Shown here: piece after piece, positions 1 through 48,783 of the stretch
Layout: each line of letters opens with the position of its first letter
Position numbering within the stretch: position 1 is the stretch's first letter
Origin: an uncultured Streptomycetaceae bacterium
Lineage (GTDB): Bacteria > Pseudomonadota > Gammaproteobacteria > Burkholderiales > SG8-41
DNA length: 48,783 nucleotides
Assembly: GCA_964564295.1 (NCBI GenBank)
Contig: CAZMBS010000003.1
Location: forward strand, 1-48,783
Reading direction: 5' to 3'
Position numbers and translations under genes: made by a program
Notes under the pieces: generated by a model
The model's database searches: none
Told to the model about the DNA's origin: nothing
Seen by the model: only the letters and a program-made list of their open reading frames with translations

Positions 1-368
1 GATACCGAGCGCTGCGTGCTGCCGTACGCGACCACAGCCACGTTGCAGATGCCCTGCTGCAGCGCAGCCTGAGCGTGCGAGACGTGCGACATGAACGACG
101 AGCCGCCGATGTTGGTGCCGTCGAACACCTTCGGCTTGATGCGCAGGTATTCCGCGAGCGCCATCGGCGCGGTGCGCACCTGGGACGCCGACGAGAAGAT
201 GCCGTCGACGTCGGAAACGGCGAGCCCGCAGTCGTCGAGCGCGCGCACCGTCGCCTGCGCCATGAGATCCACCGGGCTCGTGCCCGGCGCGACCTGCCCC
301 AGATCGGATTCCGCGGCGCCGACGACGGCGACCGCGCCACGCCGCAGTCCGTTCGATGTGCCTGTCAT
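1..368 (-). CDS. thiolase-like (SCP-x / lipid-transfer type) protein, N-terminal part only; the gene runs off the left edge
   Basis: Not in the ORF track because no stop lies in the window. Hand translation of the reverse strand from ATG 368-366 gives MTGTSNGLRRGAVAVVGAAESDLGQVAPGT... and stays open to position 1. This is a typical N-terminus for the non-canonical thiolases encoded next to DUF35 proteins. Its ATG overlaps the TGA of the upstream DUF35 gene (ATGA at 365-368). Confidence 0.7.
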   Translation of the reverse strand, partial: MTGTSNGLRRGAVAVVGAAESDLGQVAPGTSPVDLMAQATVRALDDCGLAVSDVDGIFSSASQVRTAPMALAEYLRIKPKVFDGTNIGGSSFMSHVSHAQAALQQGICNVAVVAYGSTQRSV

Positions 369-754
369 TTGGCGCCCTCCGCCGGCGTAAACACCGGGTA
401 GGGCGGTTGCTTGTCGTCGCCCGGATGCATTTTCACCTTCACGCGCATGCCGATTTTCACCTGCATGGCATCGATGTCTTCCACCCGGCTCATCATGCGA
501 AAACCCTCGTCGAGGTCGATCATCGCGACGTTGAGCGGCGGTTCACCCTTGTAATACACGATGGTCGTCGCGTAGACCGTGCCGAGACCCTTCGACACAC
601 GCCATTCGAGGTTGGCGCTGCCGGTTTTCGGCGCGACGGCGCGCGGGTAAAACACCGGCGTGTCGTCGTCCGCGCACACCTGATAGGCGAGTTCACCCTT
701 CCTGCAATGCTCGAGATACACCCCGAGCGGGGACTTCTCCATGAGACTGACCAT
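365..754 (-). CDS. DUF35-type OB-fold protein (thiolase partner subunit)
   Basis: 129-aa ORF with the small OB-fold pattern (...GTVYATTIVYYKGEPPLNVAMIDLDEGFRMMSRVEDID...GMRVKVKM). An AAGGAAA Shine-Dalgarno lies about 7 nt upstream of ATG 754. It is translationally coupled to the downstream thiolase-like gene. The zinc-ribbon cysteines look degenerate. Confidence 0.75.
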   Translation of the reverse strand: MVSLMEKSPLGVYLEHCRKGELAYQVCADDDTPVFYPRAVAPKTGSANLEWRVSKGLGTVYATTIVYYKGEPPLNVAMIDLDEGFRMMSRVEDIDAMQVKIGMRVKVKMHPGDDKQPPYPVFTPAEGAK

Positions 755-828
755 GACCGTGGTTTTCCTTTCGATTTGCGGACCATGCGTGCCGGCGGGC
801 GATGCGCTTATCTACCGCGGCAGGCGAC

Positions 829-1848
829 TCACGCCGTAAGTTTCACCGGCCGGAACGCCACACGGTCGTGGATGATGTGCTGATTGAGCAGGTTCGCGCA
901 CGCGGCGATGATCGTGAGCGTGGGCGTCGGAATGTTCGCAAGTCCGCCGAGTTCGACCAGCACGTTGATGATCGCGTCGAGTTCCAGCGTGCGGCCGGCG
1001 CGCACGTCCTGCAGCGTGGACGAGGGGATCGCGACGCGCTTCGCGGCGCTCGCGACGAGCGCGTCGGGATCGGCATCGAGCGGGCATCCGACCGCGCCGG
1101 CGACCGCGATCACCTCGCGCATCATCGCGGCGGCGACGGGGCCGGTGCCGGCGAACGCGCCGATATCCTTCGCCGTCGACTGCGTCACCGACCCGATGGT
1201 GTTCCACACTGCGTTCGACAGCAGCTTGTTCCACTTGACCTTGCGGATGTCCTCGGAAATCCTCCCGGGCCACCCGGCGTTGCCGGTGATCTTGGCGATC
1301 GCGTTCAGACGCGGCGTGACGGTGTTGTCGATCTCGCCGATGGTGATCGCATCGGTGTCGCCATCGGCCAGCCGGATGCGGCCCGGCTCCACGAGATCGG
1401 ACGGTTTGAACGCCGTGCCGCCGATGATGTTGCGGCTCTCGAACGTGCGGGACAGCACGCCGTCCGGATCGAGCGTCTTCAGTTTCGTGCCGCGATAGCG
1501 CGATTCGATGCCGTCGAAATACCACCAGGGAATGCCGTTCTGCGGGAAAACGAACATCGCGTCGGCCCCGCCGAGCGCGCGGATATGCTGCGCGGCCGGC
1601 GCGAGCTGGTGCGACTTGAGCGTGACGAACACGAGATCGTAGGGCGGCTTTTCCTCGCCGGGCCGCACCGCGCGCACCTTGACGGGATCAGGACGGCCGC
1701 TTTTCGGGCCTTCGAGGATGATGCCGCGCGAGGACAACGCGTCGTACTGCGCGCCGCGCGCAACGAGCGTCACGTCCTCGCCCGCCGCCGCGAGCACCGC
1801 ACCGAGATATCCGCCGATCGCGCCGGCGCCGTAGACCAGTATTTTCAT
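829..1848 (-). CDS. 2-dehydropantoate 2-reductase family (PanE/ApbA-like) NAD(P)H oxidoreductase
   Basis: 339-aa ORF. The N-terminal Rossmann motif is MKILVYGAGAIGGYLG. Length and layout are typical of ketopantoate-reductase-family proteins. Only 1 nt separates it from the upstream Bug gene stop. Confidence 0.8.
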   Translation of the reverse strand: MKILVYGAGAIGGYLGAVLAAAGEDVTLVARGAQYDALSSRGIILEGPKSGRPDPVKVRAVRPGEEKPPYDLVFVTLKSHQLAPAAQHIRALGGADAMFVFPQNGIPWWYFDGIESRYRGTKLKTLDPDGVLSRTFESRNIIGGTAFKPSDLVEPGRIRLADGDTDAITIGEIDNTVTPRLNAIAKITGNAGWPGRISEDIRKVKWNKLLSNAVWNTIGSVTQSTAKDIGAFAGTGPVAAAMMREVIAVAGAVGCPLDADPDALVASAAKRVAIPSSTLQDVRAGRTLELDAIINVLVELGGLANIPTPTLTIIAACANLLNQHIIHDRVAFRPVKLTA

Positions 1849-1849
1849 G

Positions 1850-2818
1850 TCATTCCACCCTGATGTTTGCGTCGCGGATCGCCTTGCCCCACTTGGCGAT
1901 GTCGTCGCGCATCTGCTGCGCGAACTCCGATTGCGTGTTGGCGATGACTTCGAAGCCGAGCGCGGCCATGCGATCCTTGACGTCCGGCATCTGCATGATT
2001 TTCATGATCTCGGCATGCACGCGGTCGACGACGGGCTTCGGCGTGCCTGCCGGGAACAGCACGCCCTGCTTGGTATCCGACTCGAGCCCGGGCACGCCCG
2101 ACTCCACCGTCGTCGGCACCTCGGGCAGGCCGCCCGAGCGCTTTGCCGCGGTGACCGCGATGCCGCGCAGCGTGCCGGCCTTGATGTGCGGCGACGCGGG
2201 CGGCACGGCGGTGATGCCGACCGTCACCTGGTTCGCGAGCATGGCCTGGATCACGGGTCCCGCGCCGGCGTACGGAATGTGCGCGAGATCGATTTTCTGC
2301 GTGAGCCGCAGCAGTTCACCCGACAGGTGCGGCGTCGTGCCCGCTCCCGGCGACGCGAAATTGAATTTTCCGGGCTGCGCGCGCACGAGCGCGATCAGGT
2401 CCTTCAATCCCTTGAACGGCTGCGACGGATGTGCGGTGATCACGTTGGGCGAGGCCGCCGCGCAGGTTACCGGCACGAAATCCCTGACGGGGTCGAAGCC
2501 GGGATTCCTGTAGAGACTCGGATTCACCATGAGGCTCGAACTCACGAGCAGGATGGTATGGCCGTCGGGCGCGGCGCGCGCCGCGAGCGCCATGCCGATG
2601 TTGCCGCCGGCGCCGGCGCGGTTGTCGATCACGACCTGTTGTCCGAGCGTATCCGTGAGTTTTGCCGCCATCACGCGGCCGATGATGTCGGTGGGGCCGC
2701 CGGGCGCGAACGGCACGATCATGCGGATCGGGCGTGCCGGGTACGGCTGCGCCCCGACGGCGCCCGCAGCGCCGCACAGCGCGAGCGCAACGCCCGCGAT
2801 CCTGCTGCGAGATGTCAT
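1850..2818 (-). CDS. Bug/TctC-family periplasmic substrate-binding protein
   Basis: Signal peptide MTSRSRIAGVALALCGAAGAVGAQ. Bug blocks PIRMIVPFAPGGPTD, VIDNRAGAGGNIG, PDGHTILL, PGKFNFASPGAGTTPHLSGE and HIPYAG. The start is set at the ATG at 2818 (AGGAAA Shine-Dalgarno upstream) rather than the longer ORF-track start at 2854. Confidence 0.9.
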   Translation of the reverse strand: MTSRSRIAGVALALCGAAGAVGAQPYPARPIRMIVPFAPGGPTDIIGRVMAAKLTDTLGQQVVIDNRAGAGGNIGMALAARAAPDGHTILLVSSSLMVNPSLYRNPGFDPVRDFVPVTCAAASPNVITAHPSQPFKGLKDLIALVRAQPGKFNFASPGAGTTPHLSGELLRLTQKIDLAHIPYAGAGPVIQAMLANQVTVGITAVPPASPHIKAGTLRGIAVTAAKRSGGLPEVPTTVESGVPGLESDTKQGVLFPAGTPKPVVDRVHAEIMKIMQMPDVKDRMAALGFEVIANTQSEFAQQMRDDIAKWGKAIRDANIRVE

Positions 2819-2852
2819 GGGATTTCCTGGGTATTGAACGAGAGCGACCCGC

Positions 2853-2858
2853 ATTATA
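2853..2858 (-). promoter_or_regulatory. possible internal -10 box (TATAAT on the minus strand) upstream of the Bug gene at 2818
   Basis: A perfect TATAAT hexamer on the minus strand, 35 nt upstream of ATG 2818, sits in the 57-bp gap between two Bug genes. I see no convincing -35. Confidence 0.25.
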
Positions 2859-2875
2859 TGCGCGGTCGCGGCCGA

Positions 2876-3868
2876 TCAGTGCGGCTTCATGCCGATCATC
2901 TTGATGACCTTGCCCCAACGCTCCCACTCGTTGTCGATTTTGGCCGCCAGCGCGGGCGGCGTGAGATGTTCGAGGATGACGCCGGCCGCGATGAGTTTCG
3001 GCTCGACGTCGGGCGAGCTCACCGCCTTGATCGATTCCCGGTTCAGTTGGCCGATCACGCCCTGCGGCGTGCCTGCGGTCGCGAATACCGCGTACCAGGA
3101 ACCGACGTCGTAACCGGGGACGATTTCCGCCATCGCCGGTGTCTCCGGCAGCTGCGGCACGCGCTTCGGGCTCGTCACGCCGAGCACGCGCACCTGCTTC
3201 TGGCGGATGTAGGGCAGCCCCGACGACAGACCCGAGATCAGCATTTCGATTTCACCGGACATCAGCCCGATCAATGCGGGGCCCGCCCCCTTGTACGGCA
3301 CGTGCACGATGTTGACACCGGCGAGCATCTTGAGCATTTCACCGGCGAGGTGGCCGGTGGCGCCCAGCCCCGACGAACCGAAATTGATCTTGCCGGGACG
3401 CGCTTTCACGAGCGCGATGAATTCCTTCAGCGTTCCGGCGGGCAGCGGCGGGTGCACCATCAGCGCGAGCGGACTGTTGCCGATCAGCGCGACCGCTGCG
3501 AGGTCCCGGCGCGCGTCGTAGGACAGCCTGATGAGATGCGGCGCGATCGCGATCGTGCCGTTCGCCGCGACCACGAGCGTGTAACCGTCGGCCGGCGCGC
3601 GTGCCGTGATTTCGCCGGCGATGCTGCCGCCCGCGCCGGGGCGGTTGTCGATCACGAACTGCTGGCCCGTCAGTTCCGACATCTTCGTGCCGTAAATGCG
3701 CGCCGCCACGTCGGTCGGGCCGCCCGCCGCCTGCGCGACGAGGACCCGTACCGGGCGCGAAGGATAGGCGGCTTCCGTCGCGGCGCGCGATTTTTGCTGC
3801 GCAACGGCCGGCCAGGCGGCAGCGAGTATCAGCGCCGCGACGACGCAGCGTCCCGTGTTATCCGGCAT
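2876..3868 (-). CDS. Bug/TctC-family periplasmic substrate-binding protein
   Basis: The real start is the internal ATG at 3868 (MPDNTGRCVVAALILAAAWPAVAQ signal peptide). Bug blocks PVRVLVAQAAGGPTD, VIDNRPGAGGSI, PDGYTLVV, PGKINFGSSGLGATGHLAGE and HVPYKGAGPA. It overlaps the PrpD-like stop by 11 nt. Confidence 0.9.
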   Translation of the reverse strand: MPDNTGRCVVAALILAAAWPAVAQQKSRAATEAAYPSRPVRVLVAQAAGGPTDVAARIYGTKMSELTGQQFVIDNRPGAGGSIAGEITARAPADGYTLVVAANGTIAIAPHLIRLSYDARRDLAAVALIGNSPLALMVHPPLPAGTLKEFIALVKARPGKINFGSSGLGATGHLAGEMLKMLAGVNIVHVPYKGAGPALIGLMSGEIEMLISGLSSGLPYIRQKQVRVLGVTSPKRVPQLPETPAMAEIVPGYDVGSWYAVFATAGTPQGVIGQLNRESIKAVSSPDVEPKLIAAGVILEHLTPPALAAKIDNEWERWGKVIKMIGMKPH

Positions 3869-5273
3869 GCATGCCCTCCGTGCGTCGTGTCGCAACCGCG
3901 CCGTGCGCCGGCGTCCCGAGCAGCGCGGCGAGCGCGCGCACGGACGCGATTTTCTCGAGGGCATCGAGCATGGCGCCCAGCTCGGCAACCTGCGTTCGCG
4001 GCAATACCCGCGCGGCGCAATTGTCGAACTTCGCGCGCAACTGCGGCGGGGCAATCGGGTTGTCGGCGGTGCGCCCGAGCTGAATGTCCACCCGGTCGGC
4101 ATCCGCCGTACCGTCGGTAAACGTGACTTTCACTTCCGCGCCGAAATGATTGTCGGCGGGAAATTGTCCCGGCAGATGCACCGCGGAGCGCACGCGCGGC
4201 AGCAGCGTGGCCACACGCGCATCGCGCCACGCCTCGCCCTCGAAATGCGCGATAACGATTTCGCCGTCGACGAGCGCGCGCGCGACGCAGTACTGCACGC
4301 TGAATTTCGCATCGAGGTTGTCGCGCGGGTCGGGGCGGTTCGTATGCGCGAGCCGCCGCGCGGGCGTCCAGGTTTCGACCTTTGCGATGCGCGCAGGATC
4401 GATTTTTCCACCGTGGCGCGCGGCGATCCGGAAGGTCGCGTCGAGCGCGGCGTGTGTCGCCGCGCAGCACGGATATTGTTTGTAGCCTGCGCCCGGCGCC
4501 ACGATATCCAGCGGCGCGCCCCAATTCTCGAGAATCCGCCTGCTGTCGTAATTTCCCAAGCCGTTGAATACATTGAAGAATCCCTGCTTGTGTTCCAGCG
4601 CGTCGGGACTGGCAGAGTAGCCCGCACGCGCGAGCAGCACCGCCATGAGCCCGTTGCGCGCGCAGTGGCCCACATGCAGCGGCTTTACCATGGTGCCGAA
4701 ATTCGCCTTGATGCCTCCTGCAAGCGACGCGCTGATCGCGAGCGCGACCTCGGTCTGCGCGGCGGTCAATCGCAGCAGGCTCGCGCATGCCCCGGCGACC
4801 GCGAACGTGCCGAGCGTCGAGGTCGGATGCCAGCCTTTCTCGTAGTGATGGAAATTCACGCCGCGGCCGATGCGCGTGCCGGTTTCGAAGCCGGCGGTGT
4901 GGGCGAGGACCAGGTCGCGGCCGGTGCCGCCGTACGCTTCCGCCGCCGCGAGCAGTGCCGGCACCATGGTCGCGGAGACGTGGCCGCCCATGCTGTTGCT
5001 GCCGTTGTCGAAGTCGAGCGCGTGCGCCGCGGTGCCGTTCACGAGCGCGGCATCGAGCGCGCCGGCGCGCCGGGCCGTGCCCGCAATCGTGCAGGGTCCG
5101 TCGCCCGACGCAACAAGATCGCGCGCGATCCGGGGCGCGTCCTCGTGCGCGCCCGCAAGCAGGCAGCCCACGGTATCCATGACGGCGATGCGCGACCCGT
5201 ACACGGCCTGCGGCGGCAGATCCTCGTAGCGCAGGGCCACGATGCGGTCGGCAATTTCACGCGCGAGTCCCAT
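3858..5273 (-). CDS. MmgE/PrpD-family protein (2-methylcitrate-dehydratase-like)
   Basis: 471-aa ORF with family-typical runs: LDAALVNGTAAHALDFDN, GWHPTSTLG, GGIKANFGTMVKPLHVGHCARNG, YKQYPCCAATHAALDA and LDAKFSVQYCVARAL. A close paralog lies at 16114-17502. Confidence 0.9.
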   Translation of the reverse strand: MGLAREIADRIVALRYEDLPPQAVYGSRIAVMDTVGCLLAGAHEDAPRIARDLVASGDGPCTIAGTARRAGALDAALVNGTAAHALDFDNGSNSMGGHVSATMVPALLAAAEAYGGTGRDLVLAHTAGFETGTRIGRGVNFHHYEKGWHPTSTLGTFAVAGACASLLRLTAAQTEVALAISASLAGGIKANFGTMVKPLHVGHCARNGLMAVLLARAGYSASPDALEHKQGFFNVFNGLGNYDSRRILENWGAPLDIVAPGAGYKQYPCCAATHAALDATFRIAARHGGKIDPARIAKVETWTPARRLAHTNRPDPRDNLDAKFSVQYCVARALVDGEIVIAHFEGEAWRDARVATLLPRVRSAVHLPGQFPADNHFGAEVKVTFTDGTADADRVDIQLGRTADNPIAPPQLRAKFDNCAARVLPRTQVAELGAMLDALEKIASVRALAALLGTPAHGAVATRRTEGMHAG

Positions 5274-5304
5274 TGCCGCAGTGTTGTGCAGGTCCCCGGA
5301 TCCG

Positions 5305-6921
5305 TCAAGCCGGGTCGGTCAGGCCAAGATCGGCGAGCGCGTGCGCGCGCAGCCTGTTTTTCTGCACCTTGGCGCTGCCGGTCATGCCGATAGGCTCGAA
5401 GGAATCCACGATTCTCACGTGGCGCGGCACCCGGAAGTTTGCCATGCGGGCGCGGGCCCAGTCGATGATGGCTTCGGGCGTCGCGTCGTGGCCGTCCTTC
5501 AGGATCACGTACGCGGCAGGCACTTCGACGAGCCGCGGATCGGGCACGCCGACGACCTGTGCCTGCCGGATCGCGGGATGCCGGTGCAGCACGTCTTCCA
5601 CCTCGGCCGGGGCCACGTTTTCGCCGCCGACGCGAAACACATCCTTCAGCCGCGTGATGAAGCGGGCGCGGCCTTCGCCGTCGACGACGCCGAGGTCGCC
5701 GGTATGGAGCCAGCCGTCGCGATCGATCGCCTTCGCCGTCTGCTCCGGATTGCGGTAATACCCCTGCATCACGCTCCAGCCGCGCACGAGGATCTCACCG
5801 GGCTCGTGCGGGCCGCACACGCGCCCGGATTCCGGATCGGCGACCCGCAGTTCCACGCCGTCGAGCGGATGGCCCCAGCCCGCCAGGCGCTTGTCGAGCG
5901 CATCGTGATGCCAGGACATGAACACGTTGGGCGAGGCTTCGGAAAGTCCGTAGGCGCTGCAGACGCCGCGCATGCCCATGCGCGCGACGATGCTGCGCGA
6001 GACTTCTTCGCCGCAGGATGCCCAGCCGCCGCGCAGCGCAAGCGGCCGGCGCGCGAAATCCGGGTGGCTCATCAGCATCAGAAACATCGTGTCGTTGCCG
6101 GAGGTGTGCGTGCAGCGCTCGGTGCTCATGACGCGCAGCGCCTCGCCCGCATCGAAATGCGGCGACGAGTACAGGCACGCGCCGGTCGCGAGCGCCGCGA
6201 GCAGCGACAACGTCGTGCCGGCAACGTGGTAGAACGGCCGCGCGCTGTAATAGCGGTCGCCCGCATGAAGGTCGAATCGTTCGGCGACGTAGGCGGCGTT
6301 GCGCAGCATGTTGTCGTGCGTGAGCATCACGCCTTTCGGATACGACGTCGTTCCGGAAGTGAACTGCATCAGCAGCACATCGTCCGGCGTGGCGCCGTCC
6401 TCCTGCGCGGGCGCCTGCCGCGCCGATGCCGCGATCAATCGATCGTGATGGATCGCGCCCGGCGGCACAACGGAGCCGTGCACGACGACGTGTTCGAGCC
6501 GCGGCAGCGCGGCGTCCGGCAGCGCGCGTTCGACGGCCGGACAGATGCCGCGCAGCATGGCGATGAAATCGATGTTGAGAAACCGGTCGGCGACGTACAG
6601 CAGCTTCACGTCCGCCTGCTTCAGGCAATACGCGAATTCATCCGCCTTGAAGCGCGTGTTGACCGGAACGGTGACCGCGCCGACCGTCGCGGCGGCGTAG
6701 AAAAAAACGACCCATTCCGGCGTGTTGCCCATGCAGACGGCGACATGGTCGCCACGCCGGATGCCGAGCGCGTGCAGGCCGCGCGCGAGCCGCCCGACGT
6801 CCGCCCGCAGCGCCGCCCACGTCCGCCGGCTGTCGCCGATGACGAGCGCCGCATGATCGGGCCAGGTGTCCGCCCCGCGCGCGAGCGCCTGCGCGAGCGT
6901 CTGCCGTTCCCAGTGCGCCAG
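5305..6921 (-). CDS. AMP-dependent synthetase/ligase (acyl-CoA synthetase family); proposed CTG start at 6921 (the conservative ATG-start version is 5305-6732)
   Basis: AMP-binding motifs FTSGTTSYPKGV, YGLSEASP, WLHTGDLG, GRARFITRLKDVFRVGGENVAP and GSAKVQKNRL. Family-typical N-terminal sequence (TLAQALARGADTWPDHAALVIGDSRRTWAALRADVGRLARGLHALGIRRGDHVAV) continues in frame upstream of the first ATG. That stretch contains no ATG, GTG or TTG. Confidence 0.85.
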   Translation of the reverse strand: MAHWERQTLAQALARGADTWPDHAALVIGDSRRTWAALRADVGRLARGLHALGIRRGDHVAVCMGNTPEWVVFFYAAATVGAVTVPVNTRFKADEFAYCLKQADVKLLYVADRFLNIDFIAMLRGICPAVERALPDAALPRLEHVVVHGSVVPPGAIHHDRLIAASARQAPAQEDGATPDDVLLMQFTSGTTSYPKGVMLTHDNMLRNAAYVAERFDLHAGDRYYSARPFYHVAGTTLSLLAALATGACLYSSPHFDAGEALRVMSTERCTHTSGNDTMFLMLMSHPDFARRPLALRGGWASCGEEVSRSIVARMGMRGVCSAYGLSEASPNVFMSWHHDALDKRLAGWGHPLDGVELRVADPESGRVCGPHEPGEILVRGWSVMQGYYRNPEQTAKAIDRDGWLHTGDLGVVDGEGRARFITRLKDVFRVGGENVAPAEVEDVLHRHPAIRQAQVVGVPDPRLVEVPAAYVILKDGHDATPEAIIDWARARMANFRVPRHVRIVDSFEPIGMTGSAKVQKNRLRAHALADLGLTDPA

Positions 6922-6945
6922 CTTGCAGTCCTCCTGCGTTGCGGC

Positions 6946-7923
6946 TCACTCGGGCTTGATGCCCGCTTCCTTCACGACGCGCGCCCATTTCGCGGTTTCG
7001 GACGCGATGTATTTTCCGAGCTGGTCGGGCGCCATTTCCAGCGCTTCCGCGCCTTCGGACGTGAAGCGCTTGCGGGTTTCGGCGGTCTTGAGTATCGCGG
7101 AGATTTCGGTGTTGAGTTTGCGCACGATGTCGGGCGCGGTTCCGGCCGGCGCGAGTATGCCCCACCAATTGTTCGCCTCGTACCCCTTGAGCCCGCCCTC
7201 GGCGATCGTCGGCACGTCCGGCAGCACGGTCACGCGTTTCGCGCCGCCGGTGCCGAGCACCTTCAGTTTGCCGGAGCCGAAATGCGGCATCAGCTGGATC
7301 AGCGACCCGGTGCAGAACTGGGTCTGGCCGGAGATCACGTCGATCATCGCGGGCCCGCCGCCCTTGAACGGCACATGCACCACGTTGATGCCGGCCATGA
7401 TGCGAAAGAGTTCGCTGCCGAGATGCTGGAACGACCCGATGCCCGCCGAGGCGTAATTGAGCTGTCCGGGTTTCGATTTCGCGAAGGCGATGAATTCCTT
7501 CACGGTTTTCGCGGGCAGCGACGGGTGCACCGCGAGTGCGTTGGGTCCGGTGCCGAGCATCGCGACCGGCGCGAACGACTTCGCCGGATCGTACGGCAGA
7601 CGCGAGTACATCGAGGTGTTGAACGCATAGGCGACCGAGATGATCAGCAGCGTGTGGCCGTCCGGCGGCGACTTTGCCGCGAGTTCGGTGCCGATCACGC
7701 CGCCCGCGCCGCCGCGGTTGTCGACGACGAACTGCCTGCCGAGGCGCTCGGTCAGTTGCTGCGCGATCATGCGGCCGACGATATCGTTGCTGCCGCCCGG
7801 CGGGAACGGAATGATCACGCGCACGGATTTTTGCGGGTAGTCCTGCGCGGACGCGGGAAGCGCGGCGGCCGATCCGCCGAGCATCGCGGCCAGTACGGCG
7901 ATGGTTGTTCTGCATGGCATCAT
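6946..7923 (-). CDS. Bug/TctC-family periplasmic substrate-binding protein
   Basis: 325-aa ORF with signal peptide MMPCRTTIAVLAAMLGGSAAALPASAQ. Bug blocks VRVIIPFPPGGSND, VVDNRGGAGGVIG, PDGHTLLI, PGQLNYASAGIGSFQHLGSE and HVPFKGGGPA. Confidence 0.92.
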   Translation of the reverse strand: MMPCRTTIAVLAAMLGGSAAALPASAQDYPQKSVRVIIPFPPGGSNDIVGRMIAQQLTERLGRQFVVDNRGGAGGVIGTELAAKSPPDGHTLLIISVAYAFNTSMYSRLPYDPAKSFAPVAMLGTGPNALAVHPSLPAKTVKEFIAFAKSKPGQLNYASAGIGSFQHLGSELFRIMAGINVVHVPFKGGGPAMIDVISGQTQFCTGSLIQLMPHFGSGKLKVLGTGGAKRVTVLPDVPTIAEGGLKGYEANNWWGILAPAGTAPDIVRKLNTEISAILKTAETRKRFTSEGAEALEMAPDQLGKYIASETAKWARVVKEAGIKPE

Positions 7924-7939
7924 GAAATTCTCCTGGTGA

Positions 7940-8911
7940 TCAATCCGCTTTCATGCCCGTTGCCTTGACGAGTTTCGCCCACTTCGCGATCTCGGCCCGG
8001 ATGAAAGCGTGAAATTGTTCGGGTGTGCCGGGGGCCGGTTCCGCACCGAGTCCGGAAAGCCGTTCGGCGACCTCCGGCAGCCGCAGCATGCGCGTGACCT
8101 CGGTGTTCAGGCGCGAGACGATCTCGCGCGGGGTCGCCGCCGGCGCGAGCAGTCCGTACCAGCCGCTCGCGCTGTAGCCGGGGAGCCCGCTTTCGGCGAT
8201 GGTCGGCAGCTCGGGCATGCGTTTCGAGCGCTGCGCGCCGGTGACCGCGAGCGGGCGCACCTTGCCGGCCGCAATCTGCGGCAGCACGATCAGCGTATTC
8301 TCGAAATTGAAGTCCACTTCGCCGGACAGCAGCGCCGTCAGCGCGGGCGCGCTGCCCTTGTACGGCACGTGCACGATGTCGACCCGGCCCATCATTTTCA
8401 GCAACTCACCGGCGAGATGCGGCGCGGTGCCGGCGCCGGACGAGCCGTAATTGAGACGTCCCGGCCGCGCTGCGGCGAGCGCGAGCAGCGCCTTCACCGA
8501 CGCTGCGGGCACCGACGGATGCACCGCGAGGATGTTGGTCACGCTGACGGATTGCGTGATCGGCGCGAGATCGCGCAGCGTGTCGTAGCCGAGTCGGGGA
8601 TTGAGGCTCGGCGACACGGCGAGGCCGCCGATCGTTCCCATGACGAGCGTGTAGCCGTCCGGCGCGGATTTCGCGACGTGTTCGGTGCCGGCGACGCCAC
8701 CCGCGCCCGCGCGATTGTCGGTGACGATCTGTTGCCCGAGCGCCTCCGCGAGGCGGGGCGCAATCGTGCGCACGACCACGTCCGTCGGGCCACCGGGCGG
8801 AAACGGCACCACGATGCGCACCGGCTTCACGGGATACGACTGGGCGGGCGATCCGGCGGCGGCTAGCGCGAGCACGGCCGCAAGCATGGTCGCGGGCAGA
8901 TCGGTCCTCAT
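7940..8911 (-). CDS. Bug/TctC-family periplasmic substrate-binding protein
   Basis: The real start is ATG 8911 (MRTDLPATMLAAVLALAAAGSPAQS), forming an ATGA overlap with the upstream Bug stop. Bug blocks PVRIVVPFPPGGPTD, VTDNRAGAGGVAG, PDGYTLVM, PGRLNYGSSGAGTAPHLAGE and HVPYKGSAPA. The upstream 266 codons of the track ORF are Arg-rich junk. Confidence 0.9.
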   Translation of the reverse strand: MRTDLPATMLAAVLALAAAGSPAQSYPVKPVRIVVPFPPGGPTDVVVRTIAPRLAEALGQQIVTDNRAGAGGVAGTEHVAKSAPDGYTLVMGTIGGLAVSPSLNPRLGYDTLRDLAPITQSVSVTNILAVHPSVPAASVKALLALAAARPGRLNYGSSGAGTAPHLAGELLKMMGRVDIVHVPYKGSAPALTALLSGEVDFNFENTLIVLPQIAAGKVRPLAVTGAQRSKRMPELPTIAESGLPGYSASGWYGLLAPAATPREIVSRLNTEVTRMLRLPEVAERLSGLGAEPAPGTPEQFHAFIRAEIAKWAKLVKATGMKAD

Positions 8912-9870
8912 TGCAGTCCCTGGACTTTCGCGAACCGGATGACCTTCGCCCATTTCGCGAATTCGTCGCGCAGGAATGCACTGTATTCGCCCGCCGTGTT
9001 GCCCACGGGATCGGAACCTTCCGCCCTGAGGCGTTCCAGCACGTCGGGCGACTTCACGATGCGCGCGACATCGGTATTGATTTTCGCGACGACGTCTTTC
9101 GGCGTGCGCGCGGGCGCGTTGAGGCCGTTCCACGCGACCGCCTGGAATCCCCGGAGCCCGAGTTCGTCGAGCGTCGGCAGTTCCGGCAGCGCTCCGGCGC
9201 GCTGGATGCTCGTCACGCCGAGCGCGCGCAGCTTTCCGGACTTGATGAACGCGATCGCGGAAGTGAGCCCGTTGAAGACGACGTCGACGTGGCCGCCGAG
9301 CAGATCCGTCAGTGCCGGCGCGTTGCCCTTGTACGGCACATGCACCATCTTCACGCCGGCCATGCTGTTGAAAAGTTCGCCCGCGAGGTGGTTCGATCCG
9401 CCGCTGCCCGAGGAGCCGTAGTTGAGCGCGCCGGGCCGCGCCTTCGCCAGCGCGATGAGTTCCTTGATGGTTCGCGCGGGCACGCCGGGATGCACGACGA
9501 CCACGAGCGGGGTCGTGTTGATCAGGATGACCGGCTCGAAATCCCGGGCCGGATCGTAAGGAAGTTTCGCGGCAAGGCTCGGCACGATCGTGAACGGGGC
9601 GGGAGTCACGAGCAGCGTGTGGCCGTCGGCAGGCGCGCGTGCAACGATTTCCGTCGCGATCACCGTGCTGCCGCCGGGGCGGTTGTCGACGACGATCGAT
9701 TGTCCCCACGCGTCTGCCAGCTTCACCGATAGCGTGCGCGCGACGATGTCGGTGCTGCCGCCCGCGGCGAACGGCACGACGAGCCGCACGGCCTTCGACG
9801 GAAATCCCTGTGCGCCGGCACAGAAGCTTGCGCAGCAGAAAATAATAAATAAAAACAATCGATTACGCAT
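8908..9870 (-). CDS. Bug/TctC-family periplasmic substrate-binding protein
   Basis: 320-aa ORF. Bug blocks VRLVVPFAAGGSTD, VVDNRPGGSTVIA, PDGHTLLV, PGALNYGSSGSGGSNHLAGE and HVPYKGNAPA. The signal peptide MRNRLFLFIIFCCASFCAGAQG is encoded by a strikingly AT-rich stretch (9839-9870). Confidence 0.9.
   Translation of the reverse strand: MRNRLFLFIIFCCASFCAGAQGFPSKAVRLVVPFAAGGSTDIVARTLSVKLADAWGQSIVVDNRPGGSTVIATEIVARAPADGHTLLVTPAPFTIVPSLAAKLPYDPARDFEPVILINTTPLVVVVHPGVPARTIKELIALAKARPGALNYGSSGSGGSNHLAGELFNSMAGVKMVHVPYKGNAPALTDLLGGHVDVVFNGLTSAIAFIKSGKLRALGVTSIQRAGALPELPTLDELGLRGFQAVAWNGLNAPARTPKDVVAKINTDVARIVKSPDVLERLRAEGSDPVGNTAGEYSAFLRDEFAKWAKVIRFAKVQGLQ
9838..9865 (+). repeat. AT-rich element A (A/T tract + AACAA-TCGA-TTA core)
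   Basis: The sequence is AAAATAATAAATAAAAACAATCGATTA. It shares an exact 15-mer, AAATAATAAATAAAA, with element C (34294-34308, opposite strand). The core matches the IHF consensus WATCAANNNNTTR with one mismatch. It lies inside codons 2-11 of the Bug gene. Confidence 0.6.
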
Positions 9871-10954
9871 GGCGCACGCGCGGCGTCGCCGCGTCCTTGT
9901 CCTGGTCTGGTGAGACGTGCAACGTGCCGAGCCGTTCCATCGCGGCCCGGGCCTCCGCTTCGATCCGGTCGACGATCGCGGCGACCGGCTCGATCCGGTC
10001 CGCGAACACGACGCCCTGGCCGCACGACAGCATGGCCTTGTCGAAGTCGCCGGTTTCGTAGGCCTTGCGCGCGACGGTGCCCACGATGTGCGGCAGCAGC
10101 GCTTCGGTGTCGCCCGCGCGCTCTTTTTCCAGTTGCTGAATCATCGCCACGTGGCCGGTTTTCAGCGCGCGCTGCGTGTTGCGCATCGTCTGCAGCAGCA
10201 GCGTGGTGTCGGTTTCTCCCGCAGCGACGAGGCGTTCCTTGTAGCCGCGGTGCGCCCGTATTTCCTCGGAGACGAGAAAACGCGTGCCCATCGCGATGCC
10301 GTCCGCGCCGAGTGCGAGCGCCGCGACGAGTTGCGCGCCGGTGCCGAGCCCGCCGGCCACGATCAGCGGAATCTTTACCGCGCGCGCAGCGGCGGCGGCC
10401 ATGACCATGGTGCCGACCGGTTCCACACCGGGGTGGCCGCCGGCTTCCGCGCCGACGACGGTGACCGCATCCGCGCCGAGCGACTCGGCTTTTCTCGCAT
10501 AACGCACGCCCGGCACCTTGTGCAGCACGACGATGCGCGCGTCCTTCAGGCGCCGGATGTAAGCCTCCGGGTTGTTGCCGGCGGTCTCGACGTAGCGCAC
10601 GCCTTCTTCGATTACCGCGTCGATGAGCGGCGCGACGCGATCCGTGCCGTCGCGGCTCGCGCGGATCATGATGTTCACGCCGAACGGCCTGTTGCCGGCG
10701 ATTTCGCGGCAGCGGCGGATGCCCGCGCGCAGCGCCGCCGTGTCCGGAAAACTCGCCGCCGTCATGAAGCCGATCAGTCCCGCGTTGGCGATCGCGCCGA
10801 CGTATTCGGGATTGGCGAGCCACATGAGCCCGCTCGCGATGACGGGCAGGCGGATGCCGTAGAGTTCGGTGACGCGGGTCCGGAAGGGTGGGCGCATGGC
10901 GGTCGGCGAAAATGCGGCGCTCGCGGCGTTCGCGGCCGCAATGATAACGCGCAT
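9863..10954 (-). CDS. nitronate monooxygenase (NMO / 2-nitropropane dioxygenase) family flavoprotein
   Basis: 363-aa ORF with a TIM-barrel FMN pattern: GIRLPVIASGLMW, FGVNI, GADAVTVVGAEAGGH, IPLIVAGGLGTGAQL and GADGIAMGTRF. An alternative, family-typical start is ATG 10897 (MRPPFRTRV...). It overlaps the downstream Bug start by 8 nt. Confidence 0.85.
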   Translation of the reverse strand: MRVIIAAANAASAAFSPTAMRPPFRTRVTELYGIRLPVIASGLMWLANPEYVGAIANAGLIGFMTAASFPDTAALRAGIRRCREIAGNRPFGVNIMIRASRDGTDRVAPLIDAVIEEGVRYVETAGNNPEAYIRRLKDARIVVLHKVPGVRYARKAESLGADAVTVVGAEAGGHPGVEPVGTMVMAAAAARAVKIPLIVAGGLGTGAQLVAALALGADGIAMGTRFLVSEEIRAHRGYKERLVAAGETDTTLLLQTMRNTQRALKTGHVAMIQQLEKERAGDTEALLPHIVGTVARKAYETGDFDKAMLSCGQGVVFADRIEPVAAIVDRIEAEARAAMERLGTLHVSPDQDKDAATPRVRHA

Positions 10955-10999
10955 CCTGTGCTAGGCTTGAACAAAATGTCACCCCGGGGGTACACGGAC

Positions 11000-12001
11000 A
11001 TGCGTATCGAGAACAGCCGCCCCGTTCCGTTGCTCGAACACCTCGCGGCGGGCATCACTGGCGCGCTGCTCTGCGGCACGCTCGCGGCGGCCGAGGCCGA
11101 GTGGCGGCCGGTGAAAGCCGTGGAACTCGTCGCGATCAACGCGCCGGGCGGCGGGTCCGACCGCATCCTGCGGCTCATGGCGAAGGTGATGCAGGACCAG
11201 CGCTCGCTCGACGTGCCCGTCAACGTGGTCAACAAGCCGGGCGGCGGCGGCGCGGTCGCGTATGGCTACGTGAACCAGCACAGCGACGGCCACGGCATCG
11301 TGCTCGCCAACAAGTCGATACTGACCAACAACATCATCGGGCGCGGCCCGAGTTACACCGAGCTTGCCCCGGTCGCGAAACTGTTCGAGGAATACATTTC
11401 CGTGACGGTGCGGCCGGACTCGCCGTGGAAGGGCGGCCGGGACGTCGTCGAAGCGCTGCGCAAGGACGTGAATTCGCTCGCGCTCGGCATCGCCACGAGC
11501 ATCGGCAACCCCAACCACCAGGGCCTCGCAGTCGCGCTGAGCCTCGGCGGCGTCGATATCCGGAAAACCCGCAACGCGATTTTTCCGTCGGGCGGCGCGG
11601 CGACCACCGCGTTGATGGGCGGGCACGTCGACGTCGCGCCGGTCACCGCCGCGTTCGCGGCGTCGCTGCTGCGCAACGGGCAGGTGCGCGTCGTCGCGGT
11701 CGCGGCGCCGCAGCGGCTCGGCGGCGTGCTTGCGGACGTTCCCACGTGGCGCGAGCAGGGCTACGACGCGGTGGTGTCCAACTGGCGGGCCTTCCTCGGG
11801 CCCCGCGGGCTCGCGCCCGCGCGCCTCGCGTACTGGGAGCAGGCCTTCCGTCGTCTCAACGAATCCGACGAATGGAAGAAGGAACTGGCGGACAACCTCT
11901 GGATCGCGGATTACCAGCCCGGCGCCGCGCTGCGCGCGCAACTGGACCGCGACGACGCGCAGCAGCGCGCGTTCCTCAAGGAACTCGCGCTCGCCAAATA
12001 G
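11000..12001 (+). CDS. TctC/Bug-superfamily periplasmic binding protein, divergent subtype
   Basis: Coding-like sequence begins at MRIENSRPVPLLEHLAAGITGALLCGTLAAAEA (alternative ATG at 10976). Blocks VVNKPGGGGAVAY, GGHVDVAPV, VPTWREQGYD and DEWKKEL are shared with the protein at 29242-30216. It lacks the HVPYKG block of the classical Bug genes. Confidence 0.85.
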   Translation: MRIENSRPVPLLEHLAAGITGALLCGTLAAAEAEWRPVKAVELVAINAPGGGSDRILRLMAKVMQDQRSLDVPVNVVNKPGGGGAVAYGYVNQHSDGHGIVLANKSILTNNIIGRGPSYTELAPVAKLFEEYISVTVRPDSPWKGGRDVVEALRKDVNSLALGIATSIGNPNHQGLAVALSLGGVDIRKTRNAIFPSGGAATTALMGGHVDVAPVTAAFAASLLRNGQVRVVAVAAPQRLGGVLADVPTWREQGYDAVVSNWRAFLGPRGLAPARLAYWEQAFRRLNESDEWKKELADNLWIADYQPGAALRAQLDRDDAQQRAFLKELALAK

Positions 12002-12021
12002 CGCCGACCCGCGCGCTATTT
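11996..12021. terminator. hairpin between convergent genes that embeds both stop codons
   Basis: AAATAGCGC (11996-12004) pairs with GCGCTATTT (12013-12021) around an 8-nt loop. The plus-strand TAG (11999-12001) and the minus-strand TAG (12016-12018) both lie in the stem. The A/T runs flanking it could serve as U-tracts in either direction. Confidence 0.4.
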
Positions 12022-14169
12022 CGTCACGACGAGCGCGTCGGCCGCGACGACGCCGTGCTCGCGCACGAACAACGGGTTCACGTCGATTTCCGCGATGCGG
12101 TCGGCGTGATCCGCGATGAGCCACGAAAGCCGCGCGAGCGCGTCCGCGAGCGCATCCACGTCGAGCGCCGGCCGGCCGCGATAACCCGAGAACAGCGGCG
12201 CGCCCCGGATTTCGTTCACCATTTCCCTCGCCGTCGCCGCGTCGAACGGCGCAAACCGGTGCGTCACGTCGCGCAGGACCTCGGTCGTGATGCCGCCGAG
12301 TCCGAACGTGACGACGGGTCCGAAGCACGGGTCGTCGACCGCGCCGACGATCACCTCGAGTCCCGCCGCCATTTCCTGCACGAGCACGCCGTCGATGCGC
12401 GCATCCGGCCTGAAACGCAGCGCCGATGCCACGACCTCGCGCGCCGCCGCTCGCAGCGCGGGGGCGTCGGCAATGCCGAGTCGCACCGCGCCGGCCTCGG
12501 TCTTGTGCGGAATGTCCGGCGACTCGACCTTGACCGCCAGCGGAAACGATGACGGCGGCGGCAGCGCGGCCGCGGGGTTTTCCACGTCGGCGGGCGCCAG
12601 CAACACCTCTCGCACGACCGGTATGCCATAGACAGAGAGCAGCGCCTTGGATGCGCGCTCTCCGAGCGTGGCGGAACCGTCCGGCAGTGCGAGCGCCTGT
12701 CGCGCGACCAAGCGTTGCGGCGACCGCGCGCCGCCCGTTTTGCCCGCCGAAGCCCAGGCGCGCCGCTTCCGAGCAAACTCGGCCAGCGCGCCGAGCGCGC
12801 GGGCCGAGCGCGTTGGCGTCAGTATGCACGGCACGCCGTGCTGCTCCAGGTACGCGAGCACCTGCGGATTGTCGTCGGGGGAGGTGGGCCAGTTGAGCAC
12901 GAACGGCTTGTCGCTGCCGCGCAGCATGTCGATGAGGCCTCTCGACCATGGTTCGGCCGCCGATCCGCGCGGCGCGCGCGCGATGATCATGTCGATGCCG
13001 GGATCGGCGAGGACCGCCTGCATCACGCGGTTGTAGGTTGCGAAGTTGTCGTTGTACCCCTGCGGCGTCGCATCGACGGGATTCGCGACGGTCGCGAACG
13101 GCGCGACGAATTCGCGCAGCGTTTTCACGGTGGCGTCGGCCAGCGGCGGCAGCGTGAGCCCGTATTCGGTGCAGCGGTCCGCGAGCAGCACGCCCGCGCC
13201 GCCGGAGAGCGTCACGACTCCGGCACGGTTCGATTTCGGGCGCTTGCCGGTGAGCAGCACCTTGCAGATGTCGATGAGATCGTCGATGTCGCGCACTTCG
13301 ATGAAGCCGCCGCGCCGGAATGCCGCGCGATAGAGGTCGTAGTTCGCCGTGAGCCGCGCGGTGTGCGACGTGACGGCGCGCGCGCCGACGGCGCTGTTGC
13401 CCACTTTCCAGACGAGGATCGGTTTATCGAGTTCCAGCGCGCGCTCGCCGATCGCGACGAGCCGCCGCCCGTCGGCGATGCCTTCCAGAAACGCGACCGC
13501 GATGTCGACGTCGGGCCGCTCGATCACGTCCGCGAGCCAGTCGAGCGCCGTCAGGTCGACTTCGTTTCCGGTCGAAATCACGTAGTTGAACCCCACGCCG
13601 TAATGCGATGCCGTTGCGATCGCGCCGAAGCCGAATCCGCCGGACTGCGTGACCATCGCGATCCGGCCGTGACGCAACGTGTTCAGCTGCAGCGTTCCGC
13701 CGAAGCCGTTGCGCATGCCGTCCGTGAGATTCAGCATGCCGAGGCAGTTGGGGCCGACGACGCGCACGCCGCTCGCGCGTATCGCGGCGGCGAGTTTCTC
13801 CTGCAGCGCGCGGCCCGCGGCGCCCACTTCGCTGAAGCCCGCCGACAGCACGAGCGCGAACGGAATTCCCGCGTTGCCGCATTGCGCGATCACGCCCGGA
13901 ACATGCGGCGCCGCGAGCGCGACCAGGGCTACATCACACGGCTGCGGCACCGCCGCGAGATCCGGGTAACACGGCAGCCCCTTGATTTCCTTGTACTTCG
14001 GATTGACGGGATAGACGCGGCCCTGGTACCCGTATTCGGTCAGCAGCCGGATCGGCTGTCCGCCGATGCGGGTGAGATCGTTCGACGCACCCACGATCGC
14101 GATGCCGCGCGGATTCAGGAAGCGAGAGAGATCGGCGCGCGGCGGCGGCGATGCGGGGACATCGGTCAT
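12016..14169 (-). CDS. ADP-forming acyl-CoA synthetase (acetate--CoA ligase family; CoA-binding + ATP-grasp)
   Basis: 717-aa ORF. The N-terminal CoA-binding domain shows PRGIAIVGASND...GYQGRVYPVNPKY...GLPCYPDL and GVRVVGPNCLG. The C-terminal ATP-grasp part shows ALLSVYGIPV...PLAVKVESPDIPHKTEAGAV. Confidence 0.88.
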   Translation of the reverse strand: MTDVPASPPPRADLSRFLNPRGIAIVGASNDLTRIGGQPIRLLTEYGYQGRVYPVNPKYKEIKGLPCYPDLAAVPQPCDVALVALAAPHVPGVIAQCGNAGIPFALVLSAGFSEVGAAGRALQEKLAAAIRASGVRVVGPNCLGMLNLTDGMRNGFGGTLQLNTLRHGRIAMVTQSGGFGFGAIATASHYGVGFNYVISTGNEVDLTALDWLADVIERPDVDIAVAFLEGIADGRRLVAIGERALELDKPILVWKVGNSAVGARAVTSHTARLTANYDLYRAAFRRGGFIEVRDIDDLIDICKVLLTGKRPKSNRAGVVTLSGGAGVLLADRCTEYGLTLPPLADATVKTLREFVAPFATVANPVDATPQGYNDNFATYNRVMQAVLADPGIDMIIARAPRGSAAEPWSRGLIDMLRGSDKPFVLNWPTSPDDNPQVLAYLEQHGVPCILTPTRSARALGALAEFARKRRAWASAGKTGGARSPQRLVARQALALPDGSATLGERASKALLSVYGIPVVREVLLAPADVENPAAALPPPSSFPLAVKVESPDIPHKTEAGAVRLGIADAPALRAAAREVVASALRFRPDARIDGVLVQEMAAGLEVIVGAVDDPCFGPVVTFGLGGITTEVLRDVTHRFAPFDAATAREMVNEIRGAPLFSGYRGRPALDVDALADALARLSWLIADHADRIAEIDVNPLFVREHGVVAADALVVTK

Positions 14170-14233
14170 GGATTGCGGATCCGGCAGATGGGTGATGCGC
14201 CTGATTTTACCGCGACCGCGACGCGCAGCAGCG

Positions 14234-15046
14234 CTACGGCAACCGTTCGAGGAACGCGATCAGCGCCGCGGCGACTTTTTCCGGCTGTTCGGGCAACAGT
14301 GCGTGCGCGGCGTTCGGAACGAGCGCGGTCGTTACGCGATGCACGCCGAAGGCATCGACGTAGCAGTTGCGCGACTCGGGCGGCGACAGCGGATCGTTTT
14401 CGGACTGCAGGTCGAGCACGGGGGCGGTGCCGGCGTTCCACCACTCGGGCTTCGGCGTGGCTTCAGTGGCAGCGCGCTCCGCGTGCATCACGTGCTCGTC
14501 CCAGCCGCCGAGCCACACGCGCGCGTCGTTGCCGGGCGCGAAGAAGACGCGCCGCAGGTGCGTCAATCGCTCCGCCTCCGGCAGGTCCATTTGGTGGCTC
14601 TTGTTGATGGCATCGCGCAGTTCGGGCGCGAGCGGCCACGTATGCGTCGCGGCGAGCAGCGCGACGCCGCGCACCAGTTCCGGAAAATCCGCGGCCGTCG
14701 CGCGCGCGACGAAATTGCCGAACGCGTGTCCTGCCATGACCGCGGGGCCGCCGCCCTCGGCACGGATCACGGCCGCCATGTCGCGCGCGAAATCGTGCAG
14801 CGTGATGCGGTCCAGCGGTCCGCGGCTCGCGCCCAGGCCGCGCGGTTGCGGGGCGAGCGCGCGAAAGCCGGCGTGCGCGATGCGCGACGCGAGATCGTCG
14901 AAATCCGTCGCGCCGCGGCCGAGCGACGGAATCAGCACGACCAGCGGGCCGCTTCCACGCGAGAGAACTTCGATCGTGACGCCGTCATGCGATACCAGCC
15001 GGCGCGCGGGCGCGATGGCGTTCATGCGGCACGTTCCGATTTCCAT
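14234..15046 (-). CDS. alpha/beta-fold hydrolase
   Basis: Typical pattern DGVTIEVLSRGSGPLVVLIPSLGRG...MAGHAFGNFVAR (nucleophile elbow GHAFG)...VPNAAHALLPEQPE. The start is ambiguous: ATG 15046 (MEIGTC) or ATG 15025 (MNAIAP). The track start at 15121 would overlap the divergent Bug gene. Confidence 0.8.
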   Translation of the reverse strand: MEIGTCRMNAIAPARRLVSHDGVTIEVLSRGSGPLVVLIPSLGRGATDFDDLASRIAHAGFRALAPQPRGLGASRGPLDRITLHDFARDMAAVIRAEGGGPAVMAGHAFGNFVARATAADFPELVRGVALLAATHTWPLAPELRDAINKSHQMDLPEAERLTHLRRVFFAPGNDARVWLGGWDEHVMHAERAATEATPKPEWWNAGTAPVLDLQSENDPLSPPESRNCYVDAFGVHRVTTALVPNAAHALLPEQPEKVAAALIAFLERLP

Positions 15047-15100
15047 GGCATGTCGCGCATTGTATGCTAGCGAACGAACAACCCGGGAAGGAGAGTCGCG

Positions 15101-16099
15101 ATGCCGGCAGCAGCAGGGCACTCAGCCGCGCGGTGCGGGGTGATGGTGACGGCCGTGGTCATCGCGGGCCTGCCCGGCGCCGTGCTGCCGGCCGCGCCGC
15201 CGTTTCCGGATCGCCCGGTGCGGCTCGTGGTGCCGTTTCCGCCGGCCGGAGCGAACGACATCGTCGCGCGGCAGATCGCGGCGCAACTGGCCGAGCGCTG
15301 GGGCAGGCCCGTCGTCGTCGACAATCGCGCGGGCGCGGGCGGACTTCTCGGCACCGAAATCGGCGCGCGCGCGGCGGCCGACGGGTACACGTTGACGGTC
15401 GCGTCGACCAGCACGTTTGCCGCTCCCGTGGGGCTCTACGCCAGGCTGCCGTTCGATCCGGTCAGGGATTTCGCGCCGATCACGCAGGCAGTGTCGGCGC
15501 CCAACGTGCTCGTCGTGCATCCCGGCGTGGCTGCCCACTCGGTAAAGGAACTGGTCGCGCTGGCAACGGCGAAGCCCGGCGCACTGCATTACTCGTCGTT
15601 CGGCAGCGGCAGTTCGGCGCATCTCGTCGGCGAAATGTTCCGGCATCTCGCGGGCGTGAACATCGTCCACGTGCCGTACAAGGGCGGCGGTCCGGCGCTG
15701 CTCGCGGTGCTGGGCGGGGAAGTGCAGCTCACGTTCGCGAATCTGTCGGCAGCGATGCCGCATATCAAGACCGGCAAGGTGCGCGTGCTGGGTGTGACGG
15801 GAACGCAGCGCTCGCCGGCATTGCCGGATGCGCCGACCGTATCGGATGCCGGCGTGCCCGGGTTCGTCGCGACGGCGTGGGTCGGATTTGCCGCGCCCGC
15901 GAAGACGCCCGCGGCGCTCGTGAACCGGTTGCACGGCGATTTCGTGGCGGTGCTCGCCGTGCCGGCGCTGCGCACGTGGTTTGCGTCGCAGGGACTCGAA
16001 ATCGTCGCGAACCGGCCGTCCGAATTCGCGCAGCACGTGCGCGACGACATCGCGCGGTGGACCAGAGTCATCAAGGCGGCGGGCATCAAGCTCGATTAG
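15101..16099 (+). CDS. Bug/TctC-family periplasmic substrate-binding protein
   Basis: 332-aa ORF with a GGAAGGAGAG Shine-Dalgarno upstream. Bug blocks PVRLVVPFPPAGAND, VVDNRAGAGGLLG, ADGYTLTV, PGALHYSSFGSGSSAHLVGE and HVPYKGGGPA. Confidence 0.92.
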   Translation: MPAAAGHSAARCGVMVTAVVIAGLPGAVLPAAPPFPDRPVRLVVPFPPAGANDIVARQIAAQLAERWGRPVVVDNRAGAGGLLGTEIGARAAADGYTLTVASTSTFAAPVGLYARLPFDPVRDFAPITQAVSAPNVLVVHPGVAAHSVKELVALATAKPGALHYSSFGSGSSAHLVGEMFRHLAGVNIVHVPYKGGGPALLAVLGGEVQLTFANLSAAMPHIKTGKVRVLGVTGTQRSPALPDAPTVSDAGVPGFVATAWVGFAAPAKTPAALVNRLHGDFVAVLAVPALRTWFASQGLEIVANRPSEFAQHVRDDIARWTRVIKAAGIKLD

Positions 16100-16113
16100 T
16101 GCAGCGTACGACC

Positions 16114-17502
16114 ATGGCCGCGAACGATCCTTCTCCGGCGACTTTCGCCCGACAACTGGCCGCGCACATCGTGGCGGTCGACGGGGCGAACCTGCCCGAG
16201 GAATCGCTGTGCTGGAGCCGGATCGCGCTGCGCGATACGGTCGGCGTCACGCTGGCGGGCGCGGCGGAAGATTGCGCGCGGATCGTCGGAGACGTGGCTG
16301 TGGAGAGCGCGGGGCCGTGCGTGATCGCCGGAACATCGCGCCGCGTCGCGCCGCTCGATGCGGCGCTCGTCAACGGCACCGCGGCGCATGCGCTGGATTT
16401 CGACAATTCCACCAACACGATGTTCGGCCACGCCTCCGCCACCATGATGCCGGCGCTGCTCGCGGCGGCGGAAGCGTTCGGCGGCAGCGGGCGCGACGTG
16501 CTGGCCGCGCATGTGGCGGGCTTCGAGACCGGCGCGCGCGTGGGCCGCGCGGTGAACCTGCATCACTACGAAACCGGATGGCATCCGACCTCGACGCTGG
16601 GCGCCATCGCCGTCGCGGCGGCCTGCGCGCGGCTGCTGCAACTCGACGTCGATGCCACCACGACGGCGCTCGCGCTGTCGACCTCGCTCGCATGCGGCAT
16701 CAAGGCGAATTTCGGCACCATGACGAAGCCGCTGCATTCGGGGCAGTGCGCGCGCGCCGGCCTCATGGCGGCGCTGCTCGCGCGCAAGGGATACACCGCC
16801 AACCCGGAGGCATTCGAGCACAAGCAGGGATTCTTCAACGTATTCGACGGTCCCGGGAATTTCGACGCGCGGCGCGCGCTGGACGGCTGGGGCGACCCTT
16901 ACGACATCGTCGAGCCCGGCGCCTGCTACAAGCAGTACCCGTGCTGCGCGAGCACGCACGCCGCGATCGACGCGGCCATTGCATTGCGCGAGCGGCATGC
17001 GCTGTCCGCCGGCAGCATCAAGCGCATCGAGACGTTCACGCCGGCGCGCCGGCTCGCGCACACCGACCGGCCGGACCCGCAGACGGCGCTCGATGCGAAA
17101 TTCAGCGTGCAGTACTGCGTTGCGCGCGCGCTCGCGAGCGGCAGCGTCGTGTTCGAACACTTCGAGGGCGATGCGTTTCGCGATCCGCCGGTGCGCGCGC
17201 TGCTCGGCAGGGTGCGAGCCATGCCGCACGCGCCGGGACAGTTCCCGACGCAGAACAACGCGGGCGCCGCGGTGCGCGTGACGCTCGCGGACGGGCGCGC
17301 GTTCGCGACGCAGGTTGAAACGCCGCTCGGCCGCACGGCGCGCATGCCGATTCCCGACGCGGGCCTGCGCGACAAATTCGTGAGCTGCGCGCGGCGCGCG
17401 TTGCGGGACGACGCGGTCGCACAACTGTTGGAACTCACGGACCGGTTCGACGCATTGTCGTCGGTCGTGCCGTACACTGCGCTGCTCGCGCGAACGAATT
17501 GA
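16114..17502 (+). CDS. MmgE/PrpD-family protein, paralog of 3858-5273
   Basis: The coding part starts at ATG 16114 (MAANDPSPATFARQLAAHIV). It shares long identical runs with the first paralog: LDAALVNGTAAHALDFDN, GWHPTSTLG, YKQYPCCA, TPARRLAHT and LDAKFSVQYCVARAL. Confidence 0.9.
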   Translation: MAANDPSPATFARQLAAHIVAVDGANLPEESLCWSRIALRDTVGVTLAGAAEDCARIVGDVAVESAGPCVIAGTSRRVAPLDAALVNGTAAHALDFDNSTNTMFGHASATMMPALLAAAEAFGGSGRDVLAAHVAGFETGARVGRAVNLHHYETGWHPTSTLGAIAVAAACARLLQLDVDATTTALALSTSLACGIKANFGTMTKPLHSGQCARAGLMAALLARKGYTANPEAFEHKQGFFNVFDGPGNFDARRALDGWGDPYDIVEPGACYKQYPCCASTHAAIDAAIALRERHALSAGSIKRIETFTPARRLAHTDRPDPQTALDAKFSVQYCVARALASGSVVFEHFEGDAFRDPPVRALLGRVRAMPHAPGQFPTQNNAGAAVRVTLADGRAFATQVETPLGRTARMPIPDAGLRDKFVSCARRALRDDAVAQLLELTDRFDALSSVVPYTALLARTN

Positions 17503-17527
17503 AAACATTATTGTTATCAATAACTTA
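17501..17527 (+). repeat. AT-rich element D (A/T tract + perfect IHF-type core TATCAATAACTTA)
   Basis: The sequence is GAAAACATTATTGTTATCAATAACTTA, in the 62-bp gap after the PrpD-like gene. Positions 17515-17527 fit WATCAANNNNTTR exactly. It also contains the inverted repeat TTATTG-N4-CAATAA and is followed by the GC hairpin GCGGCC-N9-GGCCGC. Confidence 0.5.
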
Positions 17528-17564
17528 TCGCGGCCGCGCCTGAGGGCCGCGTAGCGTATCGCGC

Positions 17565-18305
17565 ATGCAGCGTCCGCTCACCATCACGCATACGTCCGAC
17601 GTGCACCTCAACGACGAGGCGGACGGCCCGCGCGTGCGCGAGGCGTTCACGCAGGTCGTCGACGCGGTGCTCGACACGGACTCCGATCTTTTCCTGATCG
17701 CGGGCGACCTGTTCGACCACAACGCGGTGCGGCGCGACACGGTCGAGTTCGCGTGCGCGCAGCTCGCGCGCGTGCGCTGCCCGACGGTCATCATCGTCGG
17801 CAATCACGACTGCTGGGCCGATGATGCGGTCATGAAGCGCATGAATTTTCGTCGCGCGGGGCGCCACGTGACGCTGCTCGACGCGGCGGAAGGCGCGCAG
17901 GTCGCTTTCCCCGGTCTGCACGCGACGGTATGGGGACGCTGCATGCTCGACCACGACCGCGCCAACAAGCCGCTCGCGGGCGTGCCGTCGCGCCGGGGCG
18001 GCCTGTGGCACATCGGCATGGCACACGGGCTCTATGCCGAGGATCCCGACACCGAGCGCTCGTCGCTGATCACGCCGGCGGAGATCGCAGCTTCGGGTTT
18101 CGACTACCTCGCGCTCGGCCACGTGCATGCCCACCGGCAGATGCGCCACGGCGGCACGCTCGCGTGTTATCCAGGCGTCGCCGCGCCGCACCTCGGAACG
18201 ATCGCGAGCGGCTGCGTTGCGCTCGTCACGCTCACGCCCGGCAAGGGCGCGCGCGCGGTTGCGCACGCGATCGGCGCCGGGCAACGTGGGCGGCGCCGCG
18301 CCTGA
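17565..18305 (+). CDS. calcineurin-like metallophosphoesterase (SbcD/Mre11-like catalytic domain only)
   Basis: 246-aa ORF with the ordered motifs HTSDVHL (DxH), IAGDLFD (GD), VGNHD (GNHD/E) and ALGHVHAH (GHxH). Confidence 0.8.
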   Translation: MQRPLTITHTSDVHLNDEADGPRVREAFTQVVDAVLDTDSDLFLIAGDLFDHNAVRRDTVEFACAQLARVRCPTVIIVGNHDCWADDAVMKRMNFRRAGRHVTLLDAAEGAQVAFPGLHATVWGRCMLDHDRANKPLAGVPSRRGGLWHIGMAHGLYAEDPDTERSSLITPAEIAASGFDYLALGHVHAHRQMRHGGTLACYPGVAAPHLGTIASGCVALVTLTPGKGARAVAHAIGAGQRGRRRA

Positions 18306-18332
18306 CCGCGTTTCCGGAGAAACAGGCAGGCC

Positions 18333-19295
18333 TCAATTCGGCTTCACGCCGGCGTTGCGGGCCACCCTGGTCCAGACGTCGATTTCGCTCCTGATCTGCG
18401 CGGCGAACTGATCCGGCGAATTGAGTATGATCTCCGAGCCGAGCGCTTCGTAGCGTTCCCGCATTTCGGCGGTCTTGAATGTGGCCGCGACTTCGTCGTA
18501 CACGCGCGTGACGATCGCACGCGGCGTACCCGCCGGCGCGAGCAACGCGTACCAGCCGCCGGCTTCCGCGCCGGTGATGCCTGCCTCAGCAAGCGTGGGC
18601 AGGTCGGGCGCGATTTTCAACCGCGACGGGCCTGCAACCGCCAGCGGGCGAATACGCCTCGCGGTCACGAACGGGTGCTGGTTCTGAAAGGAATCGAACA
18701 CGACGGTAACTTCGCCCGCGACCACCGCCGTCGCCATCGGGCCGCCGCCCTTGTACGGAACGTGCGTCATCTGCGTGCCGGTCTTGAGCATGAAGAGTTC
18801 CATCGCGAAATGCGCGACGCTCGCCGGTCCGAACGAACCGAACGGAATCTGTCCGGGCCGGGCCTTGGCAAGCGCCACGAGGTCTTTTGCGCTCCTGACC
18901 GGCAGCGAGGGATGCGCGAACAGGCCGAACGGCGCCGCGAACGCGATGGTGATCGGAGCAAAGTCGCGCGTCGCGCTGAACGGCAACTTCGGAAATACCG
19001 CGGAGTTCATGACGAGCTGGCCGTTGGTGCCCGCAAGCAGCGTGTAGCCGTCGGGCGCCGACTTTGCCACCAGTTCCACGCCGATGATGCCGTTCGCGCC
19101 GGGCCGATTGTCGACGACAAAACTCTGACCGGTTGCGACGGTGAGCCGCTGCGCGGCCACGCGGGCCATGACGTCCAGCACGCCGCCGGCCGCCGTGGGG
19201 TTGATGATGCGCACCGGCTTGACGGGCCAGTCCTGTGCCGCAGCGGACGTCAGCGCACAGCCCAGAATCAACCCGGCCGGAACGTCAATCCGCAT
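18333..19295 (-). CDS. Bug/TctC-family periplasmic substrate-binding protein
   Basis: The real start is ATG 19295 (MRIDVPAGLILGCALTSAAAQD). Bug blocks PVRIINPTAAGGVLD, VVDNRPGANGIIG, PDGYTLLA, PGQIPFGSFGPASVAHFAME and HVPYKGGGPM. Confidence 0.9.
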   Translation of the reverse strand: MRIDVPAGLILGCALTSAAAQDWPVKPVRIINPTAAGGVLDVMARVAAQRLTVATGQSFVVDNRPGANGIIGVELVAKSAPDGYTLLAGTNGQLVMNSAVFPKLPFSATRDFAPITIAFAAPFGLFAHPSLPVRSAKDLVALAKARPGQIPFGSFGPASVAHFAMELFMLKTGTQMTHVPYKGGGPMATAVVAGEVTVVFDSFQNQHPFVTARRIRPLAVAGPSRLKIAPDLPTLAEAGITGAEAGGWYALLAPAGTPRAIVTRVYDEVAATFKTAEMRERYEALGSEIILNSPDQFAAQIRSEIDVWTRVARNAGVKPN

Positions 19296-19418
19296 GGCAA
19301 TCCCCCGTCGTTTTGTCCGATGCACCGATGCTCCCATACTGACGATCGGCCGTCCACCGGCCGCCGCTGGTCCCGGGGCGTAGAATCCCGTGCCATCCGG
19401 AACAATCCACGTCAATTC

Positions 19419-20531
19419 ATGAACACCGCAGCGAACGCCGTTTTGGCTTCCGACGCCGTCCAGACGATAGACCGCTTCGTCACGCACGTGTCCACCGTGC
19501 CCGCGAACCTCGGGCAGACCGTGGGTCTGCACCTGCGCGAAAAGGTGCTGCCGTCGGTTGCCGCGGCCGCGAATCCCGAAGTCGTCTTGTTCGTGCACGG
19601 GGGGTTTTCGCCGTCGAACGTCGCCTACGACCTCGAGTTTCGCGACGACTACAGCTTCATGCGCGTGCTCGCGCGCGCGGGCTACGATGTCTTCGCGATG
19701 ACGCACACTGCGTACGGCGCGTCGCCCAAGCCGATGATGGACGACCCCTGCAACGTGGATGCCGCCTGCCAGCACCACCTGATACCCCACGTGCTGAAGG
19801 AGAAATGCGCGCCGCGCTACCCGTTCAAACTCGTGTCGAGCCGCACCGAGCACGACGAGGTGGAGACCGTGGTCGCGTTCATTCGGGCGCTGCGCAATGT
19901 GGAGCGCATCAGCCTGATCGGGTGGTCCACGGGCACGCCGCGCGCGGGCGGCTTTGCCGCGACGCATCCGGATCAGGTGGAGCGGCTCGTGTTGTTCGGC
20001 CCCGCGCCGTATTTTCCCGCCGACGCGCCGCCCGATCCGTATCCGGAGGCGGGCGCGCCGATGATCCTGCAGAGCTGGGACATGCTGATGCGCGACCGGT
20101 GGGAGAAAAACTGCCTCAGCGAGGGGCAGGTCGAGCACCCGGAGGTGCGCGAACGCATGTGGCGTGCGCTGATGCAGGAAGACGGGCTCGGCGCGCAGTG
20201 GACCGCCGACGGGCGTGGCATCATGCGCGCGCCCAACCGCATGAATTTCGGCTGGCGCGCCAACATCGGGAAAATCCGCGCGCCGACGCTGTTCCTGCTC
20301 GGCGAGCACGACAACTATGCGGTCCGCGTGAAAACGTGGGACGGCCTGTCGATGGACAACCGCGTGTTCATCCGGGTCGGCTGCGCGTCGCACTTCATGC
20401 AGTACGAGCGCGTGCGCCACGTGCTGCATCGCGCGACGCTCGACTGGCTCGCCGGCGCGACGATCGAAGGGCAATCGCGCGCGGTACTGTGCTCGGACGC
20501 CGACGGCAGGCTGCATCCGCTGCGGGACTGA
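19419..20531 (+). CDS. alpha/beta-fold hydrolase
   Basis: The coding part starts at ATG 19419 (MNTAANAVLASD...). It shows VVLFVHGGFSPS, the nucleophile elbow LIGWSTGTP, FLLGEHDNY and a late His (CASHFMQYE). It is divergent from the Bug gene at 19295. Confidence 0.8.
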   Translation: MNTAANAVLASDAVQTIDRFVTHVSTVPANLGQTVGLHLREKVLPSVAAAANPEVVLFVHGGFSPSNVAYDLEFRDDYSFMRVLARAGYDVFAMTHTAYGASPKPMMDDPCNVDAACQHHLIPHVLKEKCAPRYPFKLVSSRTEHDEVETVVAFIRALRNVERISLIGWSTGTPRAGGFAATHPDQVERLVLFGPAPYFPADAPPDPYPEAGAPMILQSWDMLMRDRWEKNCLSEGQVEHPEVRERMWRALMQEDGLGAQWTADGRGIMRAPNRMNFGWRANIGKIRAPTLFLLGEHDNYAVRVKTWDGLSMDNRVFIRVGCASHFMQYERVRHVLHRATLDWLAGATIEGQSRAVLCSDADGRLHPLRD

Positions 20532-20598
20532 CGGCTGTCCGGATGTTGATGTGCGTCAAGCAGCGATGTGCATGTCCCGTATAGGGTGTCGGCGATGA

Positions 20599-21093
20599 AT
20601 GTTGCGGAAGGCATCGAACGAACGCAGGGCGGCGGCGATGTACGACAACTGGCAGGCTAACGGCGCGGTCGTCGCCGCCACCGCCGCCGCCGTCACGCTC
20701 GCGGTGCTCGTGCACTACGAGGGCCTCCTCGTCGTGTCGCGCAAGCTGCAGCGCCAAGGCGGTCGCCAGCGCGCGAAAGTGCTGTATGCGATTTTTTCGG
20801 TGCTGGTGCTTCATGTGATCGAAATCTGGCTCTTCGGGCTCGTGCTGTGGGCGCTGCTGCATTGGCCGGCGTGCGGCAGCCTCGTCGTCGCCGGTGTGCC
20901 CGGCGCGCCGGCATTCTTCGACGCGATCTACCTTTCCGCCATCACGTTTACCACGGTCGGCTTTGGTGATGTGGTGCCGGTCGGACCGATCCGTTTCCTG
21001 TCCGGCACCGAGGCGCTGACGGGCTTCGTGCTGGTCACGTGGTCCGCGTCATTCACGTATCTGGAGATGGAGCGCTTCTGGCGCGCTCCCTGA
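20599..21093 (+). CDS. minimal K+-channel-like protein (Ion_trans_2 pore module only)
   Basis: 164-aa ORF with hydrophobic helices flanking a pore-loop and selectivity-filter-like sequence, YLSAITFTTVGFGDVVP. No cytoplasmic regulatory domain is present. Alternative start ATG 20638 (MYDNW). Confidence 0.7.
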   Translation: MLRKASNERRAAAMYDNWQANGAVVAATAAAVTLAVLVHYEGLLVVSRKLQRQGGRQRAKVLYAIFSVLVLHVIEIWLFGLVLWALLHWPACGSLVVAGVPGAPAFFDAIYLSAITFTTVGFGDVVPVGPIRFLSGTEALTGFVLVTWSASFTYLEMERFWRAP

Positions 21094-21213
21094 CATCGAA
21101 AGGGCGGATTTGGTAAATCGATGAATATCATGAGGTTTTCGCGCAGGATTCGTCCGGGTGTCCGCGCGTGAAAGGTAATGCGCGCCGGGACGACCAAGGC
21201 ACAGGAGGCAAGA

Positions 21214-21849
21214 ATGAACGAAGAACGGGGCATTTGCAGTGATCCGCGGCGGCGTGCGTTTCTGGCGACGTCGGTGGCAGCGGGCGCATTGCTTGCGTTT
21301 TCCGGAAGGGCGCGCGCGCAAGTGCATGCGATGACCGGCGAAATTTACGTGAACGGCCAGCGCGCGCAGGCCGACGCAACGTTGCGTGCGGGCGATCGCA
21401 TCCTGACCGGCCCGGACAGCACCCTGACGTTTGCCGTCGGGCAGGATGCGTTTCACGTGCGCCAGCTCACGTCGTTCCAGGTCGAGGCCACCGGCGCGCT
21501 GGTTTCGGGCCTGCGCATACTCACGGGCGCGCTCGTTGGCGTGTTCGGCAAGGGGCCGAAACAGATCCGAACCGCGACGGTCACGGCCGGCATACGCGGC
21601 ACCGGCGTCTACATCGAGGCGAATCCGGTGCTCACGTATTTCTGCACCTGCTACGGCGAGGTCGATCTCGAATGCGTCGGTTACAAGTCGACCAAACGCG
21701 TCAGCGCGACCAATCATTCGCCGAACTACGTGTTCGCGGAGGTGCTGAAAGGCGCATCCATCGTCGACGCGCCGCGCATCAATCACACCAATGCCGAGCT
21801 CGCGATGCTGGAACGGCTCGTCGGGCGCGAGTCGCCGCTGAAATCTTGA
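21214..21849 (+). CDS. Tat-exported FecR-domain protein
   Basis: AGGAGG Shine-Dalgarno before ATG 21214. Twin-arginine signal DPRRRAFLATSVAAGALLAFSGRARA. FecR-like beta-rich segment GEIYVNGQRAQADATLRAGDRILTGPDSTLTFAVGQDAFHV. Confidence 0.7.
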   Translation: MNEERGICSDPRRRAFLATSVAAGALLAFSGRARAQVHAMTGEIYVNGQRAQADATLRAGDRILTGPDSTLTFAVGQDAFHVRQLTSFQVEATGALVSGLRILTGALVGVFGKGPKQIRTATVTAGIRGTGVYIEANPVLTYFCTCYGEVDLECVGYKSTKRVSATNHSPNYVFAEVLKGASIVDAPRINHTNAELAMLERLVGRESPLKS

Positions 21850-21878
21850 ATGGCGCCTGAGGCCGGCGGGAAACAAAC

Positions 21879-21956
21879 GTAGGGCGGATGAGCGCAGCGT
21901 TATCCGCCGCCAGAAGCGCCGCATGCGGCGGAAGGCGCTGCGCTTTTCCGCCCTAC
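21879..21956. repeat. pair of REP-type palindromic units in inverted orientation (BIME-like) between convergent genes
   Basis: Unit 1 is GTAGGGCGGATGAGCGCAGCGTTATCCGCC. The reverse complement of the right end is GTAGGGCGGAAAAGCGCAGCGCCTTCCGCC. The outer arms GTAGGGCGGA and TCCGCCCTAC are perfect complements. Confidence 0.75.
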
Positions 21957-21971
21957 CACATCAACAAATTC

Positions 21972-22829
21972 CTAGAGGATTTCCGCGCGCCCGTTGTTGA
22001 GCACCGTCACGCCGCGCGCGGGCACGGTCGAGCGGAAGGTCGCCACGTTGCCGTCGCGCCAGATTTCGGTGCGGATGGTTTCGCCGGGATACACCGGCGA
22101 GGCAAAGCGGCCTTCCATGCTCTTCAGCCGGGACGAATCGTAATCGCAGCACGACTTGAGCAGCGCGTGGCCGGCGACGCTGAACGTCGCGCGCCCATGC
22201 AGGATCGGCATCCTGTAGCCCGCTTTCTGCGCGTACGCGGGGCTCGCATGCAGCGGGTTGTAATCGCCCGACAGCCGGTAGATCAGTGCGGCCTGGGGCA
22301 GCGTCGGCAGGTCGCACACGATATCGGGCTGCGATGCGGGAATCGGATGCACGGGTTTGACCGGGCCCGACGGTCCGCCGAAGCCGCCGTCCGCGCGGCA
22401 GAACGTCGTCGACGTCAGCGTGCAGATCGTCGCGCCGGTCGCCTTGTCGCGGACATCGCACGACGTCAGCACGAGCGCGCCCTTGTCCCTGCCCTTGTCG
22501 AGCACGCCGGTGACGCGCGTCTTGCCGACGATCGCGCCCTCGACCGGCAGCGGTTTCAGGATCGTGAAGCTCTGTTCGCCGTGCACCACGTGGCTGCGCG
22601 TGATGCCGGTGTCGAAGTGCGCGTGCCAGGGCCCCGGGTAGCCGAGGATGATGGCCATCGTCGGCAGGGCCTTCAGCCCATCCTCGTAGACGAACCGCAG
22701 TTGTTTTTCGTCGCACGGATCGGCGCCGAGGCCGACGCCGAGCGCGTAGAGGATGGTGTCGCGTTTGCTGAGGGTCTGCTCGACTTCGGGTATGTCGATG
22801 CGGAGCAATGCTTCGGTATTGATGGGCAC
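21972..22829 (-). CDS. MaoC-like (R)-specific enoyl-CoA hydratase/dehydratase, double hot-dog
   Basis: 285-aa ORF with an N-terminal pseudo-hot-dog and a C-terminal hot-dog. The latter carries the hydratase-2 motif context YRLSGDYNPLHASPAYAQKAGYRMPILHG. Confidence 0.85.
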   Translation of the reverse strand: MPINTEALLRIDIPEVEQTLSKRDTILYALGVGLGADPCDEKQLRFVYEDGLKALPTMAIILGYPGPWHAHFDTGITRSHVVHGEQSFTILKPLPVEGAIVGKTRVTGVLDKGRDKGALVLTSCDVRDKATGATICTLTSTTFCRADGGFGGPSGPVKPVHPIPASQPDIVCDLPTLPQAALIYRLSGDYNPLHASPAYAQKAGYRMPILHGRATFSVAGHALLKSCCDYDSSRLKSMEGRFASPVYPGETIRTEIWRDGNVATFRSTVPARGVTVLNNGRAEIL

Positions 22830-22887
22830 GGCGGGCTTTCCGGGAATGCCGGCGCGATCACCGCATGCGGCGTCGCGCTCCGGCGCA

Positions 22888-22918
22888 AATAAAAAATGGT
22901 ATCACGGCAATGCCGTGC
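22888..22918 (-). terminator. weak intrinsic-terminator-like hairpin + T-run after the methyltransferase gene
   Basis: On the minus strand, directly after the TAG, comes the stem GCACGGC/GCCGTG with a 3-nt loop, then ATACCA, then TTTTTTATTT. The stem is short and the T-run does not abut it. Confidence 0.3.
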
Positions 22919-24157
22919 CTACGGCTTGTGAAAAAGCGCGATGCGGTTCGAGTTGGTTCCGGCCTTGTTGTTGGAAACGCCCCAGATGTTCGCGGTCTTC
23001 GTGAACTGCTGCGCGTTGATGAGGATCGCCTGGCAGCCGAACCCGGCGGCGACGCCGAGCGGCGCCACGACTTCCTCGAGCTTGATCGTGCCACGTCGCA
23101 CTTCGCCCACCTCGAAGGCAACCCATCCGCCGGGCCGCGTGACGCGGTAGAGTTCCCGGATCACGCGGCCCATCGCCACGGACCAGTCGTCGACGTTCGG
23201 GCACAGCGTGATGCGGCTGCCGATGGTTTCCGCGTCGTAGCCGTTGAACCAGCAGCGCATCCAGTTGTCCCGCGCGTACTGCACGACGTTGAGAAACGGC
23301 GGCGAGGTCACCGTAAGATCGATGCTGTCGGAGGCGATTGCCGCGGTCGATGCGGCGTCGCATTCCAGGAAGCGCGCATGGCCCGCGGCCCTTTGCAGGC
23401 GCCAGCGGTCGCCCGCGTTGAGCGCCGCCTGCAACTGCATCGATTTGCGCAGAATCAGCGCGCGCACGTCGCGGTAGGCCGGTTCCTGGCCGAGTTTCTC
23501 GTTGATCCGGATCTGGTTCTCGGGCGTGACGGCCTGATTCGGCGGCAGCGTGTAGACCGAGAAAAAGCCGGGAGAATGGCCGGTCAGGCGGTTGGTGGCC
23601 ACCATGCGTATCCAGCGGTCCGCGCTGTCCTCCGTGCCGTCTTCGCGACGGCGCAGCAGGTAGTTCCGCAGATTCAGGAGCTCGCGTTCCGTGTCGCGGT
23701 GGAAAAACATCGACAGGTCGATGTCGGCCTGCAGCTTCGCATTGAGCCGCAGCGTGCGCAGCCGCACGTCGATTTCCGTGACGTTGGGCGCTTCGAGCCG
23801 CGGCCGCGTGAGGATGGCCGACAGCGGATTCACGTCGTTCGCGATGACTGCCCGTCCGAGCAGCGCGGCCTCGACCGCGGTCGTTCCGCGCCCGCTGAAC
23901 GGGTCGTACACCGTATCGCCCGGCTCGGTGAGCCGCTCGATGAAATAGGCCGGCAGCTGCGGCTTGAAGCAGGCGCGGTACGCGACTTCGTGCAGCGGAC
24001 TCGCCTGCCGCTGTTTGGCGGTCCACAGCTCCTCCTGGTACACCGGTACCGCGACGTTTTCCGCTTCGCGCGACACCGCGTGGGCGCGGCGGGACGCCGC
24101 GGATCGGTGCGTGAATTTGAGGTTGTGGTTGCGGGCGGACCGGGCAAGACCGAGCAT
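22919..24157 (-). CDS. solitary DNA methyltransferase (N6-adenine / N4-cytosine class), motif I before motif IV
   Basis: The start is set at ATG 24157 (AGGAGAG Shine-Dalgarno 7 nt upstream; MLGLARSARNH...). The AdoMet motif I is VYDPFSGRGTTAVEAALLG, near residue 90. The catalytic motif IV is LTVTSPPFLNVV, about 200 residues later. Confidence 0.8.
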   Translation of the reverse strand: MLGLARSARNHNLKFTHRSAASRRAHAVSREAENVAVPVYQEELWTAKQRQASPLHEVAYRACFKPQLPAYFIERLTEPGDTVYDPFSGRGTTAVEAALLGRAVIANDVNPLSAILTRPRLEAPNVTEIDVRLRTLRLNAKLQADIDLSMFFHRDTERELLNLRNYLLRRREDGTEDSADRWIRMVATNRLTGHSPGFFSVYTLPPNQAVTPENQIRINEKLGQEPAYRDVRALILRKSMQLQAALNAGDRWRLQRAAGHARFLECDAASTAAIASDSIDLTVTSPPFLNVVQYARDNWMRCWFNGYDAETIGSRITLCPNVDDWSVAMGRVIRELYRVTRPGGWVAFEVGEVRRGTIKLEEVVAPLGVAAGFGCQAILINAQQFTKTANIWGVSNNKAGTNSNRIALFHKP

Positions 24158-24402
24158 CGTGGACTCTCCTGTGGCTCTGGGTACTGCCGCAGCAGAGTAC
24201 GCCCCTTCGCAAAAAAGTACAACCCCCTGATTTGGAACGGACTGTGGACGTACGCGGGGCTGCCGTCGCGCGCTCCCGGGAGGTCCATGTTGCGGAATCG
24301 TCGGGTATCGCACGCTGCGCGCTGCCGTTTCCATCCGGACCCGCGCGCGATTATCATGCTTGTCTTTGCAGCACCCACATCAATTCCGGGAGGAGCAGTC
24401 AA

Positions 24403-24696
24403 ATGGCCAAAGGGTACTGGATCAATTTTTTCCGTTCGGTGAAGGATGCGGACAAGGTCGCGGCGTACGCGAAGCTCGCGGGCCCGGTCATGCAGGCCGC
24501 GGGGGCGAAGTTTCTTGTGCGCGGCAATCCGACGAAGGTGTACGAAGCGGGGCTCATGCAGCGCTGCGTCGTGATCGAATTCGACAGCGTGCAGAAGGCA
24601 ATGGCGGTGCACGACAGCCCGGGTTACCAGGAGGCGTTGAAGGCGCTCGGCGACGGCGCGGAACGCGACCTGCGGCTGGTCGAAGGCGTCGAGTGA
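24403..24696 (+). CDS. DUF1330-domain protein
   Basis: 97 aa beginning MAKGYWINFFRSVKDADKVAAYAKLAGPVMQAAGAKFLVRG...VVIEFDSVQKAMAVHDSPGYQEA. GGGAGGAG Shine-Dalgarno upstream. Its stop overlaps the GTG of the next gene (GTGA). Confidence 0.8.
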   Translation: MAKGYWINFFRSVKDADKVAAYAKLAGPVMQAAGAKFLVRGNPTKVYEAGLMQRCVVIEFDSVQKAMAVHDSPGYQEALKALGDGAERDLRLVEGVE

Positions 24697-25655
24697 CGCG
24701 CGCGCACGCGCTGCTCGCGGCCGTCGCGCTCGCGGCGGCGCTTCCGGCGGCCGCGCAGCCGTGGCCCGCGCGCCCGGTTCGCATCGTCGTGCCGTTCGCG
24801 CCCGGCGGCGGCGTCGATGCCGTTACGCGGTTTCTCGCGCAGAAGCTCTCGGAGCAGATCGGCGGTTCGTTCGTCGTCGAGAACCGGCCGGGCGCCGCGG
24901 GCGTGCTTGCCGCCGAACTCGTGGCGAAGTCGGCGCCCGACGGCTACACGCTGATGACGTCCGCACCGGAGTTCTCGATCAATCCGAGCGTGCGCCGGAA
25001 ACTCGCGTACGATCCGTTCCGCGACTTCACATACATCTCGCTGCTGACCGCGGGGCAGTTCATGCTCGCGACGCATCCGACGGTGCCGGTGAAAACGCTG
25101 AAGGAGGTGCTCGCGCTCGCGAAATCCCGGCCGGGGAAGCTGACCTACGGCTCGTCGGGTTCGGGCGGCATCAACCACCTCGCCGGCGAACTGCTGCAGT
25201 CGATGACCGGCATCCAGTGGCTGCACATACCGTTCAAGGGCGCGGGTCCGGCGATCATCGGGCTCATGGGCGGCGAAATCGATTTCGTGTTCGCGAGCAC
25301 GACGGGACTGGTCGGCCCGGTCCAGCTCGGCAAGGTGCGCCCCATCGCGGTGACCGGCGACCGGCGTTTCCCGGAATTGCCGCAGGTGCCGACCATCGCG
25401 GAAGCCGGCGTGCCGGGCTACAGCGTGGCGGGGTGGTACGGGTTTTACGCGCCGGCCGGACTTGCGCCGGACATGGTGCGCCGGCTACACGAGGAAGCCC
25501 GGCGCGGGCTCAACACGCCCGACATTCGGGAGAAGCTCCTGAAATCGGGCAACGAGCCCGTCGTGAGTTCGCCGGACGAGTTCGTCGGATTCATGCGCAA
25601 GGAAATCGCCAAGTGGGCGAAAGTCGTGAAGTCCGCCGATATCCGGGCGGAATGA
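24693..25655 (+). CDS. Bug/TctC-family periplasmic substrate-binding protein
   Basis: GTG start at 24693 (VTRAHALLAAVALAAALPAAAQ). Bug blocks PVRIVVPFAPGGGVD, VVENRPGAAGVLA, PDGYTLMT, PGKLTYGSSGSGGINHLAGE and HIPFKGAGPA. Confidence 0.88.
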   Translation: MTRAHALLAAVALAAALPAAAQPWPARPVRIVVPFAPGGGVDAVTRFLAQKLSEQIGGSFVVENRPGAAGVLAAELVAKSAPDGYTLMTSAPEFSINPSVRRKLAYDPFRDFTYISLLTAGQFMLATHPTVPVKTLKEVLALAKSRPGKLTYGSSGSGGINHLAGELLQSMTGIQWLHIPFKGAGPAIIGLMGGEIDFVFASTTGLVGPVQLGKVRPIAVTGDRRFPELPQVPTIAEAGVPGYSVAGWYGFYAPAGLAPDMVRRLHEEARRGLNTPDIREKLLKSGNEPVVSSPDEFVGFMRKEIAKWAKVVKSADIRAE

Positions 25656-25686
25656 TGCGCCGCGCGGGCGGCAGGAGGGAAAACGC

Positions 25687-26868
25687 ATGCATATCGCAAT
25701 AACCGACGAGCAGCGCGCATGGCAGATGAAGGCGCGCGAATTCGCGCAGAACGTGCTGCGGCCGCGCTCGCTCGAACGCGACCGGATACCCGGCGCGCGC
25801 GACACTTTCGACTGGGACATCGTCCGGCAGGGCTCGCAGCTCGGCTTTCGCACGGCGGTGGTCGCCAGGGAACTCGGCGGTCACGGCATCGACATGATCA
25901 CGCAGGCCCTGATCATCATCGAACTCGCGAAAGGCGACAGCCCGATGGCGAAGACGTTCAGCCAGTGCTGGAAGTGGAGCCATCTGATCGCCGGCGCGTG
26001 CACGAAAGAGCAGCAGGAGCGGTTCCTGAAGCCCTTCGTCGCGGACGATACCTATCTGCTGGGGCAGGCCGGCACGGAACCCAATTCGGGCTCGGACCAC
26101 CGGCTGCCGCCGGAGGAGGACCCGCGCGCGGGATGGCGTCTGCGCGCCGAGCGCGACGGCGACGAATGGGTGCTGAACGGCGAGAAATGTTTCATCGCGA
26201 ACGGCAGCGTGGCGAAGCTCTTTCTGATCAGCACGCGCACCAACCCCAACGTGCCGCAGAAGGAGGGCGGCACCGTGATCGCGGTGCCGGTCGGCACGCC
26301 GGGCATGCGCATCGGCAAGGTGTTCAACAAGAGCGGCTGGCGCTACTACCAGAACGCGGAACTGATTTTCGAGAACTGCCGCGTGCCGCACGCGAATGTC
26401 GTGGGCGAGGTGAACGGCGGCTCGGCGGTGCGCAACGGCCCCGCGCGCGCGTTCGGCGATTTCGAGCTGGGCGCGAACGCGCTCGGCATCTGCGACGCGG
26501 CGGTGGAGCTCGCGATGAAACACGTGGGCACGCGCTGGCCGGAGAACCGTTACTTCAAGGACAACCAGACCATACAGCTGAAGCTGTCGCGCATGCACAT
26601 GATGACCGAGGCGCTGCGTTCGTTCGTGATGCGCGTCGCCGCGGAAGGCAATGCGAAGGTGTCGAGCGCCGCGAACAACGCGATTCTGCTGCAGAACTTT
26701 GCAACCGACGCGCTGCAGGAGGTCACCGCGTTGAACCTCGACATTCATGCGAGCGCGGGGGTGTCCGCGCTGAACGCTGCCGCCGAAAAACTGGAGCGCG
26801 ACGCGGTCATCTGGACGCATCTGGCCGGCGACTCCGTGCAGCGCATGAAGGCCGTCAGAAAACACTAG
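25687..26868 (+). CDS. acyl-CoA dehydrogenase-family protein (type A)
   Basis: 393-aa ORF with an AGGAGGGA Shine-Dalgarno. ACAD middle-domain pattern GTEPNSGSD...WVLNGEKCFIANGSVAKLF...GMRIGKVFNKSGWRYYQNAELIFENCRVP. A paralog lies at 30297-31484. Confidence 0.85.
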   Translation: MHIAITDEQRAWQMKAREFAQNVLRPRSLERDRIPGARDTFDWDIVRQGSQLGFRTAVVARELGGHGIDMITQALIIIELAKGDSPMAKTFSQCWKWSHLIAGACTKEQQERFLKPFVADDTYLLGQAGTEPNSGSDHRLPPEEDPRAGWRLRAERDGDEWVLNGEKCFIANGSVAKLFLISTRTNPNVPQKEGGTVIAVPVGTPGMRIGKVFNKSGWRYYQNAELIFENCRVPHANVVGEVNGGSAVRNGPARAFGDFELGANALGICDAAVELAMKHVGTRWPENRYFKDNQTIQLKLSRMHMMTEALRSFVMRVAAEGNAKVSSAANNAILLQNFATDALQEVTALNLDIHASAGVSALNAAAEKLERDAVIWTHLAGDSVQRMKAVRKH

Positions 26869-26899
26869 AAGAAACAACCGGTTACAGAAGGAGTTCGCC

Positions 26900-28138
26900 A
26901 TGTACAACCTGCACCTGACCGCCGAACAACAGGAATTTCGCGAGGCCGTGCGCGATTTCGTCGAGCGTGAAATCAAGCCGGTCGTGCTGCATCCGGACCG
27001 GCTGCAGGACTTCAGCAAGCCGCTGCCGCTCGCGTTGATCGCACAGGCCGCGCAGATGGGCCTGCGCAGCGTCATGCTGTCCGAGGAGCTCGGCGGCGCG
27101 GGAGGCAACGCGCTGACCGCATGTCTCGTCGCGGAGGAGCTCGCGGCGGGCGACGTCAATATTGCGGTCACGCTGGCCGAGACCTGGACGGTCGCCGGGC
27201 TACTGTTCGAGAAGATGATGACGACCGAACAGCGCACGCGCTACCTCGCGAAGTTTCTGGAGGACGACGCGTTCCATCTGGCGATGGCGCCGCACCGGCC
27301 CGATCCGGAACTCGGCTGGAAGTACCACCGGCCGCTCGCCGAGGAACCTGCAGCCCGGCTGGCGGCCACGCGCCAGTCGAACGGCGACTGGATCGTGAAC
27401 GGCACGACGGCATTCGTGCAGAACGCGCCGCTCGCGAAATTGATCGTCATCCAGGCGCGGTCGGGCTCCGGGGCCCTGGTGACGCTGCTCGCGCCGGCCG
27501 GCACGGCCGGCATGGCCGTGCGGGAAGTCGGCGGACCGGATACCGTGAGGTGGTATCACGGCGCGGGCGGCGAAATCGCGTTCAGCGATTGCCGGATCCC
27601 CGCCGAGAATCTGCTCGGCGACGGCGCAAACGCACCGCTGAAGGCCATGCACGAGGGCCGCGGCACGCCGCAGACGCAGGCGATGAACGTCGGCGTCGCG
27701 CGCGCCGCGTACGAGGCGGGCGTGAACTACGCGAAAATCCGCGTGCAGGGCGCCCGTCCCATCATCCAGCATCAGGCGATCGGCACGATCCTTGCCGATG
27801 CTGCCGTGAAAATCGAAGTCGCGCGCAACTTCGTGCGCACCGCGGCCTGGGCCGCGGATCATCCCGACGCCGTGGCGGATCGCAGCCTCACGGATCTGCC
27901 GCTGCAGTCGATCGCGCGGGTCTATGCGTCGGAGGCGCTGCACGAGGCAACCGAAGGCGCGACGGAGTGTTTCGGCGCGATGGGCGTCATGCTCGACATG
28001 CCGCTCGCGAAGTACATGCATGATGCGCGCGTGTTCCTGCATTCCGGCGGGTCCAACGCCGTCGAGAAACTCCGTATCGCGGAGGCGCTCGCGGGATTCG
28101 AACGGCCGGCTGCGGCGGCGGTCAAGGCCGCGGCGTAG
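26900..28138 (+). CDS. acyl-CoA dehydrogenase-family protein (type B), likely partner of the preceding gene
   Basis: 412-aa ORF with a GAAGGAG Shine-Dalgarno. It has the ACAD fold pattern (MYNLHLTAEQQEFREAVRDFVEREIKP..., WIVNGTTAFVQNAPLAKLIV, GVARAAYEAGVNYAKIRVQGARPIIQHQAIG) but is strongly diverged from type A. Confidence 0.8.
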   Translation: MYNLHLTAEQQEFREAVRDFVEREIKPVVLHPDRLQDFSKPLPLALIAQAAQMGLRSVMLSEELGGAGGNALTACLVAEELAAGDVNIAVTLAETWTVAGLLFEKMMTTEQRTRYLAKFLEDDAFHLAMAPHRPDPELGWKYHRPLAEEPAARLAATRQSNGDWIVNGTTAFVQNAPLAKLIVIQARSGSGALVTLLAPAGTAGMAVREVGGPDTVRWYHGAGGEIAFSDCRIPAENLLGDGANAPLKAMHEGRGTPQTQAMNVGVARAAYEAGVNYAKIRVQGARPIIQHQAIGTILADAAVKIEVARNFVRTAAWAADHPDAVADRSLTDLPLQSIARVYASEALHEATEGATECFGAMGVMLDMPLAKYMHDARVFLHSGGSNAVEKLRIAEALAGFERPAAAAVKAAA

Positions 28139-28147
28139 GGAAGCATC

Positions 28148-29203
28148 GTGCTGAAGCTGGGTATCCTGCTGGGCGACGACATCGGGCTCGAGGTCGTGCC
28201 CGAAACCGTGAAGGCCATGAAGGCTGCCGCGGCGAAAGCGGGGCTTGCGCTCGAATGGCATCCGCTGCCGATCGGTCGCCAGGCGCACGAAACGCTGGGG
28301 CACACCTCGCCGCCGTCGACCATCGAGGCGCTCGAACGCATGGACGGCTGGCTCATGGGCCCGATCGGGCACAGCGCGTACCCGAAAAAGGACCCGACGT
28401 GGATCACGCCGCCGATCCGCAAGCGCTTCGAACTCTATGCGAGCGTGAAGCCCGTGCGTTCGTACCCGAATCTGCCGTCGCTGCACAAGGACGTGGACAT
28501 CGTGTTCGTGCGCGAAACCACCGAGGGACTGCAGCGCGCCGGCGTCGTGGTCGCGGGCACCGGGGAGTTTCGCCCCAACGACGAAATTTCGATCGGCATG
28601 CGGGTGATCACGCGCAAGGGCTCGAATCGCGTGGCGCGCCAGGCGTTCGAAATCGCGCGCAATCGCAGGCGCAGGAAGGTGACCGCCACGCACAAGGCGC
28701 CGACCTTCCAGATGTGTTGCGGCATGTTCGCGGAGGAATGCCGCAAGGTCGCGGCCGAATATCCCGACGTGGAATTCGAGGAAGTGCTGATCGACGGCAT
28801 GGCGCTCAAGCTCGTGATGACGCCGCAGCGTTTCGACGTGGTGGTGACGACGAACCAGTTCGGCGACATCCTTACCGACGAGGGTGCGGGGCTTGTCGGC
28901 GGACTCGGGCTTGCGCCGGGACTCTGCGCGGGCGACCGGCAGGCGATGGCGCAGGCGACGCACGGGTCGGCGCCCGACATTGCGGGTCGGAACATCGCGA
29001 ATCCGTACGCGATGATCATGTCGGGGAAAATGCTGCTCGAATGGCTGGGCCGCCGGCACGGCGAGCCGAAGGCGGTCGAGGCCGCGCAATGGCTCGACGC
29101 CGCCGTGGACCGCGTGATTGCCGAGGGTAAAAGTCTGACGCCGGATCTCGGCGGCACGTCGAGCACGACGCAGATGGGCGACGCGATCGCGGCGGCGGTC
29201 TGA
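28148..29203 (+). CDS. isocitrate/isopropylmalate dehydrogenase-family (beta-decarboxylating) dehydrogenase
   Basis: 351-aa ORF with a GTG start 9 nt after the ACAD stop. It shows LGILLGDDIGLEVVPE, VDIVFVRETTEGL, NQFGDILTDEGAGLVGGLGLAPG and THGSAPDIAGRNIANPYAMI. Confidence 0.88.
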   Translation: MLKLGILLGDDIGLEVVPETVKAMKAAAAKAGLALEWHPLPIGRQAHETLGHTSPPSTIEALERMDGWLMGPIGHSAYPKKDPTWITPPIRKRFELYASVKPVRSYPNLPSLHKDVDIVFVRETTEGLQRAGVVVAGTGEFRPNDEISIGMRVITRKGSNRVARQAFEIARNRRRRKVTATHKAPTFQMCCGMFAEECRKVAAEYPDVEFEEVLIDGMALKLVMTPQRFDVVVTTNQFGDILTDEGAGLVGGLGLAPGLCAGDRQAMAQATHGSAPDIAGRNIANPYAMIMSGKMLLEWLGRRHGEPKAVEAAQWLDAAVDRVIAEGKSLTPDLGGTSSTTQMGDAIAAAV

Positions 29204-29241
29204 GCGCAGGGCTCGAGTACGGCGGTAAAGGAGGAAGAGTC

Positions 29242-30216
29242 ATGTCGAAGTTGACCTGTGTTGCCGCACTGCTCGGCGCCGTGCTGGCGCTTCCCGCCGC
29301 GGCCCAGTGGAAGCCGGACAAGCCCGTCGAAATCGTCGTGCCGACGACGCCCGGCGGTGCAATCGACACGATCGCGCGGCTGATCCAGAGAATCGGGCAG
29401 GAAGCAAAGCTCGTCGAGACGCCGCTGGTGGTGGTCAACAAGCCCGGCGGCGGCCAGAGCGTCGCGATGAGTTATCTCGACCAGAAACCGGGCGACGCGC
29501 ACACCATCCTCGTCTCCACGATGAGCCTGATGACGACCCACATGCAGGGCCGGACCAAGGTGAACTACACCGACTACACGCCGATCGCGAATCTGTTCGG
29601 CGAGCCGATGACCATGGTCGTGCGGCCGGAATCGCCGCTGCGGAGTGCACGCGACGTCCAGGAGAAATTGAAGGCGGATCCGCAGTCGCTCGCGATCGGC
29701 GTGGGCATCGCGGTGGGCGGCACCAACCATCTCGCGGCGGCCCTCGTGCTGCGCGCGATGGGCGTGGATCCGCGCAAGGCCAAAACCGTCGTGTTCCAGG
29801 CGAACGCGGAAGCGATGACCGCGATCATGGGCGGGCACGTGGACCTCGCGCCGATGTCCGCGGCCACCGCGATCAACGCCGCGCGGCAGGGGCGTCTGCG
29901 CATACTCGGCGTGAGTTCCGCGCGCCGCGGCGACGGTCCGCTCGCGGAAGTTCCGACCTGGAAGGAGCAGGGCTACGACGTGGTGTTCACCAACGTGCGG
30001 TTCGTGCTCGGTCCCAAGGGCCTCAGTCCCGCCCAGATCGCGTACTGGGACGGCGTCTTCGAAAAGATGGTGCGCACCGACGAGTGGAAGGGCCAGGTCG
30101 CGAAAAATCTCTGGGAAATGGATTTCGCCGGCCACAAGGGGACCGTGCAGCGCCTCGGCACGCTTTACACGCAGCTTCGCGGCGCGATGGTGGACTCCGG
30201 GCTCATCAAGGAATAA
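29242..30216 (+). CDS. TctC/Bug-superfamily periplasmic binding protein, divergent subtype
   Basis: 324-aa ORF with an AAGGAGGA Shine-Dalgarno and signal peptide MSKLTCVAALLGAVLALPAAAQ. Blocks VVNKPGGGQSVAM, GGHVDLAPM, VPTWKEQGYD and DEWKGQV are shared with 11000-12001. Confidence 0.88.
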   Translation: MSKLTCVAALLGAVLALPAAAQWKPDKPVEIVVPTTPGGAIDTIARLIQRIGQEAKLVETPLVVVNKPGGGQSVAMSYLDQKPGDAHTILVSTMSLMTTHMQGRTKVNYTDYTPIANLFGEPMTMVVRPESPLRSARDVQEKLKADPQSLAIGVGIAVGGTNHLAAALVLRAMGVDPRKAKTVVFQANAEAMTAIMGGHVDLAPMSAATAINAARQGRLRILGVSSARRGDGPLAEVPTWKEQGYDVVFTNVRFVLGPKGLSPAQIAYWDGVFEKMVRTDEWKGQVAKNLWEMDFAGHKGTVQRLGTLYTQLRGAMVDSGLIKE

Positions 30217-30296
30217 CCCGGACCGATGCGCGCGCATACCGGGAGGGCGACGGCGGGCGGGGGGTACGCGGCGATCCGCATTGCACGGAGTTCCCG

Positions 30297-31484
30297 TTGA
30301 ATCCGATTCTTTCCGAGGAATCCCGCGCCTGGCAGCAGAAGGCCCGTGAATTTGCGCGCGAGGAACTCCTGCCGATTTCGGTTGAACGCGACCGCATTCC
30401 CGATGCGTACGGCGCGTTCGACCCCGAAGTCATCCGCCGCGGCTCGAAGCTCGGCTTCCGCACCGCCGTGCTGCCGAAGGCGCTCGGCGGCCATGCGATT
30501 TCCACCGTCACGCAGGCGCTCGTCATCACCGAGCTTGCGAAGGGCGACAGCGCGATTTGCAAGACCTTCACGCAGTGCTGGAAGTGGAGCCACATGATGT
30601 CGGTCGTCTGCTCGCCGGAGCAGCGGGAACGGTTCCTGAAGCCGTTCGTCGAGGACGACCTCTATCTGCTGGGCCACGCCGGCACCGAGCCCAATGCCGG
30701 TTCCGATCACCGGATGATTCCCGAAGAGGATCCGCGCGCGGGCTGGAAGCTGCGCGCCGAGCCGCACGGCGACGAATGGATACTGAATGGCGAAAAGTGC
30801 TTCATCGCGAACGGCAGCGTCGCGAAACTCTTTTTTGTGACCGCGCGCACGAATCCGGAGGTCGACCAGGCCCACGGCACGACGGAATTTCTCGTGACGC
30901 TCGACACGCCGGGTCTGCGCATGGGCAAGGTCTACAACAAGAGCGGCTGGCGCTTCTACCAGAATGGCGAACTGGTGTTCGACGACGCGCGCGTGCCGGA
31001 CGCAAACCGCGTGGGTCCCGTGAACGGCGGATTTCATCTGCGCACCGGCACGTCGCAGCCCTTCGGCGATCTCGAACTGTCCGCCAACGCGCTCGGCATC
31101 TGCGACGCGGCGCTGGAACTCGCGATGCAGCACGTCGCCGCGCGCTGGCCGCAGCACCGCTATTTCAGGGACAACCAGTCCGTGCAGTTGAAGCTGTCGC
31201 GCATGCACATGCTGACCGAAGCGCTGCGCGCGTTCGTGCTGCGCGTCGCCGGCGAGACCGACGCGGGCGCGAAGGGGCATTCCACCACCAACATCCTGCT
31301 CATGAATTTCGCCACCGACACCGTGCAGGAAGTCACCGCGCTCAATTTCGACCTGCACGCAGGCGCGGGTGCGGCCGAAATGCCGCCGCGGGTCGATAAA
31401 CTCGCCCGCGACGCGGTCATCTGGACCCACCTCGCGGGCGACTCGGTGCAGCGCATGAAGGGCGTGCGCCGCATCGTGGGTTGA
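30297..31484 (+). CDS. acyl-CoA dehydrogenase-family protein (type A paralog)
   Basis: The coding part aligns from the N-terminus with 25687-26868 if it starts at TTG 30297 (LNPILSEESRAWQQKAREFA versus MHIAITDEQRAWQMKAREFA). Shared runs are KTFTQCWKWSH, GTEPNAGSDHR, LNGEKCFIANGSVAKLF and RDAVIWTHLAGDSVQRMK. Confidence 0.82.
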   Translation: MNPILSEESRAWQQKAREFAREELLPISVERDRIPDAYGAFDPEVIRRGSKLGFRTAVLPKALGGHAISTVTQALVITELAKGDSAICKTFTQCWKWSHMMSVVCSPEQRERFLKPFVEDDLYLLGHAGTEPNAGSDHRMIPEEDPRAGWKLRAEPHGDEWILNGEKCFIANGSVAKLFFVTARTNPEVDQAHGTTEFLVTLDTPGLRMGKVYNKSGWRFYQNGELVFDDARVPDANRVGPVNGGFHLRTGTSQPFGDLELSANALGICDAALELAMQHVAARWPQHRYFRDNQSVQLKLSRMHMLTEALRAFVLRVAGETDAGAKGHSTTNILLMNFATDTVQEVTALNFDLHAGAGAAEMPPRVDKLARDAVIWTHLAGDSVQRMKGVRRIVG

Positions 31485-31490
31485 TGTCGC

Positions 31491-31997
31491 TCAGCCCGCG
31501 CCCATGAAGTTGCGCTTGCCGATTTCCACGCCGTTGTGCCGCAGGATGTCGTAGGCGGTCGTCGCGTGGAAGTAGAAATTGGGCATCGAGCGGTTGAGCA
31601 GGAGGTCGATGCCCTTGAAGTCGGTCATCTGGTCGCGCACCTTGACCTTGACGATCTTGTCTTCCGTGCCGTCGACCTGCGCCGCGGTGACCGTGTTCAG
31701 GAACGCGACGGTTTTTTCGACGCGCGCGATGAGATCGGCGAGACTTTTTTCGTTGTCCTCGAACTTGGGGGCATCCGTGCCCGAGAGCAGCGCCGTGCAG
31801 TTCTTCGCGTGATCGGTTGCCACCTGGACCTGGCGCGCCAGGTTGAACATGTCCGGATACAGCCGGTAATGCAGCAGACTCGTTTCGTCGAATTTCTTTT
31901 CCGCGTACAGCGCTTGTGCTTTCTTGAGGCAGCCGGCGAGGCCGTTCAGGTGGCGGACAAACACGGGAACCGAGATCGGGTACATCGAGACAGCCAT
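31491..31997 (-). CDS. DUF1993-domain protein
   Basis: 168 aa from ATG 31997 (AGGAG Shine-Dalgarno 7 nt upstream), beginning MAVSMYPISVPVFVRHLNGLAGCLKKAQ and ending ...MPNFYFHATTAYDILRHNGVEIGKRNFMG. Confidence 0.8.
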   Translation of the reverse strand: MAVSMYPISVPVFVRHLNGLAGCLKKAQALYAEKKFDETSLLHYRLYPDMFNLARQVQVATDHAKNCTALLSGTDAPKFEDNEKSLADLIARVEKTVAFLNTVTAAQVDGTEDKIVKVKVRDQMTDFKGIDLLLNRSMPNFYFHATTAYDILRHNGVEIGKRNFMGAG

Positions 31998-32327
31998 TTG
32001 CGTTGCTCCTGGAATGACGGTGAAGCGGCGTATTCTAGCGTGATCGGAACCGTATTCCGGGCCCGCAATGAAGTCCCGGCGGTGCGGGACTTCGGCGTCA
32101 CGCTGTCGAATGCTCCACGCGTGTGCAGCGGGACTCGACACCGGGCGGCATCCTGCAGATATTTCGCGGGCGACGCGCCCTGAAAAACGCCTGCAAGATC
32201 AAGATGTTGGTGGAAGCAGGAACGGCACAATCTGGAAATCGCTTGCCATGCCACTGGGAACGATCGCGTTCGGCTGCTTCCACGGATACATTCAGCAAGC
32301 GGCGTGCCAGCACGCCGGACACGGGCG

Positions 32328-33305
32328 CTATTCGGCGGTGATGCCCGCCGCCGCGGCGATCCTGCGGTACTTTTCGATGTCCGCCTTCTGCCGCGCACTC
32401 AACGCTTCCGGCGTGGATCCCACGATGTCGGTGGCCGCGTCGAGCTGCCGCTGACGGTAGTCCGGCGACTGGATGATGCTCACGAGTTCCGCGTGCAGCT
32501 TGTCGAGGATGTCCTTCGGCGTTTTCGCCGCCACCCAGATCGCGTACCACTGCACGATGTCGAAGCCCGGTGCGCCGGCTTCCGCGATGGTCGGCACTTC
32601 GGGCAGCGCGCCGGACCGCTGCGCGGAGGTTACCGCGAGTCCGCGCAGCCGGCCCGCCTTGACGTGCGGAATGGACACGGTCGGCGCGGTCAAAGCGATC
32701 GGAACGTGGCCGCCGATGACGTCGATCAGCGCCGGCGCGGCGCCCTTGTAGGGAACGTGCACCATGTCGATGCGAAACGTCGTCTTCAGCAGTTCGCCGG
32801 CGAAATGCTGCGGCGTGCCGGTGCCGATCGACCCGTAACTCAACGCACCCGGCTTCGCGCGTGCGAGCGCAACGAGTTCCTTCACGGATTTAGCCGGCAG
32901 CGACGGATGCGCGAGCAGGATCGGCGGCGTCGTGCCGACGAGCGTCACCGGTTGCAGATCGCGCACCGGGTCGTAGGGCATTTTCCTGAACAGCACGACG
33001 TTCATGGACACTTCGCTCGACGCACTGAGCAGCAGCGTGTAGCCGTCGGCCGGGCTCCGTACGACGAACTCGGTGCCGATCATGGCGCTTCCGCCCGGGC
33101 GGCTTTCGACGACGACCGGCTGGTTCCAGCGTTCCGACAGGCGTGCCGCGATCGGTCGCGCGGTGTAATCGGAGCCGCCCCCTGCCGGGTAGGTGATCAC
33201 CATGCGGATCGCCTTCGACGGATAGACCTGTGCGAGCGCGGATACCCCAGGGTATACCGATGCCAGAATCAGGACCAGCGGCAGGGATTTCATCATCGGG
33301 GTCTC
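32328..33305 (-). CDS. Bug/TctC-family periplasmic substrate-binding protein
   Basis: The real start is ATGATG at 33305 (MMKSLPLVLILASVYPGVSALAQ). Bug blocks AIRMVITYPAGGGSD, VVESRPGGSAMIG, ADGYTLLL, PGALSYGSIGTGTPQHFAGE and HVPYKGAAPA. It lies 23 bp downstream of the FAAL-fusion gene. Confidence 0.9.
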   Translation of the reverse strand, partial: ETPMMKSLPLVLILASVYPGVSALAQVYPSKAIRMVITYPAGGGSDYTARPIAARLSERWNQPVVVESRPGGSAMIGTEFVVRSPADGYTLLLSASSEVSMNVVLFRKMPYDPVRDLQPVTLVGTTPPILLAHPSLPAKSVKELVALARAKPGALSYGSIGTGTPQHFAGELLKTTFRIDMVHVPYKGAAPALIDVIGGHVPIALTAPTVSIPHVKAGRLRGLAVTSAQRSGALPEVPTIAEAGAPGFDIVQWYAIWVAAKTPKDILDKLHAELVSIIQSPDYRQRQLDAATDIVGSTPEALSARQKADIEKYRRIAAAAGITAE

Positions 33306-33328
33306 CAGGGTGAGAGCGCAACCGCAGT

Positions 33329-36178
33329 CTAAGCCGGGTGTTTCGGCGGCAGGGCCGTTTCTTCGCTGAGGTCCGGCTCGCCGCAGAGCCGCAGCATCTC
33401 GGCGCGCGCGCTGTCGCGCAGCCGGATCGCCGCGTCCCAGCCGGTGCCCGCGGGTTCGATCGGCGCACTGAAGGTGATGCTCACGCGGCTGCGGCGAAAG
33501 AGCCAGGTGCCGTCGCGCAGCGCGGAGCGCGTGCCGCGCAGCGTGACCGGCACGACGGGCACGCCGGCCTGTGCGGCGACGACGAACGCGCCCATGCGGA
33601 ACGGCAGCAGTCCCGGCATCCGGCGGAACGTGCCTTCGGGAAACACGATCAGCGATTTGCCGGCGCGCGCGGCTTCGACGAAGCGACCGGTGTCCTCCAC
33701 GCCGCGCTGCGCATCGAGCCGGTCCACGAACACGGCGCCGATGCGCCGCAGGAATATGCGCGGAACCCAGTGGCCCAGCAGTTCGCTTTTCGCGACGAAG
33801 GATTTCGGCTGCGGCAGCGCCGCCGCAAGCAGGATGCCGTCGAGGTAACTCGCGTGGTTCACGACCATGACGCAGGTGCGCGCGTCCGGCACGTTTTCGA
33901 TGCCGCGCACGTCGAGGCGCATCCCGGTCAACGCGGCGAACGCGCGCGCCATGCCGCCGCTCAGCCGCCATGCCCGATCGGTTCGCGCGAGCGGCGCGCA
34001 CGCGAGCCACACGAGCGTGCCCATCGTGCCGAGCAGCAACAGCGCGTACGCGCCGTACAGCCGGTCGCCGATCGCGCGCAGCACGCGCCGCAACTGCGGC
34101 AGCATCGCCGCGAACGTGAGCCGCGCGACCTGCAGCCACACGGCGCGCCGCGCGGTCGTGCCGCCGCGCTCGTACACCTCGCGGCTCGCGGAGCGCCGAA
34201 TCTTGCCGCTCGAAGTCTTGAGTACCGTGCCGGGCGGCGCGAGCATCACGTCGTCGGCGGCGATCCCGAGCAGGGAAACAGACAACTCGTTGATTTTATT
34301 TATTATTTCCTCTCGGCGTTGCGGATCTGCTTCGCGCGTTTCCGCGAGCACGATAATTTTCTCGGTGCCGGCACGCGCGTCGCTGCTGCCGAATACGGCG
34401 ACGCACCCCTTGCGTACGCCGTCCACGCTGCCGACGGCTTCCTCGAGATCGTACGGGTGTATGTTGCGTCCCGCGCGGATGATGGTGTCCTTGATGCGGC
34501 CGGTGATGTAGACGTCACCCGCGGCGATGTAACCGTAGTCGTCGGTGTCCATCCATTCGCCGTGCAGCAGCTTGCGTGTCGCCTCGGGGTTGCGGTAGTA
34601 ACCGCTCGTCACCGACGGCCCGCTGAACTGGATGTGACCCTCGCGCCGCTCGGGAAGCTCCTGTCCGGCATCGTCGACGACGCGCACCTGGTGCCCCGGT
34701 ATCGGATGGCCGCACGCGACGTGGGTGAGCGCATCGGCGTGCTCCGGCGGCACGGGGTCGGCGCGCCCGCCGCGCATGAACGCATTCTTGTCCACGCGGT
34801 CGAGCACCGGGCCGCGCAGCGGCGGCGGAAACGCGACACCCAGCGTCGCTTCCGCGAGCCCGTATACCGGTGCCATCGCGCCGGGCCGGAAACCCCAGCG
34901 CGCGAAGCGTTTTGTGAACGCATCCATCGTGTCCGGCGACACCGGCTCTGCGCCGTTGAACGCGAAGCGCCATGAGGAAAGATCGATGCCCGCCATGTCC
35001 GCGTCCTGTATCCGGCGCACGCAAAGCTCGTAGCAGAAGTTGGGGCCGCCGGTGAGCGTGCCGCCGTGCCGGTGGATCGTGCGCAGCCACCGCTCCGGCC
35101 GGGACAGAAACGTGAGCGGCGACATGACCGGGTACTTGAAGCCGTACAGCAGGCTGCCCATCCACGCGCCGATGAGCCCCATGTCGTGATAAAGCGGCAG
35201 CCAGCTCACGAACACGTCGGCCGGCGTGACCTGGAGCGCGCGGCCCATCGCGCGGATGTTCGTCAGCAGATTCGCATGCGTGAGCACGACGCCTTTCGGA
35301 TTGCCGGTGCTGCCCGAGGTGTACTGCAGCATGGCGATGTCCTGCGGCTTGCCGCGATGGATCGACGCCACGCCGCCCGGACGCAGCAATTCATCCGGCG
35401 TCATCACGTGCTGCAGCGTTTCCACGCGCGGCTTCAGCAGCACCGCCAGCGGTTTCGCCTGCGGCACCGTGATGAGCATTCCCGCCAGCGCATTGGACAG
35501 TATCGTCGCGTGGCGCCGCAGGTGATCCTCGATCTGCGACGGGCGCGCCGGCGGGTAGATCGGCACCGGTATGCCGCCCGCGAGCAGTATTCCGAAGAAG
35601 CTGAAGAAATACTCGACGCTCGTCGGCAGCATGATCGCCACCGCGCGTCCCGGCTCGAGCCCGCGTTCGATCAGTCCCGCGGCGATCGCGCGCGCGGCGG
35701 CATCGAGTTCGCCGTAGGTCACGGTGCGCTCGGCGCCTGCCTCGTCCTGCAGCACGATATGCGGGCGCTGCGGGTGTTTCGCCACGTGCCACGCGAGCAC
35801 TTCCGGCAGCGTCGTCGCGTCCTCGGGTGTCTGCGCTTCGGTGGCGAGCGCCGAGACGCGCTCGATCGTCGCGACGTGACCGGCGCGCGCGGGGCCGGCC
35901 GCGAGTATCGCGCGCAACAGATCGCGCGGGGTTTCGGCGCTCGACATCACGGATTCCGGCAGGCCGGCGCCGAAGCGTTTCTCGATACGCACGAAGAGTT
36001 CGACGCGCCCGAGGCTGTCGAAACCGTAGTCCTGCTCGAGCCGGCTGTCGAGCGACGCGGGCAGTCCGGCGCGGTTGGGATGCAGTTCGAGCGCGAGCCC
36101 GCGGACAAGTGCGATCAGCGCATCGGCGCTGACTTCGAAGGTACCGTTGTGCTGCGGCGTCGCGGCGGCGGTTTCCAC
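33329..36178 (-). CDS. tri-domain fusion: acyl carrier protein - fatty acyl-AMP ligase (FAAL-type AMP-binding) - membrane segment - lysophospholipid/glycerolipid acyltransferase (PlsC/LPLAT)
   Basis: ACP phosphopantetheine site: LEQDYGFDSLGRVELF. AMP-binding cores: LQYTSGSTGNPKGV, YGLAEAT, GRIKDTIIRAGRNIHPYDLE and KTSSGKIRR, with the FAAL-like IPVPIYPPARP. Hydrophobic stretch: LYGAYALLLLGTMGTLVWLACAPLA. LPLAT blocks: VVNHASYLDG (HX4D), FVAKSEL, VFPEGTF and VPVVPV. The start is uncertain. I use GTG 36178 because the track ATG at 36331 lies inside the upstream lipoprotein gene. Confidence 0.85.
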   Translation of the reverse strand: METAAATPQHNGTFEVSADALIALVRGLALELHPNRAGLPASLDSRLEQDYGFDSLGRVELFVRIEKRFGAGLPESVMSSAETPRDLLRAILAAGPARAGHVATIERVSALATEAQTPEDATTLPEVLAWHVAKHPQRPHIVLQDEAGAERTVTYGELDAAARAIAAGLIERGLEPGRAVAIMLPTSVEYFFSFFGILLAGGIPVPIYPPARPSQIEDHLRRHATILSNALAGMLITVPQAKPLAVLLKPRVETLQHVMTPDELLRPGGVASIHRGKPQDIAMLQYTSGSTGNPKGVVLTHANLLTNIRAMGRALQVTPADVFVSWLPLYHDMGLIGAWMGSLLYGFKYPVMSPLTFLSRPERWLRTIHRHGGTLTGGPNFCYELCVRRIQDADMAGIDLSSWRFAFNGAEPVSPDTMDAFTKRFARWGFRPGAMAPVYGLAEATLGVAFPPPLRGPVLDRVDKNAFMRGGRADPVPPEHADALTHVACGHPIPGHQVRVVDDAGQELPERREGHIQFSGPSVTSGYYRNPEATRKLLHGEWMDTDDYGYIAAGDVYITGRIKDTIIRAGRNIHPYDLEEAVGSVDGVRKGCVAVFGSSDARAGTEKIIVLAETREADPQRREEIINKINELSVSLLGIAADDVMLAPPGTVLKTSSGKIRRSASREVYERGGTTARRAVWLQVARLTFAAMLPQLRRVLRAIGDRLYGAYALLLLGTMGTLVWLACAPLARTDRAWRLSGGMARAFAALTGMRLDVRGIENVPDARTCVMVVNHASYLDGILLAAALPQPKSFVAKSELLGHWVPRIFLRRIGAVFVDRLDAQRGVEDTGRFVEAARAGKSLIVFPEGTFRRMPGLLPFRMGAFVVAAQAGVPVVPVTLRGTRSALRDGTWLFRRSRVSITFSAPIEPAGTGWDAAIRLRDSARAEMLRLCGEPDLSEETALPPKHPA
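34283..34310 (-). repeat. AT-rich element C (A/T tract + perfect IHF-type core AATCAACGAGTTG) embedded in coding sequence
   Basis: The minus strand reads GGAAATAATAAATAAAATCAACGAGTTG and encodes EEIINKINEL of the FAAL domain. It shares an exact 15-mer with element A and matches element E at 22/30 positions. Confidence 0.6.
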
Positions 36179-36221
36179 GGAGGGTCCCGTGCCTGGGATA
36201 GTGCGGAGATGGTAGCACAGC

Positions 36222-36263
36222 GCATCGCGTATTCCGGTCGACGGCAACCGGAACGCGCGATGC
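36222..36263. repeat. strong interrupted hairpin in the lipoprotein / FAAL-fusion intercistronic gap
   Basis: GCATCGCG pairs with CGCGATGC (8 bp) and TTCCGGT pairs with ACCGGAA (7 bp). They are separated by a 2x2 internal loop and enclose an 8-nt apical loop. No U-tract follows on either strand. Confidence 0.6.
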
Positions 36264-36282
36264 GTGCCGTGCGCGGGGCCGG

Positions 36283-36828
36283 TCAGCTGCCGATGTGCAC
36301 CTGATACTGCGCGCCGTTTGAAAACGCGCACGTGCCGGCACCCATGTTCGGCGCGTTCATCTGATACTCGCAGCGCGCGAACGTGCCGCGCGGGCCGTGG
36401 GCGCTCGCGAGGCCGCGCCGCTCGTCGTTGGCGACGCGCGTTGCTTCACCTACCAGCGTTTCGCCCTGGTAGATGAACGAGAAGCGTCCCTTGCCATTCA
36501 TGTAGTTCGTGACCGATCCGGTGAGCACGCCGGTCTGGTTGGCGAGATCGTTCGCCGGATAGAGCCGCACCGGCAACGTGGCCGGGAATGCCGGGCGCGT
36601 TGCGGCCGTCTCGCCCGGTGCCGGGTGCGGCGGCAGCGTGACGATTGCGCCGGCGACCGGATACGTGGCGATCGAGCCGTCGGGATTGACCGGTACGACG
36701 TAACAACCCGTAAGCAGTCCGGCGGCAAGACCCATGGCGGCGATGATTCGCGGCGATCCCTGTGCGCGTTGGAAGGGTGTTCTTTCCGGCGAAGTGCGTA
36801 CGCAATCTGGTGTTCGGGCAGCAGTCAT
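36283..36828 (-). CDS. hypothetical lipoprotein
   Basis: GGAGGA Shine-Dalgarno 6 nt before ATG 36828. Lipobox LLTGC follows the hydrophobic stretch RIIAAMGLAAG. The mature part of about 140 aa is Gly/Thr/Asn-rich (VTNYMNGKGRFSFIYQGETLVGEATRV...CEYQMNAPNMGAGTCAFSNGAQYQVHIGS). I do not recognise a family. Confidence 0.65.
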   Translation of the reverse strand: MTAARTPDCVRTSPERTPFQRAQGSPRIIAAMGLAAGLLTGCYVVPVNPDGSIATYPVAGAIVTLPPHPAPGETAATRPAFPATLPVRLYPANDLANQTGVLTGSVTNYMNGKGRFSFIYQGETLVGEATRVANDERRGLASAHGPRGTFARCEYQMNAPNMGAGTCAFSNGAQYQVHIGS

Positions 36829-36922
36829 GAAAGATCCTCCAAGTTGATCGCGGAAGCGCCGTATCGTCCGACTGGACCTCGGCACCGCGACGGGTCGGAT
36901 GATCGGGGGTCCGGAGTTGCGA

Positions 36923-36955
36923 ATGGATTACCGATGGGTCACGGATGGGTCACCG
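36923..36955 (-). promoter_or_regulatory. three direct repeats phased at exactly 11 bp; candidate winged-helix/SARP operator upstream of the lipoprotein operon
   Basis: The plus strand reads ATGGATTACCG | ATGGGTCACGG | ATGGGTCACCG (36923, 36934, 36945). An inverted copy, GGATGGGATG, lies on the other strand at 36959-36968. The repeats sit 95-125 bp upstream of ATG 36828. Confidence 0.5.
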
Positions 36956-36968
36956 CAGCATCCCATCC

Positions 36969-36998
36969 GGAAAAAGAAAGCAAAATCAATGAGTTGGG
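36969..36998 (+). repeat. AT-rich element E (A-tract + perfect IHF-type core AATCAATGAGTTG)
   Basis: The sequence is GGAAAAAGAAAGCAAAATCAATGAGTTGGG, a 22/30 match to element C. The core at 36984-36996 fits WATCAANNNNTTR exactly. It lies between the 11-bp repeats and the palindrome TTTCCGGAAA (37003-37012). Confidence 0.55.
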
Positions 36999-37013
36999 AT
37001 CGTTTCCGGAAAA

Positions 37014-40000
37014 TCAGCCCGGCTTCACAACCTGATCGTACAGCGCGCGGGTCTGCGGTCCCGGCTCGACGGAGAGGTATGCGGCAAGCGCGCGCCGGCA
37101 CCGGTCGAACGTTTCGGCGGCGTCGGCGCGCCGGCCCGCACGGTCGTATGCCGTCATCAGATGCCGGTACAGCGACTCAATCGTGGGATCCGATTCCAGC
37201 GCGCGCTCGAGGTAGTCGATCGCCTGCCCTGCGTCGCCGCATGCCAGGCAGCGCTGCGCGAGGTCTCCAGCGGTTCTCGCGAATCGATGGCGTTCGCGGT
37301 CCCGCAGCGGGAGCGTCCATGCTGCGTCGGAATCATTGGCGAGGAACGCACCGGTGTAAATGGCAAGCAGTCGCTCCCCGAGTTCTCGAAGCTGTGCGAG
37401 GTCGGGTTCCTCGGCGGCCGGTCGCATCAGGGGGCCGAGCCGGCCGACGATCTGTCCGAAAGCCCAGGTGTCCACCCAGACGTAACGTCCGTCGAGCGAG
37501 AGTTTTCCCTCCGACAGTTGCAGAACGCGGTCCTCGCCGAACAACCGGCGCAGCCGGTGCAGCGTCGTCGTGAATGAACGGTGCGCGGAGTCTCCGTCAA
37601 TGCGGGGCCACAGCGCTTCGGTGATGCGATCCTCGGGAACCTCGCGCCCGCCGTGGGCAACCAGAACCTTCAGCAGATCCAGCGGTCGCCGTTGCGCCTT
37701 GCCGGTGAACGACACTGCCGTTCCGTGCCGCAGCAGCCGGAACGAGCCGAAAGTCTGCACGCGGAATGGCCACGGCCATTCGACCAGGGCTGCGGTTGCG
37801 GCGTCCAGCGCGAGCCGTCGTTCCTGTACGATGCGGGACGCGAATTCACGCGCCACGTCGTGCTCCAGCGCGATGCTGCAGAGCCGCGCAAGCGGGCCGG
37901 GTTGCCACAGCAGGCAACTCGTGAAATGCCGCGGCTTCGCGATGTCGAGCGCGTATCGCAGCGCGCGCAATCCGGAACGCGGACGGCGTGCCCGATCGAG
38001 GCTCACGTAGGCGTAGTTCAGGAGTCCGATGAACTGGATCAGCGGGCTGTGGATGGGGCGTGCGAGGTCGTAGACCCGCTGAAAATGCGCGAAAGCCCGG
38101 CGCTCCTCGCCGCTTTCGTAGAGCACCAGCGCGGATGCCACGTGGCACAGCACTTCGTAGGTCGGACAGCCGACCTCGATCGCCATCGTGAGCGCGAGTT
38201 TCTGCTGTTGAAACGCGCGCGCGCTGTCGCGTCGCAACAGGGCTGCCCACGCCGAAAACAGATGGAAGAGGCAGAGGTCGAAACGCGCCGGGCTGCCCTG
38301 CAGCGCGGTGAACTGTTGCAGCAGCGACTCTGCGGTGTCCGGATCCCCGGACATGAGCGCGCCCCCGGCTCCATTGGCGAGCAATTGGTAGGACAGCACC
38401 TGAACGCCCTCACCGCGCTCGATGTCGAGGCCGGCCCGCACTGCCGCGAGACAGGAGTCGCGGTCATTGGTCAGCATGAAATAGCTTGCTTCGGCGAGAT
38501 AGAGCGTCGTTCGCGCGAAAGGCGTTACGTCATGTTCCGCGGCCACCCGTCGCATGCCTTCGATCACGGCCCAGGTTTTCGGGAAATGACCTTCCCACAT
38601 CATGCTCAGGGCGACGCGCCAGTCCACGAGCATGCGCAGGTTGGGGTCGTCCTGCGCGCGAGAGGCGCGGTAACCGCGTTCGACCCATCGTGCAAGGTCC
38701 GGATGGTGGGGCTGACGCACGCTCATCGACGTCAGCAGGCTGCACGAGAGCCGCGCGTCGAGTTGCGCCGACAGCAGATCCGGATACCGCGACAGCAGAT
38801 CCTCCATGACCGCGATCCACTGGTCGAGCAGCGAAAAATCGTCGACTTCATACAGGATCGCGTCCATGGCGCCCGAACAGGAAAACAGCAATCCCAGCGG
38901 ATCGGGCGTGCCCTGCTCGCGGAACAAACGATGGGCCCGTTCCTGCAGGGCGCGGCTTGCGCGGGGAGACGCCTGCATGCGGGCGACAGCGAGCCAGTAG
39001 AGCGTCCACGGGTCGCGCTCCTGGATTTCACGCGGCAGTGCCTCCACCCACTGCGCGAGCGTTTCGCCGCGCCCGGAATCCAGCATCGCGCGCGCCTGTC
39101 CGTTGATGAGGTTTTGCAGCCTTGGCCAGTCCCCCGCCGCGCGGGCGAGCAGGGCCGCCTCGGTGACCCATCCCTCGTTCGCCATCAGTTCCGCGGACTG
39201 TCGCTGCAGGGCGCTGCGCCGCTCGCGTGGCAGTGATGCGACCCGCGACACCAGGAAGTCGCGGAACAGCGGGTGGTATTCGTATACCGGTTGTGGCGTC
39301 GCGCGTTTGAGCGACACGAAGTAGTTGCTGCGATGCAGCCGCGCGAGGCGTTCGCCCGCGTTGGCGTGCCCGGACACCGCGCAGGCCATGTCCGCCGTCA
39401 TCTGTGGCAGGTACGCGGTGGACAACAGGATGTCGCGGTCTTCCGCGTCGGTTTTCTCGAGAATTTCGCCTGCGAGGTAGTCGAAGACGAGTTGTGGCGT
39501 CGTCAGATCCGGCGGCGCGCCGGGCGCGTGGCCCTCGGGCGTGTGTTCGAGCATGAGTACGAGTCCCGCCGCCCAGCCCTGAGTCCTGTCGTACAGCGCG
39601 GCAAGCGCCTTCGGCGCGAGCCGGCGGCTGCGCCGCGCGGCAATCGCGTCAGACTCGTCGCGCGAGAGCCTCAGTTCACTCCAGCCGATCGACACGAGTT
39701 GCCGGTTCGCCCGCAAGCGTGCCATCGAGACCGGCGGGTCGCCGCGGCTGATCAGGATAACGCAGCCGCCGGACGGAACCTCGGTCAGCGCGCACATCAT
39801 GACTTCATGCAGTCGCGATTGCGGCGGCAAATCGTGGTAACCATCAAACACGATCGCGAATGACGCGCCGAGATGCTTGTACATCGCCTGAAAATATCGC
39901 CGCGCGAATGCCGGAAGCGTTGCGTGCTGTTGGGGCGTCAACTGCGGCAGCCGCGCCGCGGTTCGACGGCCTGCGGCGTTCGCAGCGAGTCCGAGGTGGT

Positions 40001-40241
40001 AGAAAAATGACGCCGGATCGGCGTCGCCTTCGTCGATCTGGTACCAGAGGGAACGCGCTTTGCACTGCTCCAGGAAACTGGCCGCCAGCGTGGTTTTTCC
40101 CGAGCCCGGCGGCCCCGTGATCCATACGGCGGGACTTTTTCTGGCCTGGTCAAGCAACGCGAACAAGCGTGCGCGCGGCAGCACGCCGGCAAAGCTCGGC
40201 CGCGTAGTCTTGGCGATCGTCGGGCGGGATTTGGCCATCAC
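37014..40241 (-). CDS. large transcriptional regulator: MalT-type STAND P-loop NTPase + helical repeat (TPR-like) region + C-terminal OmpR/SARP-type winged helix + BTAD
   Basis: 1075-aa ORF. The N-terminus is MalT-like: RARLFALLDQARKSPAVWITGPPGSGKTT (Walker A), FAIVFDGYHDL (Walker B-like) and TQGWAAGLVL. The C-terminus has a winged helix (VQTFGSFRLLRHGTAVSFTGKAQRRPLDLLKVLVAHGGREVPEDRITEALWP) and a BTAD (LLAIYTGAFLANDSDAAW...LERALESDPTIESLYRHLMTAYDRAGRRADAAETFDRCRRALAAYLSVEPGPQTRALYDQV). Confidence 0.85.
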   Translation of the reverse strand: MMAKSRPTIAKTTRPSFAGVLPRARLFALLDQARKSPAVWITGPPGSGKTTLAASFLEQCKARSLWYQIDEGDADPASFFYHLGLAANAAGRRTAARLPQLTPQQHATLPAFARRYFQAMYKHLGASFAIVFDGYHDLPPQSRLHEVMMCALTEVPSGGCVILISRGDPPVSMARLRANRQLVSIGWSELRLSRDESDAIAARRSRRLAPKALAALYDRTQGWAAGLVLMLEHTPEGHAPGAPPDLTTPQLVFDYLAGEILEKTDAEDRDILLSTAYLPQMTADMACAVSGHANAGERLARLHRSNYFVSLKRATPQPVYEYHPLFRDFLVSRVASLPRERRSALQRQSAELMANEGWVTEAALLARAAGDWPRLQNLINGQARAMLDSGRGETLAQWVEALPREIQERDPWTLYWLAVARMQASPRASRALQERAHRLFREQGTPDPLGLLFSCSGAMDAILYEVDDFSLLDQWIAVMEDLLSRYPDLLSAQLDARLSCSLLTSMSVRQPHHPDLARWVERGYRASRAQDDPNLRMLVDWRVALSMMWEGHFPKTWAVIEGMRRVAAEHDVTPFARTTLYLAEASYFMLTNDRDSCLAAVRAGLDIERGEGVQVLSYQLLANGAGGALMSGDPDTAESLLQQFTALQGSPARFDLCLFHLFSAWAALLRRDSARAFQQQKLALTMAIEVGCPTYEVLCHVASALVLYESGEERRAFAHFQRVYDLARPIHSPLIQFIGLLNYAYVSLDRARRPRSGLRALRYALDIAKPRHFTSCLLWQPGPLARLCSIALEHDVAREFASRIVQERRLALDAATAALVEWPWPFRVQTFGSFRLLRHGTAVSFTGKAQRRPLDLLKVLVAHGGREVPEDRITEALWPRIDGDSAHRSFTTTLHRLRRLFGEDRVLQLSEGKLSLDGRYVWVDTWAFGQIVGRLGPLMRPAAEEPDLAQLRELGERLLAIYTGAFLANDSDAAWTLPLRDRERHRFARTAGDLAQRCLACGDAGQAIDYLERALESDPTIESLYRHLMTAYDRAGRRADAAETFDRCRRALAAYLSVEPGPQTRALYDQVVKPG

Positions 40242-40283
40242 TCGCGATTATGCGTGATTCCGTGCGATGTCGCAGCCGGCGCA

Positions 40284-40314
40284 ACGTATTAAAAATAATA
40301 AAAACAATACGTTA
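40284..40314. promoter_or_regulatory. palindrome ACGTATT-N15-AATACGT enclosing AT-rich element B (AACAA-TACG-TTA core)
   Basis: Perfect 7-bp arms at 40284-40290 and 40306-40312 flank the spacer AAAAATAATAAAAAC. The element shares AAATAATAAA and AAACAAT with element A. It lies in the 199-bp divergent region between the regulator and fadE. Confidence 0.5.
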
Positions 40315-40394
40315 CAGATATTTTCCGGTTTTCCGGTCGCGTGCTGCGCCGCCGGCGTCGGACGGCCGGCCCGACACAAGGCTCTTTTCCCGCC

Positions 40395-40422
40395 TTGGCA
40401 CGCGCGGATTTGATGGCATCAT
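40395..40422 (+). promoter_or_regulatory. candidate sigma70 promoter of fadE
   Basis: TTGGCA (40395-40400), a 16-nt spacer, then CATCAT (40417-40422). This is followed by a short leader with a GGGAGGG Shine-Dalgarno before ATG 40441. Confidence 0.35.
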
Positions 40423-40440
40423 GAAGTCTGGGAGGGTCAC

Positions 40441-42969
40441 ATGACCACACTGCTCGTCATTCTTGCCGCGCTCGCGGTGCTCTGGTTCCTGGCCTACCAC
40501 CGCTTCCCGGCGATCGCCTGGACGCTGGTCATCGCCGCGGGTCTCGGCGTGCTGACGCTGTATTCCGGATGGACGGCAGCCGCGATCGCATCGTTATGGG
40601 CGGGATTCGCCGTTGCGGCGCTGATCGGCAATCCGACGCCCGTGCGACGCGCGCTCGTGAGTCTTCCGCTGCTCGCGCTGTTCCGGCGCATCCTGCCGCA
40701 GGTGTCGCAAACCGAGCAGGAAGCGCTCGACGCGGGCACGGTGTGGTGGGACGGCGAACTGTTCAGCGGCAATCCGGACTGGAACAAGCTGCTCGCGTAT
40801 CCCAAGCCGGCGCTGACGGCGGAGGAGCAGGCCTTCGTCGACGGCCCGGTGAACGAACTCTGCGAGATGGTCGACGAATGGCAGGTCGTGAACGAGTTGC
40901 ACGATCTGCCCCCGCACGTCTGGCAGTTCATCAAGGACAACGGCTTCATCGGCATGATCATTCCGAAGGAATACGGCGGCAAGGGCTTTTCGGCGCTCGC
41001 GCATTCCGAAATCGTCATGAAGCTCACGACGCATACCGGCACGGCGGCGGTTTCGGTGATGGTGCCGAACTCGCTCGGGCCGGCGGAATTGCTGCTGCAC
41101 TACGGCACGAAGGCGCAGAAGGACCATTACCTGCCGCGGCTCGCGAAGGGTCTCGAGATTCCCTGTTTCGCGCTGACCAGTCCGGAAGCGGGATCGGACG
41201 CGGGCGGCATTCCCGATTTCGGTATCGTGTGCCGCGGGGACTGGCAGGGCGAGAAGGACGTGCTGGGCATACGCCTCACGTGGGAGAAGCGCTACATCAC
41301 GCTGGGGCCGATCGCGACGCTGCTCGGTCTCGCATTCCGGCTCTACGATCCCGCTCACCTGCTCGGCGAAAAGGAAGACATCGGCATCACGCTCGGGCTG
41401 ATTCCCACGCATACGCCGGGCGTGCATATCGGGCGCCGCCACATGCCGCTGAACGGGGCGTTCATGAACGGCCCGAACTGGGGCCGGGACGTGTTCGTGC
41501 CGATGGACTACGTGATCGGCGGCGTCGATTACGTCGGGCAGGGCTGGAAGATGCTGATGAACTGCCTCGCGGCGGGACGGTCGATTTCGCTGCCCGCCAA
41601 CGGAACCGGGATGTCGAAGCTGTGCGCGCTGACGACCGGCGCCTACGGGCGCGTGCGGCAGCAGTTCCGGCTCTCGATCGGGCGCTTCGAGGGCGTCGAA
41701 GAAGCGATGGCGCGCATCGGCGGCAACCTCTACATGATGGACGCGGCGCGCAAGATGACGGCCGGCGCGATCGACCTCGGCGAGAAACCGTCCGTCGTGT
41801 CGGCGATCGTCAAGTACCATCTGACGGAGCGCGGCCGCAAGGTCGTCATCGATGCGATGGACGTGCATGGCGGAAAGGGCATCTGCATGGGCCCGAACAA
41901 TTACCTCGCGCACGCCTATCAGCAGACGCCGATCGCGATCACCGTCGAGGGCGCCAACATCCTCACGCGCTCGATGATCATCTTCGGTCAGGGCGCGATA
42001 CGCGGCCATCCGTTCGTGCTGAAGGAAATCACGGCCACGCAGGAGAAGGATCACGGCAAGGCGCTGCGCGACTTCGACGCCGCATTTTTCGGGCACGTGG
42101 CGTTCGTGGTCGCGAACAAGGCGCGCGCGGCGTGGATGGGGATTACCGGCGCGCGATTCGTGTCGACCCCGGGCGATGCCGACACGCGGCGCTACTATCG
42201 GCAGCTCACACGGCTTTCAAGTGCTTTCGCCTTTGCTTCCGACGTGGCGATGTTCGTGCTCGGCGGCTCGCTGAAGCGGCGCGAGCGCATCTCCGCGCGG
42301 CTCGGCGACATCCTGTCCCAGTTGTATCTCGCGTCCGCGACGCTGAAGCGCTACGAGGATGACGGCCGGCCGAGGGAGGATCTGCCGCTGCTGCACTGGT
42401 CGATGCAGGATGCGTTGCACCAGATCGAGGAGGCGTTCTACGGGTTCTTCGACAACCTGCCGAATGCGTTCATCGCGTGGTCGGTGAAGCGCATCGTATT
42501 TCCGTGGGGCCGCGTATTCCGGCCGCCGCCGGACGCGTTGGGGAGCCGGGTCGTCAACCTGCTCATGGTGCCGGGGCCGTCGCGCGACCGGCTGACCGCG
42601 GGCGTGTTCATCTCGAAAAACGCGGACGATCCGATCGCGACCATCGAAGCGGCGCTGCGCGCGGTCATCGCGGCGGAACCCATCGGCGCGAAAATTCGCG
42701 ATGCCCGGGAGCAGGGGAAAATCACCGCGCGATTCGCGGACCAGATCGTCGACGAGGCGGTCGCGAAGGGCGTGATCACGCCGGACGAGAAGGCGGCGAT
42801 GGAGCGTGCGAAGGCGTTGCGGCGCAAGGTCATCATGGTCGATGATTTTCCGAAGGACTTCGGCAGGACCGAAATCCACCAGACCACGGAGCCCGTCACG
42901 TTCGAGGCGTTGCGCGGGCGCACCGCGTGGCCCGAGCAGGCGAGCCACCAGCCGAACCCGTCGACGTGA
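40441..42969 (+). CDS. fadE: large membrane-anchored acyl-CoA dehydrogenase, FadE type
   Basis: 842-aa ORF. The N-terminus has hydrophobic helices (MTTLLVILAALAVLWFLAY..., AWTLVIAAGLGVLTLY). It is followed by an ACAD core (CFALTSPEAGSDAG, GANILTRSMIIFGQGAIRGHP) and the long C-terminal extension typical of E. coli-type FadE. Confidence 0.92.
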   Translation: MTTLLVILAALAVLWFLAYHRFPAIAWTLVIAAGLGVLTLYSGWTAAAIASLWAGFAVAALIGNPTPVRRALVSLPLLALFRRILPQVSQTEQEALDAGTVWWDGELFSGNPDWNKLLAYPKPALTAEEQAFVDGPVNELCEMVDEWQVVNELHDLPPHVWQFIKDNGFIGMIIPKEYGGKGFSALAHSEIVMKLTTHTGTAAVSVMVPNSLGPAELLLHYGTKAQKDHYLPRLAKGLEIPCFALTSPEAGSDAGGIPDFGIVCRGDWQGEKDVLGIRLTWEKRYITLGPIATLLGLAFRLYDPAHLLGEKEDIGITLGLIPTHTPGVHIGRRHMPLNGAFMNGPNWGRDVFVPMDYVIGGVDYVGQGWKMLMNCLAAGRSISLPANGTGMSKLCALTTGAYGRVRQQFRLSIGRFEGVEEAMARIGGNLYMMDAARKMTAGAIDLGEKPSVVSAIVKYHLTERGRKVVIDAMDVHGGKGICMGPNNYLAHAYQQTPIAITVEGANILTRSMIIFGQGAIRGHPFVLKEITATQEKDHGKALRDFDAAFFGHVAFVVANKARAAWMGITGARFVSTPGDADTRRYYRQLTRLSSAFAFASDVAMFVLGGSLKRRERISARLGDILSQLYLASATLKRYEDDGRPREDLPLLHWSMQDALHQIEEAFYGFFDNLPNAFIAWSVKRIVFPWGRVFRPPPDALGSRVVNLLMVPGPSRDRLTAGVFISKNADDPIATIEAALRAVIAAEPIGAKIRDAREQGKITARFADQIVDEAVAKGVITPDEKAAMERAKALRRKVIMVDDFPKDFGRTEIHQTTEPVTFEALRGRTAWPEQASHQPNPST

Positions 42970-43751
42970 GCGACTGCGTCCTGTATGCCGTTGCCGACGG
43001 CGTGGCAACGGTCACGCTGAACCGGCCGAAAGTCATGAATGCGCTGGATGACGCGATGATCCGCGCGCTGCGCGCTGCCTGCGAACGTTTGGAGACGGAT
43101 GCCGGCGCGCGCGTCGCCGTGCTGCGCGGCGCGGGGCCCGCTTTCCTCGCCGGAGGCGACGTCGGCGCGTTCCGGGCGAATCTCGCGCGCGCGCCGGAAA
43201 TGGTGAACGATCTCGCCAGCGAACTGCACTGCGGCATTCGTGCGCTGCGCCGCGCCGCAAAACCGGTCGTGGCCGCGGTGCACGGGGCCGTGGCGGGCGC
43301 GGGCATGAGTCTCATGATGGCCGCGGACCTGGTGGTTGCCGCGACGGGCACGCAGTTTACGATGGCGTACAGCCGTATCGGCACGAGTCCCGACGGCGGC
43401 GCGAGTTTTTTTCTGCCGCGCATTGCCGGTTACCAGCGCGCGATGGAGTTGCTGCTGCTCGCGGACGCGTGCGACGCGGAAACCATGGCGCGCTACGGCA
43501 TCGTGAACCGGGTCGTCGCCGCGGAAGCGCTCGACGAAACGGTCCGCAGCCTCGCGCAGCGGCTCGTGCGTGGCCCGGCACGCGCGTACGCCGAGACGAA
43601 GGCGCTGCTGAATCGCGCGCAGGAGAGCGAACTCGCACGGCAGCTCGACGCGGAGACGGCTGCGTTTGCGCGCTGCGCGGCGACGCGCGATTTCGGCGAG
43701 GGCGTCACGGCGTTCGTGGAAAAGCGCAGTCCGCGCTTTCAGGGCGGCTAG
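42966..43751 (+). CDS. enoyl-CoA hydratase/isomerase (crotonase) family protein
   Basis: GTG 42966 overlaps the fadE stop (GTGA). Crotonase pattern VATVTLNRPKVMNALD, AFLAGGDV, AAVHGAVAGAGMSLMMAADL and FGEGVTAFVEKRSPRF. Confidence 0.88.
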   Translation: MSDCVLYAVADGVATVTLNRPKVMNALDDAMIRALRAACERLETDAGARVAVLRGAGPAFLAGGDVGAFRANLARAPEMVNDLASELHCGIRALRRAAKPVVAAVHGAVAGAGMSLMMAADLVVAATGTQFTMAYSRIGTSPDGGASFFLPRIAGYQRAMELLLLADACDAETMARYGIVNRVVAAEALDETVRSLAQRLVRGPARAYAETKALLNRAQESELARQLDAETAAFARCAATRDFGEGVTAFVEKRSPRFQGG

Positions 43752-43816
43752 CGTCGCGACGCGCAGTACACGAAGCAACGCGGGAAGCGATCGGAAACAC
43801 CAGGTTCGGGGGCGAC

Positions 43817-44638
43817 ATGTCGGGACTGCGGGGGAGAACGGTATTCATCACCGGCGCGAGCCGCGGCATCGGCCGCGAGATCGCGCTGCGCTGCGCACGC
43901 GACGGCGCCAACATCGTGGTGACCGCGAAGACCGCGGAACCCCACCCCAAGCTCGAAGGCACGATACATACCGTCGCGGCGGAAGTGGAGGCAGCGGGCG
44001 GCAAGGCGCTCGCGCTGCAGCTCGACGTGCGGGACGATGCCGCCGTGCAGGCCGCCGTGAAACGGGCTGCCGGGACCTTCGGCGGGATCGACGTGCTGGT
44101 CAACAACGCGAGCGCGATCCTGCTGACCGGCACGCTGGCGACATCCATGAGGCGCTTCGATCTGATGTTCGGGGTCAACGTGCGCGGCACGTTCGCGTGT
44201 TCGCAGGCGTGCATACCCCATCTCGTGAAGGGCACGAACCCGCACATCCTGAACCTGTCGCCGCCGCTCAACATGAACGCGCGCTGGTTCAAGGATCACG
44301 TTGCCTACACCATGGCGAAGTACGGGATGAGCCAGTGCACGCTCGGCATGGCTGCCGAACTGAAGGGCGCCGGCGTCGCGGTGAACTCGCTGTGGCCGCG
44401 GACGACGATCGCGACCGCCGCGATCGCCGTGAACTTTCCCGATGAGATCTTGAAGGCGAGCCGCAAGCCTGCCATCATGGCCGACGCAGCGCACGCGATT
44501 TTCCTCCGGGACAGCCGTGAGGCGACCGGAAACTTCTACATCGACGAGACGGTGCTGCGCGAGGAGGGCATCGCGGACTTCGACCGCTACGCGGTGACTC
44601 CGGGCGCGCGGCTTTATACGGATCTGTTTCTGGAGTGA
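43817..44638 (+). CDS. SDR-family oxidoreductase (HSDL2-like)
   Basis: 273 aa from ATG 43817. It shows TVFITGASRGIGREIA (TGxxxGxG), NNAS and YTMAKYG (YxxxK), with a Pro-rich loop LNLSPPLNMN. Confidence 0.88.
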   Translation: MSGLRGRTVFITGASRGIGREIALRCARDGANIVVTAKTAEPHPKLEGTIHTVAAEVEAAGGKALALQLDVRDDAAVQAAVKRAAGTFGGIDVLVNNASAILLTGTLATSMRRFDLMFGVNVRGTFACSQACIPHLVKGTNPHILNLSPPLNMNARWFKDHVAYTMAKYGMSQCTLGMAAELKGAGVAVNSLWPRTTIATAAIAVNFPDEILKASRKPAIMADAAHAIFLRDSREATGNFYIDETVLREEGIADFDRYAVTPGARLYTDLFLE

Positions 44639-44661
44639 CGCCCAAGGCGGAGGAGGCCGAC

Positions 44662-46476
44662 ATGTCTGAAACCAAAGCACCCGCGCACGTAGTCCCGGCA
44701 TCGGAAGCCGTCACGCTGGACGGCATATTTCGCGAGCGCGTGAAGCGCACGCCGGACCTCGTGGCATACCGGTACTACAGCGAGGCGCATGCCAACTGGC
44801 GCGACGTCACGTGGGCGCAGATGAACCACCAGGTCGCGCGCTGGCAGTCGGCGCTCGAGAAGGACGGCCTGAAACCCGGCGACCGGGTCGCCGTGATGCT
44901 GCGCAACTGCCCGGAATGGGTGATGTTCGACGTCGCGGCCATGGGGCTTGGACTGGTCGTCGTGCCGCTGTACACGCAGGATCGCCCCGACAACGTCGCG
45001 TACATCCTGAACGACGCCGGCTGCAAGGTCATGTTGTTCGAAGGGCCCGAACAGTGGCAGGCGCTTGCCGATGTGCGCGGACAACTCGGCGGCGTCGTGC
45101 GCTTTCTGTCGATCAACGCGCCGACGGGCGAGGGACGCGATCCCCGGTTGCAGTCCGTCGGCGAGTGGCTGCCCGACCAGGGGGGCGAGACGCGGCACGT
45201 CGGCCGCGACGGCAAGGCGCTCGCGACCATCGTCTACACGTCCGGCACGACCGGCCGGCCGAAAGGCGTGATGCTGTCGCACGACAACATCGTTTCCAAT
45301 GCCTACGCCTGCCTGCAGGTCATGGCCGTGGGCCACGACGACACGTTTCTGTCGTTCCTGCCGCTGTCGCACACGTTCGAGCGCACGTGCGGTTATTACC
45401 TCACGGTCATGGCGGGATCGACGACGGCGTACGCGCGCTCGATTCCACAGCTCGGTGAGGACTTGCAGACCATCCGACCCACGATGCTGATATCGGTGCC
45501 GCGGATTTACGAGCGGATCTGGGGCACGATCCGCGCCAAGCTGGACGAGGGGCCGCCCGTCCGCAAGAAGCTTTTTCTTGCCGCGGTGAACGTGGGGTAC
45601 GCGCGCTTCGAGTACGCGCAAGGCCGCGGACCGTGGCAGGCGTCGTTCCTGCTGTGGCCCCTGCTCAACAAGCTCGTCGCGTCCAAGGTGCTCGCGCGGC
45701 TCGGCGGCCGCATGAAAGCGGCACTTTCCGGCGGCGCGGCACTGTCGCCCGAGATTTCGCGCGTATTCATCGGCCTCGGGTTGCCGGTGTTGCAGGGGTA
45801 CGGCATGACCGAATCGAGCCCTGTCGCCTGCGCCAATCGCCCGGAGGACAATCTTCCGGCGAGCGTGGGCAGAACCGTGCCGGGCGTGCAGGTCCGCATC
45901 GGCGAGAACAACGCGCTGCTCATCAAGGGACCCAACGTGATGATGGGTTACTGGAACAACGCGGATGCGACCCGGGCGATCATGATGCCCGACGGTTGGT
46001 TGAATTCCGGCGACACCGCGCGCATCGACGATGCGGGCCACGTGTTCATCACCGGCCGGCTCAAGGAAATCATCGTCATGTCGAACGGCGAGAAGATTCC
46101 TCCGGCCGACATGGAAGCCGCGATCATGCGTGATCCGCTGTTCGAGCAGGTGATGATGCTCGGCGAAGGCAAGCCGTATCTGGCCGTGATGGCCGTGCTC
46201 AATACCGACAACTGGAAAAAACTGGCGGCCGAGCGCGGGCTCGATGCGGGCGCCGCAGGCGCGGTGCAGTCGAAGCAGGTCGCCGAGATCGCGGTGGAGC
46301 GCATCGGGCTCCAGCTGAAGGAGTTTCCGGGCTACGCGCAGGTGCGGCGCGTCGCGCTGACGCTCGATCCGTGGACGGTGGAGAATGGTTTGCTGACGCC
46401 CACGATGAAGTTGAAACGCGCGAAGGTCATGGAGAAATTCAACGCCGAAATCGACGGCATGTATGCCGGGCACTGA
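44662..46476 (+). CDS. long-chain fatty-acid--CoA ligase (AMP-dependent synthetase)
   Basis: ATG 44662 is preceded by a GGAGGAGG Shine-Dalgarno (the track GTG at 44635 is less likely). Motifs IVYTSGTTGRPKGVMLSH, GYGMTESSP, WLNSGDTA, GRLKEIIVMSNGEKIPP and LLTPTMKLKR. Confidence 0.9.
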   Translation: MSETKAPAHVVPASEAVTLDGIFRERVKRTPDLVAYRYYSEAHANWRDVTWAQMNHQVARWQSALEKDGLKPGDRVAVMLRNCPEWVMFDVAAMGLGLVVVPLYTQDRPDNVAYILNDAGCKVMLFEGPEQWQALADVRGQLGGVVRFLSINAPTGEGRDPRLQSVGEWLPDQGGETRHVGRDGKALATIVYTSGTTGRPKGVMLSHDNIVSNAYACLQVMAVGHDDTFLSFLPLSHTFERTCGYYLTVMAGSTTAYARSIPQLGEDLQTIRPTMLISVPRIYERIWGTIRAKLDEGPPVRKKLFLAAVNVGYARFEYAQGRGPWQASFLLWPLLNKLVASKVLARLGGRMKAALSGGAALSPEISRVFIGLGLPVLQGYGMTESSPVACANRPEDNLPASVGRTVPGVQVRIGENNALLIKGPNVMMGYWNNADATRAIMMPDGWLNSGDTARIDDAGHVFITGRLKEIIVMSNGEKIPPADMEAAIMRDPLFEQVMMLGEGKPYLAVMAVLNTDNWKKLAAERGLDAGAAGAVQSKQVAEIAVERIGLQLKEFPGYAQVRRVALTLDPWTVENGLLTPTMKLKRAKVMEKFNAEIDGMYAGH

Positions 46477-46494
46477 ACGACCCGCGGGGAAGTC

Positions 46495-46893
46495 GTGACG
46501 ACGCTGCCGGCCGGAAAGGAACCCACGCTGCGCGTGGTGCCGATGCCGGCGGATGCCAACCACACCGGCGACATTTTCGGCGGGTGGATCATGGCGCAGG
46601 TGGACCTCGCGGGCAGCATCCCGGCGATCCGCCTCGCGCGCGGACGCGTCGCGACCATCGCCGTCAACTCGTTCGTGTTCAAACAGCCGGTTTTCGTCGG
46701 CGATGTGGTGAGTTTCTACGCGGATGTGGTCAAGGTGGGACGCACGTCGATTACCGTGGATGTCGAGGTCTATGCCCAACGCCGCCCGGAGCGCGAAGAG
46801 TGCGTGAAGGTCACCGAGGCGACGCTCACGTACGTGGCGGTGGACGGCGAGCGCCGGCCGCGTGTTGTATCGTCGCAACAACCGGCGGAATGA
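46495..46893 (+). CDS. hot-dog-fold acyl-CoA thioesterase (YciA-like)
   Basis: 132-aa ORF with a GTG start and GGGGAAG Shine-Dalgarno. It shows PMPADANHTGDIFGGWIMAQVD...VATIAVNSFVFKQPVFVGDVVSFYADV. Confidence 0.85.
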   Translation: MTTLPAGKEPTLRVVPMPADANHTGDIFGGWIMAQVDLAGSIPAIRLARGRVATIAVNSFVFKQPVFVGDVVSFYADVVKVGRTSITVDVEVYAQRRPEREECVKVTEATLTYVAVDGERRPRVVSSQQPAE

Positions 46894-46907
46894 GCGCGCG
46901 GATAATA

Positions 46908-46935
46908 TTGAAAATGATGCCGCGGGGCGTATGAT
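46908..46935 (+). promoter_or_regulatory. candidate sigma70 promoter of fadL
   Basis: TTGAAA (46908-46913), a 16-nt spacer, then TATGAT (46930-46935). It sits in the AT-richer 117-bp gap, 76 nt upstream of ATG 47011. Confidence 0.5.
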
Positions 46936-47010
46936 GGTTATGCGAGCAAGGGTGCATGTTGTGATGTGGTTCGGGTAACGCATCCAGCAACCAGTCCATT
47001 CGGGGGAGTC

Positions 47011-48396
47011 ATGAAAAAAGCGATTAAAATCATGCCGTTGGCAGTTGCCTGCGCAATGGCTTCCGGCGCGGCAATCGGCTCCGGCTTCGCGCTCATCGAA
47101 CAGAACGCGAGCGGAATGGGCAATGCCTATGCCGGACAGGCAGCATCCGCGCAGGACGCGAGCACGATCTATTTCAATCCGGCCGGCATGACGCGTTTGC
47201 AGGGCCGGCAGGCCGCGGGCGCGTTGCACCTGATACTGCCTTCGGCGGAGTTCAACAACACCGGGACCACGCCGGCGTTTTCCACAATCGTCGGCGGGGG
47301 GCCTTTTGCGTTGAACGGCAACGGCGGCGACGCCGGAGACCTCGCGTTCGTGCCGAACGCCTACTTGAGCTGGCAGCTGACGCCGAACTGGTTCGTCGGC
47401 GTCGGCATCAATGCGCCGTTCGGCCTGAAAACCGAATACGACGCCAACTGGATGGGACGGTTTCACGCAATCAAATCGGAGGTCAAGTCGGTCAACGTGA
47501 ACCCGAGCGTCGCGTACAAGTTGAGCGATGCCGTTTCCCTCGGGTTCGGCCTCAACTGGCAGCGCGCGCAGGCGGTGCTGACCAAGGCGGTGAATTACAG
47601 TTTTGTGGCGTCGGCCGGCGGCATTCCGGGCGTGCCGCTCAATACCGAGGGCGCGAACAAGATCGACGGACATGACGACTCGTGGGGCTGGAACGTCGGC
47701 GCAATGTTCAACATCGGAAAAAGTACGCGCATCGGCATCGCCTACCGGTCGGCGGTGAGCCATACGCTGTCGGGCAGCGCCCAGTTTTCGGGCAGGCCCG
47801 CCGCCGTGAACGCGATACTGGGCGGCGCGGCCGGACCGATATTCGCCGCCGCCGCCGCGGCACAGGTCGGCGACAGCCCGATCACGGCCGATATCAAGTT
47901 GCCGGCCAACGCGTCCTGGAGCATTTTCCATCAGTTGAATCCGAAGTGGGACCTGATGGCGGACATCTCCTGGACGCAGTGGAGCAGCGTGCATACGCTG
48001 AACATCGTGCGCAACACGGGCTTCGTGCTGGAGAGCACGCCGTTCCAGTGGAAAAACACGTGGCGCGTCGGTGCGGGCGCCAACTATCACCTGAATCCGA
48101 ACTGGACGCTGCGCGCCGGCATCGCCTACGATCAGACGCCGACGTCCGACGCGTACCGCACGCCGCGACTGCCGGATGAGGACCGCTTCTGGCTCTCCAT
48201 CGGCGGCCAGTACCGGATTTCGAAGGCGGCGAAGATCGACTTCGGCTACGCGCATCTGTTCGTGAAGGATCCGGCGGTGAACAATTCCGGTCCGCCGTCG
48301 TTGACTCCCGCGCTGGCCGCGGGCCGCGGCGGCCTGATCGGCAACTACGACAGCAACGTCAACATACTCAGCGCGCAGTTCACGTATTCGTTCTAG
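47011..48396 (+). CDS. fadL: outer-membrane long-chain fatty acid transporter, FadL/OmpP1/TodX family
   Basis: ATG 47011 with a GGGGGAG Shine-Dalgarno. Signal peptide MKKAIKIMPLAVACAMASGAAIG. Conserved N-terminal hatch GFALIEQNASGMGNAYAG. Alternating beta-strand pattern ending in the terminal aromatic ...AQFTYSF. Confidence 0.92.
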   Translation: MKKAIKIMPLAVACAMASGAAIGSGFALIEQNASGMGNAYAGQAASAQDASTIYFNPAGMTRLQGRQAAGALHLILPSAEFNNTGTTPAFSTIVGGGPFALNGNGGDAGDLAFVPNAYLSWQLTPNWFVGVGINAPFGLKTEYDANWMGRFHAIKSEVKSVNVNPSVAYKLSDAVSLGFGLNWQRAQAVLTKAVNYSFVASAGGIPGVPLNTEGANKIDGHDDSWGWNVGAMFNIGKSTRIGIAYRSAVSHTLSGSAQFSGRPAAVNAILGGAAGPIFAAAAAAQVGDSPITADIKLPANASWSIFHQLNPKWDLMADISWTQWSSVHTLNIVRNTGFVLESTPFQWKNTWRVGAGANYHLNPNWTLRAGIAYDQTPTSDAYRTPRLPDEDRFWLSIGGQYRISKAAKIDFGYAHLFVKDPAVNNSGPPSLTPALAAGRGGLIGNYDSNVNILSAQFTYSF

Positions 48397-48408
48397 GGCA
48401 TCAGGGAG

Positions 48409-48441
48409 CACCGGACGGCAGCGATGCCGTCCGGTTTTTTT
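48409..48441 (+). terminator. Rho-independent terminator of fadL
   Basis: The stem ACCGGACGGCA pairs with TGCCGTCCGGT around the loop GCGA. A run of 8 T follows immediately, 13 nt after the TAG. Confidence 0.85.
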
Positions 48442-48475
48442 TCGCCTGTCGCCCGGGCTGCCGCGCGTGGTGCCC

Positions 48476-48484
48476 GTGCTAGAA
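48476..48484 (+). promoter_or_regulatory. candidate extended -10 promoter (TGcTAGAAT) for the hydroxyacyl-CoA dehydrogenase gene
   Basis: TG-n-TAGAAT at 48476-48484, 31 nt upstream of ATG 48515. No clear -35 is present, which is acceptable for extended -10 promoters. Confidence 0.35.
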
Positions 48485-48514
48485 TGGGTTCGCCTTTCAG
48501 GGGGGAGGGTCTCA

Positions 48515-48783
48515 TGTCCGCAGCACCCTTTATCGTGCGCAGGGCGGCAGTGCTGGGTGCCGGCGTCATGGGCGCCCAGATCGCCGCGCACCTCGTCAAC
48601 GCGAACGTTCCGGTCATGTTGTACGAGCTTCCGGCGAAGGAAGGCGATCCCAACGGCAACGTCTCGAAGGCCATCGACAACCTCGGCAAGCTCGAGCCGA
48701 GCCCGCTCGCGGTGAAATCGCGCGCCGGTTTCATCCAGGCGGCGAACTACGATCAGCATCTGCCCCAGCTGCGCGACTTCGAC
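48515..48783 (+). CDS. 3-hydroxyacyl-CoA dehydrogenase (NAD-binding N-terminus of a large FadB/FadN-type protein), 5' part only
   Basis: Not in the ORF track because no stop lies in the window. A GGGGGGAGGG Shine-Dalgarno precedes the ATG. The translation is MSAAPFIVRRAAVLGAGVMGAQIAAHLVNANVPVMLYEL..., with the GxGxxG Rossmann motif, and stays open to the window end. Confidence 0.8.

Follow-up and report, generated by a model that had tools for sequence, protein, structure and literature searches.

Five AT-rich elements of about 30 bp, A to E, stand out in a GC-rich stretch of 48,783 nucleotides (the window, i.e., the whole stretch of DNA analysed), and the question is what they are and what they do there. 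An earlier note had described them as a family that joins an A/T tract to an IHF-type core. All five sequences were confirmed at the positions given in that note, and the description of the family held, but its membership of five did not: with a 32-nt scoring matrix (motif of about 28 bp) and a cut-off of 24 bits, about 414 non-overlapping copies were found in the 3.35-Mb genome, or about one per 8 kb. Judging from the sequence, we put at roughly 0.8 the probability that the five elements are binding sites of the IHF heterodimer, of the complete, high-affinity type, within a predicted family of about 400.

Element A (GAAAATAATAAATAAAAACAATCGATTA; 9837..9868, + strand, 36.4 bits; core AAACAATCGATTA) has the full IHF-type layout and lies in coding DNA. 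On the opposite strand, its TTA reads as the TAA stop codon of a nitronate-monooxygenase-like gene (9863-10954, - strand), and the remainder is antisense to the part of a TctC/Bug receptor gene (8908-9870, - strand) that encodes the signal peptide (MRNRLFLFIIF...); this placement was obtained by Pfam and frame analysis, as the gene caller used trims AT-rich N-termini. Element C (GGAAATAATAAATAAAATCAACGAGTTG; 34280..34311, - strand, 37.2 bits) is the other coding element, located inside a FAAL-fusion gene (33329-36178, - strand), where it reads EEIINKINELS in frame with the rare codons ATA ATA AAT AAA. The remaining three are intergenic, as the earlier note had it. Element D (GAAAACATTATTGTTATCAATAACTTA; 17499..17530, + strand, 31.5 bits; core TATCAATAACTTA) overlaps, on its A-tract side, the TGA stop codon of an MmgE/PrpD-family gene (16171-17502, + strand) and lies about 35 nt ahead of a metallophosphoesterase gene at 17565 (+ strand), both assigned by Pfam. 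Element E (GGAAAAAGAAAGCAAAATCAATGAGTTGGG; 36968..36999, + strand, 27.4 bits; core AATCAATGAGTTG) is located 15 nt past the stop codon of a MalT/SARP-type regulator gene (37014-40241, - strand), upstream of a small gene (36283-36735, - strand), and adjoins a repeat-bearing control region. Element B (AAAAATAATAAAAACAATACGTTA; 40286..40317, + strand, 34.3 bits; core AAACAATACGTTA) is situated in the spacer that separates fadE (start at 40441, + strand) from the divergently oriented regulator gene (start at 40241, - strand). A sigma-54 promoter beside B was considered and rejected: inspection by eye showed no GG-N10-GC fit for the TGGCAC at 40396-40401, which closely precedes the fadE start.

A sixth, weaker copy (AATCATGCCGTTG; 47012..47043, + strand, 26.0 bits) was found in the fadL signal-peptide codons (MKKAIKIMPLA; in-frame ATG at 47011). 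The matrix also revealed copies that had not been listed before. One (26856..26887, + strand, 25.3 bits) lies in the 31-nt spacer between two acyl-CoA dehydrogenase genes identified by Pfam and overlaps the TAG stop codon of the first one; another (21111..21142, - strand, 25.0 bits) is intergenic between the genes 20599-21093 and 21322-21849 (both + strand); and a borderline copy (4554..4585, - strand, 24.0 bits) lies inside the gene 3858-5273 (- strand). Chance is expected to account for roughly 10% of the matches that score 24-26 bits. The density in the window is ordinary for the genome, with four AT islands compared with about five expected from the genome rate.

Chance and composition as the source of the sites were ruled out by local block shuffles and a reversed-pattern control. 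Genome-wide, 436 raw matches of at least 24 bits were obtained with the matrix vs about 13 after shuffling within blocks of 20-30 nt, which keeps the local composition. The pattern WATCAANNNNTTR occurs 156 times in the genome vs 11 times for the pattern read backwards, and AAAWCAANNNNTTA occurs 144 times vs 3 times. A reversed matrix matches the same AT islands, which makes it weak as a control when the threshold is low. Chance had already been judged unlikely, and the genome-wide enrichment of the motif strongly bears this out. Within the window, C, D and E provide the only three exact matches to WATCAANNNNTTR, the IHF consensus that they had been said to fit, and A and B deviate from ATCAA, both carrying AAACAA. 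Accepting this variant is justified by the genome, in which AAACAA cores (147) and AATCAA cores (156) are equally common. The 15-mer AAATAATAAATAAAA is indeed common to A and C and has one further occurrence in the genome (contig C191), and our own count also gave 22 of 30 identical positions for C and E.

The canonical IHF site consists of WATCAA, a TTR that follows it after four bp, an A-tract of 4-6 nt within the 5' half and two AA steps with a separation of nine bp; these steps, at which AA or TT is allowed, are the proline intercalation sites of IHF (PMC1874591). All four elements were found in the motif with the correct spacing, i.e., the 5' A-tract, the AA steps, WAWCAA and N4-TTR. At core positions 0 to 5 (n = 813), the counts were A 651, A 657, T 482 or A 299, C 754, A 775 and A 609, so that the third base (position 2) is T in 59% and A in 37% of the copies, whereas the textbook consensus has T. 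Positions 10 to 12 gave T 602, T 753 and A 488 or G 240 (n = 813), and the N4 between them and the core (positions 6 to 9) holds almost no information; TTR stands at the four-bp spacing in all of A to E. The step at -5/-4, nine bp before the AA at +4/+5, is A 504 followed by A 376 or T 289 (n = 813), and reads AA in A, B and C, AT in D and AG in E. Another information peak, mostly A, was observed at -14 to -10, and there was none outside -14 to +13. The A-tract has at least four A in A, D and E, is GAAAT in C and is shifted by about 3 nt in B.

We also scanned the whole genome of phage lambda (about 97,000 positions) with the matrix, which was trained only on the study genome. Known IHF sites were among the top matches: the second-ranking one (71-102) lies in cosB and is IHF site I1, and those ranking 4 and 9, which are H2 and H', flank the annotated attP core (27724-27738). 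In H' (TATCAATTTGTTG), a run of AAAAAA begins 14 nt before TATCAA. Ranks 1 and 7 are located upstream of pL, and ranks 8 and 12 just before cII. Core position 2 is likewise A in the top lambda matches of cosB and of the region before pL.

Coding sequence makes up about 90% of the genome, and about 60-70% of the copies lie between genes; we estimate from the counts that the intergenic density is about 25-30 times the coding density. About a quarter of the copies contain a stop codon, the commonest single arrangement being a TTA that serves as the stop codon on the other strand (21 sites). The remaining copies, A and C among them, lie in coding DNA and use rare codons, and one frame, K-I-N-x-L, is favoured (25 of 77). 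Tandem spacers contain 1.13 copies per kb vs 0.50 per kb in divergent promoter regions, the lowest density of all, and genome-wide the copies have no fixed distance or orientation relative to gene starts. Both orientations relative to transcription occur, in tandem spacers (80 vs 126) as well as at stop codons (58 vs 49).

This placement bears on the idea that the elements act locally, as operators or promoter parts specific to the neighbouring fatty-acid and transport genes; the earlier note had put three of them next to regulated-looking genes. Element B lies in the divergent fadE/regulator spacer, E lies beside its repeat-bearing control region, and five related fadE loci have a site 50-200 nt ahead of the gene, all of which would agree with such a function. 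However, seven other related fadE loci have no site, the approximately 400 copies have neighbour genes of every kind, and neither the loose relation to gene starts, the low density in divergent promoter regions nor the copies with stop codons would be expected of operators, which makes this explanation very unlikely. Being next to regulated-looking genes likewise failed as a property of the family, given the denser tandem spacers and the tendency towards stop codons.

Rfam gave no family matches in the window, and hairpins in the flanks showed no excess (-11.4 and -10.8 kcal/mol vs -12.3 kcal/mol in control spacers). An RNA element was rejected on the empty Rfam search of the window and the occurrence of both transcript orientations, and terminator or REP-like hairpins beside the sites were rejected for want of a folding excess. 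An asymmetric motif that occurs in both orientations, with neither an Rfam match nor a hairpin excess, points to a function at the level of DNA rather than RNA. The copies showed no replication-strand bias relative to the local GC skew (127 vs 118, p = 0.61), and a KOPS- or Chi-like role was discarded in the absence of such a bias.

The copies might alternatively be what is left of a short repeat or mobile element (MITE, REP/BIME or Correia-like) in which the IHF site is incidental. Copies are numerous, their number depends on the lineage, and IHF sites are indeed present in the RIP/BIME elements of E. coli and the Correia elements of Neisseria, but nothing is conserved outside the 28 bp and the N4 is variable. 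Palindromic units, terminal inverted repeats and conserved flanks, which characterise REP/BIME-RIP and MITE sequences, were not found, nor were inverted repeats in the flanks; coding copies are in frame, with no indels relative to orthologues, and neither target-site duplications nor empty/filled-site pairs were seen between close relatives. We regard such an origin as extremely improbable.

The orthologue of the C gene in G007 (protein 55% identical) carries a site of 39.4 bits at the same codons, whereas the orthologues in G014 and G003 use GC-rich codons there (-9.5 and -17.3 bits, respectively). For the earlier note, orthologues that encode the same peptide in GC-rich codons would count against the family; the outcome for C is mixed, as this applies to the closest ones, but one orthologue from a motif-rich genus keeps the site. 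In G007, the MmgE/PrpD copy closest to the gene of D (75% identity) is followed directly after its stop codon by a 33.3-bit site in the same orientation, this copy being either an orthologue or a paralogue in a multi-copy family (65 matches in G007). G007 and G012 have a common site inside gyrB, the gene that served as the species marker because rpoB is absent from the study assembly. The nitronate-monooxygenase-like gene and the MalT/SARP regulator gene, which form the context of A, E and B, had no orthologues in the five relatives examined. Rare AT-rich codons, the preferred frame and the positions shared with relatives are signs that selection may act on the DNA of the sites themselves.

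The copies are spaced more evenly than random, with a coefficient of variation of 0.71 vs 0.92-0.94 for a random choice of distinct spacers; over 86 distances, taken from a fragmented assembly, such evenness arose in 0-2 of 500 shuffles. Even spacing, like a lineage-specific abundance that switches between genera, would also suit a tag resembling DNA-uptake sequences, amplified through biased uptake and recombination in competent lineages, with an incidental likeness to IHF sites. Known uptake sequences, however, have a density of about one per kb, vs about one per 8 kb here; a contiguous, strongly conserved core of 9-12 nt and a similar density in coding and non-coding DNA, both expected of uptake sequences, were not found, the core being split by the uninformative N4 and most copies being intergenic despite the largely coding genome. 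Such a tag is favoured by the FAAL site, which occupies the same codons in proteins of two genera with only 55% identity, and by the coding copies, which keep to tolerant positions and favour particular frames, as uptake sequences do in Haemophilus and Neisseria (PMC2817400). Against it stand the IHF contact geometry, satisfied at four separate elements, and the recovery of known lambda IHF sites by the matrix, and we consider an uptake tag improbable.

Among 100 genomes of the family, an uncultured Burkholderiales-like one, five genera were motif-rich and five motif-poor, and abundance was set by genus: the rich genera have hundreds of sites and their sister genera almost none, a difference of about 100-fold. 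The ihfA gene of the study genome was identified (G000:C43:97-363), and ihfB was not found in its 76% complete assembly. Both IhfA and IhfB were recovered in most relatives whose DNABII genes were extracted and translated, and their sequences are nearly identical between motif-rich and motif-poor genomes, so that binding alone leaves the difference between genera unexplained. The DNABII tree resolved three clear groups, alpha, beta and HU (seven rows set aside), and a direct protein search detected an HU gene in none of the 54 genomes searched of motif-rich genera. The association between HU and the motif covers few independent lineages, and the genera g5 and g12 are motif-poor yet have no HU orthologue.

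Gain or loss of a dedicated protein would naturally give this on/off pattern, and the copies could then be sites for another AT-preferring nucleoid protein (H-NS/MvaT/Lsr2-like or a lineage-specific factor) confined to the rich genera. The upstream half of the motif, TCAATAAAAT, resembles the H-NS nucleation motif, TCGATAAATT, but H-NS (PF00816) had no match in the study genome (76% complete) and was found in one of 18 family relatives searched. Loss of H-NS as a correlate of motif richness was likewise rejected: H-NS is missing family-wide and is therefore uninformative, as it does not separate rich from poor genera. Moreover, the asymmetry and the TTR at a fixed 4-bp spacing are explained by IHF and not by H-NS, and no candidate protein was identified, leaving this alternative a slim chance.

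The explanation that we favour is binding by IHF. From its established structure, IHF would clamp the 5' A-tract, insert one proline at each of the two AA steps, with nine base pairs from step to step, and read WAWCAA and TTR via the minor groove, folding the DNA into a U-turn. The sites would have arisen and stayed in place, without being copied around, mostly where AT-rich DNA is cheapest, i.e., on or just after stop codons, in spacers and in codons for signal peptides or amphipathic helices. Three observations suggest that the main role is architectural, with sites occupied in vivo acting as fixed bending points that fold the chromosome: the copies are evenly spaced, they have no fixed relation to promoters and they are restricted to genera without HU. 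Single copies, such as B in the divergent fadE/regulator region and E beside its repeat-bearing control region, may in addition influence promoter geometry locally. A bolder proposal, which we hold tentatively and consider possible rather than probable, is that IHF is the main chromosome-folding protein in several genera that lack HU. Hundreds of full-consensus sites every few kb, placed on stop codons and even written with rare codons in essential genes, would then form a selected "punctuation code" that is gained or erased wholesale when the DNABII repertoire changes.

A chromosome with hundreds of near-perfect predicted sites, evenly spread and largely independent of promoters, while sister genera with nearly the same IHF have almost none, would, if the sites are bound, be a natural experiment on how a sequence-specific bender can organise the nucleoid and on whether such a bender replaces HU. 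With A and C, and with gyrB in relatives, it would also show how far a DNA-level code can prevail over the choice of codons and even of amino acids. Annotators of such genomes should avoid reading AT-rich islands as promoters, mobile-element scars or foreign DNA; the islands also mislead start-codon calling, as at element A.

IHF sites are classically few and belong to the machines of recombination, packaging, oriC and sigma-54 promoters, and a full-text literature search found no published description of dispersed IHF-site families of this kind. The RIP/RIB (BIME-associated) sequences of E. coli and the Correia elements of Neisseria are similar in being repeated extragenic IHF-binding sequences with many copies. 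However, RIP/RIB sites lie within palindromic REP units and Correia elements have terminal inverted repeats, whereas the copies here have no palindrome, hairpin excess or conserved flank and also occur in frame within genes. With the Haemophilus USS and Neisseria DUS (PMC2817400), they share lineage-specific abundance, fairly even spacing, tolerant coding positions and frame preferences, but their density is roughly 8-fold lower, they are strongly intergenic, and their core is split, degenerate and of IHF geometry. The lambda sites attP H', H2 and cos I1 have the same four-element layout and spacing as the elements described here. These lambda sites are few and serve specialised nucleoprotein machines, whereas hundreds of near-consensus copies are distributed across this GC-rich chromosome, often with A as the third core base and in many cases overlapping stop codons or coding sequence.

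The source genome is that of an uncultured betaproteobacterium (3.35 Mb in 344 contigs, ~65% GC, 76% completeness), of which the window is one entire 48.8-kb contig; the nearest relatives of its FadE come from Betaproteobacteria or Burkholderiales MAGs (72-77% identity). The five AT-rich elements A to E have exactly the sequences described earlier. In the window, the exact WATCAANNNNTTR is present in C, D and E alone, A and B carrying AAACAA instead, and the 15-mer common to A and C occurs just 3 times across the genome. The elements do not, however, form a local family of five, as the earlier note had it, but belong to 414 sites spread over the genome. AT islands with at least 17 A/T in 20 nt number 361, versus ~18 expected from composition, and the 4 in the window represent an ordinary density for this genome. 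On reading the islands, one word was found to recur, roughly AATAAAAWCAAYnnnTTA. WATCAANNNNTTR, AAAWCAANNNNTTA and AAACAANNNNTTR occur 156, 144 and 147 times, compared with 11, 3 and 8 times in reversed order. The proposed genome-wide enrichment check was run with a 32-nt matrix built iteratively, which at a cut-off of 24 bits gave 436 matches, as against ~13 after shuffling within 20-30-nt blocks, by which AT islands are preserved. The reversed-pattern counts and block shuffles thus bear out, genome-wide, the suggestion that chance is unlikely. The 414 non-overlapping sites correspond to ~1 per 8 kb. In the window, C scores 37.2 bits, A 36.4, B 34.3, D 31.5, E 27.4 and the sixth candidate, in the fadL signal-peptide codons at 47012-47043(+), 26.0; three further copies, absent from the earlier list, score 24-25 bits. 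Clusters of long islands, AT-rich but not matching the motif, were observed on contigs C29, C44, C47, C49, C52, C104 and C108, e.g., a 75-nt stretch at C29:17167-17241 and repeated GGGGTCAGACAC...TATATATTTACAAGTTAT units on C52. These clusters may be mobile or foreign DNA.

The information in the matrix is limited to positions -14 to +13, with an A/T peak, mostly A, at -14 to -10, an A-rich step at -5/-4, A-A-W-C-A-A at 0 to 5, an uninformative N4 and T-T-R at 10 to 12. All four canonical elements of an IHF site (WATCAA, TTR 4 bp on, two AA steps 9 bp apart and a 5' A-tract; PMC1874591) are present and correctly spaced. The AA at -5/-4 precedes that at +4/+5 by exactly nine bp, and the A-tract begins 14 nt ahead of the core, as it does in lambda H'. 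The matrix was re-expressed for the base composition of phage lambda, which was outside the training, and the entire lambda genome was scanned. Rank 2 fell at 71-102 in cosB, the I1 site, and ranks 4 (27681-27712, H2) and 9 (27748-27779, H', ...AAAAAAGCATTGCTTATCAATTTGTTG...) flank the annotated attP core (27724-27738). Ranks 1 and 7 (35745 and 35654) lie upstream of pL and ranks 8 and 12 (38309 and 38325) immediately ahead of cII, taking pL and cII at their usual positions; IHF acts at both. The best matches at cosB and upstream of pL likewise have A as the third base of the core, and AAACAA, as found in A and B, is on that showing among the forms that IHF binds. That a different AT-binding nucleoid protein is the binder we consider very improbable. 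The explanation with the best support is that these are complete IHF sites, a family maintained by DNA-level selection, and we would put the probability that IHF is the binder at about 0.8.

Genes were called with a home-made codon-usage caller, which placed ~70% of the sites in intergenic DNA of a genome that is ~90% coding. The caller cuts off AT-rich N-termini, and ~10 sites called intergenic are in fact within signal-peptide codons; the true fraction is nearer 60-65%. The sites have neither a fixed distance nor a fixed orientation relative to start codons, and are sparsest in divergent spacers (0.50 per kb, versus 0.60 in convergent and 1.13 in tandem spacers). The earlier suggestion of an association with regulated genes therefore fails as a trait of the family; gene-specific operators, to which the position of single copies such as B might point, are highly unlikely to account for it. 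In tandem spacers, the sites are close to the stop of the upstream gene (median gap 18.5 nt, with overlap in 59/206). A stop codon falls within 107 of the 414 sites, and the single arrangement seen most often (21 sites) is that in which the TTA of the motif is the TAA of the opposite strand. The asymmetric motif is found in either orientation relative to transcription, Rfam gave no match for it in the window, and neither an excess of flanking hairpins nor a replication-strand bias of the sites was found. It therefore acts as DNA rather than RNA, and a terminator or REP-like unit is ruled out on the same grounds. Over the 86 distances available in this fragmented assembly, spacing is more even than in a random pick of distinct spacers (coefficient of variation 0.71 versus 0.92-0.94, with the observed value attained by just 0-2 of 500 shuffles), and only 3 neighbour distances are below 1.5 kb, versus ~15 expected. 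Genome-wide, coding copies favour the frame of element C, K-I-N-x-L (25/77), and antisense coding copies lie in hydrophobic segments.

Element A, at 9837..9868(+), covers the TAA that ends a nitronate-monooxygenase-like gene, in the commonest arrangement, and also extends over codons 2-11 of the gene for a TctC/Bug periplasmic receptor. The start of the latter overlaps the stop of the former at 9863-9870 (ATGCGTAA), which suggests translational coupling; the caller passed over this start on account of the AT-rich signal-peptide codons. Antisense, A encodes the signal-peptide hydrophobic core NRLFLFIIF through TTG TTT TTA TTT ATT ATT, and two other Bug-family genes of the genome have a site in the same place. 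Element D, at 17499..17530(+), overlaps the TGA that ends an MmgE/PrpD-family gene. The most similar copy in the motif-rich relative G007 (75% identity) may be an orthologue or a paralogue; its stop is followed directly by an equally oriented 33-bit site. The MmgE/PrpD family is much expanded in G007 (65 matches at E below 1e-30; 9-13 in other relatives). Element E, at 36968..36999(+), lies 15 nt past the end of a MalT/SARP-type regulator gene. Adjoining it, at 36923-36968 and 37003-37012, are direct repeats phased at 11 bp (ACCGATGGGTC / ACGGATGGGTC) and a TTTCCGGAAA palindrome, flanked by this SARP-type gene and by a small gene; they look like a regulator-binding array. Element B, at 40286..40317(+), lies in the divergent spacer that separates the same MalT/SARP-type regulator gene from fadE. 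Among related fadE loci, a site in one or the other orientation precedes fadE by 50-200 nt in five and is lacking in seven. A conserved box, GTGTATGCTGG, was observed ~60-150 nt ahead of the fadE start in nine related genomes (loci L001-L011 and L067), regardless of the presence of an IHF-type site. No clear copy is present in the window, where CGCGTGCTGCG at ~40339 comes closest. The box could represent either the -10 region of a promoter or a fad-regulon operator.

Element C, at 34280..34311(-), lies within the C-terminal subdomain of a fatty-acyl-AMP-ligase (FAAL) fusion protein and reads EEIINKINELS. No indels were found at C relative to twelve orthologues; that the sites represent mobile-element remnants is extremely unlikely. 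The closest orthologues, those of G014 (78% identity) and G003 (71%), come from motif-poor genomes and read REAIRTRINDLA and RERLRARIDELA, with scores of -9.5 and -17.3, whereas G007, just 55% identical, encodes KEIVNKINNLS and reaches 39.4 over the corresponding codons. Thus, the GC-rich codons that, by the earlier note, would refute its proposal are used in G014 and G003, but in G007 a site is kept. The conserved I-N-x-L (ATC AAC nnn YTN) is, at the codon level, a ready-made half core. Either C and G007 share an old site, which two rich lineages have retained and the others have lost, or the site arose twice on the same pre-adapted codons. In G009, the FAAL-fusion orthologue (L086, G009:C11:88776-91562) has one in-frame TAA within the match; this gene may be split or broken.

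AAAWCAANNNNTTA was counted in 30 relatives with the reversed order as control. Besides the source genome (genus g1), high counts (controls in brackets) were found in G012 of g13, 941 (19), G007 of g8, 776 (13), G008 and G017 of g9, 387 and 261 (2 and 6), G009 and G018 of g10, 99 and 86 (7 and 5), and G025 of another family, 143 (24); most other relatives have 3-20, near control. An uptake-sequence-like drive we judge quite improbable. Among 100 genomes of the family, richness is set by genus: g9 (30/30), g13 (18/18), g10 (4/4), g8 and g1 are rich, and g3, g4, g5, g7 and g12 are poor. A tree of gyrB alone does not unite the rich genera, (g9,(g13,g8)), g10 and g1, in a single clean clade: poor g5 falls among them, and poor g4 and g2 are placed next to g1. 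The trait must have been gained or lost more than once. A 32-bit site at +1942 within the essential gene gyrB (CAAATCAATAAGTTACAG) is common to the sister-genus genomes G012 (L176) and G007 (L180) in the same orientation; judging from this shared position, the sites are heritable. In several genomes, rich as well as poor, weak to strong matrix matches were also observed ~1.2-1.3 kb ahead of gyrB (36 bits in G012). We take this region to be of the dnaA-dnaN/oriC type, in which case the matches would fit the classical replication-origin IHF site.

The PF00216 matches form three groups, IhfA, IhfB and HU, and IhfA and IhfB are near-identical between rich and poor genomes. Direct searching, with G014 HU as the query, found HU in 0/54 genomes of the rich genera, and in 12/14, 15/18 and 1/1 genomes of poor g3, g4 and g7, 1/6 of poor g5 and 0/7 of poor g12. 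G011, which represented g12 in the PF00216 search, gave four matches, and other paralogues are therefore probable in g12. The HU-less G013 has the highest motif count within g3 (58). That richness implies the absence of HU is true for every genome searched, over few independent events; the converse does not hold. In the source genome, neither HU nor IhfB was found, an absence that cannot be claimed at 76% completeness. H-NS is uninformative because it is missing family-wide, with a match in just 1 of the 18 relatives searched, and its loss as a correlate of richness gives no discrimination in this family.

Because the sites are evenly spaced, favour gene ends over promoter regions, occur in either orientation and are abundant in HU-less genera only, the evidence points to a function that would be mostly architectural; single copies, B and E among them, may in addition affect promoters nearby. 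As far as the literature was searched, a dispersed family of IHF sites that switches between genera and lies partly in coding sequence is undescribed; the IHF sites themselves are already known.

Follow-up and report, generated by a model that had tools for sequence, protein, structure and literature searches.

A STAND-SARP regulator with its lipoprotein gene and an ACP-FAAL-acyltransferase fusion as two probably separable units beside a fad cluster

Gene content of the locus

Within the 48.8-kb window (the whole stretch of DNA analysed), a first-pass annotation had described a run of minus-strand genes as one regulated, undescribed module, and all of the sequence features it drew on (open reading frames, repeats, palindrome, inverted unit, IHF match, and hairpin) were recovered where it had placed them; features below are on the minus strand unless stated otherwise. 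The run begins with a 1075-aa regulator (37014..40241), which consists of a STAND NTPase, then a helical sensor arm and, at the C-terminus, a SARP domain. The NTPase is of the MalT type, as the NCBIfam MalT model covers residues 18-411 (1.8e-53), which include the Walker A motif GPPGSGKT, with a Pfam AAA_16 match (5e-08) and an alignment of the N-terminus to the MalT structure 8BOB (2.5e-32). The SARP domain (winged helix plus BTAD, about residues 825-1072) matches Pfam BTAD at 2e-21 and Trans_reg_C weakly at 3e-04, and over its full length the C-terminal stretch of 254 aa aligns with the SARP domains of EmbR (2FEZ, 2e-10) and AfsR (8HVR, 2e-06). These matches bear out the earlier STAND-SARP assignment, and the architecture is common to >1600 homologues.

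The next gene encodes a 181-aa lipoprotein, here called lipoA (36283..36828), with the ribosome-binding site GGAGGA, a lipobox LLTGC (LLTG-C42), a disordered linker, and then a highly conserved ~100-aa C-terminal domain containing two invariant cysteines (alignment A1). It had been described as lacking a recognisable family, and indeed it had no Pfam or NCBIfam match even at E=10, none of its 858 homologues is named, and only 275 clusters at 50% identity turned up among 1.84 billion proteins; lipoA belongs to no described family. AlphaFold2 predicts that its C-terminal domain is an 8-stranded beta-barrel, with 10-residue block means of pLDDT 77-94 (most near 90) across residues 81-180, and a Foldseek search with this model matched 8-stranded barrels only weakly (best E = 2e-03).

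Further downstream, the ORF call and domain searches identified a 949-aa fusion (33329..36178) that joins an ACP, a FAAL, a membrane helix, and an acyltransferase. The ACP (nt 35906-36055) is a Pfam PP-binding domain at residues 42-91 (9e-08) that carries Ser55, and the FAAL (nt 34163-35794) was identified by Pfam, NCBIfam, and PDB matches, with an AMP-binding domain at residues 129-528 (3.4e-75) and with FAALs as every top NCBIfam and PDB match (PRK09192, 2e-129; E. coli FAAL 3PBK, 9e-91). A single strong hydrophobic helix (nt 33986-34054, residues 709-731) precedes the PlsC-type acyltransferase (nt 33539-33919; Pfam PF01553, residues 754-880, 2.6e-29; H775-x4-D780 and FPEGT846). All catalytic motifs (GFDS55L, YTSGSTGNPKG, H775-x4-D780, and FPEGT) are intact, which upholds the four-part domain structure first proposed. 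The top model for the isolated acyltransferase domain is TIGR00530 (PlsC), followed by Aas-type models, and because its score falls slightly under the PlsC cut-off (97.7 vs 103 bits) and far under the Aas cut-offs, the acceptor could be a lysolipid of a different kind, for example an ether lysolipid or a lyso-ornithine lipid.

The fusion type is widespread, in that its three domains are common to >120 clusters at 66-79% identity, Modicisalibacter ilicicola DSM 19980 encodes a protein of identical three-domain make-up at 50% identity, and FAAL-lysophospholipid-acyltransferase fusions were already recorded in two surveys (PMC8460268, PMC12820801); the label 'undescribed' is thus not supported. 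As had been pointed out, E. coli Aas has the reverse domain order and uses free ACP, whereas the fusion has its own carrier (PMC11416262). The most likely mode of action is that of Aas with the carrier built in, free fatty acids probably being attached to membrane lipids independently of CoA, and the carrier-tethered transfer to a membrane acceptor originally suggested remains the best reading.

Divergent from these genes and upstream of the regulator lies a fad (beta-oxidation) cluster, whose first gene encodes a FadE-type acyl-CoA dehydrogenase (40441..42969, plus strand; Pfam ACDH_C, 1e-115) and which continues through an enoyl-CoA hydratase, a short-chain dehydrogenase (SDR), and an acyl-CoA synthetase to 46476.

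Operator and control region of the lipoprotein gene

Upstream of lipoA are three tandem 11-bp direct repeats, GTGACCCATCC GTGACCCATCG GTAATCCATTC (36921..36953; family consensus GTAAsyCATCs), followed by a degenerate fourth repeat GCAACTCCGGA (36920-36910) and, after a 5-nt spacer, by a -10-like hexamer GATCAT (36904-36899). We infer that 36899..36920, in which no -35 box is present, is the core promoter of the lipoprotein gene. At 11 distinct other loci the triple repeat likewise precedes a homologous lipoprotein gene (17 sites aligned), and the geometry of the fourth unit, spacer, and hexamer (G.AA.C.ccC., 5 nt, CAnnAT) is kept at 17/17 aligned sites. An operator scan, as an independent test, returned 15 matches on the gene strand, against 0 on its complement and 0 in 20 shuffles, with the operator described here being the sole match within the window. 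Published SARP sites are direct repeats on one helix face that overlap the -35 position (PMC11301090), and the operator agrees with this geometry, in line with the one-turn phasing first noted.

Beyond lipoA, operator sites in related genomes precede other lipoprotein genes, including one for a Peptidase_C92-like lipoprotein with an extra Lgt paralogue, as well as a gene for a 72-aa protein and a glycerophosphodiesterase (GDPD) operon, and from this distribution the regulator appears to control a set of envelope lipoproteins. No operator was found directly before the fusion gene.

The remaining elements of the proposed control region fared less well than the direct repeats. The 10-bp palindrome TTTCCGGAAA (37003-37012) and the inverted unit CGGATGGG/CCCATCCG are not conserved among relatives, and the IHF-consensus match (36984-36996) has a counterpart at 0/16 other operator sites, which leaves the direct repeats and the hairpin described below as the only conserved elements of this group. 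TTTTCCGG is over-represented across the window.

Hairpin and promoter motif upstream of the fusion gene

A GC-rich hairpin (36222..36263) follows the lipoprotein stop codon, with a folding energy of -56.5 kcal/mol (z = -3.9) that none of 200 shuffles equalled. Strong hairpins of differing sequence occupy the same place in all nine relatives with the lipoprotein-fusion pair, and in three of them (L012, L013, and L015) a T6-7 run adjoins the hairpin. The element probably terminates the lipoprotein transcript or stabilises its 3' end, and because the hairpin of the window has no U-tract, read-through from the lipoprotein promoter into the fusion gene is possible.

Located after this terminator-like hairpin and ~30 nt upstream of the fusion start codon is an extended -10-like motif, TGTGCTACCATC (TGn + TACCAT; 36208..36219), which we infer to be the promoter of the fusion gene. 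The form GTGCTA[AC]CAT stands at the same position before the fusion in 25/25 loci, with or without the lipoprotein or the regulator, making TGTGCTAACATC the conserved extended -10-like motif of this gene; even L002 keeps it, though its entire fadE-fusion intergenic region is only ~95 nt. The TGTGCTAACATC motif could instead be a regulator binding site.

Gene neighbourhoods and proposed explanation

Comparison with 40 related loci, all from uncultured metagenome-assembled genomes except Modicisalibacter, showed that the genes often part company. The lipoA gene lies directly upstream of the fusion in 9/30 loci, the fusion occurs without the first three parts (regulator, operator, and lipoA) in 21/30, the regulator is present in 3/18 loci, and Modicisalibacter has the fusion alone, while L041 and L042 carry regulator, operator, and lipoprotein with no fusion gene in the ~7 kb downstream. 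The co-occurrence that the first-pass annotation proposed to look for in other genomes is therefore not obligate. Nevertheless, of the four distinct contexts centred on lipoA or the regulator, two have lipoA directly upstream of the fusion or within ~1.4 kb of it, and as this adjacency, taken with the 9/30 count, is commoner than chance, a looser functional link is possible.

The earlier placement next to the fad cluster is conserved in relatives, where FadE is divergent to the fusion or the regulator in L002, 7, 8, 11, 20, 23, 25, 32, 34, 38, 41, 42, and 45, and on gene order FadE is the conserved anchor that both units adjoin. The slot between fadE and the fusion is variable: in six loci it is empty, with the fusion directly opposite fadE, and elsewhere it holds regulator plus lipoA, a Ger-like cassette, GDPD, or Lgt with other lipoproteins. 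In L027, a 16-codon lipoA remnant sits immediately before the fusion promoter motif.

Taken together, we consider it somewhat probable that the proposed module splits into two adjacent, separable units within this slot, regulator-operator-lipoprotein on the one side and the fusion gene on the other. The first unit would act as a signal-dependent switch, in which the MalT-type STAND ATPase, presumably activated by ATP and a ligand by analogy with MalT, would use its SARP output domain to bind the four direct repeats (three strong, and a weak fourth over the -35 position) and would recruit RNA polymerase to a -10-only promoter, switching on a lineage-specific lipoprotein with a predicted small beta-barrel. 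The second unit would be transcribed from an extended -10-type promoter of its own, beyond the terminator hairpin that follows lipoA. Its FAAL would adenylate a free fatty acid and load the acyl group onto the phosphopantetheine of the N-terminal ACP (Ser55), after which the membrane-anchored acyltransferase (His775/Asp780) would pass it, on the cytoplasmic side of the inner membrane, to a lyso-glycerolipid. Such a re-acylation or salvage enzyme would resemble Aas, need no CoA, and have its carrier built in. A glycerolipid role is favoured by the best score of the acyltransferase domain being against the PlsC model, by the Aas precedent (PMC11416262), and by lipid-modifying genes near the fusion in relatives (Ger/PlsA-like BcrAD_BadFG + DUF2229, fatty-acid desaturase, PF10520 Lipid_desat, fatty-acid hydroxylase, and GDPD).

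Alternative readings

The Ger/PlsA-like and desaturase genes among these neighbours also raise the alternative, which we regard as unlikely, that the fusion is ElbD-like and serves an aerobic ether-lipid or plasmalogen-type pathway, supplying or re-attaching acyl groups to the alkyl or alkenyl glycerolipids made by such neighbours. BcrAD_BadFG and DUF2229, the domain types of the ester-to-ether reductase Ger (PMC13159169), occur upstream of the fusion in 8 distinct loci (L001, 8, 9, 15, 33, 37, 38, and 43; DUF2229 alone in L033), and both a fatty-acid desaturase and a fatty-acid hydroxylase accompany it in L037 and L009, with PF10520 also in L037. ElbD, needed for ether lipids, likewise combines adenylation, ACP, and AGPAT-like domains (PMC9131029), but its order is reductase-A-ACP-AT and its acyltransferase activity has never been demonstrated, whereas the fusion has no reductase and places its ACP ahead of the adenylation domain. 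Moreover, Ger-like and desaturase genes are absent from the window, and six loci as well as Modicisalibacter carry the fusion without them.

The original reading, a single regulated operon whose fusion acylates the lipoprotein or a linked envelope acceptor, is in our judgement quite unlikely. It draws on the shared strand and order of the four parts, an order that recurs in L003, L011, L032, and L045/46, on the missing U-tract, and on L001/L039, where an Lgt paralogue and the lipoprotein lie just upstream of the fusion; it is opposed by an operator that stands only before the lipoprotein, by the hairpin after the lipoprotein stop codon, by a fusion motif that is independent of lipoprotein presence, and by the neighbourhood counts given above. 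The ATP and phosphopantetheine on which ACP and FAAL depend are cytoplasmic, and PlsC-type active sites are likewise turned towards the cytoplasm, but a mature lipoprotein resides in the periplasm; this topological mismatch makes the lipoprotein an unlikely acyl acceptor.

That the adjacency has no functional meaning, with the slot receiving unrelated cassettes and the gene order being inherited synteny of one lineage, strikes us as very unlikely. The varied slot contents and the lipoA remnant of L027 would fit, but nearly all of the slot cargo consists of lipid or lipoprotein genes, pointing to a shared theme rather than random cargo; this reading can coexist with the two-unit explanation, from which it departs only by rejecting the thematic link. 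Least credible is that the FAAL-ACP part loads the assembly line of a secondary metabolite (lipopeptide, polyketide, or N-acyl amino acid) that the acyltransferase then off-loads. FAAL-ACP didomains typically start PKS/NRPS lines (PMC8460268, PMC11837247), and the FAAL part is matched by an NRPS/PKS NCBIfam model (2e-120). However, PKS, NRPS, and condensation genes are absent near the fusion in the window and from the annotated related loci, the acyltransferase that forms the third domain is membrane-anchored and of the PlsC/AGPAT HX4D type, and the neighbours are fatty-acid and lipid metabolism genes.

On the other flank of the two-unit arrangement, the TctC/Bug periplasmic binding protein gene noted earlier (32328..33305; Pfam TctC, 5.7e-61) starts 23 bp after the fusion stop codon. 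In L004, L007, L037, L043, and L045 such a gene likewise follows the fusion at short distance in the same direction, a link that is weak because the window has about 11 TctC paralogues.

Two separable gene units beside the fad cluster

The first-pass annotation had proposed three minus-strand ORFs as a single regulated module, and all three ORFs are present: a 1075-aa regulator (37014-40241), a 181-aa lipoprotein that we call lipoA (36283-36828), and a 949-aa protein, hereafter the fusion, joining an ACP, a FAAL domain, a membrane helix and a PlsC-type acyltransferase (33329-36178). The single module, on the other hand, gave way to two units, each of which is found without the other, with regulator, operator and lipoA forming Unit 1 and the fusion gene, which has its own promoter-like motif, forming Unit 2. 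This split and a clean definition of the operator are the main new results, and the two units share a position next to the fad cluster, a slot of variable content between fadE and the fusion gene.

Relatives were represented by 36 genome loci around fusion homologues and ten further metagenome loci (numbered L001 onwards), with neighbourhoods counted by tblastn. The co-occurrence of regulator, lipoprotein and fusion stood in that the gene order of the window is repeated exactly in L045/46, but it is not obligate, as a lipoprotein lies directly upstream of the fusion in 9 of the 30 loci with enough upstream DNA and a regulator upstream of it in 3/18. In six loci (L002, L007, L020, L023, L025 and L034) the fusion gene lies directly opposite fadE with nothing between. 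On two megabase-scale contigs (L041 and L042), FadE is followed by the regulator, the operator, the lipoprotein and further lipoproteins, and the next ~7 kb downstream contain no fusion gene; Modicisalibacter ilicicola DSM 19980 encodes a 50%-identical three-domain protein beside a LysR gene, without regulator or lipoprotein. Because of these counts, contigs and the Modicisalibacter gene, we conclude that each unit exists without the other.

The surroundings described in the first-pass annotation also held up, with FadE, enoyl-CoA hydratase, SDR and acyl-CoA synthetase genes diverging from the regulator and a TctC/Bug binding protein gene 23 bp after the fusion gene. Burkholderiales whose tripartite tricarboxylate transporter families have expanded typically have many TctC/Bug genes, and tblastn found ~11 in the window; although such a gene recurs downstream of the fusion, this number of paralogues makes the link too weak to adopt TctC/Bug as its functional partner. 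Elsewhere in the slot, a perfect inverted repeat, AACGTATT-N15-AATACGTT (40283-40313), unique in the window, lies between regulator and fadE where the sequence is very AT-rich, and a repressor responding to fatty acids may bind there; short AACA..TGTT-type palindromes lie at a comparable place in the fadE-fusion spacers of L007, L020 and L025.

A different slot content was seen in five loci (L008, L009, L015, L037 and L038) and in L043, where a 505-aa protein accompanies BcrAD_BadFG and DUF2229 proteins, at times with an added GDPD, fatty-acid desaturase, PF10520 Lipid_desat or fatty-acid hydroxylase. In the L037 example (1350-9733), the uncharacterised 505-aa protein, a double BcrAD_BadFG and DUF2229 lie upstream of the fusion; a fatty-acid hydroxylase and a fatty-acid desaturase are also present in L037 and L009, and L037 has a PF10520 Lipid_desat protein as well. 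BcrAD_BadFG and DUF2229 are domain types of the ester-to-ether reductase Ger/PlsA (PMC13159169), and this cassette, in presumably aerobic Burkholderiales, resembles a set of genes for ether lipids or plasmalogen-type lipids. None of the Ger-like/desaturase gene set occurs in the window.

A MalT-type ATPase with a C-terminal SARP domain

Domain searches and alignment upheld the reading of the regulator as a STAND-SARP protein, finding a MalT-type NTPase (NF003420 MalT, 1.8e-53 over residues 18-411; structure 8BOB, 2.5e-32) with the Walker A motif GPPGSGKT, and a BTAD at 77.3 bits against a cut-off of 22.1 (2e-21). Trans_reg_C scored 21.1 bits, below its cut-off of 26.2, and relatives carry WHD_MalT. 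The C-terminal 254 aa align over their whole length with EmbR (residues 19-256) and with the SARP domain of AfsR (47-283), and residues 825-1072 form the SARP domain (winged helix plus BTAD).

MalT ends in a LuxR-type helix-turn-helix. A LuxR/GerE domain search of the regulator gave no match, and it differs from MalT in having the SARP output domain instead. Large SARPs such as AfsR begin with the SARP domain and continue with ATPase and TPR (PMC11301090), whereas here the SARP domain is C-terminal. Neither for AfsR-type SARPs nor for MalT has the regulator's order of these two known modules been described. The regulator resembles SARPs of the AfsR, EmbR and ActII-ORF4 type in its winged helix plus BTAD and, at its candidate operator, in direct repeats one helical turn apart over the presumed -35 position, and it departs from the AfsR type in its betaproteobacterial host and in its predicted targets, which would be lipoprotein genes rather than antibiotic clusters.

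A conserved candidate operator before lipoprotein genes

Aligning the regulator-lipoA intergenic regions of the four loci with a regulator revealed three conserved 11-bp repeats, and a weight matrix built from these 12 repeats was used to scan 403 kb of loci left out of the matrix. The scan returned 15 triple-repeat matches, all on the gene strand, with 0 on the opposite strand and 0 in 20 shuffles; the 48.8-kb window has a single match, at 36953. Seventeen aligned sites have a common layout of three strong units (GTAAsyCATCs), a degenerate fourth (G.AA.C.ccC.), 5 nt and CAnnAT, which on the minus strand of the window correspond to the repeats at 36953-36921, the fourth unit at 36920-36910 and a -10-like GATCAT at 36904-36899. 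Given its spacing to GATCAT, the fourth unit would cover the -35. In published SARP sites, too, the direct repeats line up on a single face of the helix and run across a poor -35 (PMC11301090), and repeats of 11-bp phasing with this SARP-like geometry, kept at 17 sites, make up a candidate operator.

For the control region, the first-pass annotation had listed direct repeats, a 10-bp palindrome, an inverted unit and an IHF match. All are present in the window, but only the direct repeats are conserved; at the 16 further operator sites the remaining three are missing or not conserved, and they were dropped as parts of the mechanism. A generic promoter/terminator scan called no promoter for lipoA or for the fusion and did not score the hairpin after lipoA as a terminator, so conservation is the sole basis of both promoter calls. 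An Rfam scan of the whole window found no RNA family, so the intergenic regions contain no riboswitch or leader of a known kind.

Operator sites precede lipoA homologues in L001, L003, L010, L011, L012, L015, L030, L032, L041, L042, L043 and L045. Operator copies also stand before a gene for a Peptidase_C92-like lipoprotein, with an Lgt paralogue next in line, before the gene of a conserved acidic 72-aa protein, and before an operon that encodes small lipoproteins and, from its last gene, a glycerophosphodiesterase. At L039 (the same locus as L001; 7138-9830), a second Lgt (prolipoprotein diacylglyceryl transferase) gene lies behind the Peptidase_C92-like lipoprotein gene and one operator copy, directly followed by the next operator, a small ORF and a lipoA homologue. 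The acidic ~72-aa protein (…EFVFNDEEEALCNEDFVLSHQREMPAVEEFLQEM…) has no Pfam match, and its gene often comes straight after the operator, with the lipoprotein gene behind it (L010 740-958, L012 295-513, L022 637-855, L033 6165-6386, L043 7775-7969); the window has no copy.

A separate observation concerns the 8-mer TTTTCCGG, of which the window holds 10 copies against 1.2 expected, a number reached in 0/100 shuffles. Four copies flank the regulator gene, two per intergenic region (36967-36974 and 37006-37013; 40321-40328 and 40329-40336), with six at other sites, and there is no obvious conservation in the relatives examined. It could be bound by some other factor, or be left over from the insertion of a cassette.

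A narrow lipoprotein family

LipoA, a predicted lipoprotein, has a GGAGGA ribosome-binding site and a lipobox (LLTG-C42) whose Cys is invariant in 36 aligned homologues, nearly all of which fit L-[SAT]-[GA]-C. It had been described as having no recognisable family, and it indeed has no Pfam or NCBIfam match even at E=10. Its 858 homologues are all unnamed, and a profile search of 1.84 billion representative proteins gave no link to a named family and only 275 clusters at 50% identity, which makes this a narrow family. The C-terminal ~100 residues are highly conserved, with 54 invariant positions, two cysteines among them, across the 36 sequences. An AlphaFold2 model shows an 8-stranded beta-barrel (10-residue blocks over 81-180 average pLDDT 77-94, most near 90). 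Foldseek of this model against the PDB returned weak, generic 8-stranded-barrel matches (E 2e-03 or weaker), and a fatty-acid-binding role for the barrel is speculation and was not adopted.

The fusion gene has a putative promoter motif of its own

The stable hairpin noted after the lipoprotein gene was confirmed (-56.5 kcal/mol, z = -3.9). A strong GC hairpin, a candidate intrinsic terminator, follows the lipoprotein stop in every lipoprotein-fusion locus, with a sequence that varies between loci; a T6-7 run comes after it in L012, L013 and L015. Because the hairpin in the window has no U-tract, some read-through into the fusion gene may occur.

Shortly past the hairpin, about 30-40 nt before the fusion start codon, TGTGCTA[A/C]CATC is found in 25/25 loci regardless of upstream content, including L002, where the whole fadE-fusion spacer is ~95 nt. 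The motif reads as a putative extended -10 element (TGn + TAACAT). The operator scan gave no match directly before the fusion gene, and we infer that this gene is probably its own transcription unit. L027 (7774-7821) retains 16 codons of lipoA immediately in front of the putative promoter motif of the fusion; this remnant, 87% identical to residues 144-159, indicates that the genome has lost the lipoprotein gene.

At its 5' end the fusion ORF keeps ~25 nt, (G/T)TGGAAAC.TCCGTCGC, at the nucleotide level in the window (36140-36178) and 24 loci, with no clear ribosome-binding site upstream; in several relatives, a strong GGAGG-like stretch follows 20-30 nt deeper into the ORF. The true start codon may be other than the annotated GTG, or a leader element may lie here.

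The fusion is a predicted FAAL-type enzyme with its own carrier

HMM searches placed the ACP, FAAL and acyltransferase domains claimed for the fusion all above Pfam cut-offs: PP-binding at residues 42-91, AMP-binding at 129-528 (PF00501, 3.4e-75) and Acyltransferase PF01553 at 754-880 (102.1 bits, cut-off 23). Its sole strong hydrophobic helix spans 709-731. The catalytic signatures are intact, namely GFDS55L in the carrier, the ANL core motifs YTSGSTGNPKG (residue 286), GRIKD (560) and SGK (657-659, with K659), and the HX4D (H775ASYLD780) and FPEGT846 blocks of the acyltransferase. A database look-up of the exact protein sequence found no record, and homologues were used for comparison; >120 clusters at 66-79% identity have the same three domains, nearly all from uncultured Betaproteobacteria/Burkholderiales.

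The adenylation part is, judged by similarity, FAAL-type. Its top NCBIfam model is the FAAL model PRK09192 (2e-129), and the 18 top PDB matches, with E. coli FAAL 3PBK (9e-91) first and 3KXW, FadD32, FadD23 and FadD28 among them, are all FAALs or free-standing adenylation domains closely related to these; the first CoA ligase comes only at 3e-31. Residues 456-503 align with E. coli FAAL without a gap, while CoA-ligase matches break at ~450-490, and from this gap-free alignment we read a putative FAAL-specific insertion. The fused PP-binding domain with GFDS55L fits the predicted rejection of CoA and loading of holo-ACP.

By itself, the acyltransferase domain scores highest against the PlsC domain model and then against Aas-type models, with models for OlsA (lyso-ornithine lipid acyltransferase) lower. 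The PlsC score is narrowly below the TIGR00530 cut-off (97.7 vs 102.95 bits), and PlsC structure 5KYM matches at 2e-22.

Relation to Aas, ElbD and surveyed FAAL fusions

E. coli Aas and Myxococcus xanthus ElbD were compared with the fusion through NCBIfam models and published domain maps. Aas, the 2-acyl-glycerophosphoethanolamine acyltransferase / acyl-ACP synthetase, works with the flippase LplT and re-acylates lysophospholipids at the inner membrane, including lyso-PE released when Lnt matures lipoproteins, with the acyl group carried on ACP and not CoA (PMC11416262). As in the fusion, a fatty-acid activating domain of the adenylate-forming type shares one polypeptide with an HX4D acyltransferase of the PlsC family. 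Its acyltransferase comes first (residues 1-203, synthetase 204-719), it uses free holo-ACP and it has no predicted transmembrane helix (PMC11416262), which bears out the contrast drawn in the first-pass annotation, where Aas was said to have the opposite order and a free carrier. The fusion, by comparison, runs ACP-FAAL-helix-acyltransferase with a built-in carrier and a FAAL-type activating domain (432 bits to a FAAL model vs 159-203 bits to LplT-Aas fusion-type models). The bifunctional Aas model PRK08043 matched only the acyltransferase domain, at 46.5 bits vs a cut-off of 886, and this score, the reversed order and the fused ACP set the fusion apart from Aas.

ElbD, of ether-lipid biosynthesis, begins with a FAR-like reductase in the order Re-A-ACP-AT and was purified as a soluble protein whose acyltransferase activity was not detected (PMC9131029). 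It has adenylation, ACP and AGPAT-like acyltransferase domains in common with the fusion and acts on glycerolipids. Against its published domain order, the fusion has no reductase/NAD-binding domain, has the ACP before the adenylation domain and has a membrane helix, and it was set aside as an ElbD.

The same domain combination is seen in FAAL-lysophospholipid acyltransferase fusions flagged, unexplained, in two surveys (Patil et al. 2021 eLife, PMC8460268; FAALPred 2026, PMC12820801), so the label 'undescribed' no longer applies. Those surveys give no function, N-terminal ACP, genomic context or regulation, which, with function as a proposal, are what is added here; a literature search for a characterised ACP-FAAL-acyltransferase found no functional study, only the two survey mentions. 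Fusion and regulator are both new arrangements of known domain types, and neither is a major surprise.

Proposed mechanism and implications

In Unit 1, the STAND ATPase of the regulator would sense a ligand and oligomerise, and its SARP domain would bind the four repeats and activate a lipoA promoter without a -35 box. In Unit 2, the FAAL would adenylate a free fatty acid and load it onto Ser55 of the fusion's own ACP, from which the membrane-anchored HX4D acyltransferase would hand the acyl group to a lyso-glycerolipid at the cytoplasmic face. The lipoprotein had been suggested as a possible acceptor; direct acylation of lipoA by the fusion is unlikely on topological grounds. A glycerolipid acceptor is favoured because the PlsC model gives the acyltransferase domain its highest score (97.7 bits, with a cut-off of 103), because the fusion's neighbours in relatives are lipid-modifying genes, and because the Aas precedent joins the same two activities (PMC11416262).

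A thematic link between the lipoprotein regulon and a re-acylating enzyme can be speculated on by analogy with the Aas/Lnt lyso-PE precedent. In this wider reading, which we think rather improbable, a proteobacterial MalT-SARP hybrid regulator would control a dedicated envelope lipoprotein set (in relatives with an extra Lgt and a glycerophosphodiesterase operon), and the adjoining ACP-FAAL-acyltransferase would be its lipid-side partner, a self-contained, CoA-independent means of re-acylating lysolipids that arise from lipoprotein maturation or from ester/ether lipid remodelling by the Ger-like/desaturase cassettes of the same slot. Were it true, the fusion would be a new salvage route replacing Aas and LplT, and the regulon the first defined SARP regulon outside antibiotic control.

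If the fusion chemistry holds, one protein would take a free fatty acid to membrane lipid, bypassing CoA and the general ACP pool, and the FAAL fusion class left unexplained by two surveys would gain a function. This bears on how bacteria apportion the fatty acids they scavenge, either to degradation, for which FadE and acyl-CoA synthetase genes lie adjacent, or to membrane building, and Modicisalibacter ilicicola DSM 19980, as a cultured carrier, makes the chemistry testable. The regulator and the four-repeat candidate operator before lipoprotein genes would extend SARP-type activation beyond actinobacterial antibiotic clusters and offer a compact promoter and activator pair for study.

Lastly, positions 30165-31490 of the window hold long ORFs on both strands (421 aa minus, 280 aa plus) with no Pfam match, and third-position GC there is 0.67, below that of neighbouring genes.

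What the first reader, a model, noticed from the sequence alone, without database searches (positions are those of the whole stretch)
33329..36178. ACP - FAAL - transmembrane - LPLAT single polypeptide (Aas-like chemistry, permuted and with its own carrier domain)
Seen directly in the sequence: the DSL phosphopantetheine motif (GFDSLGRVEL), AMP-binding cores (YTSGSTGNPKG, GRIKDTIIRAGRNIHPYDLE, KTSSGKIRR), a hydrophobic stretch of about 22 residues, then the HX4D (NHASYLD) and FPEGT acyltransferase blocks. The normally conserved TGD of the AMP-binding A7 core reads TDD (WMDTDDYGY). The true start codon is unclear. The only canonical start after the upstream gene ends is GTG 36178, and it has a poor Shine-Dalgarno.
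Basis: partly seen in the sequence, partly recalled or inferred. Interest (0 to 1): 0.62.

Follow-up and report, generated by a model that had tools for sequence, protein, structure and literature searches.

The report
Carrier–fatty-acid-activator–acyltransferase fusion enzyme
One 949-residue membrane-anchored protein joins an acyl carrier domain, a CoA-independent fatty-acid activating enzyme and a PlsC-type lipid acyltransferase, so it can probably put free fatty acids straight into a membrane lipid. The family occurs in many bacteria, but I found no report of a tested member.

Summary
Window 33329-36178 (- strand) encodes a 949-aa protein with three domains:
- a PP-binding carrier domain (residues 18-94, Ser55 in the DSL motif);
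[quoted passage not shown] Two helices link the last two domains. Homologues begin at the same position, which supports the GTG 36178 start.

Two details need correction. TDD is a tolerated polymorphism of the window's near clade, not a family trait. The 22-residue hydrophobic stretch is more likely a PlsC-like one-leaflet anchor than a membrane-spanning helix.

The architecture is fixed across more than 100 clusters at 50% identity, and the catalytic residues of all three domains are conserved. It occurs in at least 598 species but is patchy (about 2% of sampled Pseudomonadota). It has no universal neighbour. In this window it lies beside a FadE-hydratase-acyl-CoA synthetase-thioesterase-FadL cluster.

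It co-occurs with canonical Aas, so it is not simply an Aas replacement.

Most likely mechanism: fatty acid to acyl-AMP, to its own ACP, to a lysolipid. The acceptor is unknown. I found no characterised member. It is a new variant of a known kind.

The parts
33329..36178 (-). Whole gene, 949 codons plus stop (stop at 33329-33331); GTG start at 36176-36178
   Evidence: ORF and translation. Same product called in the public collection (P0002). The N-terminus aligns with the M/V/L starts of homologues.
35897..36127 (-). Acyl carrier (PP-binding) domain, residues 18-94. Helices: I 18-32, II 55-69, III 75-80, IV 84-94.
   Evidence: Pfam PF00550, 32.7 bits, E 9e-8. Secondary structure from the AlphaFold model.
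36014..36016 (-). Codon AGC for Ser55, the predicted phosphopantetheine attachment site in D54-S55-L56
   Evidence: Read directly. Invariant in 56 close homologues and 115/115 in 50%-cluster representatives.
34163..35809 (-). Fatty acyl-AMP ligase (FAAL) domain, residues 124-672: N-terminal body to about 540, C-terminal subdomain about 557-672
   Evidence: Pfam AMP-binding E 3e-75. NCBIfam FAAL PRK09192, 432 bits. E. coli FAAL 3PBK E 9e-91. Foldseek top 31 hits are FAALs or the related McyG loading domain.
34709..34837 (-). FAAL-specific insertion region, about residues 448-490 (VAFPPPLRGPVLDRVDKNAFMRGGRADPVPPEHADALTHVACG)
   Evidence: 27 residues are gapped in alignments with two FadD-type CoA ligases. 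The region is collinear without gaps with E. coli FAAL.
35177..35206 (-). SWLPLYHDMG, residues 325-334. W326, P328 and M333 correspond to E. coli FAAL W224, P226 and M231 (blocked CoA pocket and alternative pantetheine pocket).
   Evidence: Mapping through the alignment onto the residues named in PMC8460268. W 116/116, P 116/116, M 105/116.
34538..34546 (-). T545-D546-D547: the A7 core reads TDD instead of TGD
   Evidence: Translation. G in 114/116 family representatives. TDD in 31 of 121 close homologues. D547 is invariant.
33926..34141 (-). Two-helix membrane-anchor motif, residues 680-751: one long helix 680-727, a turn at P729, then helix 733-751
   Evidence: Fragment model, pLDDT 93.4. 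T. maritima PlsC 5KYM aligns over 241 columns, equal to its full length of 241 residues.
33992..34060 (-). Hydrophobic, almost charge-free segment, residues 707-729. Flanked by conserved R697/R698/R701 on one side and by R745 plus Arg/Lys-rich columns at 736 and 741 on the other (Ala and Gly in this protein).
   Evidence: Hydropathy and per-column charge counts over 116 sequences.
33386..33919 (-). LPLAT/AGPAT-type acyltransferase catalytic domain, residues 754-931
   Evidence: Pfam PF01553 E 3e-29. TIGR00530 97.7 bits. 5KYM E 2e-22 by sequence and Foldseek E 9e-14, TM 0.72.
33839..33856 (-). HX4D catalytic motif, H775-D780, within NHASYLD
   Evidence: Translation. H 111/116 and D 110/116 in representatives. 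Invariant in 56 and in 76 homologues.
33629..33643 (-). FPEGT (motif III), residues 846-850. Motif II FVDR is at 817-820 and motif IV VPVVPV at 873-878.
   Evidence: Translation. Conservation counts.

Best explanation
The gene encodes a self-contained enzyme, anchored on the cytoplasmic face of the inner membrane, that re-esterifies free fatty acids into a membrane lipid.

Proposed steps:
1. A phosphopantetheinyl transferase converts Ser55 of the N-terminal carrier domain to the holo form.
2. The FAAL domain adenylates a free long-chain fatty acid with ATP.
3. Its CoA pocket is blocked, so it passes the acyl group to the pantetheine thiol of the protein's own carrier domain rather than to CoA.
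4. The carrier domain swings on its linker of about 30 residues to the C-terminal PlsC-fold acyltransferase. A two-helix motif holds that domain in the cytoplasmic leaflet.
5. The HX4D histidine transfers the acyl chain to a hydroxyl of a lysolipid acceptor. A lysophospholipid or lysophosphatidic acid is the most likely acceptor.

Shown here: the domain identities, the FAAL signature, the PlsC fold, conservation of all catalytic residues, and the fatty-acid-uptake and degradation neighbourhood.

Inferred: loading in cis, delivery in cis, the one-leaflet topology, and the identity of the fatty acid and of the acceptor.
For: - Three domains score above Pfam cut-offs.
- FAAL identity: best family and best solved relatives are FAALs. 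W326/P328/M333/F381/P210 match E. coli FAAL W224/P226/M231/F279/P107, which PMC8460268 names as the CoA-rejecting and alternative-pocket residues. These are 105-116 of 116 conserved. A 27-residue insertion is present relative to CoA ligases.
- The carrier Ser55 is 115/115 conserved, the A10 Lys659 114/116, and HX4D 110-111/116 across representatives of 36-55% identity. All three activities are therefore under joint selection in a fixed collinear architecture.
- The C-terminal model (pLDDT 93) superposes on T. maritima PlsC over that protein's whole length, including the N-terminal two-helix motif.
- The hydrophobic segment has conserved Arg on both flanks. This fits both large domains lying on the same side.
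- No conserved partner gene was found in 84 loci. That is what a self-sufficient enzyme predicts.
- Fatty-acid context: FadE, enoyl-CoA hydratase, a long-chain acyl-CoA synthetase, a 4HBT thioesterase and FadL lie at 40414-48396. FadE is divergent from the gene in close relatives L094 and L003. A FadD-type ligase lies directly upstream in three Burkholderiaceae replicons.
- One ACPS-family phosphopantetheinyl transferase gene is present in this 76%-complete genome.
- Precedent for the chemistry: Aas makes acyl-ACP and uses it to acylate lysophospholipids (PMC11416262).
Against: - No member has been assayed as far as I could find.
- The acceptor is unknown. The acyltransferase domain scores just below the AGPAT subfamily cut-off (97.7 vs 102.95) and also resembles Aas-type and OlsA-type domains.
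- Related genomes that carry this gene also carry canonical Aas about as often as those that lack it: 11/19 vs 7/12. This genome also has an MFS-LPLAT fusion. A plain Aas-like repair role would therefore be partly redundant.
- An N-terminal carrier in front of the adenylating domain is unusual.
- This particular protein has TDD instead of TGD in core A7.
- The full-length model is only moderate (pLDDT 73, pTM 0.61).
Confidence: 0.6

Rival explanations
1. The chemistry up to acyl-S-carrier is the same, but the acyltransferase builds a specialised lipid rather than repairing phospholipids. Possible acceptors are a lyso-aminolipid (OlsA-like), a hydroxy-fatty-acyl lipid, diacylglycerol, or a precursor of ether or other unusual lipids as in ElbD. 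The fatty acid could also be a special one.
For: - It coexists with canonical Aas and with MFS-LPLAT fusions in the same genomes, which implies a non-redundant role.
- Its distribution is patchy and accessory: about 2% of a phylum sample, 13/25 genomes in its own family, often on megaplasmids or chromids.
- The acyltransferase domain falls below the AGPAT cut-off and has weak OlsA similarity.
- One relative (L001) lies just downstream of fatty-acid desaturase and hydroxylase genes.
- ElbD, which combines adenylation, thiolation and AGPAT domains, works in ether-lipid synthesis (PMC9131029, PMC9426513).
Against: - No lipid-modifying or head-group gene is conserved next to it in 84 loci.
- It has no reductase domain as in ElbD.
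- The best profile and fold matches are still generic PlsC/AGPAT.
- The neighbourhood in this window concerns ordinary long-chain fatty-acid uptake and beta-oxidation.
Confidence: 0.25
2. The three domains do not work as one cis channel. The ACP-FAAL part makes a tethered acyl-carrier that is read by another enzyme in trans, for example the MFS-LPLAT fusion or another acyltransferase. Alternatively, the C-terminal LPLAT uses ordinary soluble acyl-ACP or acyl-CoA.
For: - The N-terminal position of the carrier is atypical for cis delivery.
- The genome has an LplT-like MFS-LPLAT protein with no synthetase domain.
- FAALs commonly hand acyl chains to carriers used by other proteins (PMC8460268).
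Against: - The collinear fusion with one fixed order is kept in more than 100 clusters at 50% identity, with all three active sites conserved together.
- No conserved partner gene was found.
- Truncated forms in the hit lists mostly come from short contigs.
Confidence: 0.1
3. This particular copy is catalytically impaired, because the glycine of the A7 core (TGD) is replaced by aspartate. The gene would then be decaying or have become a non-enzymatic lipid-binding protein.
For: G546 is present in 114/116 family representatives, so the position is normally constrained.
Against: - TDD is found in 31 of 121 distinct close homologues that keep an intact 950-aa frame and every other catalytic residue. 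It is therefore inherited and tolerated.
- The ribose-binding D547 itself is invariant.
- GC3 is 0.85, typical of this genome's coding frames.
- The frame contains no stop codons.
Confidence: 0.04

Closest known systems
E. coli Aas (bifunctional 2-acylglycerophosphoethanolamine acyltransferase / acyl-ACP synthetase) and the LplT-LPLAT-Aas fusions (NCBIfam PRK08043, PRK08633)
   Same: Both fuse an adenylate-forming fatty-acid activating domain to a PF01553 acyltransferase. In Aas the chemistry is fatty acid to acyl-ACP to lysophospholipid on the cytoplasmic face of the inner membrane (PMC11416262).
   Different: - Domain order is reversed: Aas is LPLAT then synthetase.
- Aas uses free soluble ACP and has no carrier domain or predicted membrane helix.
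- The adenylating domain here is FAAL-type: 432 bits to the FAAL model vs 203 bits to PRK08633, whose cut-off is 1221.
- The two families coexist in the same genomes, so this is a convergent design, not an Aas orthologue.
Stand-alone bacterial FAALs (E. coli FAAL 3PBK, Legionella FAAL 3KXW, FadD32, olefin-synthase loading FAAL 7R7E)
   Same: 33% identity and TM 0.85 to 3PBK. It has the FAAL insertion, the blocked CoA pocket residues and the proline-lined alternative pocket.
   Different: Known FAALs feed PKS/NRPS or mycolate pathways through a carrier that is separate or fused after the FAAL. Here the carrier precedes the FAAL and the acceptor enzyme is a fused lipid acyltransferase. No PKS/NRPS genes lie nearby.
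Thermotoga maritima PlsC (5KYM), a 1-acyl-sn-glycerol-3-phosphate acyltransferase
   Same: The C-terminal 277 residues superpose over the whole PlsC chain, including its N-terminal two-helix motif (E 9e-14, TM 0.72). All four LPLAT motifs are present.
   Different: 25% identity. The score is below the TIGR00530 cut-off. The first helix is longer (48 residues) and follows a 670-residue cytoplasmic module. The acyl donor is presumably the fused carrier.
Myxococcus xanthus ElbD (ether-lipid biosynthesis multidomain enzyme)
   Same: A single polypeptide that combines acyl activation, a thiolation/ACP domain and an AGPAT-like acyltransferase. The ACS and ACP activities were confirmed in vitro (PMC9131029).
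   Different: ElbD is described as reductase, acyl-CoA synthetase, thiolation, AGPAT in that order (PMC9426513). It is reported as soluble and sits in the elb operon. The present family has no reductase, has the carrier first, has a membrane anchor and has no elb-like neighbours. I could not obtain the ElbD sequence, so direct homology of the domains was not tested.

Membership tests
Fatty acyl-AMP ligase (FAAL) branch of the ANL superfamily | FAAL-specific insertion in the N-terminal domain relative to acyl-CoA ligases | tested here: met
   About 27 extra residues (within 448-490) relative to two FadD-type ligases. Collinear with E. coli FAAL across this region.
Fatty acyl-AMP ligase (FAAL) branch of the ANL superfamily | Bulky residues blocking the canonical CoA pocket (E. 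coli FAAL W224, M231, F279; PMC8460268) | tested here: met
   W326, M333 and F381 by the alignment. 116/116, 105/116 and 116/116 in family representatives.
Fatty acyl-AMP ligase (FAAL) branch of the ANL superfamily | Prolines lining the alternative 4'-phosphopantetheine pocket (E. coli FAAL P107, P226) | tested here: met
   P210 (111/116) and P328 (116/116).
Fatty acyl-AMP ligase (FAAL) branch of the ANL superfamily | FAAL-specific helix at the pocket entrance (E. coli FAAL T252-R258) | tested here: inconclusive
   Residues 354-360 (PLTFLSR) align without gaps, and the model has a helix at 354-359. The geometry was not inspected.
Fatty acyl-AMP ligase (FAAL) branch of the ANL superfamily | Forms acyl-AMP, rejects CoA and transfers to holo-ACP | not testable with these tools
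   This is a biochemical property. NCBIfam FAAL subfamily scores are below their whole-protein cut-offs (432 vs 600), so the protein is a FAAL-type domain but not a member of a named FAAL subfamily.
Acyl carrier / PP-binding domain (PF00550) | Profile match above the curated cut-off, with the conserved Ser at the start of helix II of a four-helix bundle | tested here: met
   32.7 bits vs 20.8. Helices 18-32, 55-69, 75-80, 84-94. Ser55 115/115.
Acyl carrier / PP-binding domain (PF00550) | Actually phosphopantetheinylated | not testable with these tools
   One ACPS-family transferase gene is present in the genome. The modification itself was not observed.
LPLAT/AGPAT acyltransferases (PF01553) | Motifs I (HX4D), II (FxxR), III (FPEGT) and IV (hydrophobic, Pro-containing) | tested here: met
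   NHASYLD 774-780, FVDR 817-820, FPEGT 846-850, VPVVPV 873-878. Conservation.
LPLAT/AGPAT acyltransferases (PF01553) | PlsC fold with an N-terminal two-helix membrane motif | tested here: met
   Model pLDDT 93.4. 5KYM aligned over 241 columns (its length is 241 residues), TM 0.72.
1-acylglycerol-3-phosphate O-acyltransferase subfamily (TIGR00530 / PlsC) | Score above the curated subfamily cut-off; LPA as acceptor | tested here: not met
   97.7 bits vs cut-off 102.95; E. coli PlsC model 50.8 vs 501. Not filed as PlsC. The acceptor is unknown.
Aas (acyl-ACP synthetase / lysophospholipid acyltransferase) | LPLAT-then-synthetase order and a score above the equivalog cut-off | tested here: not met
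   Order is reversed. PRK08633 203 bits vs 1221, PRK06814 159 vs 1349, PRK08043 46.5 vs 886. Genuine Aas genes exist separately in related genomes.
ElbD-type ether-lipid enzymes | N-terminal fatty-acyl reductase domain followed by A, T and AGPAT domains, within an elb operon | tested here: not met
   No reductase domain. The carrier precedes the A domain. No elb-like neighbours. Sequence comparison with ElbD itself was not possible.

The most novel reading that the evidence does not exclude
The family could be a widespread, uncharacterised third route for using free fatty acids, alongside FadD/CoA and Aas or AasS with soluble ACP. In this route the acyl chain never leaves one membrane-anchored polypeptide between activation and esterification. 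Because it coexists with Aas, it would serve a distinct purpose. One possibility is direct channelling of FadL-imported fatty acids into a particular lipid position or lipid class, independent of both the CoA and FAS-II ACP pools. Such a route could also bypass FAS-II inhibition.
Probability: 0.35. Interest if true: 0.7.

Novelty: new variant of a known kind. Interest (0 to 1): 0.5.

Why it matters
Bacteria are known to reuse free fatty acids through acyl-CoA (FadD), acyl-phosphate (FakAB) or soluble acyl-ACP (Aas, AasS). A single protein that activates a fatty acid without CoA, carries it on its own pantetheine arm and esterifies it into a lipid would be a separate, insulated channel.

The family occurs in at least 598 species, across Proteobacteria, Acidobacteriota, Nitrospirota, Actinomycetota and others. 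That includes cultivable Cupriavidus, Paraburkholderia, Methylobacterium, Sinorhizobium and Marinobacter. It is annotated only as 'AMP-binding protein', so its lipid product is a real gap in bacterial lipid metabolism.

It also extends FAAL biology beyond PKS/NRPS pathways, a point raised but left open in PMC8460268. It is directly testable with a one-protein assay.

The design is a recombination of three well-understood domains, so a specialist would find it interesting rather than astonishing.

Tried and rejected
1. Conserved operon. ORFs from 84 loci were clustered by all-against-all BLASTP. Every widely shared cluster was an antisense shadow of the gene itself. The best real neighbour, an Atg22-like MFS transporter, is adjacent in only 11/84 loci. 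A universal partner is rejected.

2. Replacement for Aas. Canonical LPLAT-synthetase genes are present in 11/19 genomes with the gene and in 7/12 without it. Anticorrelation is rejected.

3. The SARP/STAND regulator (37014-40241) and the lipoprotein (36283-36885) as part of a conserved module. The regulator has no counterpart next to any homologue. The lipoprotein recurs only in two same-family loci, L096 and L097.

4. The BcrAD_BadFG-DUF2229 trio seen upstream in L001 and L003 is absent from the window and from the 80 diverse loci.

5. Literature. Eight full-text searches found no characterised member. The only mention is a passing remark on FAAL-LPLAT fusions in PMC8460268.

6. ElbD homology. 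The paper and the sequence were not obtainable, so only domain order could be compared.

8. Inter-domain geometry, that is whether Ser55 can reach both sites. Model coordinates are not exposed, so this was not assessed.

9. Longer ORF from GTG 36331. Rejected, because it overlaps the upstream gene and homologues start at the 36178-equivalent position.


Full report
**1. What is in the sequence**

The minus-strand ORF ending at 33329 translates from GTG 36178 into 949 residues. Pfam finds PP-binding (residues 42-91, 32.7 bits, cut-off 20.8), AMP-binding (129-528, E 3e-75) and Acyltransferase PF01553 (754-880, E 3e-29). The window is about 67% G+C, and the ORF has the codon-position G+C pattern of this genome's real genes (GC3 0.85).

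**2. Start codon**

The upstream ORF stops at 36283. A longer reading from GTG 36331 would overlap it. In an alignment of 56 homologues the N-termini coincide at M/V/L-E-T-S/A-V/A-A, many of them with ATG. The public gene call for this contig is the identical 949-aa product (P0002). GTG 36178 is therefore the best-supported start.

**3. Carrier domain**

The full-length AlphaFold model (56-sequence alignment, mean pLDDT 73, pTM 0.61) gives helices 18-32, 55-69, 75-80 and 84-94. This is a four-helix carrier fold with Ser55 at the first turn of helix II. D54-S55-L56 is invariant in the close homologues. Ser55 is present in 115 of 115 aligned full-length representatives of 50%-identity clusters. 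The genome (76% complete) has one ACPS-family phosphopantetheinyl transferase gene.

**4. Adenylating domain**

- The best NCBIfam model is 'fatty acyl-AMP ligase' PRK09192 (432 bits). Aas-type models score 159-203 bits.
- By sequence, the best solved relatives are E. coli FAAL 3PBK (E 9e-91), the Synechococcus olefin-synthase FAAL, Legionella FAAL and FadD32. Foldseek with the model gives the same ranking (TM 0.85 to 3PBK).
- PMC8460268 defines the FAAL features in E. coli FAAL numbering: W224, M231 and F279 fill the CoA pocket, and P107 and P226 line an alternative pantetheine pocket. Through the alignment (chain position plus 1 equals paper numbering) these map to W326, M333, F381, P210 and P328. 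All are present here and 105-116 of 116 conserved in the family.
- Against two FadD-type CoA ligases the protein has about 27 extra residues between cores A5 and A6. This is the FAAL-specific insertion.
- The P-loop, E443, D547, R561 and the A10 lysine K659 are conserved.

**5. The TDD oddity**

Position 546 is Gly in 114 of 116 representatives. Among the 121 closest proteins, TDD occurs in 31 and TGD or SGD in 90. The two forms are interleaved at 71-79% identity, and all have intact frames. TDD is a one-base change that is inherited and tolerated in this near clade. It is neither a family trait nor a sign of decay.

**6. Linker and acyltransferase**

Residues 673-949 were modelled with 76 homologous fragments (pLDDT 93.4, pTM 0.88). 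The model shows one 48-residue helix (680-727), a turn at the conserved P729, a second helix (733-751) and an alpha/beta domain. Foldseek's best hit is T. maritima PlsC 5KYM, aligned over 241 columns (its length is 241 residues), so the match includes PlsC's N-terminal two-helix motif (E 9e-14, TM 0.72). Plant and human GPATs and PatA follow.

All four LPLAT motifs are present and conserved.

The only strongly hydrophobic segment is 707-729. It often contains Pro or Gly in mid-segment. Conserved arginines flank it on both sides: R697, R698 and R701 before it, and R745 plus Arg/Lys-rich family columns at 736 and 741 after it.

ATP and the carrier domain must lie on the same side as the acyltransferase active site. 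I therefore infer a one-leaflet or re-entrant anchor like that of PlsC, rather than a membrane-spanning helix. This is an inference, not a demonstration.

The acyltransferase scores 97.7 bits on the AGPAT subfamily model (cut-off 102.95). It scores 46-71 bits on Aas-type models and 47-51 bits on OlsA models. The acceptor cannot be read from sequence.

**7. The family**

- A word-indexed search returned 8000 significant hits. The top 120 (66-79% identity) nearly all have the same three-domain architecture; three of them (874-886 aa) lack a PP-binding hit. They are named 'AMP-binding protein' or '1-acyl-sn-glycerol-3-phosphate acyltransferase'.
- An exhaustive search of 50%-identity representatives gives more than 100 collinear full-length matches, down to 36% identity.
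Of these, 598 encode relatives, from Beta-, Gamma-, Alpha- and Deltaproteobacteria, Acidobacteriota, Nitrospirota, Actinomycetota, Methylomirabilota, Campylobacterota, Bdellovibrionota and Entotheonella. Cultured genera include Cupriavidus, Pseudomonas, Methylocystis, Mesorhizobium, Marinobacter, Halomonas and Thiocystis.
- The distribution is patchy: 6 of 300 other genomes sampled across the phylum, none of 16 in the same order in that sample, and 12 of 24 other genomes in the organism's own family.
- Members lie on megaplasmids or chromids of Methylobacterium nodulans, Cupriavidus, Paraburkholderia, Sinorhizobium and Photobacterium.

**8. Genomic context**

No gene is conserved next to it across 84 loci. 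An Atg22-like MFS transporter is adjacent in 11 of them.

Within the window, the gene is followed by a TctC-family binding protein. It is preceded by a 200-codon lipoprotein-like ORF and a 1075-aa AAA-BTAD (SARP/STAND) regulator. Beyond these, on the opposite strand, lies a long-chain fatty-acid cluster:
- FadE-type acyl-CoA dehydrogenase (40414-42969)
- enoyl-CoA hydratase (within 42846-43751)
- a 651-aa acyl-CoA synthetase (44521-46476)
- a 4HBT thioesterase (46477-46893)
- a FadL outer-membrane fatty-acid channel (46918-48396)

FadE is divergent from the gene in the closest relative found in the genome set (L094, 78% identical) and in L003. In three Burkholderiaceae replicons a FadD-type long-chain acyl-CoA ligase sits directly upstream on the same strand. 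The recurring theme is free long-chain fatty acids.

**9. Relation to Aas**

This genome has an LplT-like MFS-LPLAT fusion (contig C89, 628 aa) with no synthetase domain. No canonical Aas was detected, but the assembly is incomplete.

In 31 related genomes, canonical LPLAT-synthetase Aas (or the triple fusion) is present in 11 of 19 genomes that carry the new gene and in 7 of 12 that lack it. The gene is therefore not a substitute for Aas. This keeps a distinct substrate or acceptor in play (rival 1).

**10. Mechanism**

Aas is known to make acyl-ACP and use it to acylate lysophospholipids on the cytoplasmic membrane face (PMC11416262). FAALs are known to reject CoA and load holo-carrier proteins (PMC8460268).

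From these I propose: fatty acid plus ATP gives acyl-AMP; the acyl group passes to the protein's own Ser55 pantetheine; the HX4D site then transfers it to a lysolipid in the inner leaflet.

The joint conservation of Ser55, K659 and H775/D780 in a fixed order, and the lack of any partner gene, support a cis channel. Not shown: loading and delivery in cis, chain-length preference, acceptor and topology.

**11. Novelty**

PMC8460268 notes in passing that some bacterial FAAL-like domains are fused to lysophospholipid acyltransferases and leaves their function open. ElbD of Myxococcus combines reductase, synthetase, thiolation and AGPAT domains in a different order for ether-lipid synthesis. Eight full-text searches found no characterised member of the ACP-FAAL-anchor-LPLAT architecture.

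Earlier notes of this scan flagged the same architecture in other genomes and reached the same reading. I treated these as leads and re-derived the evidence independently.

I rate it a new variant of a known kind: an Aas/ElbD-like activation-transfer fusion, widespread and untested.

**12. Limits**

Noticed in passing
window 40414-48396 (+): A long-chain fatty-acid uptake and beta-oxidation cluster: FadE-type acyl-CoA dehydrogenase with ACDH_C, enoyl-CoA hydratase, a 651-aa acyl-CoA synthetase with AMP-binding_C_3, a 4HBT thioesterase and a FadL/TodX outer-membrane channel. It is divergent from the finding's gene.
   Followed up: partly
window 37014-40241 (-): A 1075-aa regulator with an N-terminal AAA/STAND ATPase, a Trans_reg_C-like region and a C-terminal BTAD domain with TPR (SARP-type). 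It has no counterpart beside any homologue of the finding's gene, so its adjacency looks local to this genome.
   Followed up: partly
window 36283-36885 (-): A 200-codon ORF with no Pfam hit and a lipobox-like LLTGC after a hydrophobic stretch, probably a small lipoprotein with a later true start. Homologues (64-82% identity) lie next to the gene in two same-family loci: L097 on the opposite strand and L096 on the same strand.
   Followed up: partly
own genome G000 contig C89:6109-7908 (locus L009 1441-3327, -): A 628-aa MFS (LplT-like) plus LPLAT fusion with no acyl-ACP synthetase domain, flanked by DUF2157 and DUF2145 genes. Most genomes of the same family have this two-domain form plus a separate LPLAT-synthetase Aas.
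   Followed up: partly
L024, L027, L038, L049, L051, L054, L068, L077, L078, L079, L081: An Atg22-like (PF11700) MFS transporter of about 430 aa lies next to the gene in 11 of 84 loci, in varying orientation. It is reminiscent of the LplT-Aas pairing but belongs to a different MFS family.
   Followed up: partly
L101 4179-5837, L102 4206-5981, L103 7161-8819: In Paraburkholderia, Cupriavidus and Burkholderia replicons, a FadD-type long-chain acyl-CoA ligase sits immediately upstream on the same strand. In Cupriavidus sp. USMAHM13 the gene is followed by acsA, pyruvate-dehydrogenase-like E1 alpha and beta, an E2 and a free ACP. Universal stress protein genes are nearby.
   Followed up: partly
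L001 2871-7733 and L003 2933-7789: A trio lies directly upstream of two close homologues: an unknown 505-aa protein, a 737-aa BcrAD_BadFG ATPase-type protein and a DUF2229 protein. L001 also has FA_desaturase, Lipid_desat and FA_hydroxylase genes just before it. The trio is absent from the window.
   Followed up: no
L002 5098-7518: The FadE homologue upstream of the gene in this metagenome contig is matched in several pieces and frames. This suggests a pseudogene or assembly errors.
   Followed up: no
P0097, P0102: Two homologue clusters of about 1100 aa carry an N-terminal HPPK (PF01288, folK) domain ahead of the ACP. This is either a real fusion or a merged gene call with an upstream folK.
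   Followed up: no
window 25630-31484 (+) and 29242-33300: Three acyl-CoA dehydrogenase paralogues, an isocitrate/isopropylmalate dehydrogenase-family gene, two TctC (Bug) binding proteins and a DUF1993 gene lie downstream of the finding. The content is typical of Burkholderiales.
   Followed up: no

Follow-up and report, generated by a model that had tools for sequence, protein, structure and literature searches.

The regulator-lipoprotein locus

The window, meaning the whole stretch of 48,783 nucleotides that was analysed, comes from a contig of about 67% G+C in a 76%-complete assembly. Three genes follow one another on its minus strand: a regulator gene (40241-37014), a lipoprotein gene and a gene for a carrier-FAAL-acyltransferase fusion. 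The lipoprotein ATG occupies 36828-36826, and hence the intergenic region upstream of it extends over 36829-37013 (185 bp). Read on the minus strand, the TGA of the regulator is followed by TTTCCGGAAA, the IHF-type sequence CAACTCATTGATT, a T-rich tract and GGATGGGATG. Then come the four units CGGTGACCCAT / CCGTGACCCAT / CGGTAATCCAT / TCGCAACTCCG, gaccccc, GATCAT, 58 nt, GGAGGA, tctttc and the ATG. The positions of these features are collected in Table 1. The FAAL-fusion gene lies 3' of the lipoprotein gene in the nearest clade only and upstream of the array in some loci. Since its position varies in this way, it is not a core part of the module. No intrinsic terminator (GC-rich hairpin plus T-run) was found by a terminator scan of 36600-37200, so some read-through transcription from the regulator gene into the lipoprotein gene is possible. 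A promoter scan of the regulator-lipoprotein interval gave no consensus sigma-70 promoter, which fits an activator-dependent promoter, and an Rfam scan of 36200-37200 gave no RNA family.

Table 1. Features of the regulator-lipoprotein locus. Positions are those of the window; distances with a minus sign are relative to the predicted transcription start.
Feature	Position	Strand	Remarks
Regulator gene	37014..40241	-	1075 aa; stop codon TGA at 37014-37016
IHF-type consensus, CAACTCATTGATT = YAANNNNTTGATW	36984..36996	-	A/T tract 36970-36985 adjoining
Candidate operator unit 1, CGGTGACCCAT	36945..36955	-	family consensus ctGTAAGCcAT; predicted at about -63 to -53
Candidate operator unit 2, CCGTGACCCAT	36934..36944	-	predicted at about -52 to -42
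Candidate operator unit 3, CGGTAATCCAT	36923..36933	-	predicted at about -41 to -31, the usual -35 box zone
Candidate operator unit 4, TCGCAACTCCG	36912..36922	-	degenerate, promoter-proximal; consensus CcGCAAsCccc; predicted at about -30 to -20
Predicted -10 hexamer, GATCAT	36899..36904	-	family consensus sAnnAT; 7 nt downstream of unit 4
Shine-Dalgarno sequence, GGAGGA	36835..36840	-	6 nt (tctttc) before the lipoprotein ATG
Lipoprotein gene (putative target)	36283..36828	-	181 aa; lipobox LLTGC

The regulator combines an N-terminal MalT-type STAND ATPase with a C-terminal SARP module, which consists of an OmpR-type winged helix and BTAD. Pfam recognized AAA_16, Trans_reg_C (weak, 3.3e-4) and BTAD (2e-21) in the protein. 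Residues 19-413 match the MalT structure 8bob (E 3.5e-32), and residues 832-1073 match residues 17-256 of EmbR 2fez (2.5e-10) as well as the AfsR SARP domain 8hvr (1e-6). The NCBIfam MalT model gives 1.8e-53 and 181.8 bits, far under its equivalog cut-off of 537 bits. The SARP module occupies residues ~825-1075 of 1075; in a typical SARP it is N-terminal and the host is an actinobacterium, neither of which is the case here. No GerE/LuxR match, and thus no C-terminal LuxR-type helix-turn-helix, was detected in the regulator by Pfam, and its relatives carry WHD_MalT and TPR_MalT domains. The family is large. It comprises at least 604 protein clusters, and members occur in 64 of the 251 genomes sampled from the order, some of which carry as many as 10. 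These relatives bear automatic names only ('MalT / SARP family', 'BTAD domain-containing', 'hypothetical').

The lipoprotein belongs to no Pfam or NCBIfam family. Its homologues conserve the lipobox cysteine, GEATR, two further invariant cysteines (C153 and C167) and a C-terminal HIG motif. The AlphaFold2 model (mean pLDDT 80; >90 for residues 83-180) consists of a disordered linker and a confident 8-stranded C-terminal beta-barrel. With this model, Foldseek returned generic small beta-barrels or lipoprotein barrels only, the best at E 1.3e-3 and none below 1e-3. Homologues of the lipoprotein without array or regulator occur in Hydrogenophaga, Rubrivivax and Dechloromonas.

An earlier note on this DNA had described three direct repeats, ATGGATTACCG (36923-36933), ATGGGTCACGG (36934-36944) and ATGGGTCACCG (36945-36955), and these are present as described, with a start-to-start distance of exactly 11. 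The functional strand is the minus strand, on which the repeats read CGGTGACCCAT / CCGTGACCCAT / CGGTAATCCAT from 36955 to 36923. The note had added an inverted fourth copy, CATCCCATCC, at 36959-36968 (reverse complement GGATGGGATG). This sequence lies at that position, but it is not the fourth unit; the true one is at 36922-36912. The units thus start at 36955, 36944, 36933 and 36922 on the minus strand, with the 11-bp period that characterizes SARP-type operators. Their cores are GTGACC, GTGACC and GTAATC in the strong units and CGCAAC in the weaker proximal unit. The 9-mer ATGGGTCAC by itself is no commoner in the window than chance predicts (7 matches against 7.6 expected).

Conservation of the array and its link to the regulator

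Relatives of the lipoprotein were searched and one genome per species was then taken, which gave 78 loci, almost all of them from MAGs of Burkholderiales/Betaproteobacteria. Whether the repeats are kept in orthologous loci was a test that the earlier note had set, and the same array is found upstream of the homologous lipoprotein gene in ~48 of the 78 loci, in the form of three CnGTAAGCnAT units, CcGCAAsC, 7 nt and sAnnAT. Because the loci are mutually related, such counts overstate their independence. Column statistics were obtained from 47 non-redundant arrays. The consensus of the strong units is c-n-G-T-A-A-G-C-n-A-T, in which the T is found in 100% and the two A's in 85-96% per strong unit. 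The fourth unit follows CcGCAAsC, and the hexamer follows (C/G)-A-n-n-A-T, then G. The first T of a -10 hexamer is missing in 47/47 arrays.

No convincing -35 or -10 box had been seen in the first reading of the sequence. The absence of a -35 box stands, and none is expected since the promoter is apparently of the SARP type. The absence of a -10 box does not stand, because GATCAT lies at a fixed offset that is kept throughout the family: nAnnnT occurs at offset 51 in 58/58 arrays of >=30 bits, against 1.6 expected, and almost never at neighbouring offsets. In this test the matrix covered the repeats only, with the hexamer excluded. The same hexamer is shown by all 17 extra arrays that were unused in building the matrix. 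If it is taken as -12 to -7, the predicted transcription start is near 36892. Two other readings of these elements were tried and rejected. GTAAGC and the conserved hexamer do not form an ECF-sigma -35/-10 pair, as they are 21 or 10 nt apart and GTAAGC recurs as a phased triple. Nor is an ATG at the end of the -10 box a leaderless start codon, since the window lacks it and A2 of the hexamer is conserved on its own account.

A position weight matrix of the four units was built from 45 other loci with the window excluded; the register of three training loci was set with help from the -10 box. With this matrix, the site in the window scored 34.6 bits and ranked first among 6.67 million positions in its own assembly, where the runner-up reached 20.0 bits. 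This runner-up (G000 contig C184, ~2481-2538 minus strand, 20 bits) seems to lie within a reading frame and has no -10 box, and was therefore treated as probably a chance match. A genome-wide hunt for further repeats at 11-bp spacing, which the earlier note had suggested, returned the window site only, both by the exact pattern and by the matrix. The assembly contains one regulator gene and one lipoprotein gene. No array on the opposite strand was found in 1.48 million scanned positions. In a 94%-identical relative, L102, units 1-3, the -10 box and the palindrome are free of substitutions, and several substitutions are found in the 5' leader. By its rank with the independent matrix, the array stands well above what chance would give.

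Units 1 and 2 of the window read GTGA instead of the near-invariant GTAA, and G at this place occurs in just 2 of 47 other arrays. These GTGA units, together with a matrix score under the family median of 43 bits, suggest that the window copy may be a weaker, lower-affinity operator. The variant showed no co-variation with the recognition helix of the regulator, which is identical to those of GTAA loci.

The placement of the array differs somewhat among the loci. In one subclade (L046, L052, L061, L062, L066, L071, L074 and L092), its first base lies 17-39 nt ahead of the stop codon of the regulator gene, and the first one to 3.5 operator units fall inside the 3' reading frame of the regulator, so that their bases double as codons. 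L004 carries tandem lipoprotein paralogues (1259-1771 and 1938-2477), with an array before the first only.

The array is closely associated with the regulator family. Both were present in 37 loci, the array only in 3, the regulator only in 1 and neither in 17 loci with full flanks (Fisher p ~1e-10, with related loci counted as independent). The three array-only loci have no regulator within 6 kb, and a full-length homologue is encoded elsewhere in all 3 genomes. The regulator-only locus contains a weak array of 21 bits. Two array-less genomes were checked; one had no match and the other a partial MalT-like match only. The regulator gene may precede the array (47-65% identity) or follow the lipoprotein gene (34-38% identity). 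The same association was seen in the even sample of 251 genomes of the order, which was not anchored on the lipoprotein. There, the loose pattern GTAAsY-N5-GTAAsY-N5-GTAAsY had a background similar to that of a reversed-pattern control and was informative only in combination with the regulator search. A phased GTAAsY triple was present in 8/8 sampled genomes with a SARP domain >=41% identical to that of the window, and in at least 6 of those 8 it lay on the regulator contig, ~8 kb or less from the regulator gene. The array, the -10 register, the strand and the co-occurrence with the regulator are thus established by sequence comparison. The putative recognition helix, AH+SFTxTLHRLR+L, is kept almost unchanged in regulators whose overall identity is 34-65%, as would suit the invariant GTAA core of the repeats. 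The conservation of the repeats, their co-occurrence with the regulator and its near-invariant helix bear out the proposal of the earlier note that the phased direct repeats are the predicted sites of the adjacent winged-helix/SARP regulator.

Some genomes carry extra arrays, which precede the regulator gene (one locus), genes for small acidic proteins, a histidine kinase gene or a GDSL lipase gene. The variety of these genes suggests that the regulon is small, variable and sometimes autoregulated. In L052:2448, L064:5496, L074:525 and L082:3166, a second array precedes a gene for a tiny (65-95 aa) LuxR-type helix-turn-helix protein, directly ahead of the regulator or lipoprotein gene. In several relatives, the LuxR output of MalT seems to be present as a separate gene under the same operator. 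The extra arrays in L023:186, L040:4620, L029:1431 and L044:3573 precede small (64-79 aa), mostly acidic proteins with no recognisable domain, two of which share a motif of the type E..VFE.E.E...SE..V.S...MP...EYLRE. These proteins may be further members of the regulon.

Accessory sequences, the proposed promoter and alternative readings

Apart from the array, the intergenic region contains an inverted copy, a palindrome and an IHF-type site. The inverted copy has no counterpart in the other arrays (47 compared) except in the 94%-identical relative. It pairs with the junction of units 1 and 2 in an 8-bp inverted repeat (CGGATGGG / CCCATCCG). It appears to be lineage-specific and of doubtful function, and is probably not part of the device. 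The palindrome TTTCCGGAAA lies at 37003-37012, as had been reported, and adjoins the regulator stop codon. Its inclusion in the control region was not upheld, as it is unconserved: of the other loci that share the gene order, L102 alone has it. As a word it occurs 20 times in the genome, against ~1 copy expected from base composition. It is probably without function in the control region. Both elements were rejected as functional parts because they are unconserved.

The IHF-type site gave a mixed result. On the plus strand, AATCAATGAGTTG fits WATCAANNNNTTR and is accompanied by an A-tract, as the earlier note had stated; its conservation is limited to the nearest subclade. It is preceded by GAAAAAGAAAGCAAA on the 5' side. 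The full IHF consensus was found upstream of 6 of 47 arrays, against 0.09 expected by shuffling. For 14 of 47, against 0.6 expected, the upstream stretch between -36 and -15 contained a TGATT core, ~22 or 33 nt from the array. The arrays with this core all come from the nearest subclade, where the spacer is AT-rich, and most arrays have no IHF-type or AT-rich element. In L102 the IHF core bears 3 substitutions. The genome encodes ihfA (156.8 bits, cut-off 111), and ihfB was not found in the 76%-complete assembly. The site is possibly a subclade-specific accessory bending site.

Two further sets of short words were noticed. The words TCCGGAAAA / TTTTCCGG stand at both ends of the regulator gene, at 36966-36974, 37005-37013 and 40321-40336. 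Across the genome, such words are found 6-8 times as often as expected (for example, TTTTCCGG occurs 401 times against 69 expected), so that their recurrence may be compositional and not the mark of a binding site. In L024:5622-5815, the regulator-array spacer contains the short tandem words cagttggcag, actgcaaactgc, ccttcatcc and cgtccctcctcc, which are absent from other loci.

We propose that 36899-36955 on the minus strand is an activator-dependent promoter of the lipoprotein gene, which would be switched on by the MalT-SARP regulator encoded upstream. We give this reading a probability of about 0.8. A signal together with ATP would release the regulator and allow it to oligomerise. The SARP domains would then occupy the units side by side, one per unit, along four units on one face of the helix (about -63 to -20). 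The two proximal protomers, centred at about -30.5, would replace the missing contact between a -35 box and sigma region 4 ('sigma adaptation'), and RNA polymerase would then use the weak -10 box GATCAT beyond the 7-bp spacer. MalT oligomerises in dependence on ATP and ligand, and it occupies arrays of direct-repeat boxes cooperatively where promoters lack a good -35 box. Oligomerisation of a MalT-type ATPase in response to a signal and ATP would fit a cooperative filling of four in-phase sites. We infer that the regulator binds the units, that it activates instead of represses and that it depends on a signal.

The array may be only one part of a larger device. As in the composite control region drawn by the earlier note, IHF and the TTTCCGGAAA palindrome would both be integral to it, and the bend introduced by IHF would bring a second factor, bound at the palindrome, to the array. 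The perfect IHF consensus with its A-tract, the enrichment of TGATT cores upstream of the arrays in the nearest subclade, the presence of ihfA in the genome and the arms TCCGGAAA/TTTCCGGA that flank the IHF-like site speak for such an arrangement. However, the palindrome is limited to the window and L102 and is a frequent genomic word, the AT-rich element is missing at most arrays, and some arrays start inside the reading frame of the regulator. Furthermore, the three substitutions in the IHF core of L102 stand against none in its units 1-3. We therefore regard this arrangement as unlikely. It is very unlikely that the array is the regulator's operator but serves as a repressor site or as an autoregulatory roadblock to polymerase or read-through. 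The site does overlap the core promoter, the regulator and lipoprotein genes have no terminator between them, and the array overlaps the regulator 3' reading frame in 8 loci. On the other hand, polymerase on its own would find no -35 box to use, and the usual first T of the -10 box is missing in every one of the 47 arrays. These two features make the promoter look activator-dependent, and in cited work BTAD/SARP modules activate from this position (PMC10936776).

Two alternatives concern the tie between the repeats and the regulator itself. A different winged-helix protein, such as an OmpR/PhoB-type response regulator, might bind the repeats, and the neighbouring gene would then be linked to them by position only. 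Regulators of the OmpR/PhoB type bind direct repeats one helical turn apart, and one extra array stands before a histidine-kinase gene; both points count for another binder. Nevertheless, the array tracks the regulator family whether the gene lies upstream, downstream or kilobases off, the loci share no conserved response-regulator gene, the heptamer comes close to the SARP-LAL consensus, and the recognition helix of the regulator is nearly invariant. Binding by such a protein is highly improbable. The bare 9-mer is not enriched in the window, as would suit repeats that arose by slippage or remained from a duplication and have no regulatory role. The probability of such a chance or neutral origin is close to nil, as the sequence, phase, strand and distance to the -10 box are kept across dozens of genomes with diverged flanks, and an independent matrix places the site at the top of its own genome. 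The preferred reading is thus that of a promoter activated by the MalT-SARP regulator.

Meaning and comparison with known systems

SARP activators have been seen as an actinomycete speciality, and how they work was solved only in 2024. In a published survey, proteobacterial matches to the SARP profile were mostly without HTH or BTAD and may not be typical SARPs (PMC7040171). Our literature search on a proteobacterial SARP/MalT-SARP family or its operator, in which subscription journals were thinly covered, found no description. What appears to be new is a SARP-type operator-promoter outside Actinobacteria, together with a regulator of reverse domain order. The evidence inclines us, with some reserve, to the wider view that the window holds one operator copy of a large proteobacterial family of proteins with a MalT-type ATPase and a C-terminal SARP module. 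If this is true, SARP-style 'sigma adaptation' would not be peculiar to Actinobacteria and would work with the proteobacterial sigma-70 polymerase and four protomers. The likeness of the recognised heptamer CGGTAAG to the CGGCAAG of the actinobacterial SARP-LAL regulators PimR, SanG and PolR would point to an ancient DNA specificity common to both groups, in which the order of SARP module and ATPase is opposite. The regulator and the beta-barrel lipoprotein would form a conserved signalling pair.

The proposed operator-promoter is precisely defined and directly testable, and it would serve a proteobacterial family with reverse domain order. A defined motif enables regulon prediction, reporter design and structural work. 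The module also points to a conserved partner, the small beta-barrel lipoprotein.

The features of the locus recall four known systems, each in part. As in OmpR/PhoB boxes, for example the pho box, a winged helix would read direct repeats of about one turn that replace the -35 box. Unlike these regulators, however, the present one has BTAD and no receiver domain or phosphorylation switch, and its array has four units. The N-terminal 400 residues are homologous to those of MalT of E. coli and the LAL regulators, but the DNA motif is unrelated to the MalT box and the score of the regulator is far below the MalT equivalog cut-off.

The Streptomyces SARP-LAL regulators PimR, SanG and PolR also join a SARP module to a LAL/MalT-like ATPase half, and their monomers bind cooperatively (PMC5930380). 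They bind three CGGCAAG heptamers with 4-bp spacers (PMC5930380). This main operator resembles the present array, as the CGGCAAG consensus is nearly CnGTAAG (proximal CcGCAAg). They differ in that the SARP domain of PimR is N-terminal and its operator is clear of the -35 box, and in that these proteins are actinobacterial and control antibiotic pathways.

In SARP operators, the repeats are 11 or 22 bp apart, and 8 bp separate the 3' repeat from the -10 box (PMC10936776). In the window, unit 4 ends 7 bp before the predicted -10 box GATCAT, against the classical 8, and the gap is 7-11 bp by heptamer framing. The sAnnAT hexamer and the lack of a consensus sigma-70 promoter agree with the weak -10 and -35 elements of SARP-type promoters. 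The afs box of AfsR in Streptomyces coelicolor spans -40 to -19 with its centre at -29.5, the -10 box of afsS is a weak CACTGT and its -35 box is poor (PMC10936776). Units 3 and 4 of the window span -41 to -20 with a predicted centre at -30.5, and units 1 and 2 span -63 to -42. In the AfsR-RNAP complex, two SARP protomers side by side take over the contact between the -35 box and sigma region 4 (PMC10936776). The two systems thus share 11-bp direct repeats on one helix face, with the proximal pair in the -35/spacer zone, a weak -10 box of the CAnnnT form and no usable -35 box, and both regulators consist of a SARP module, a STAND ATPase and a helical-repeat sensor. The differences lie in the domain order, which is reversed here with the SARP module C-terminal, and in the ATPase, which is of the MalT type and not of the NB-ARC/AfsR type. 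As read from the sequence, there are four units here against two in the afs box. The host is a proteobacterium, whose polymerase is without RbpA or CarD, and the putative target is a lipoprotein gene in place of a small regulator of antibiotic synthesis.
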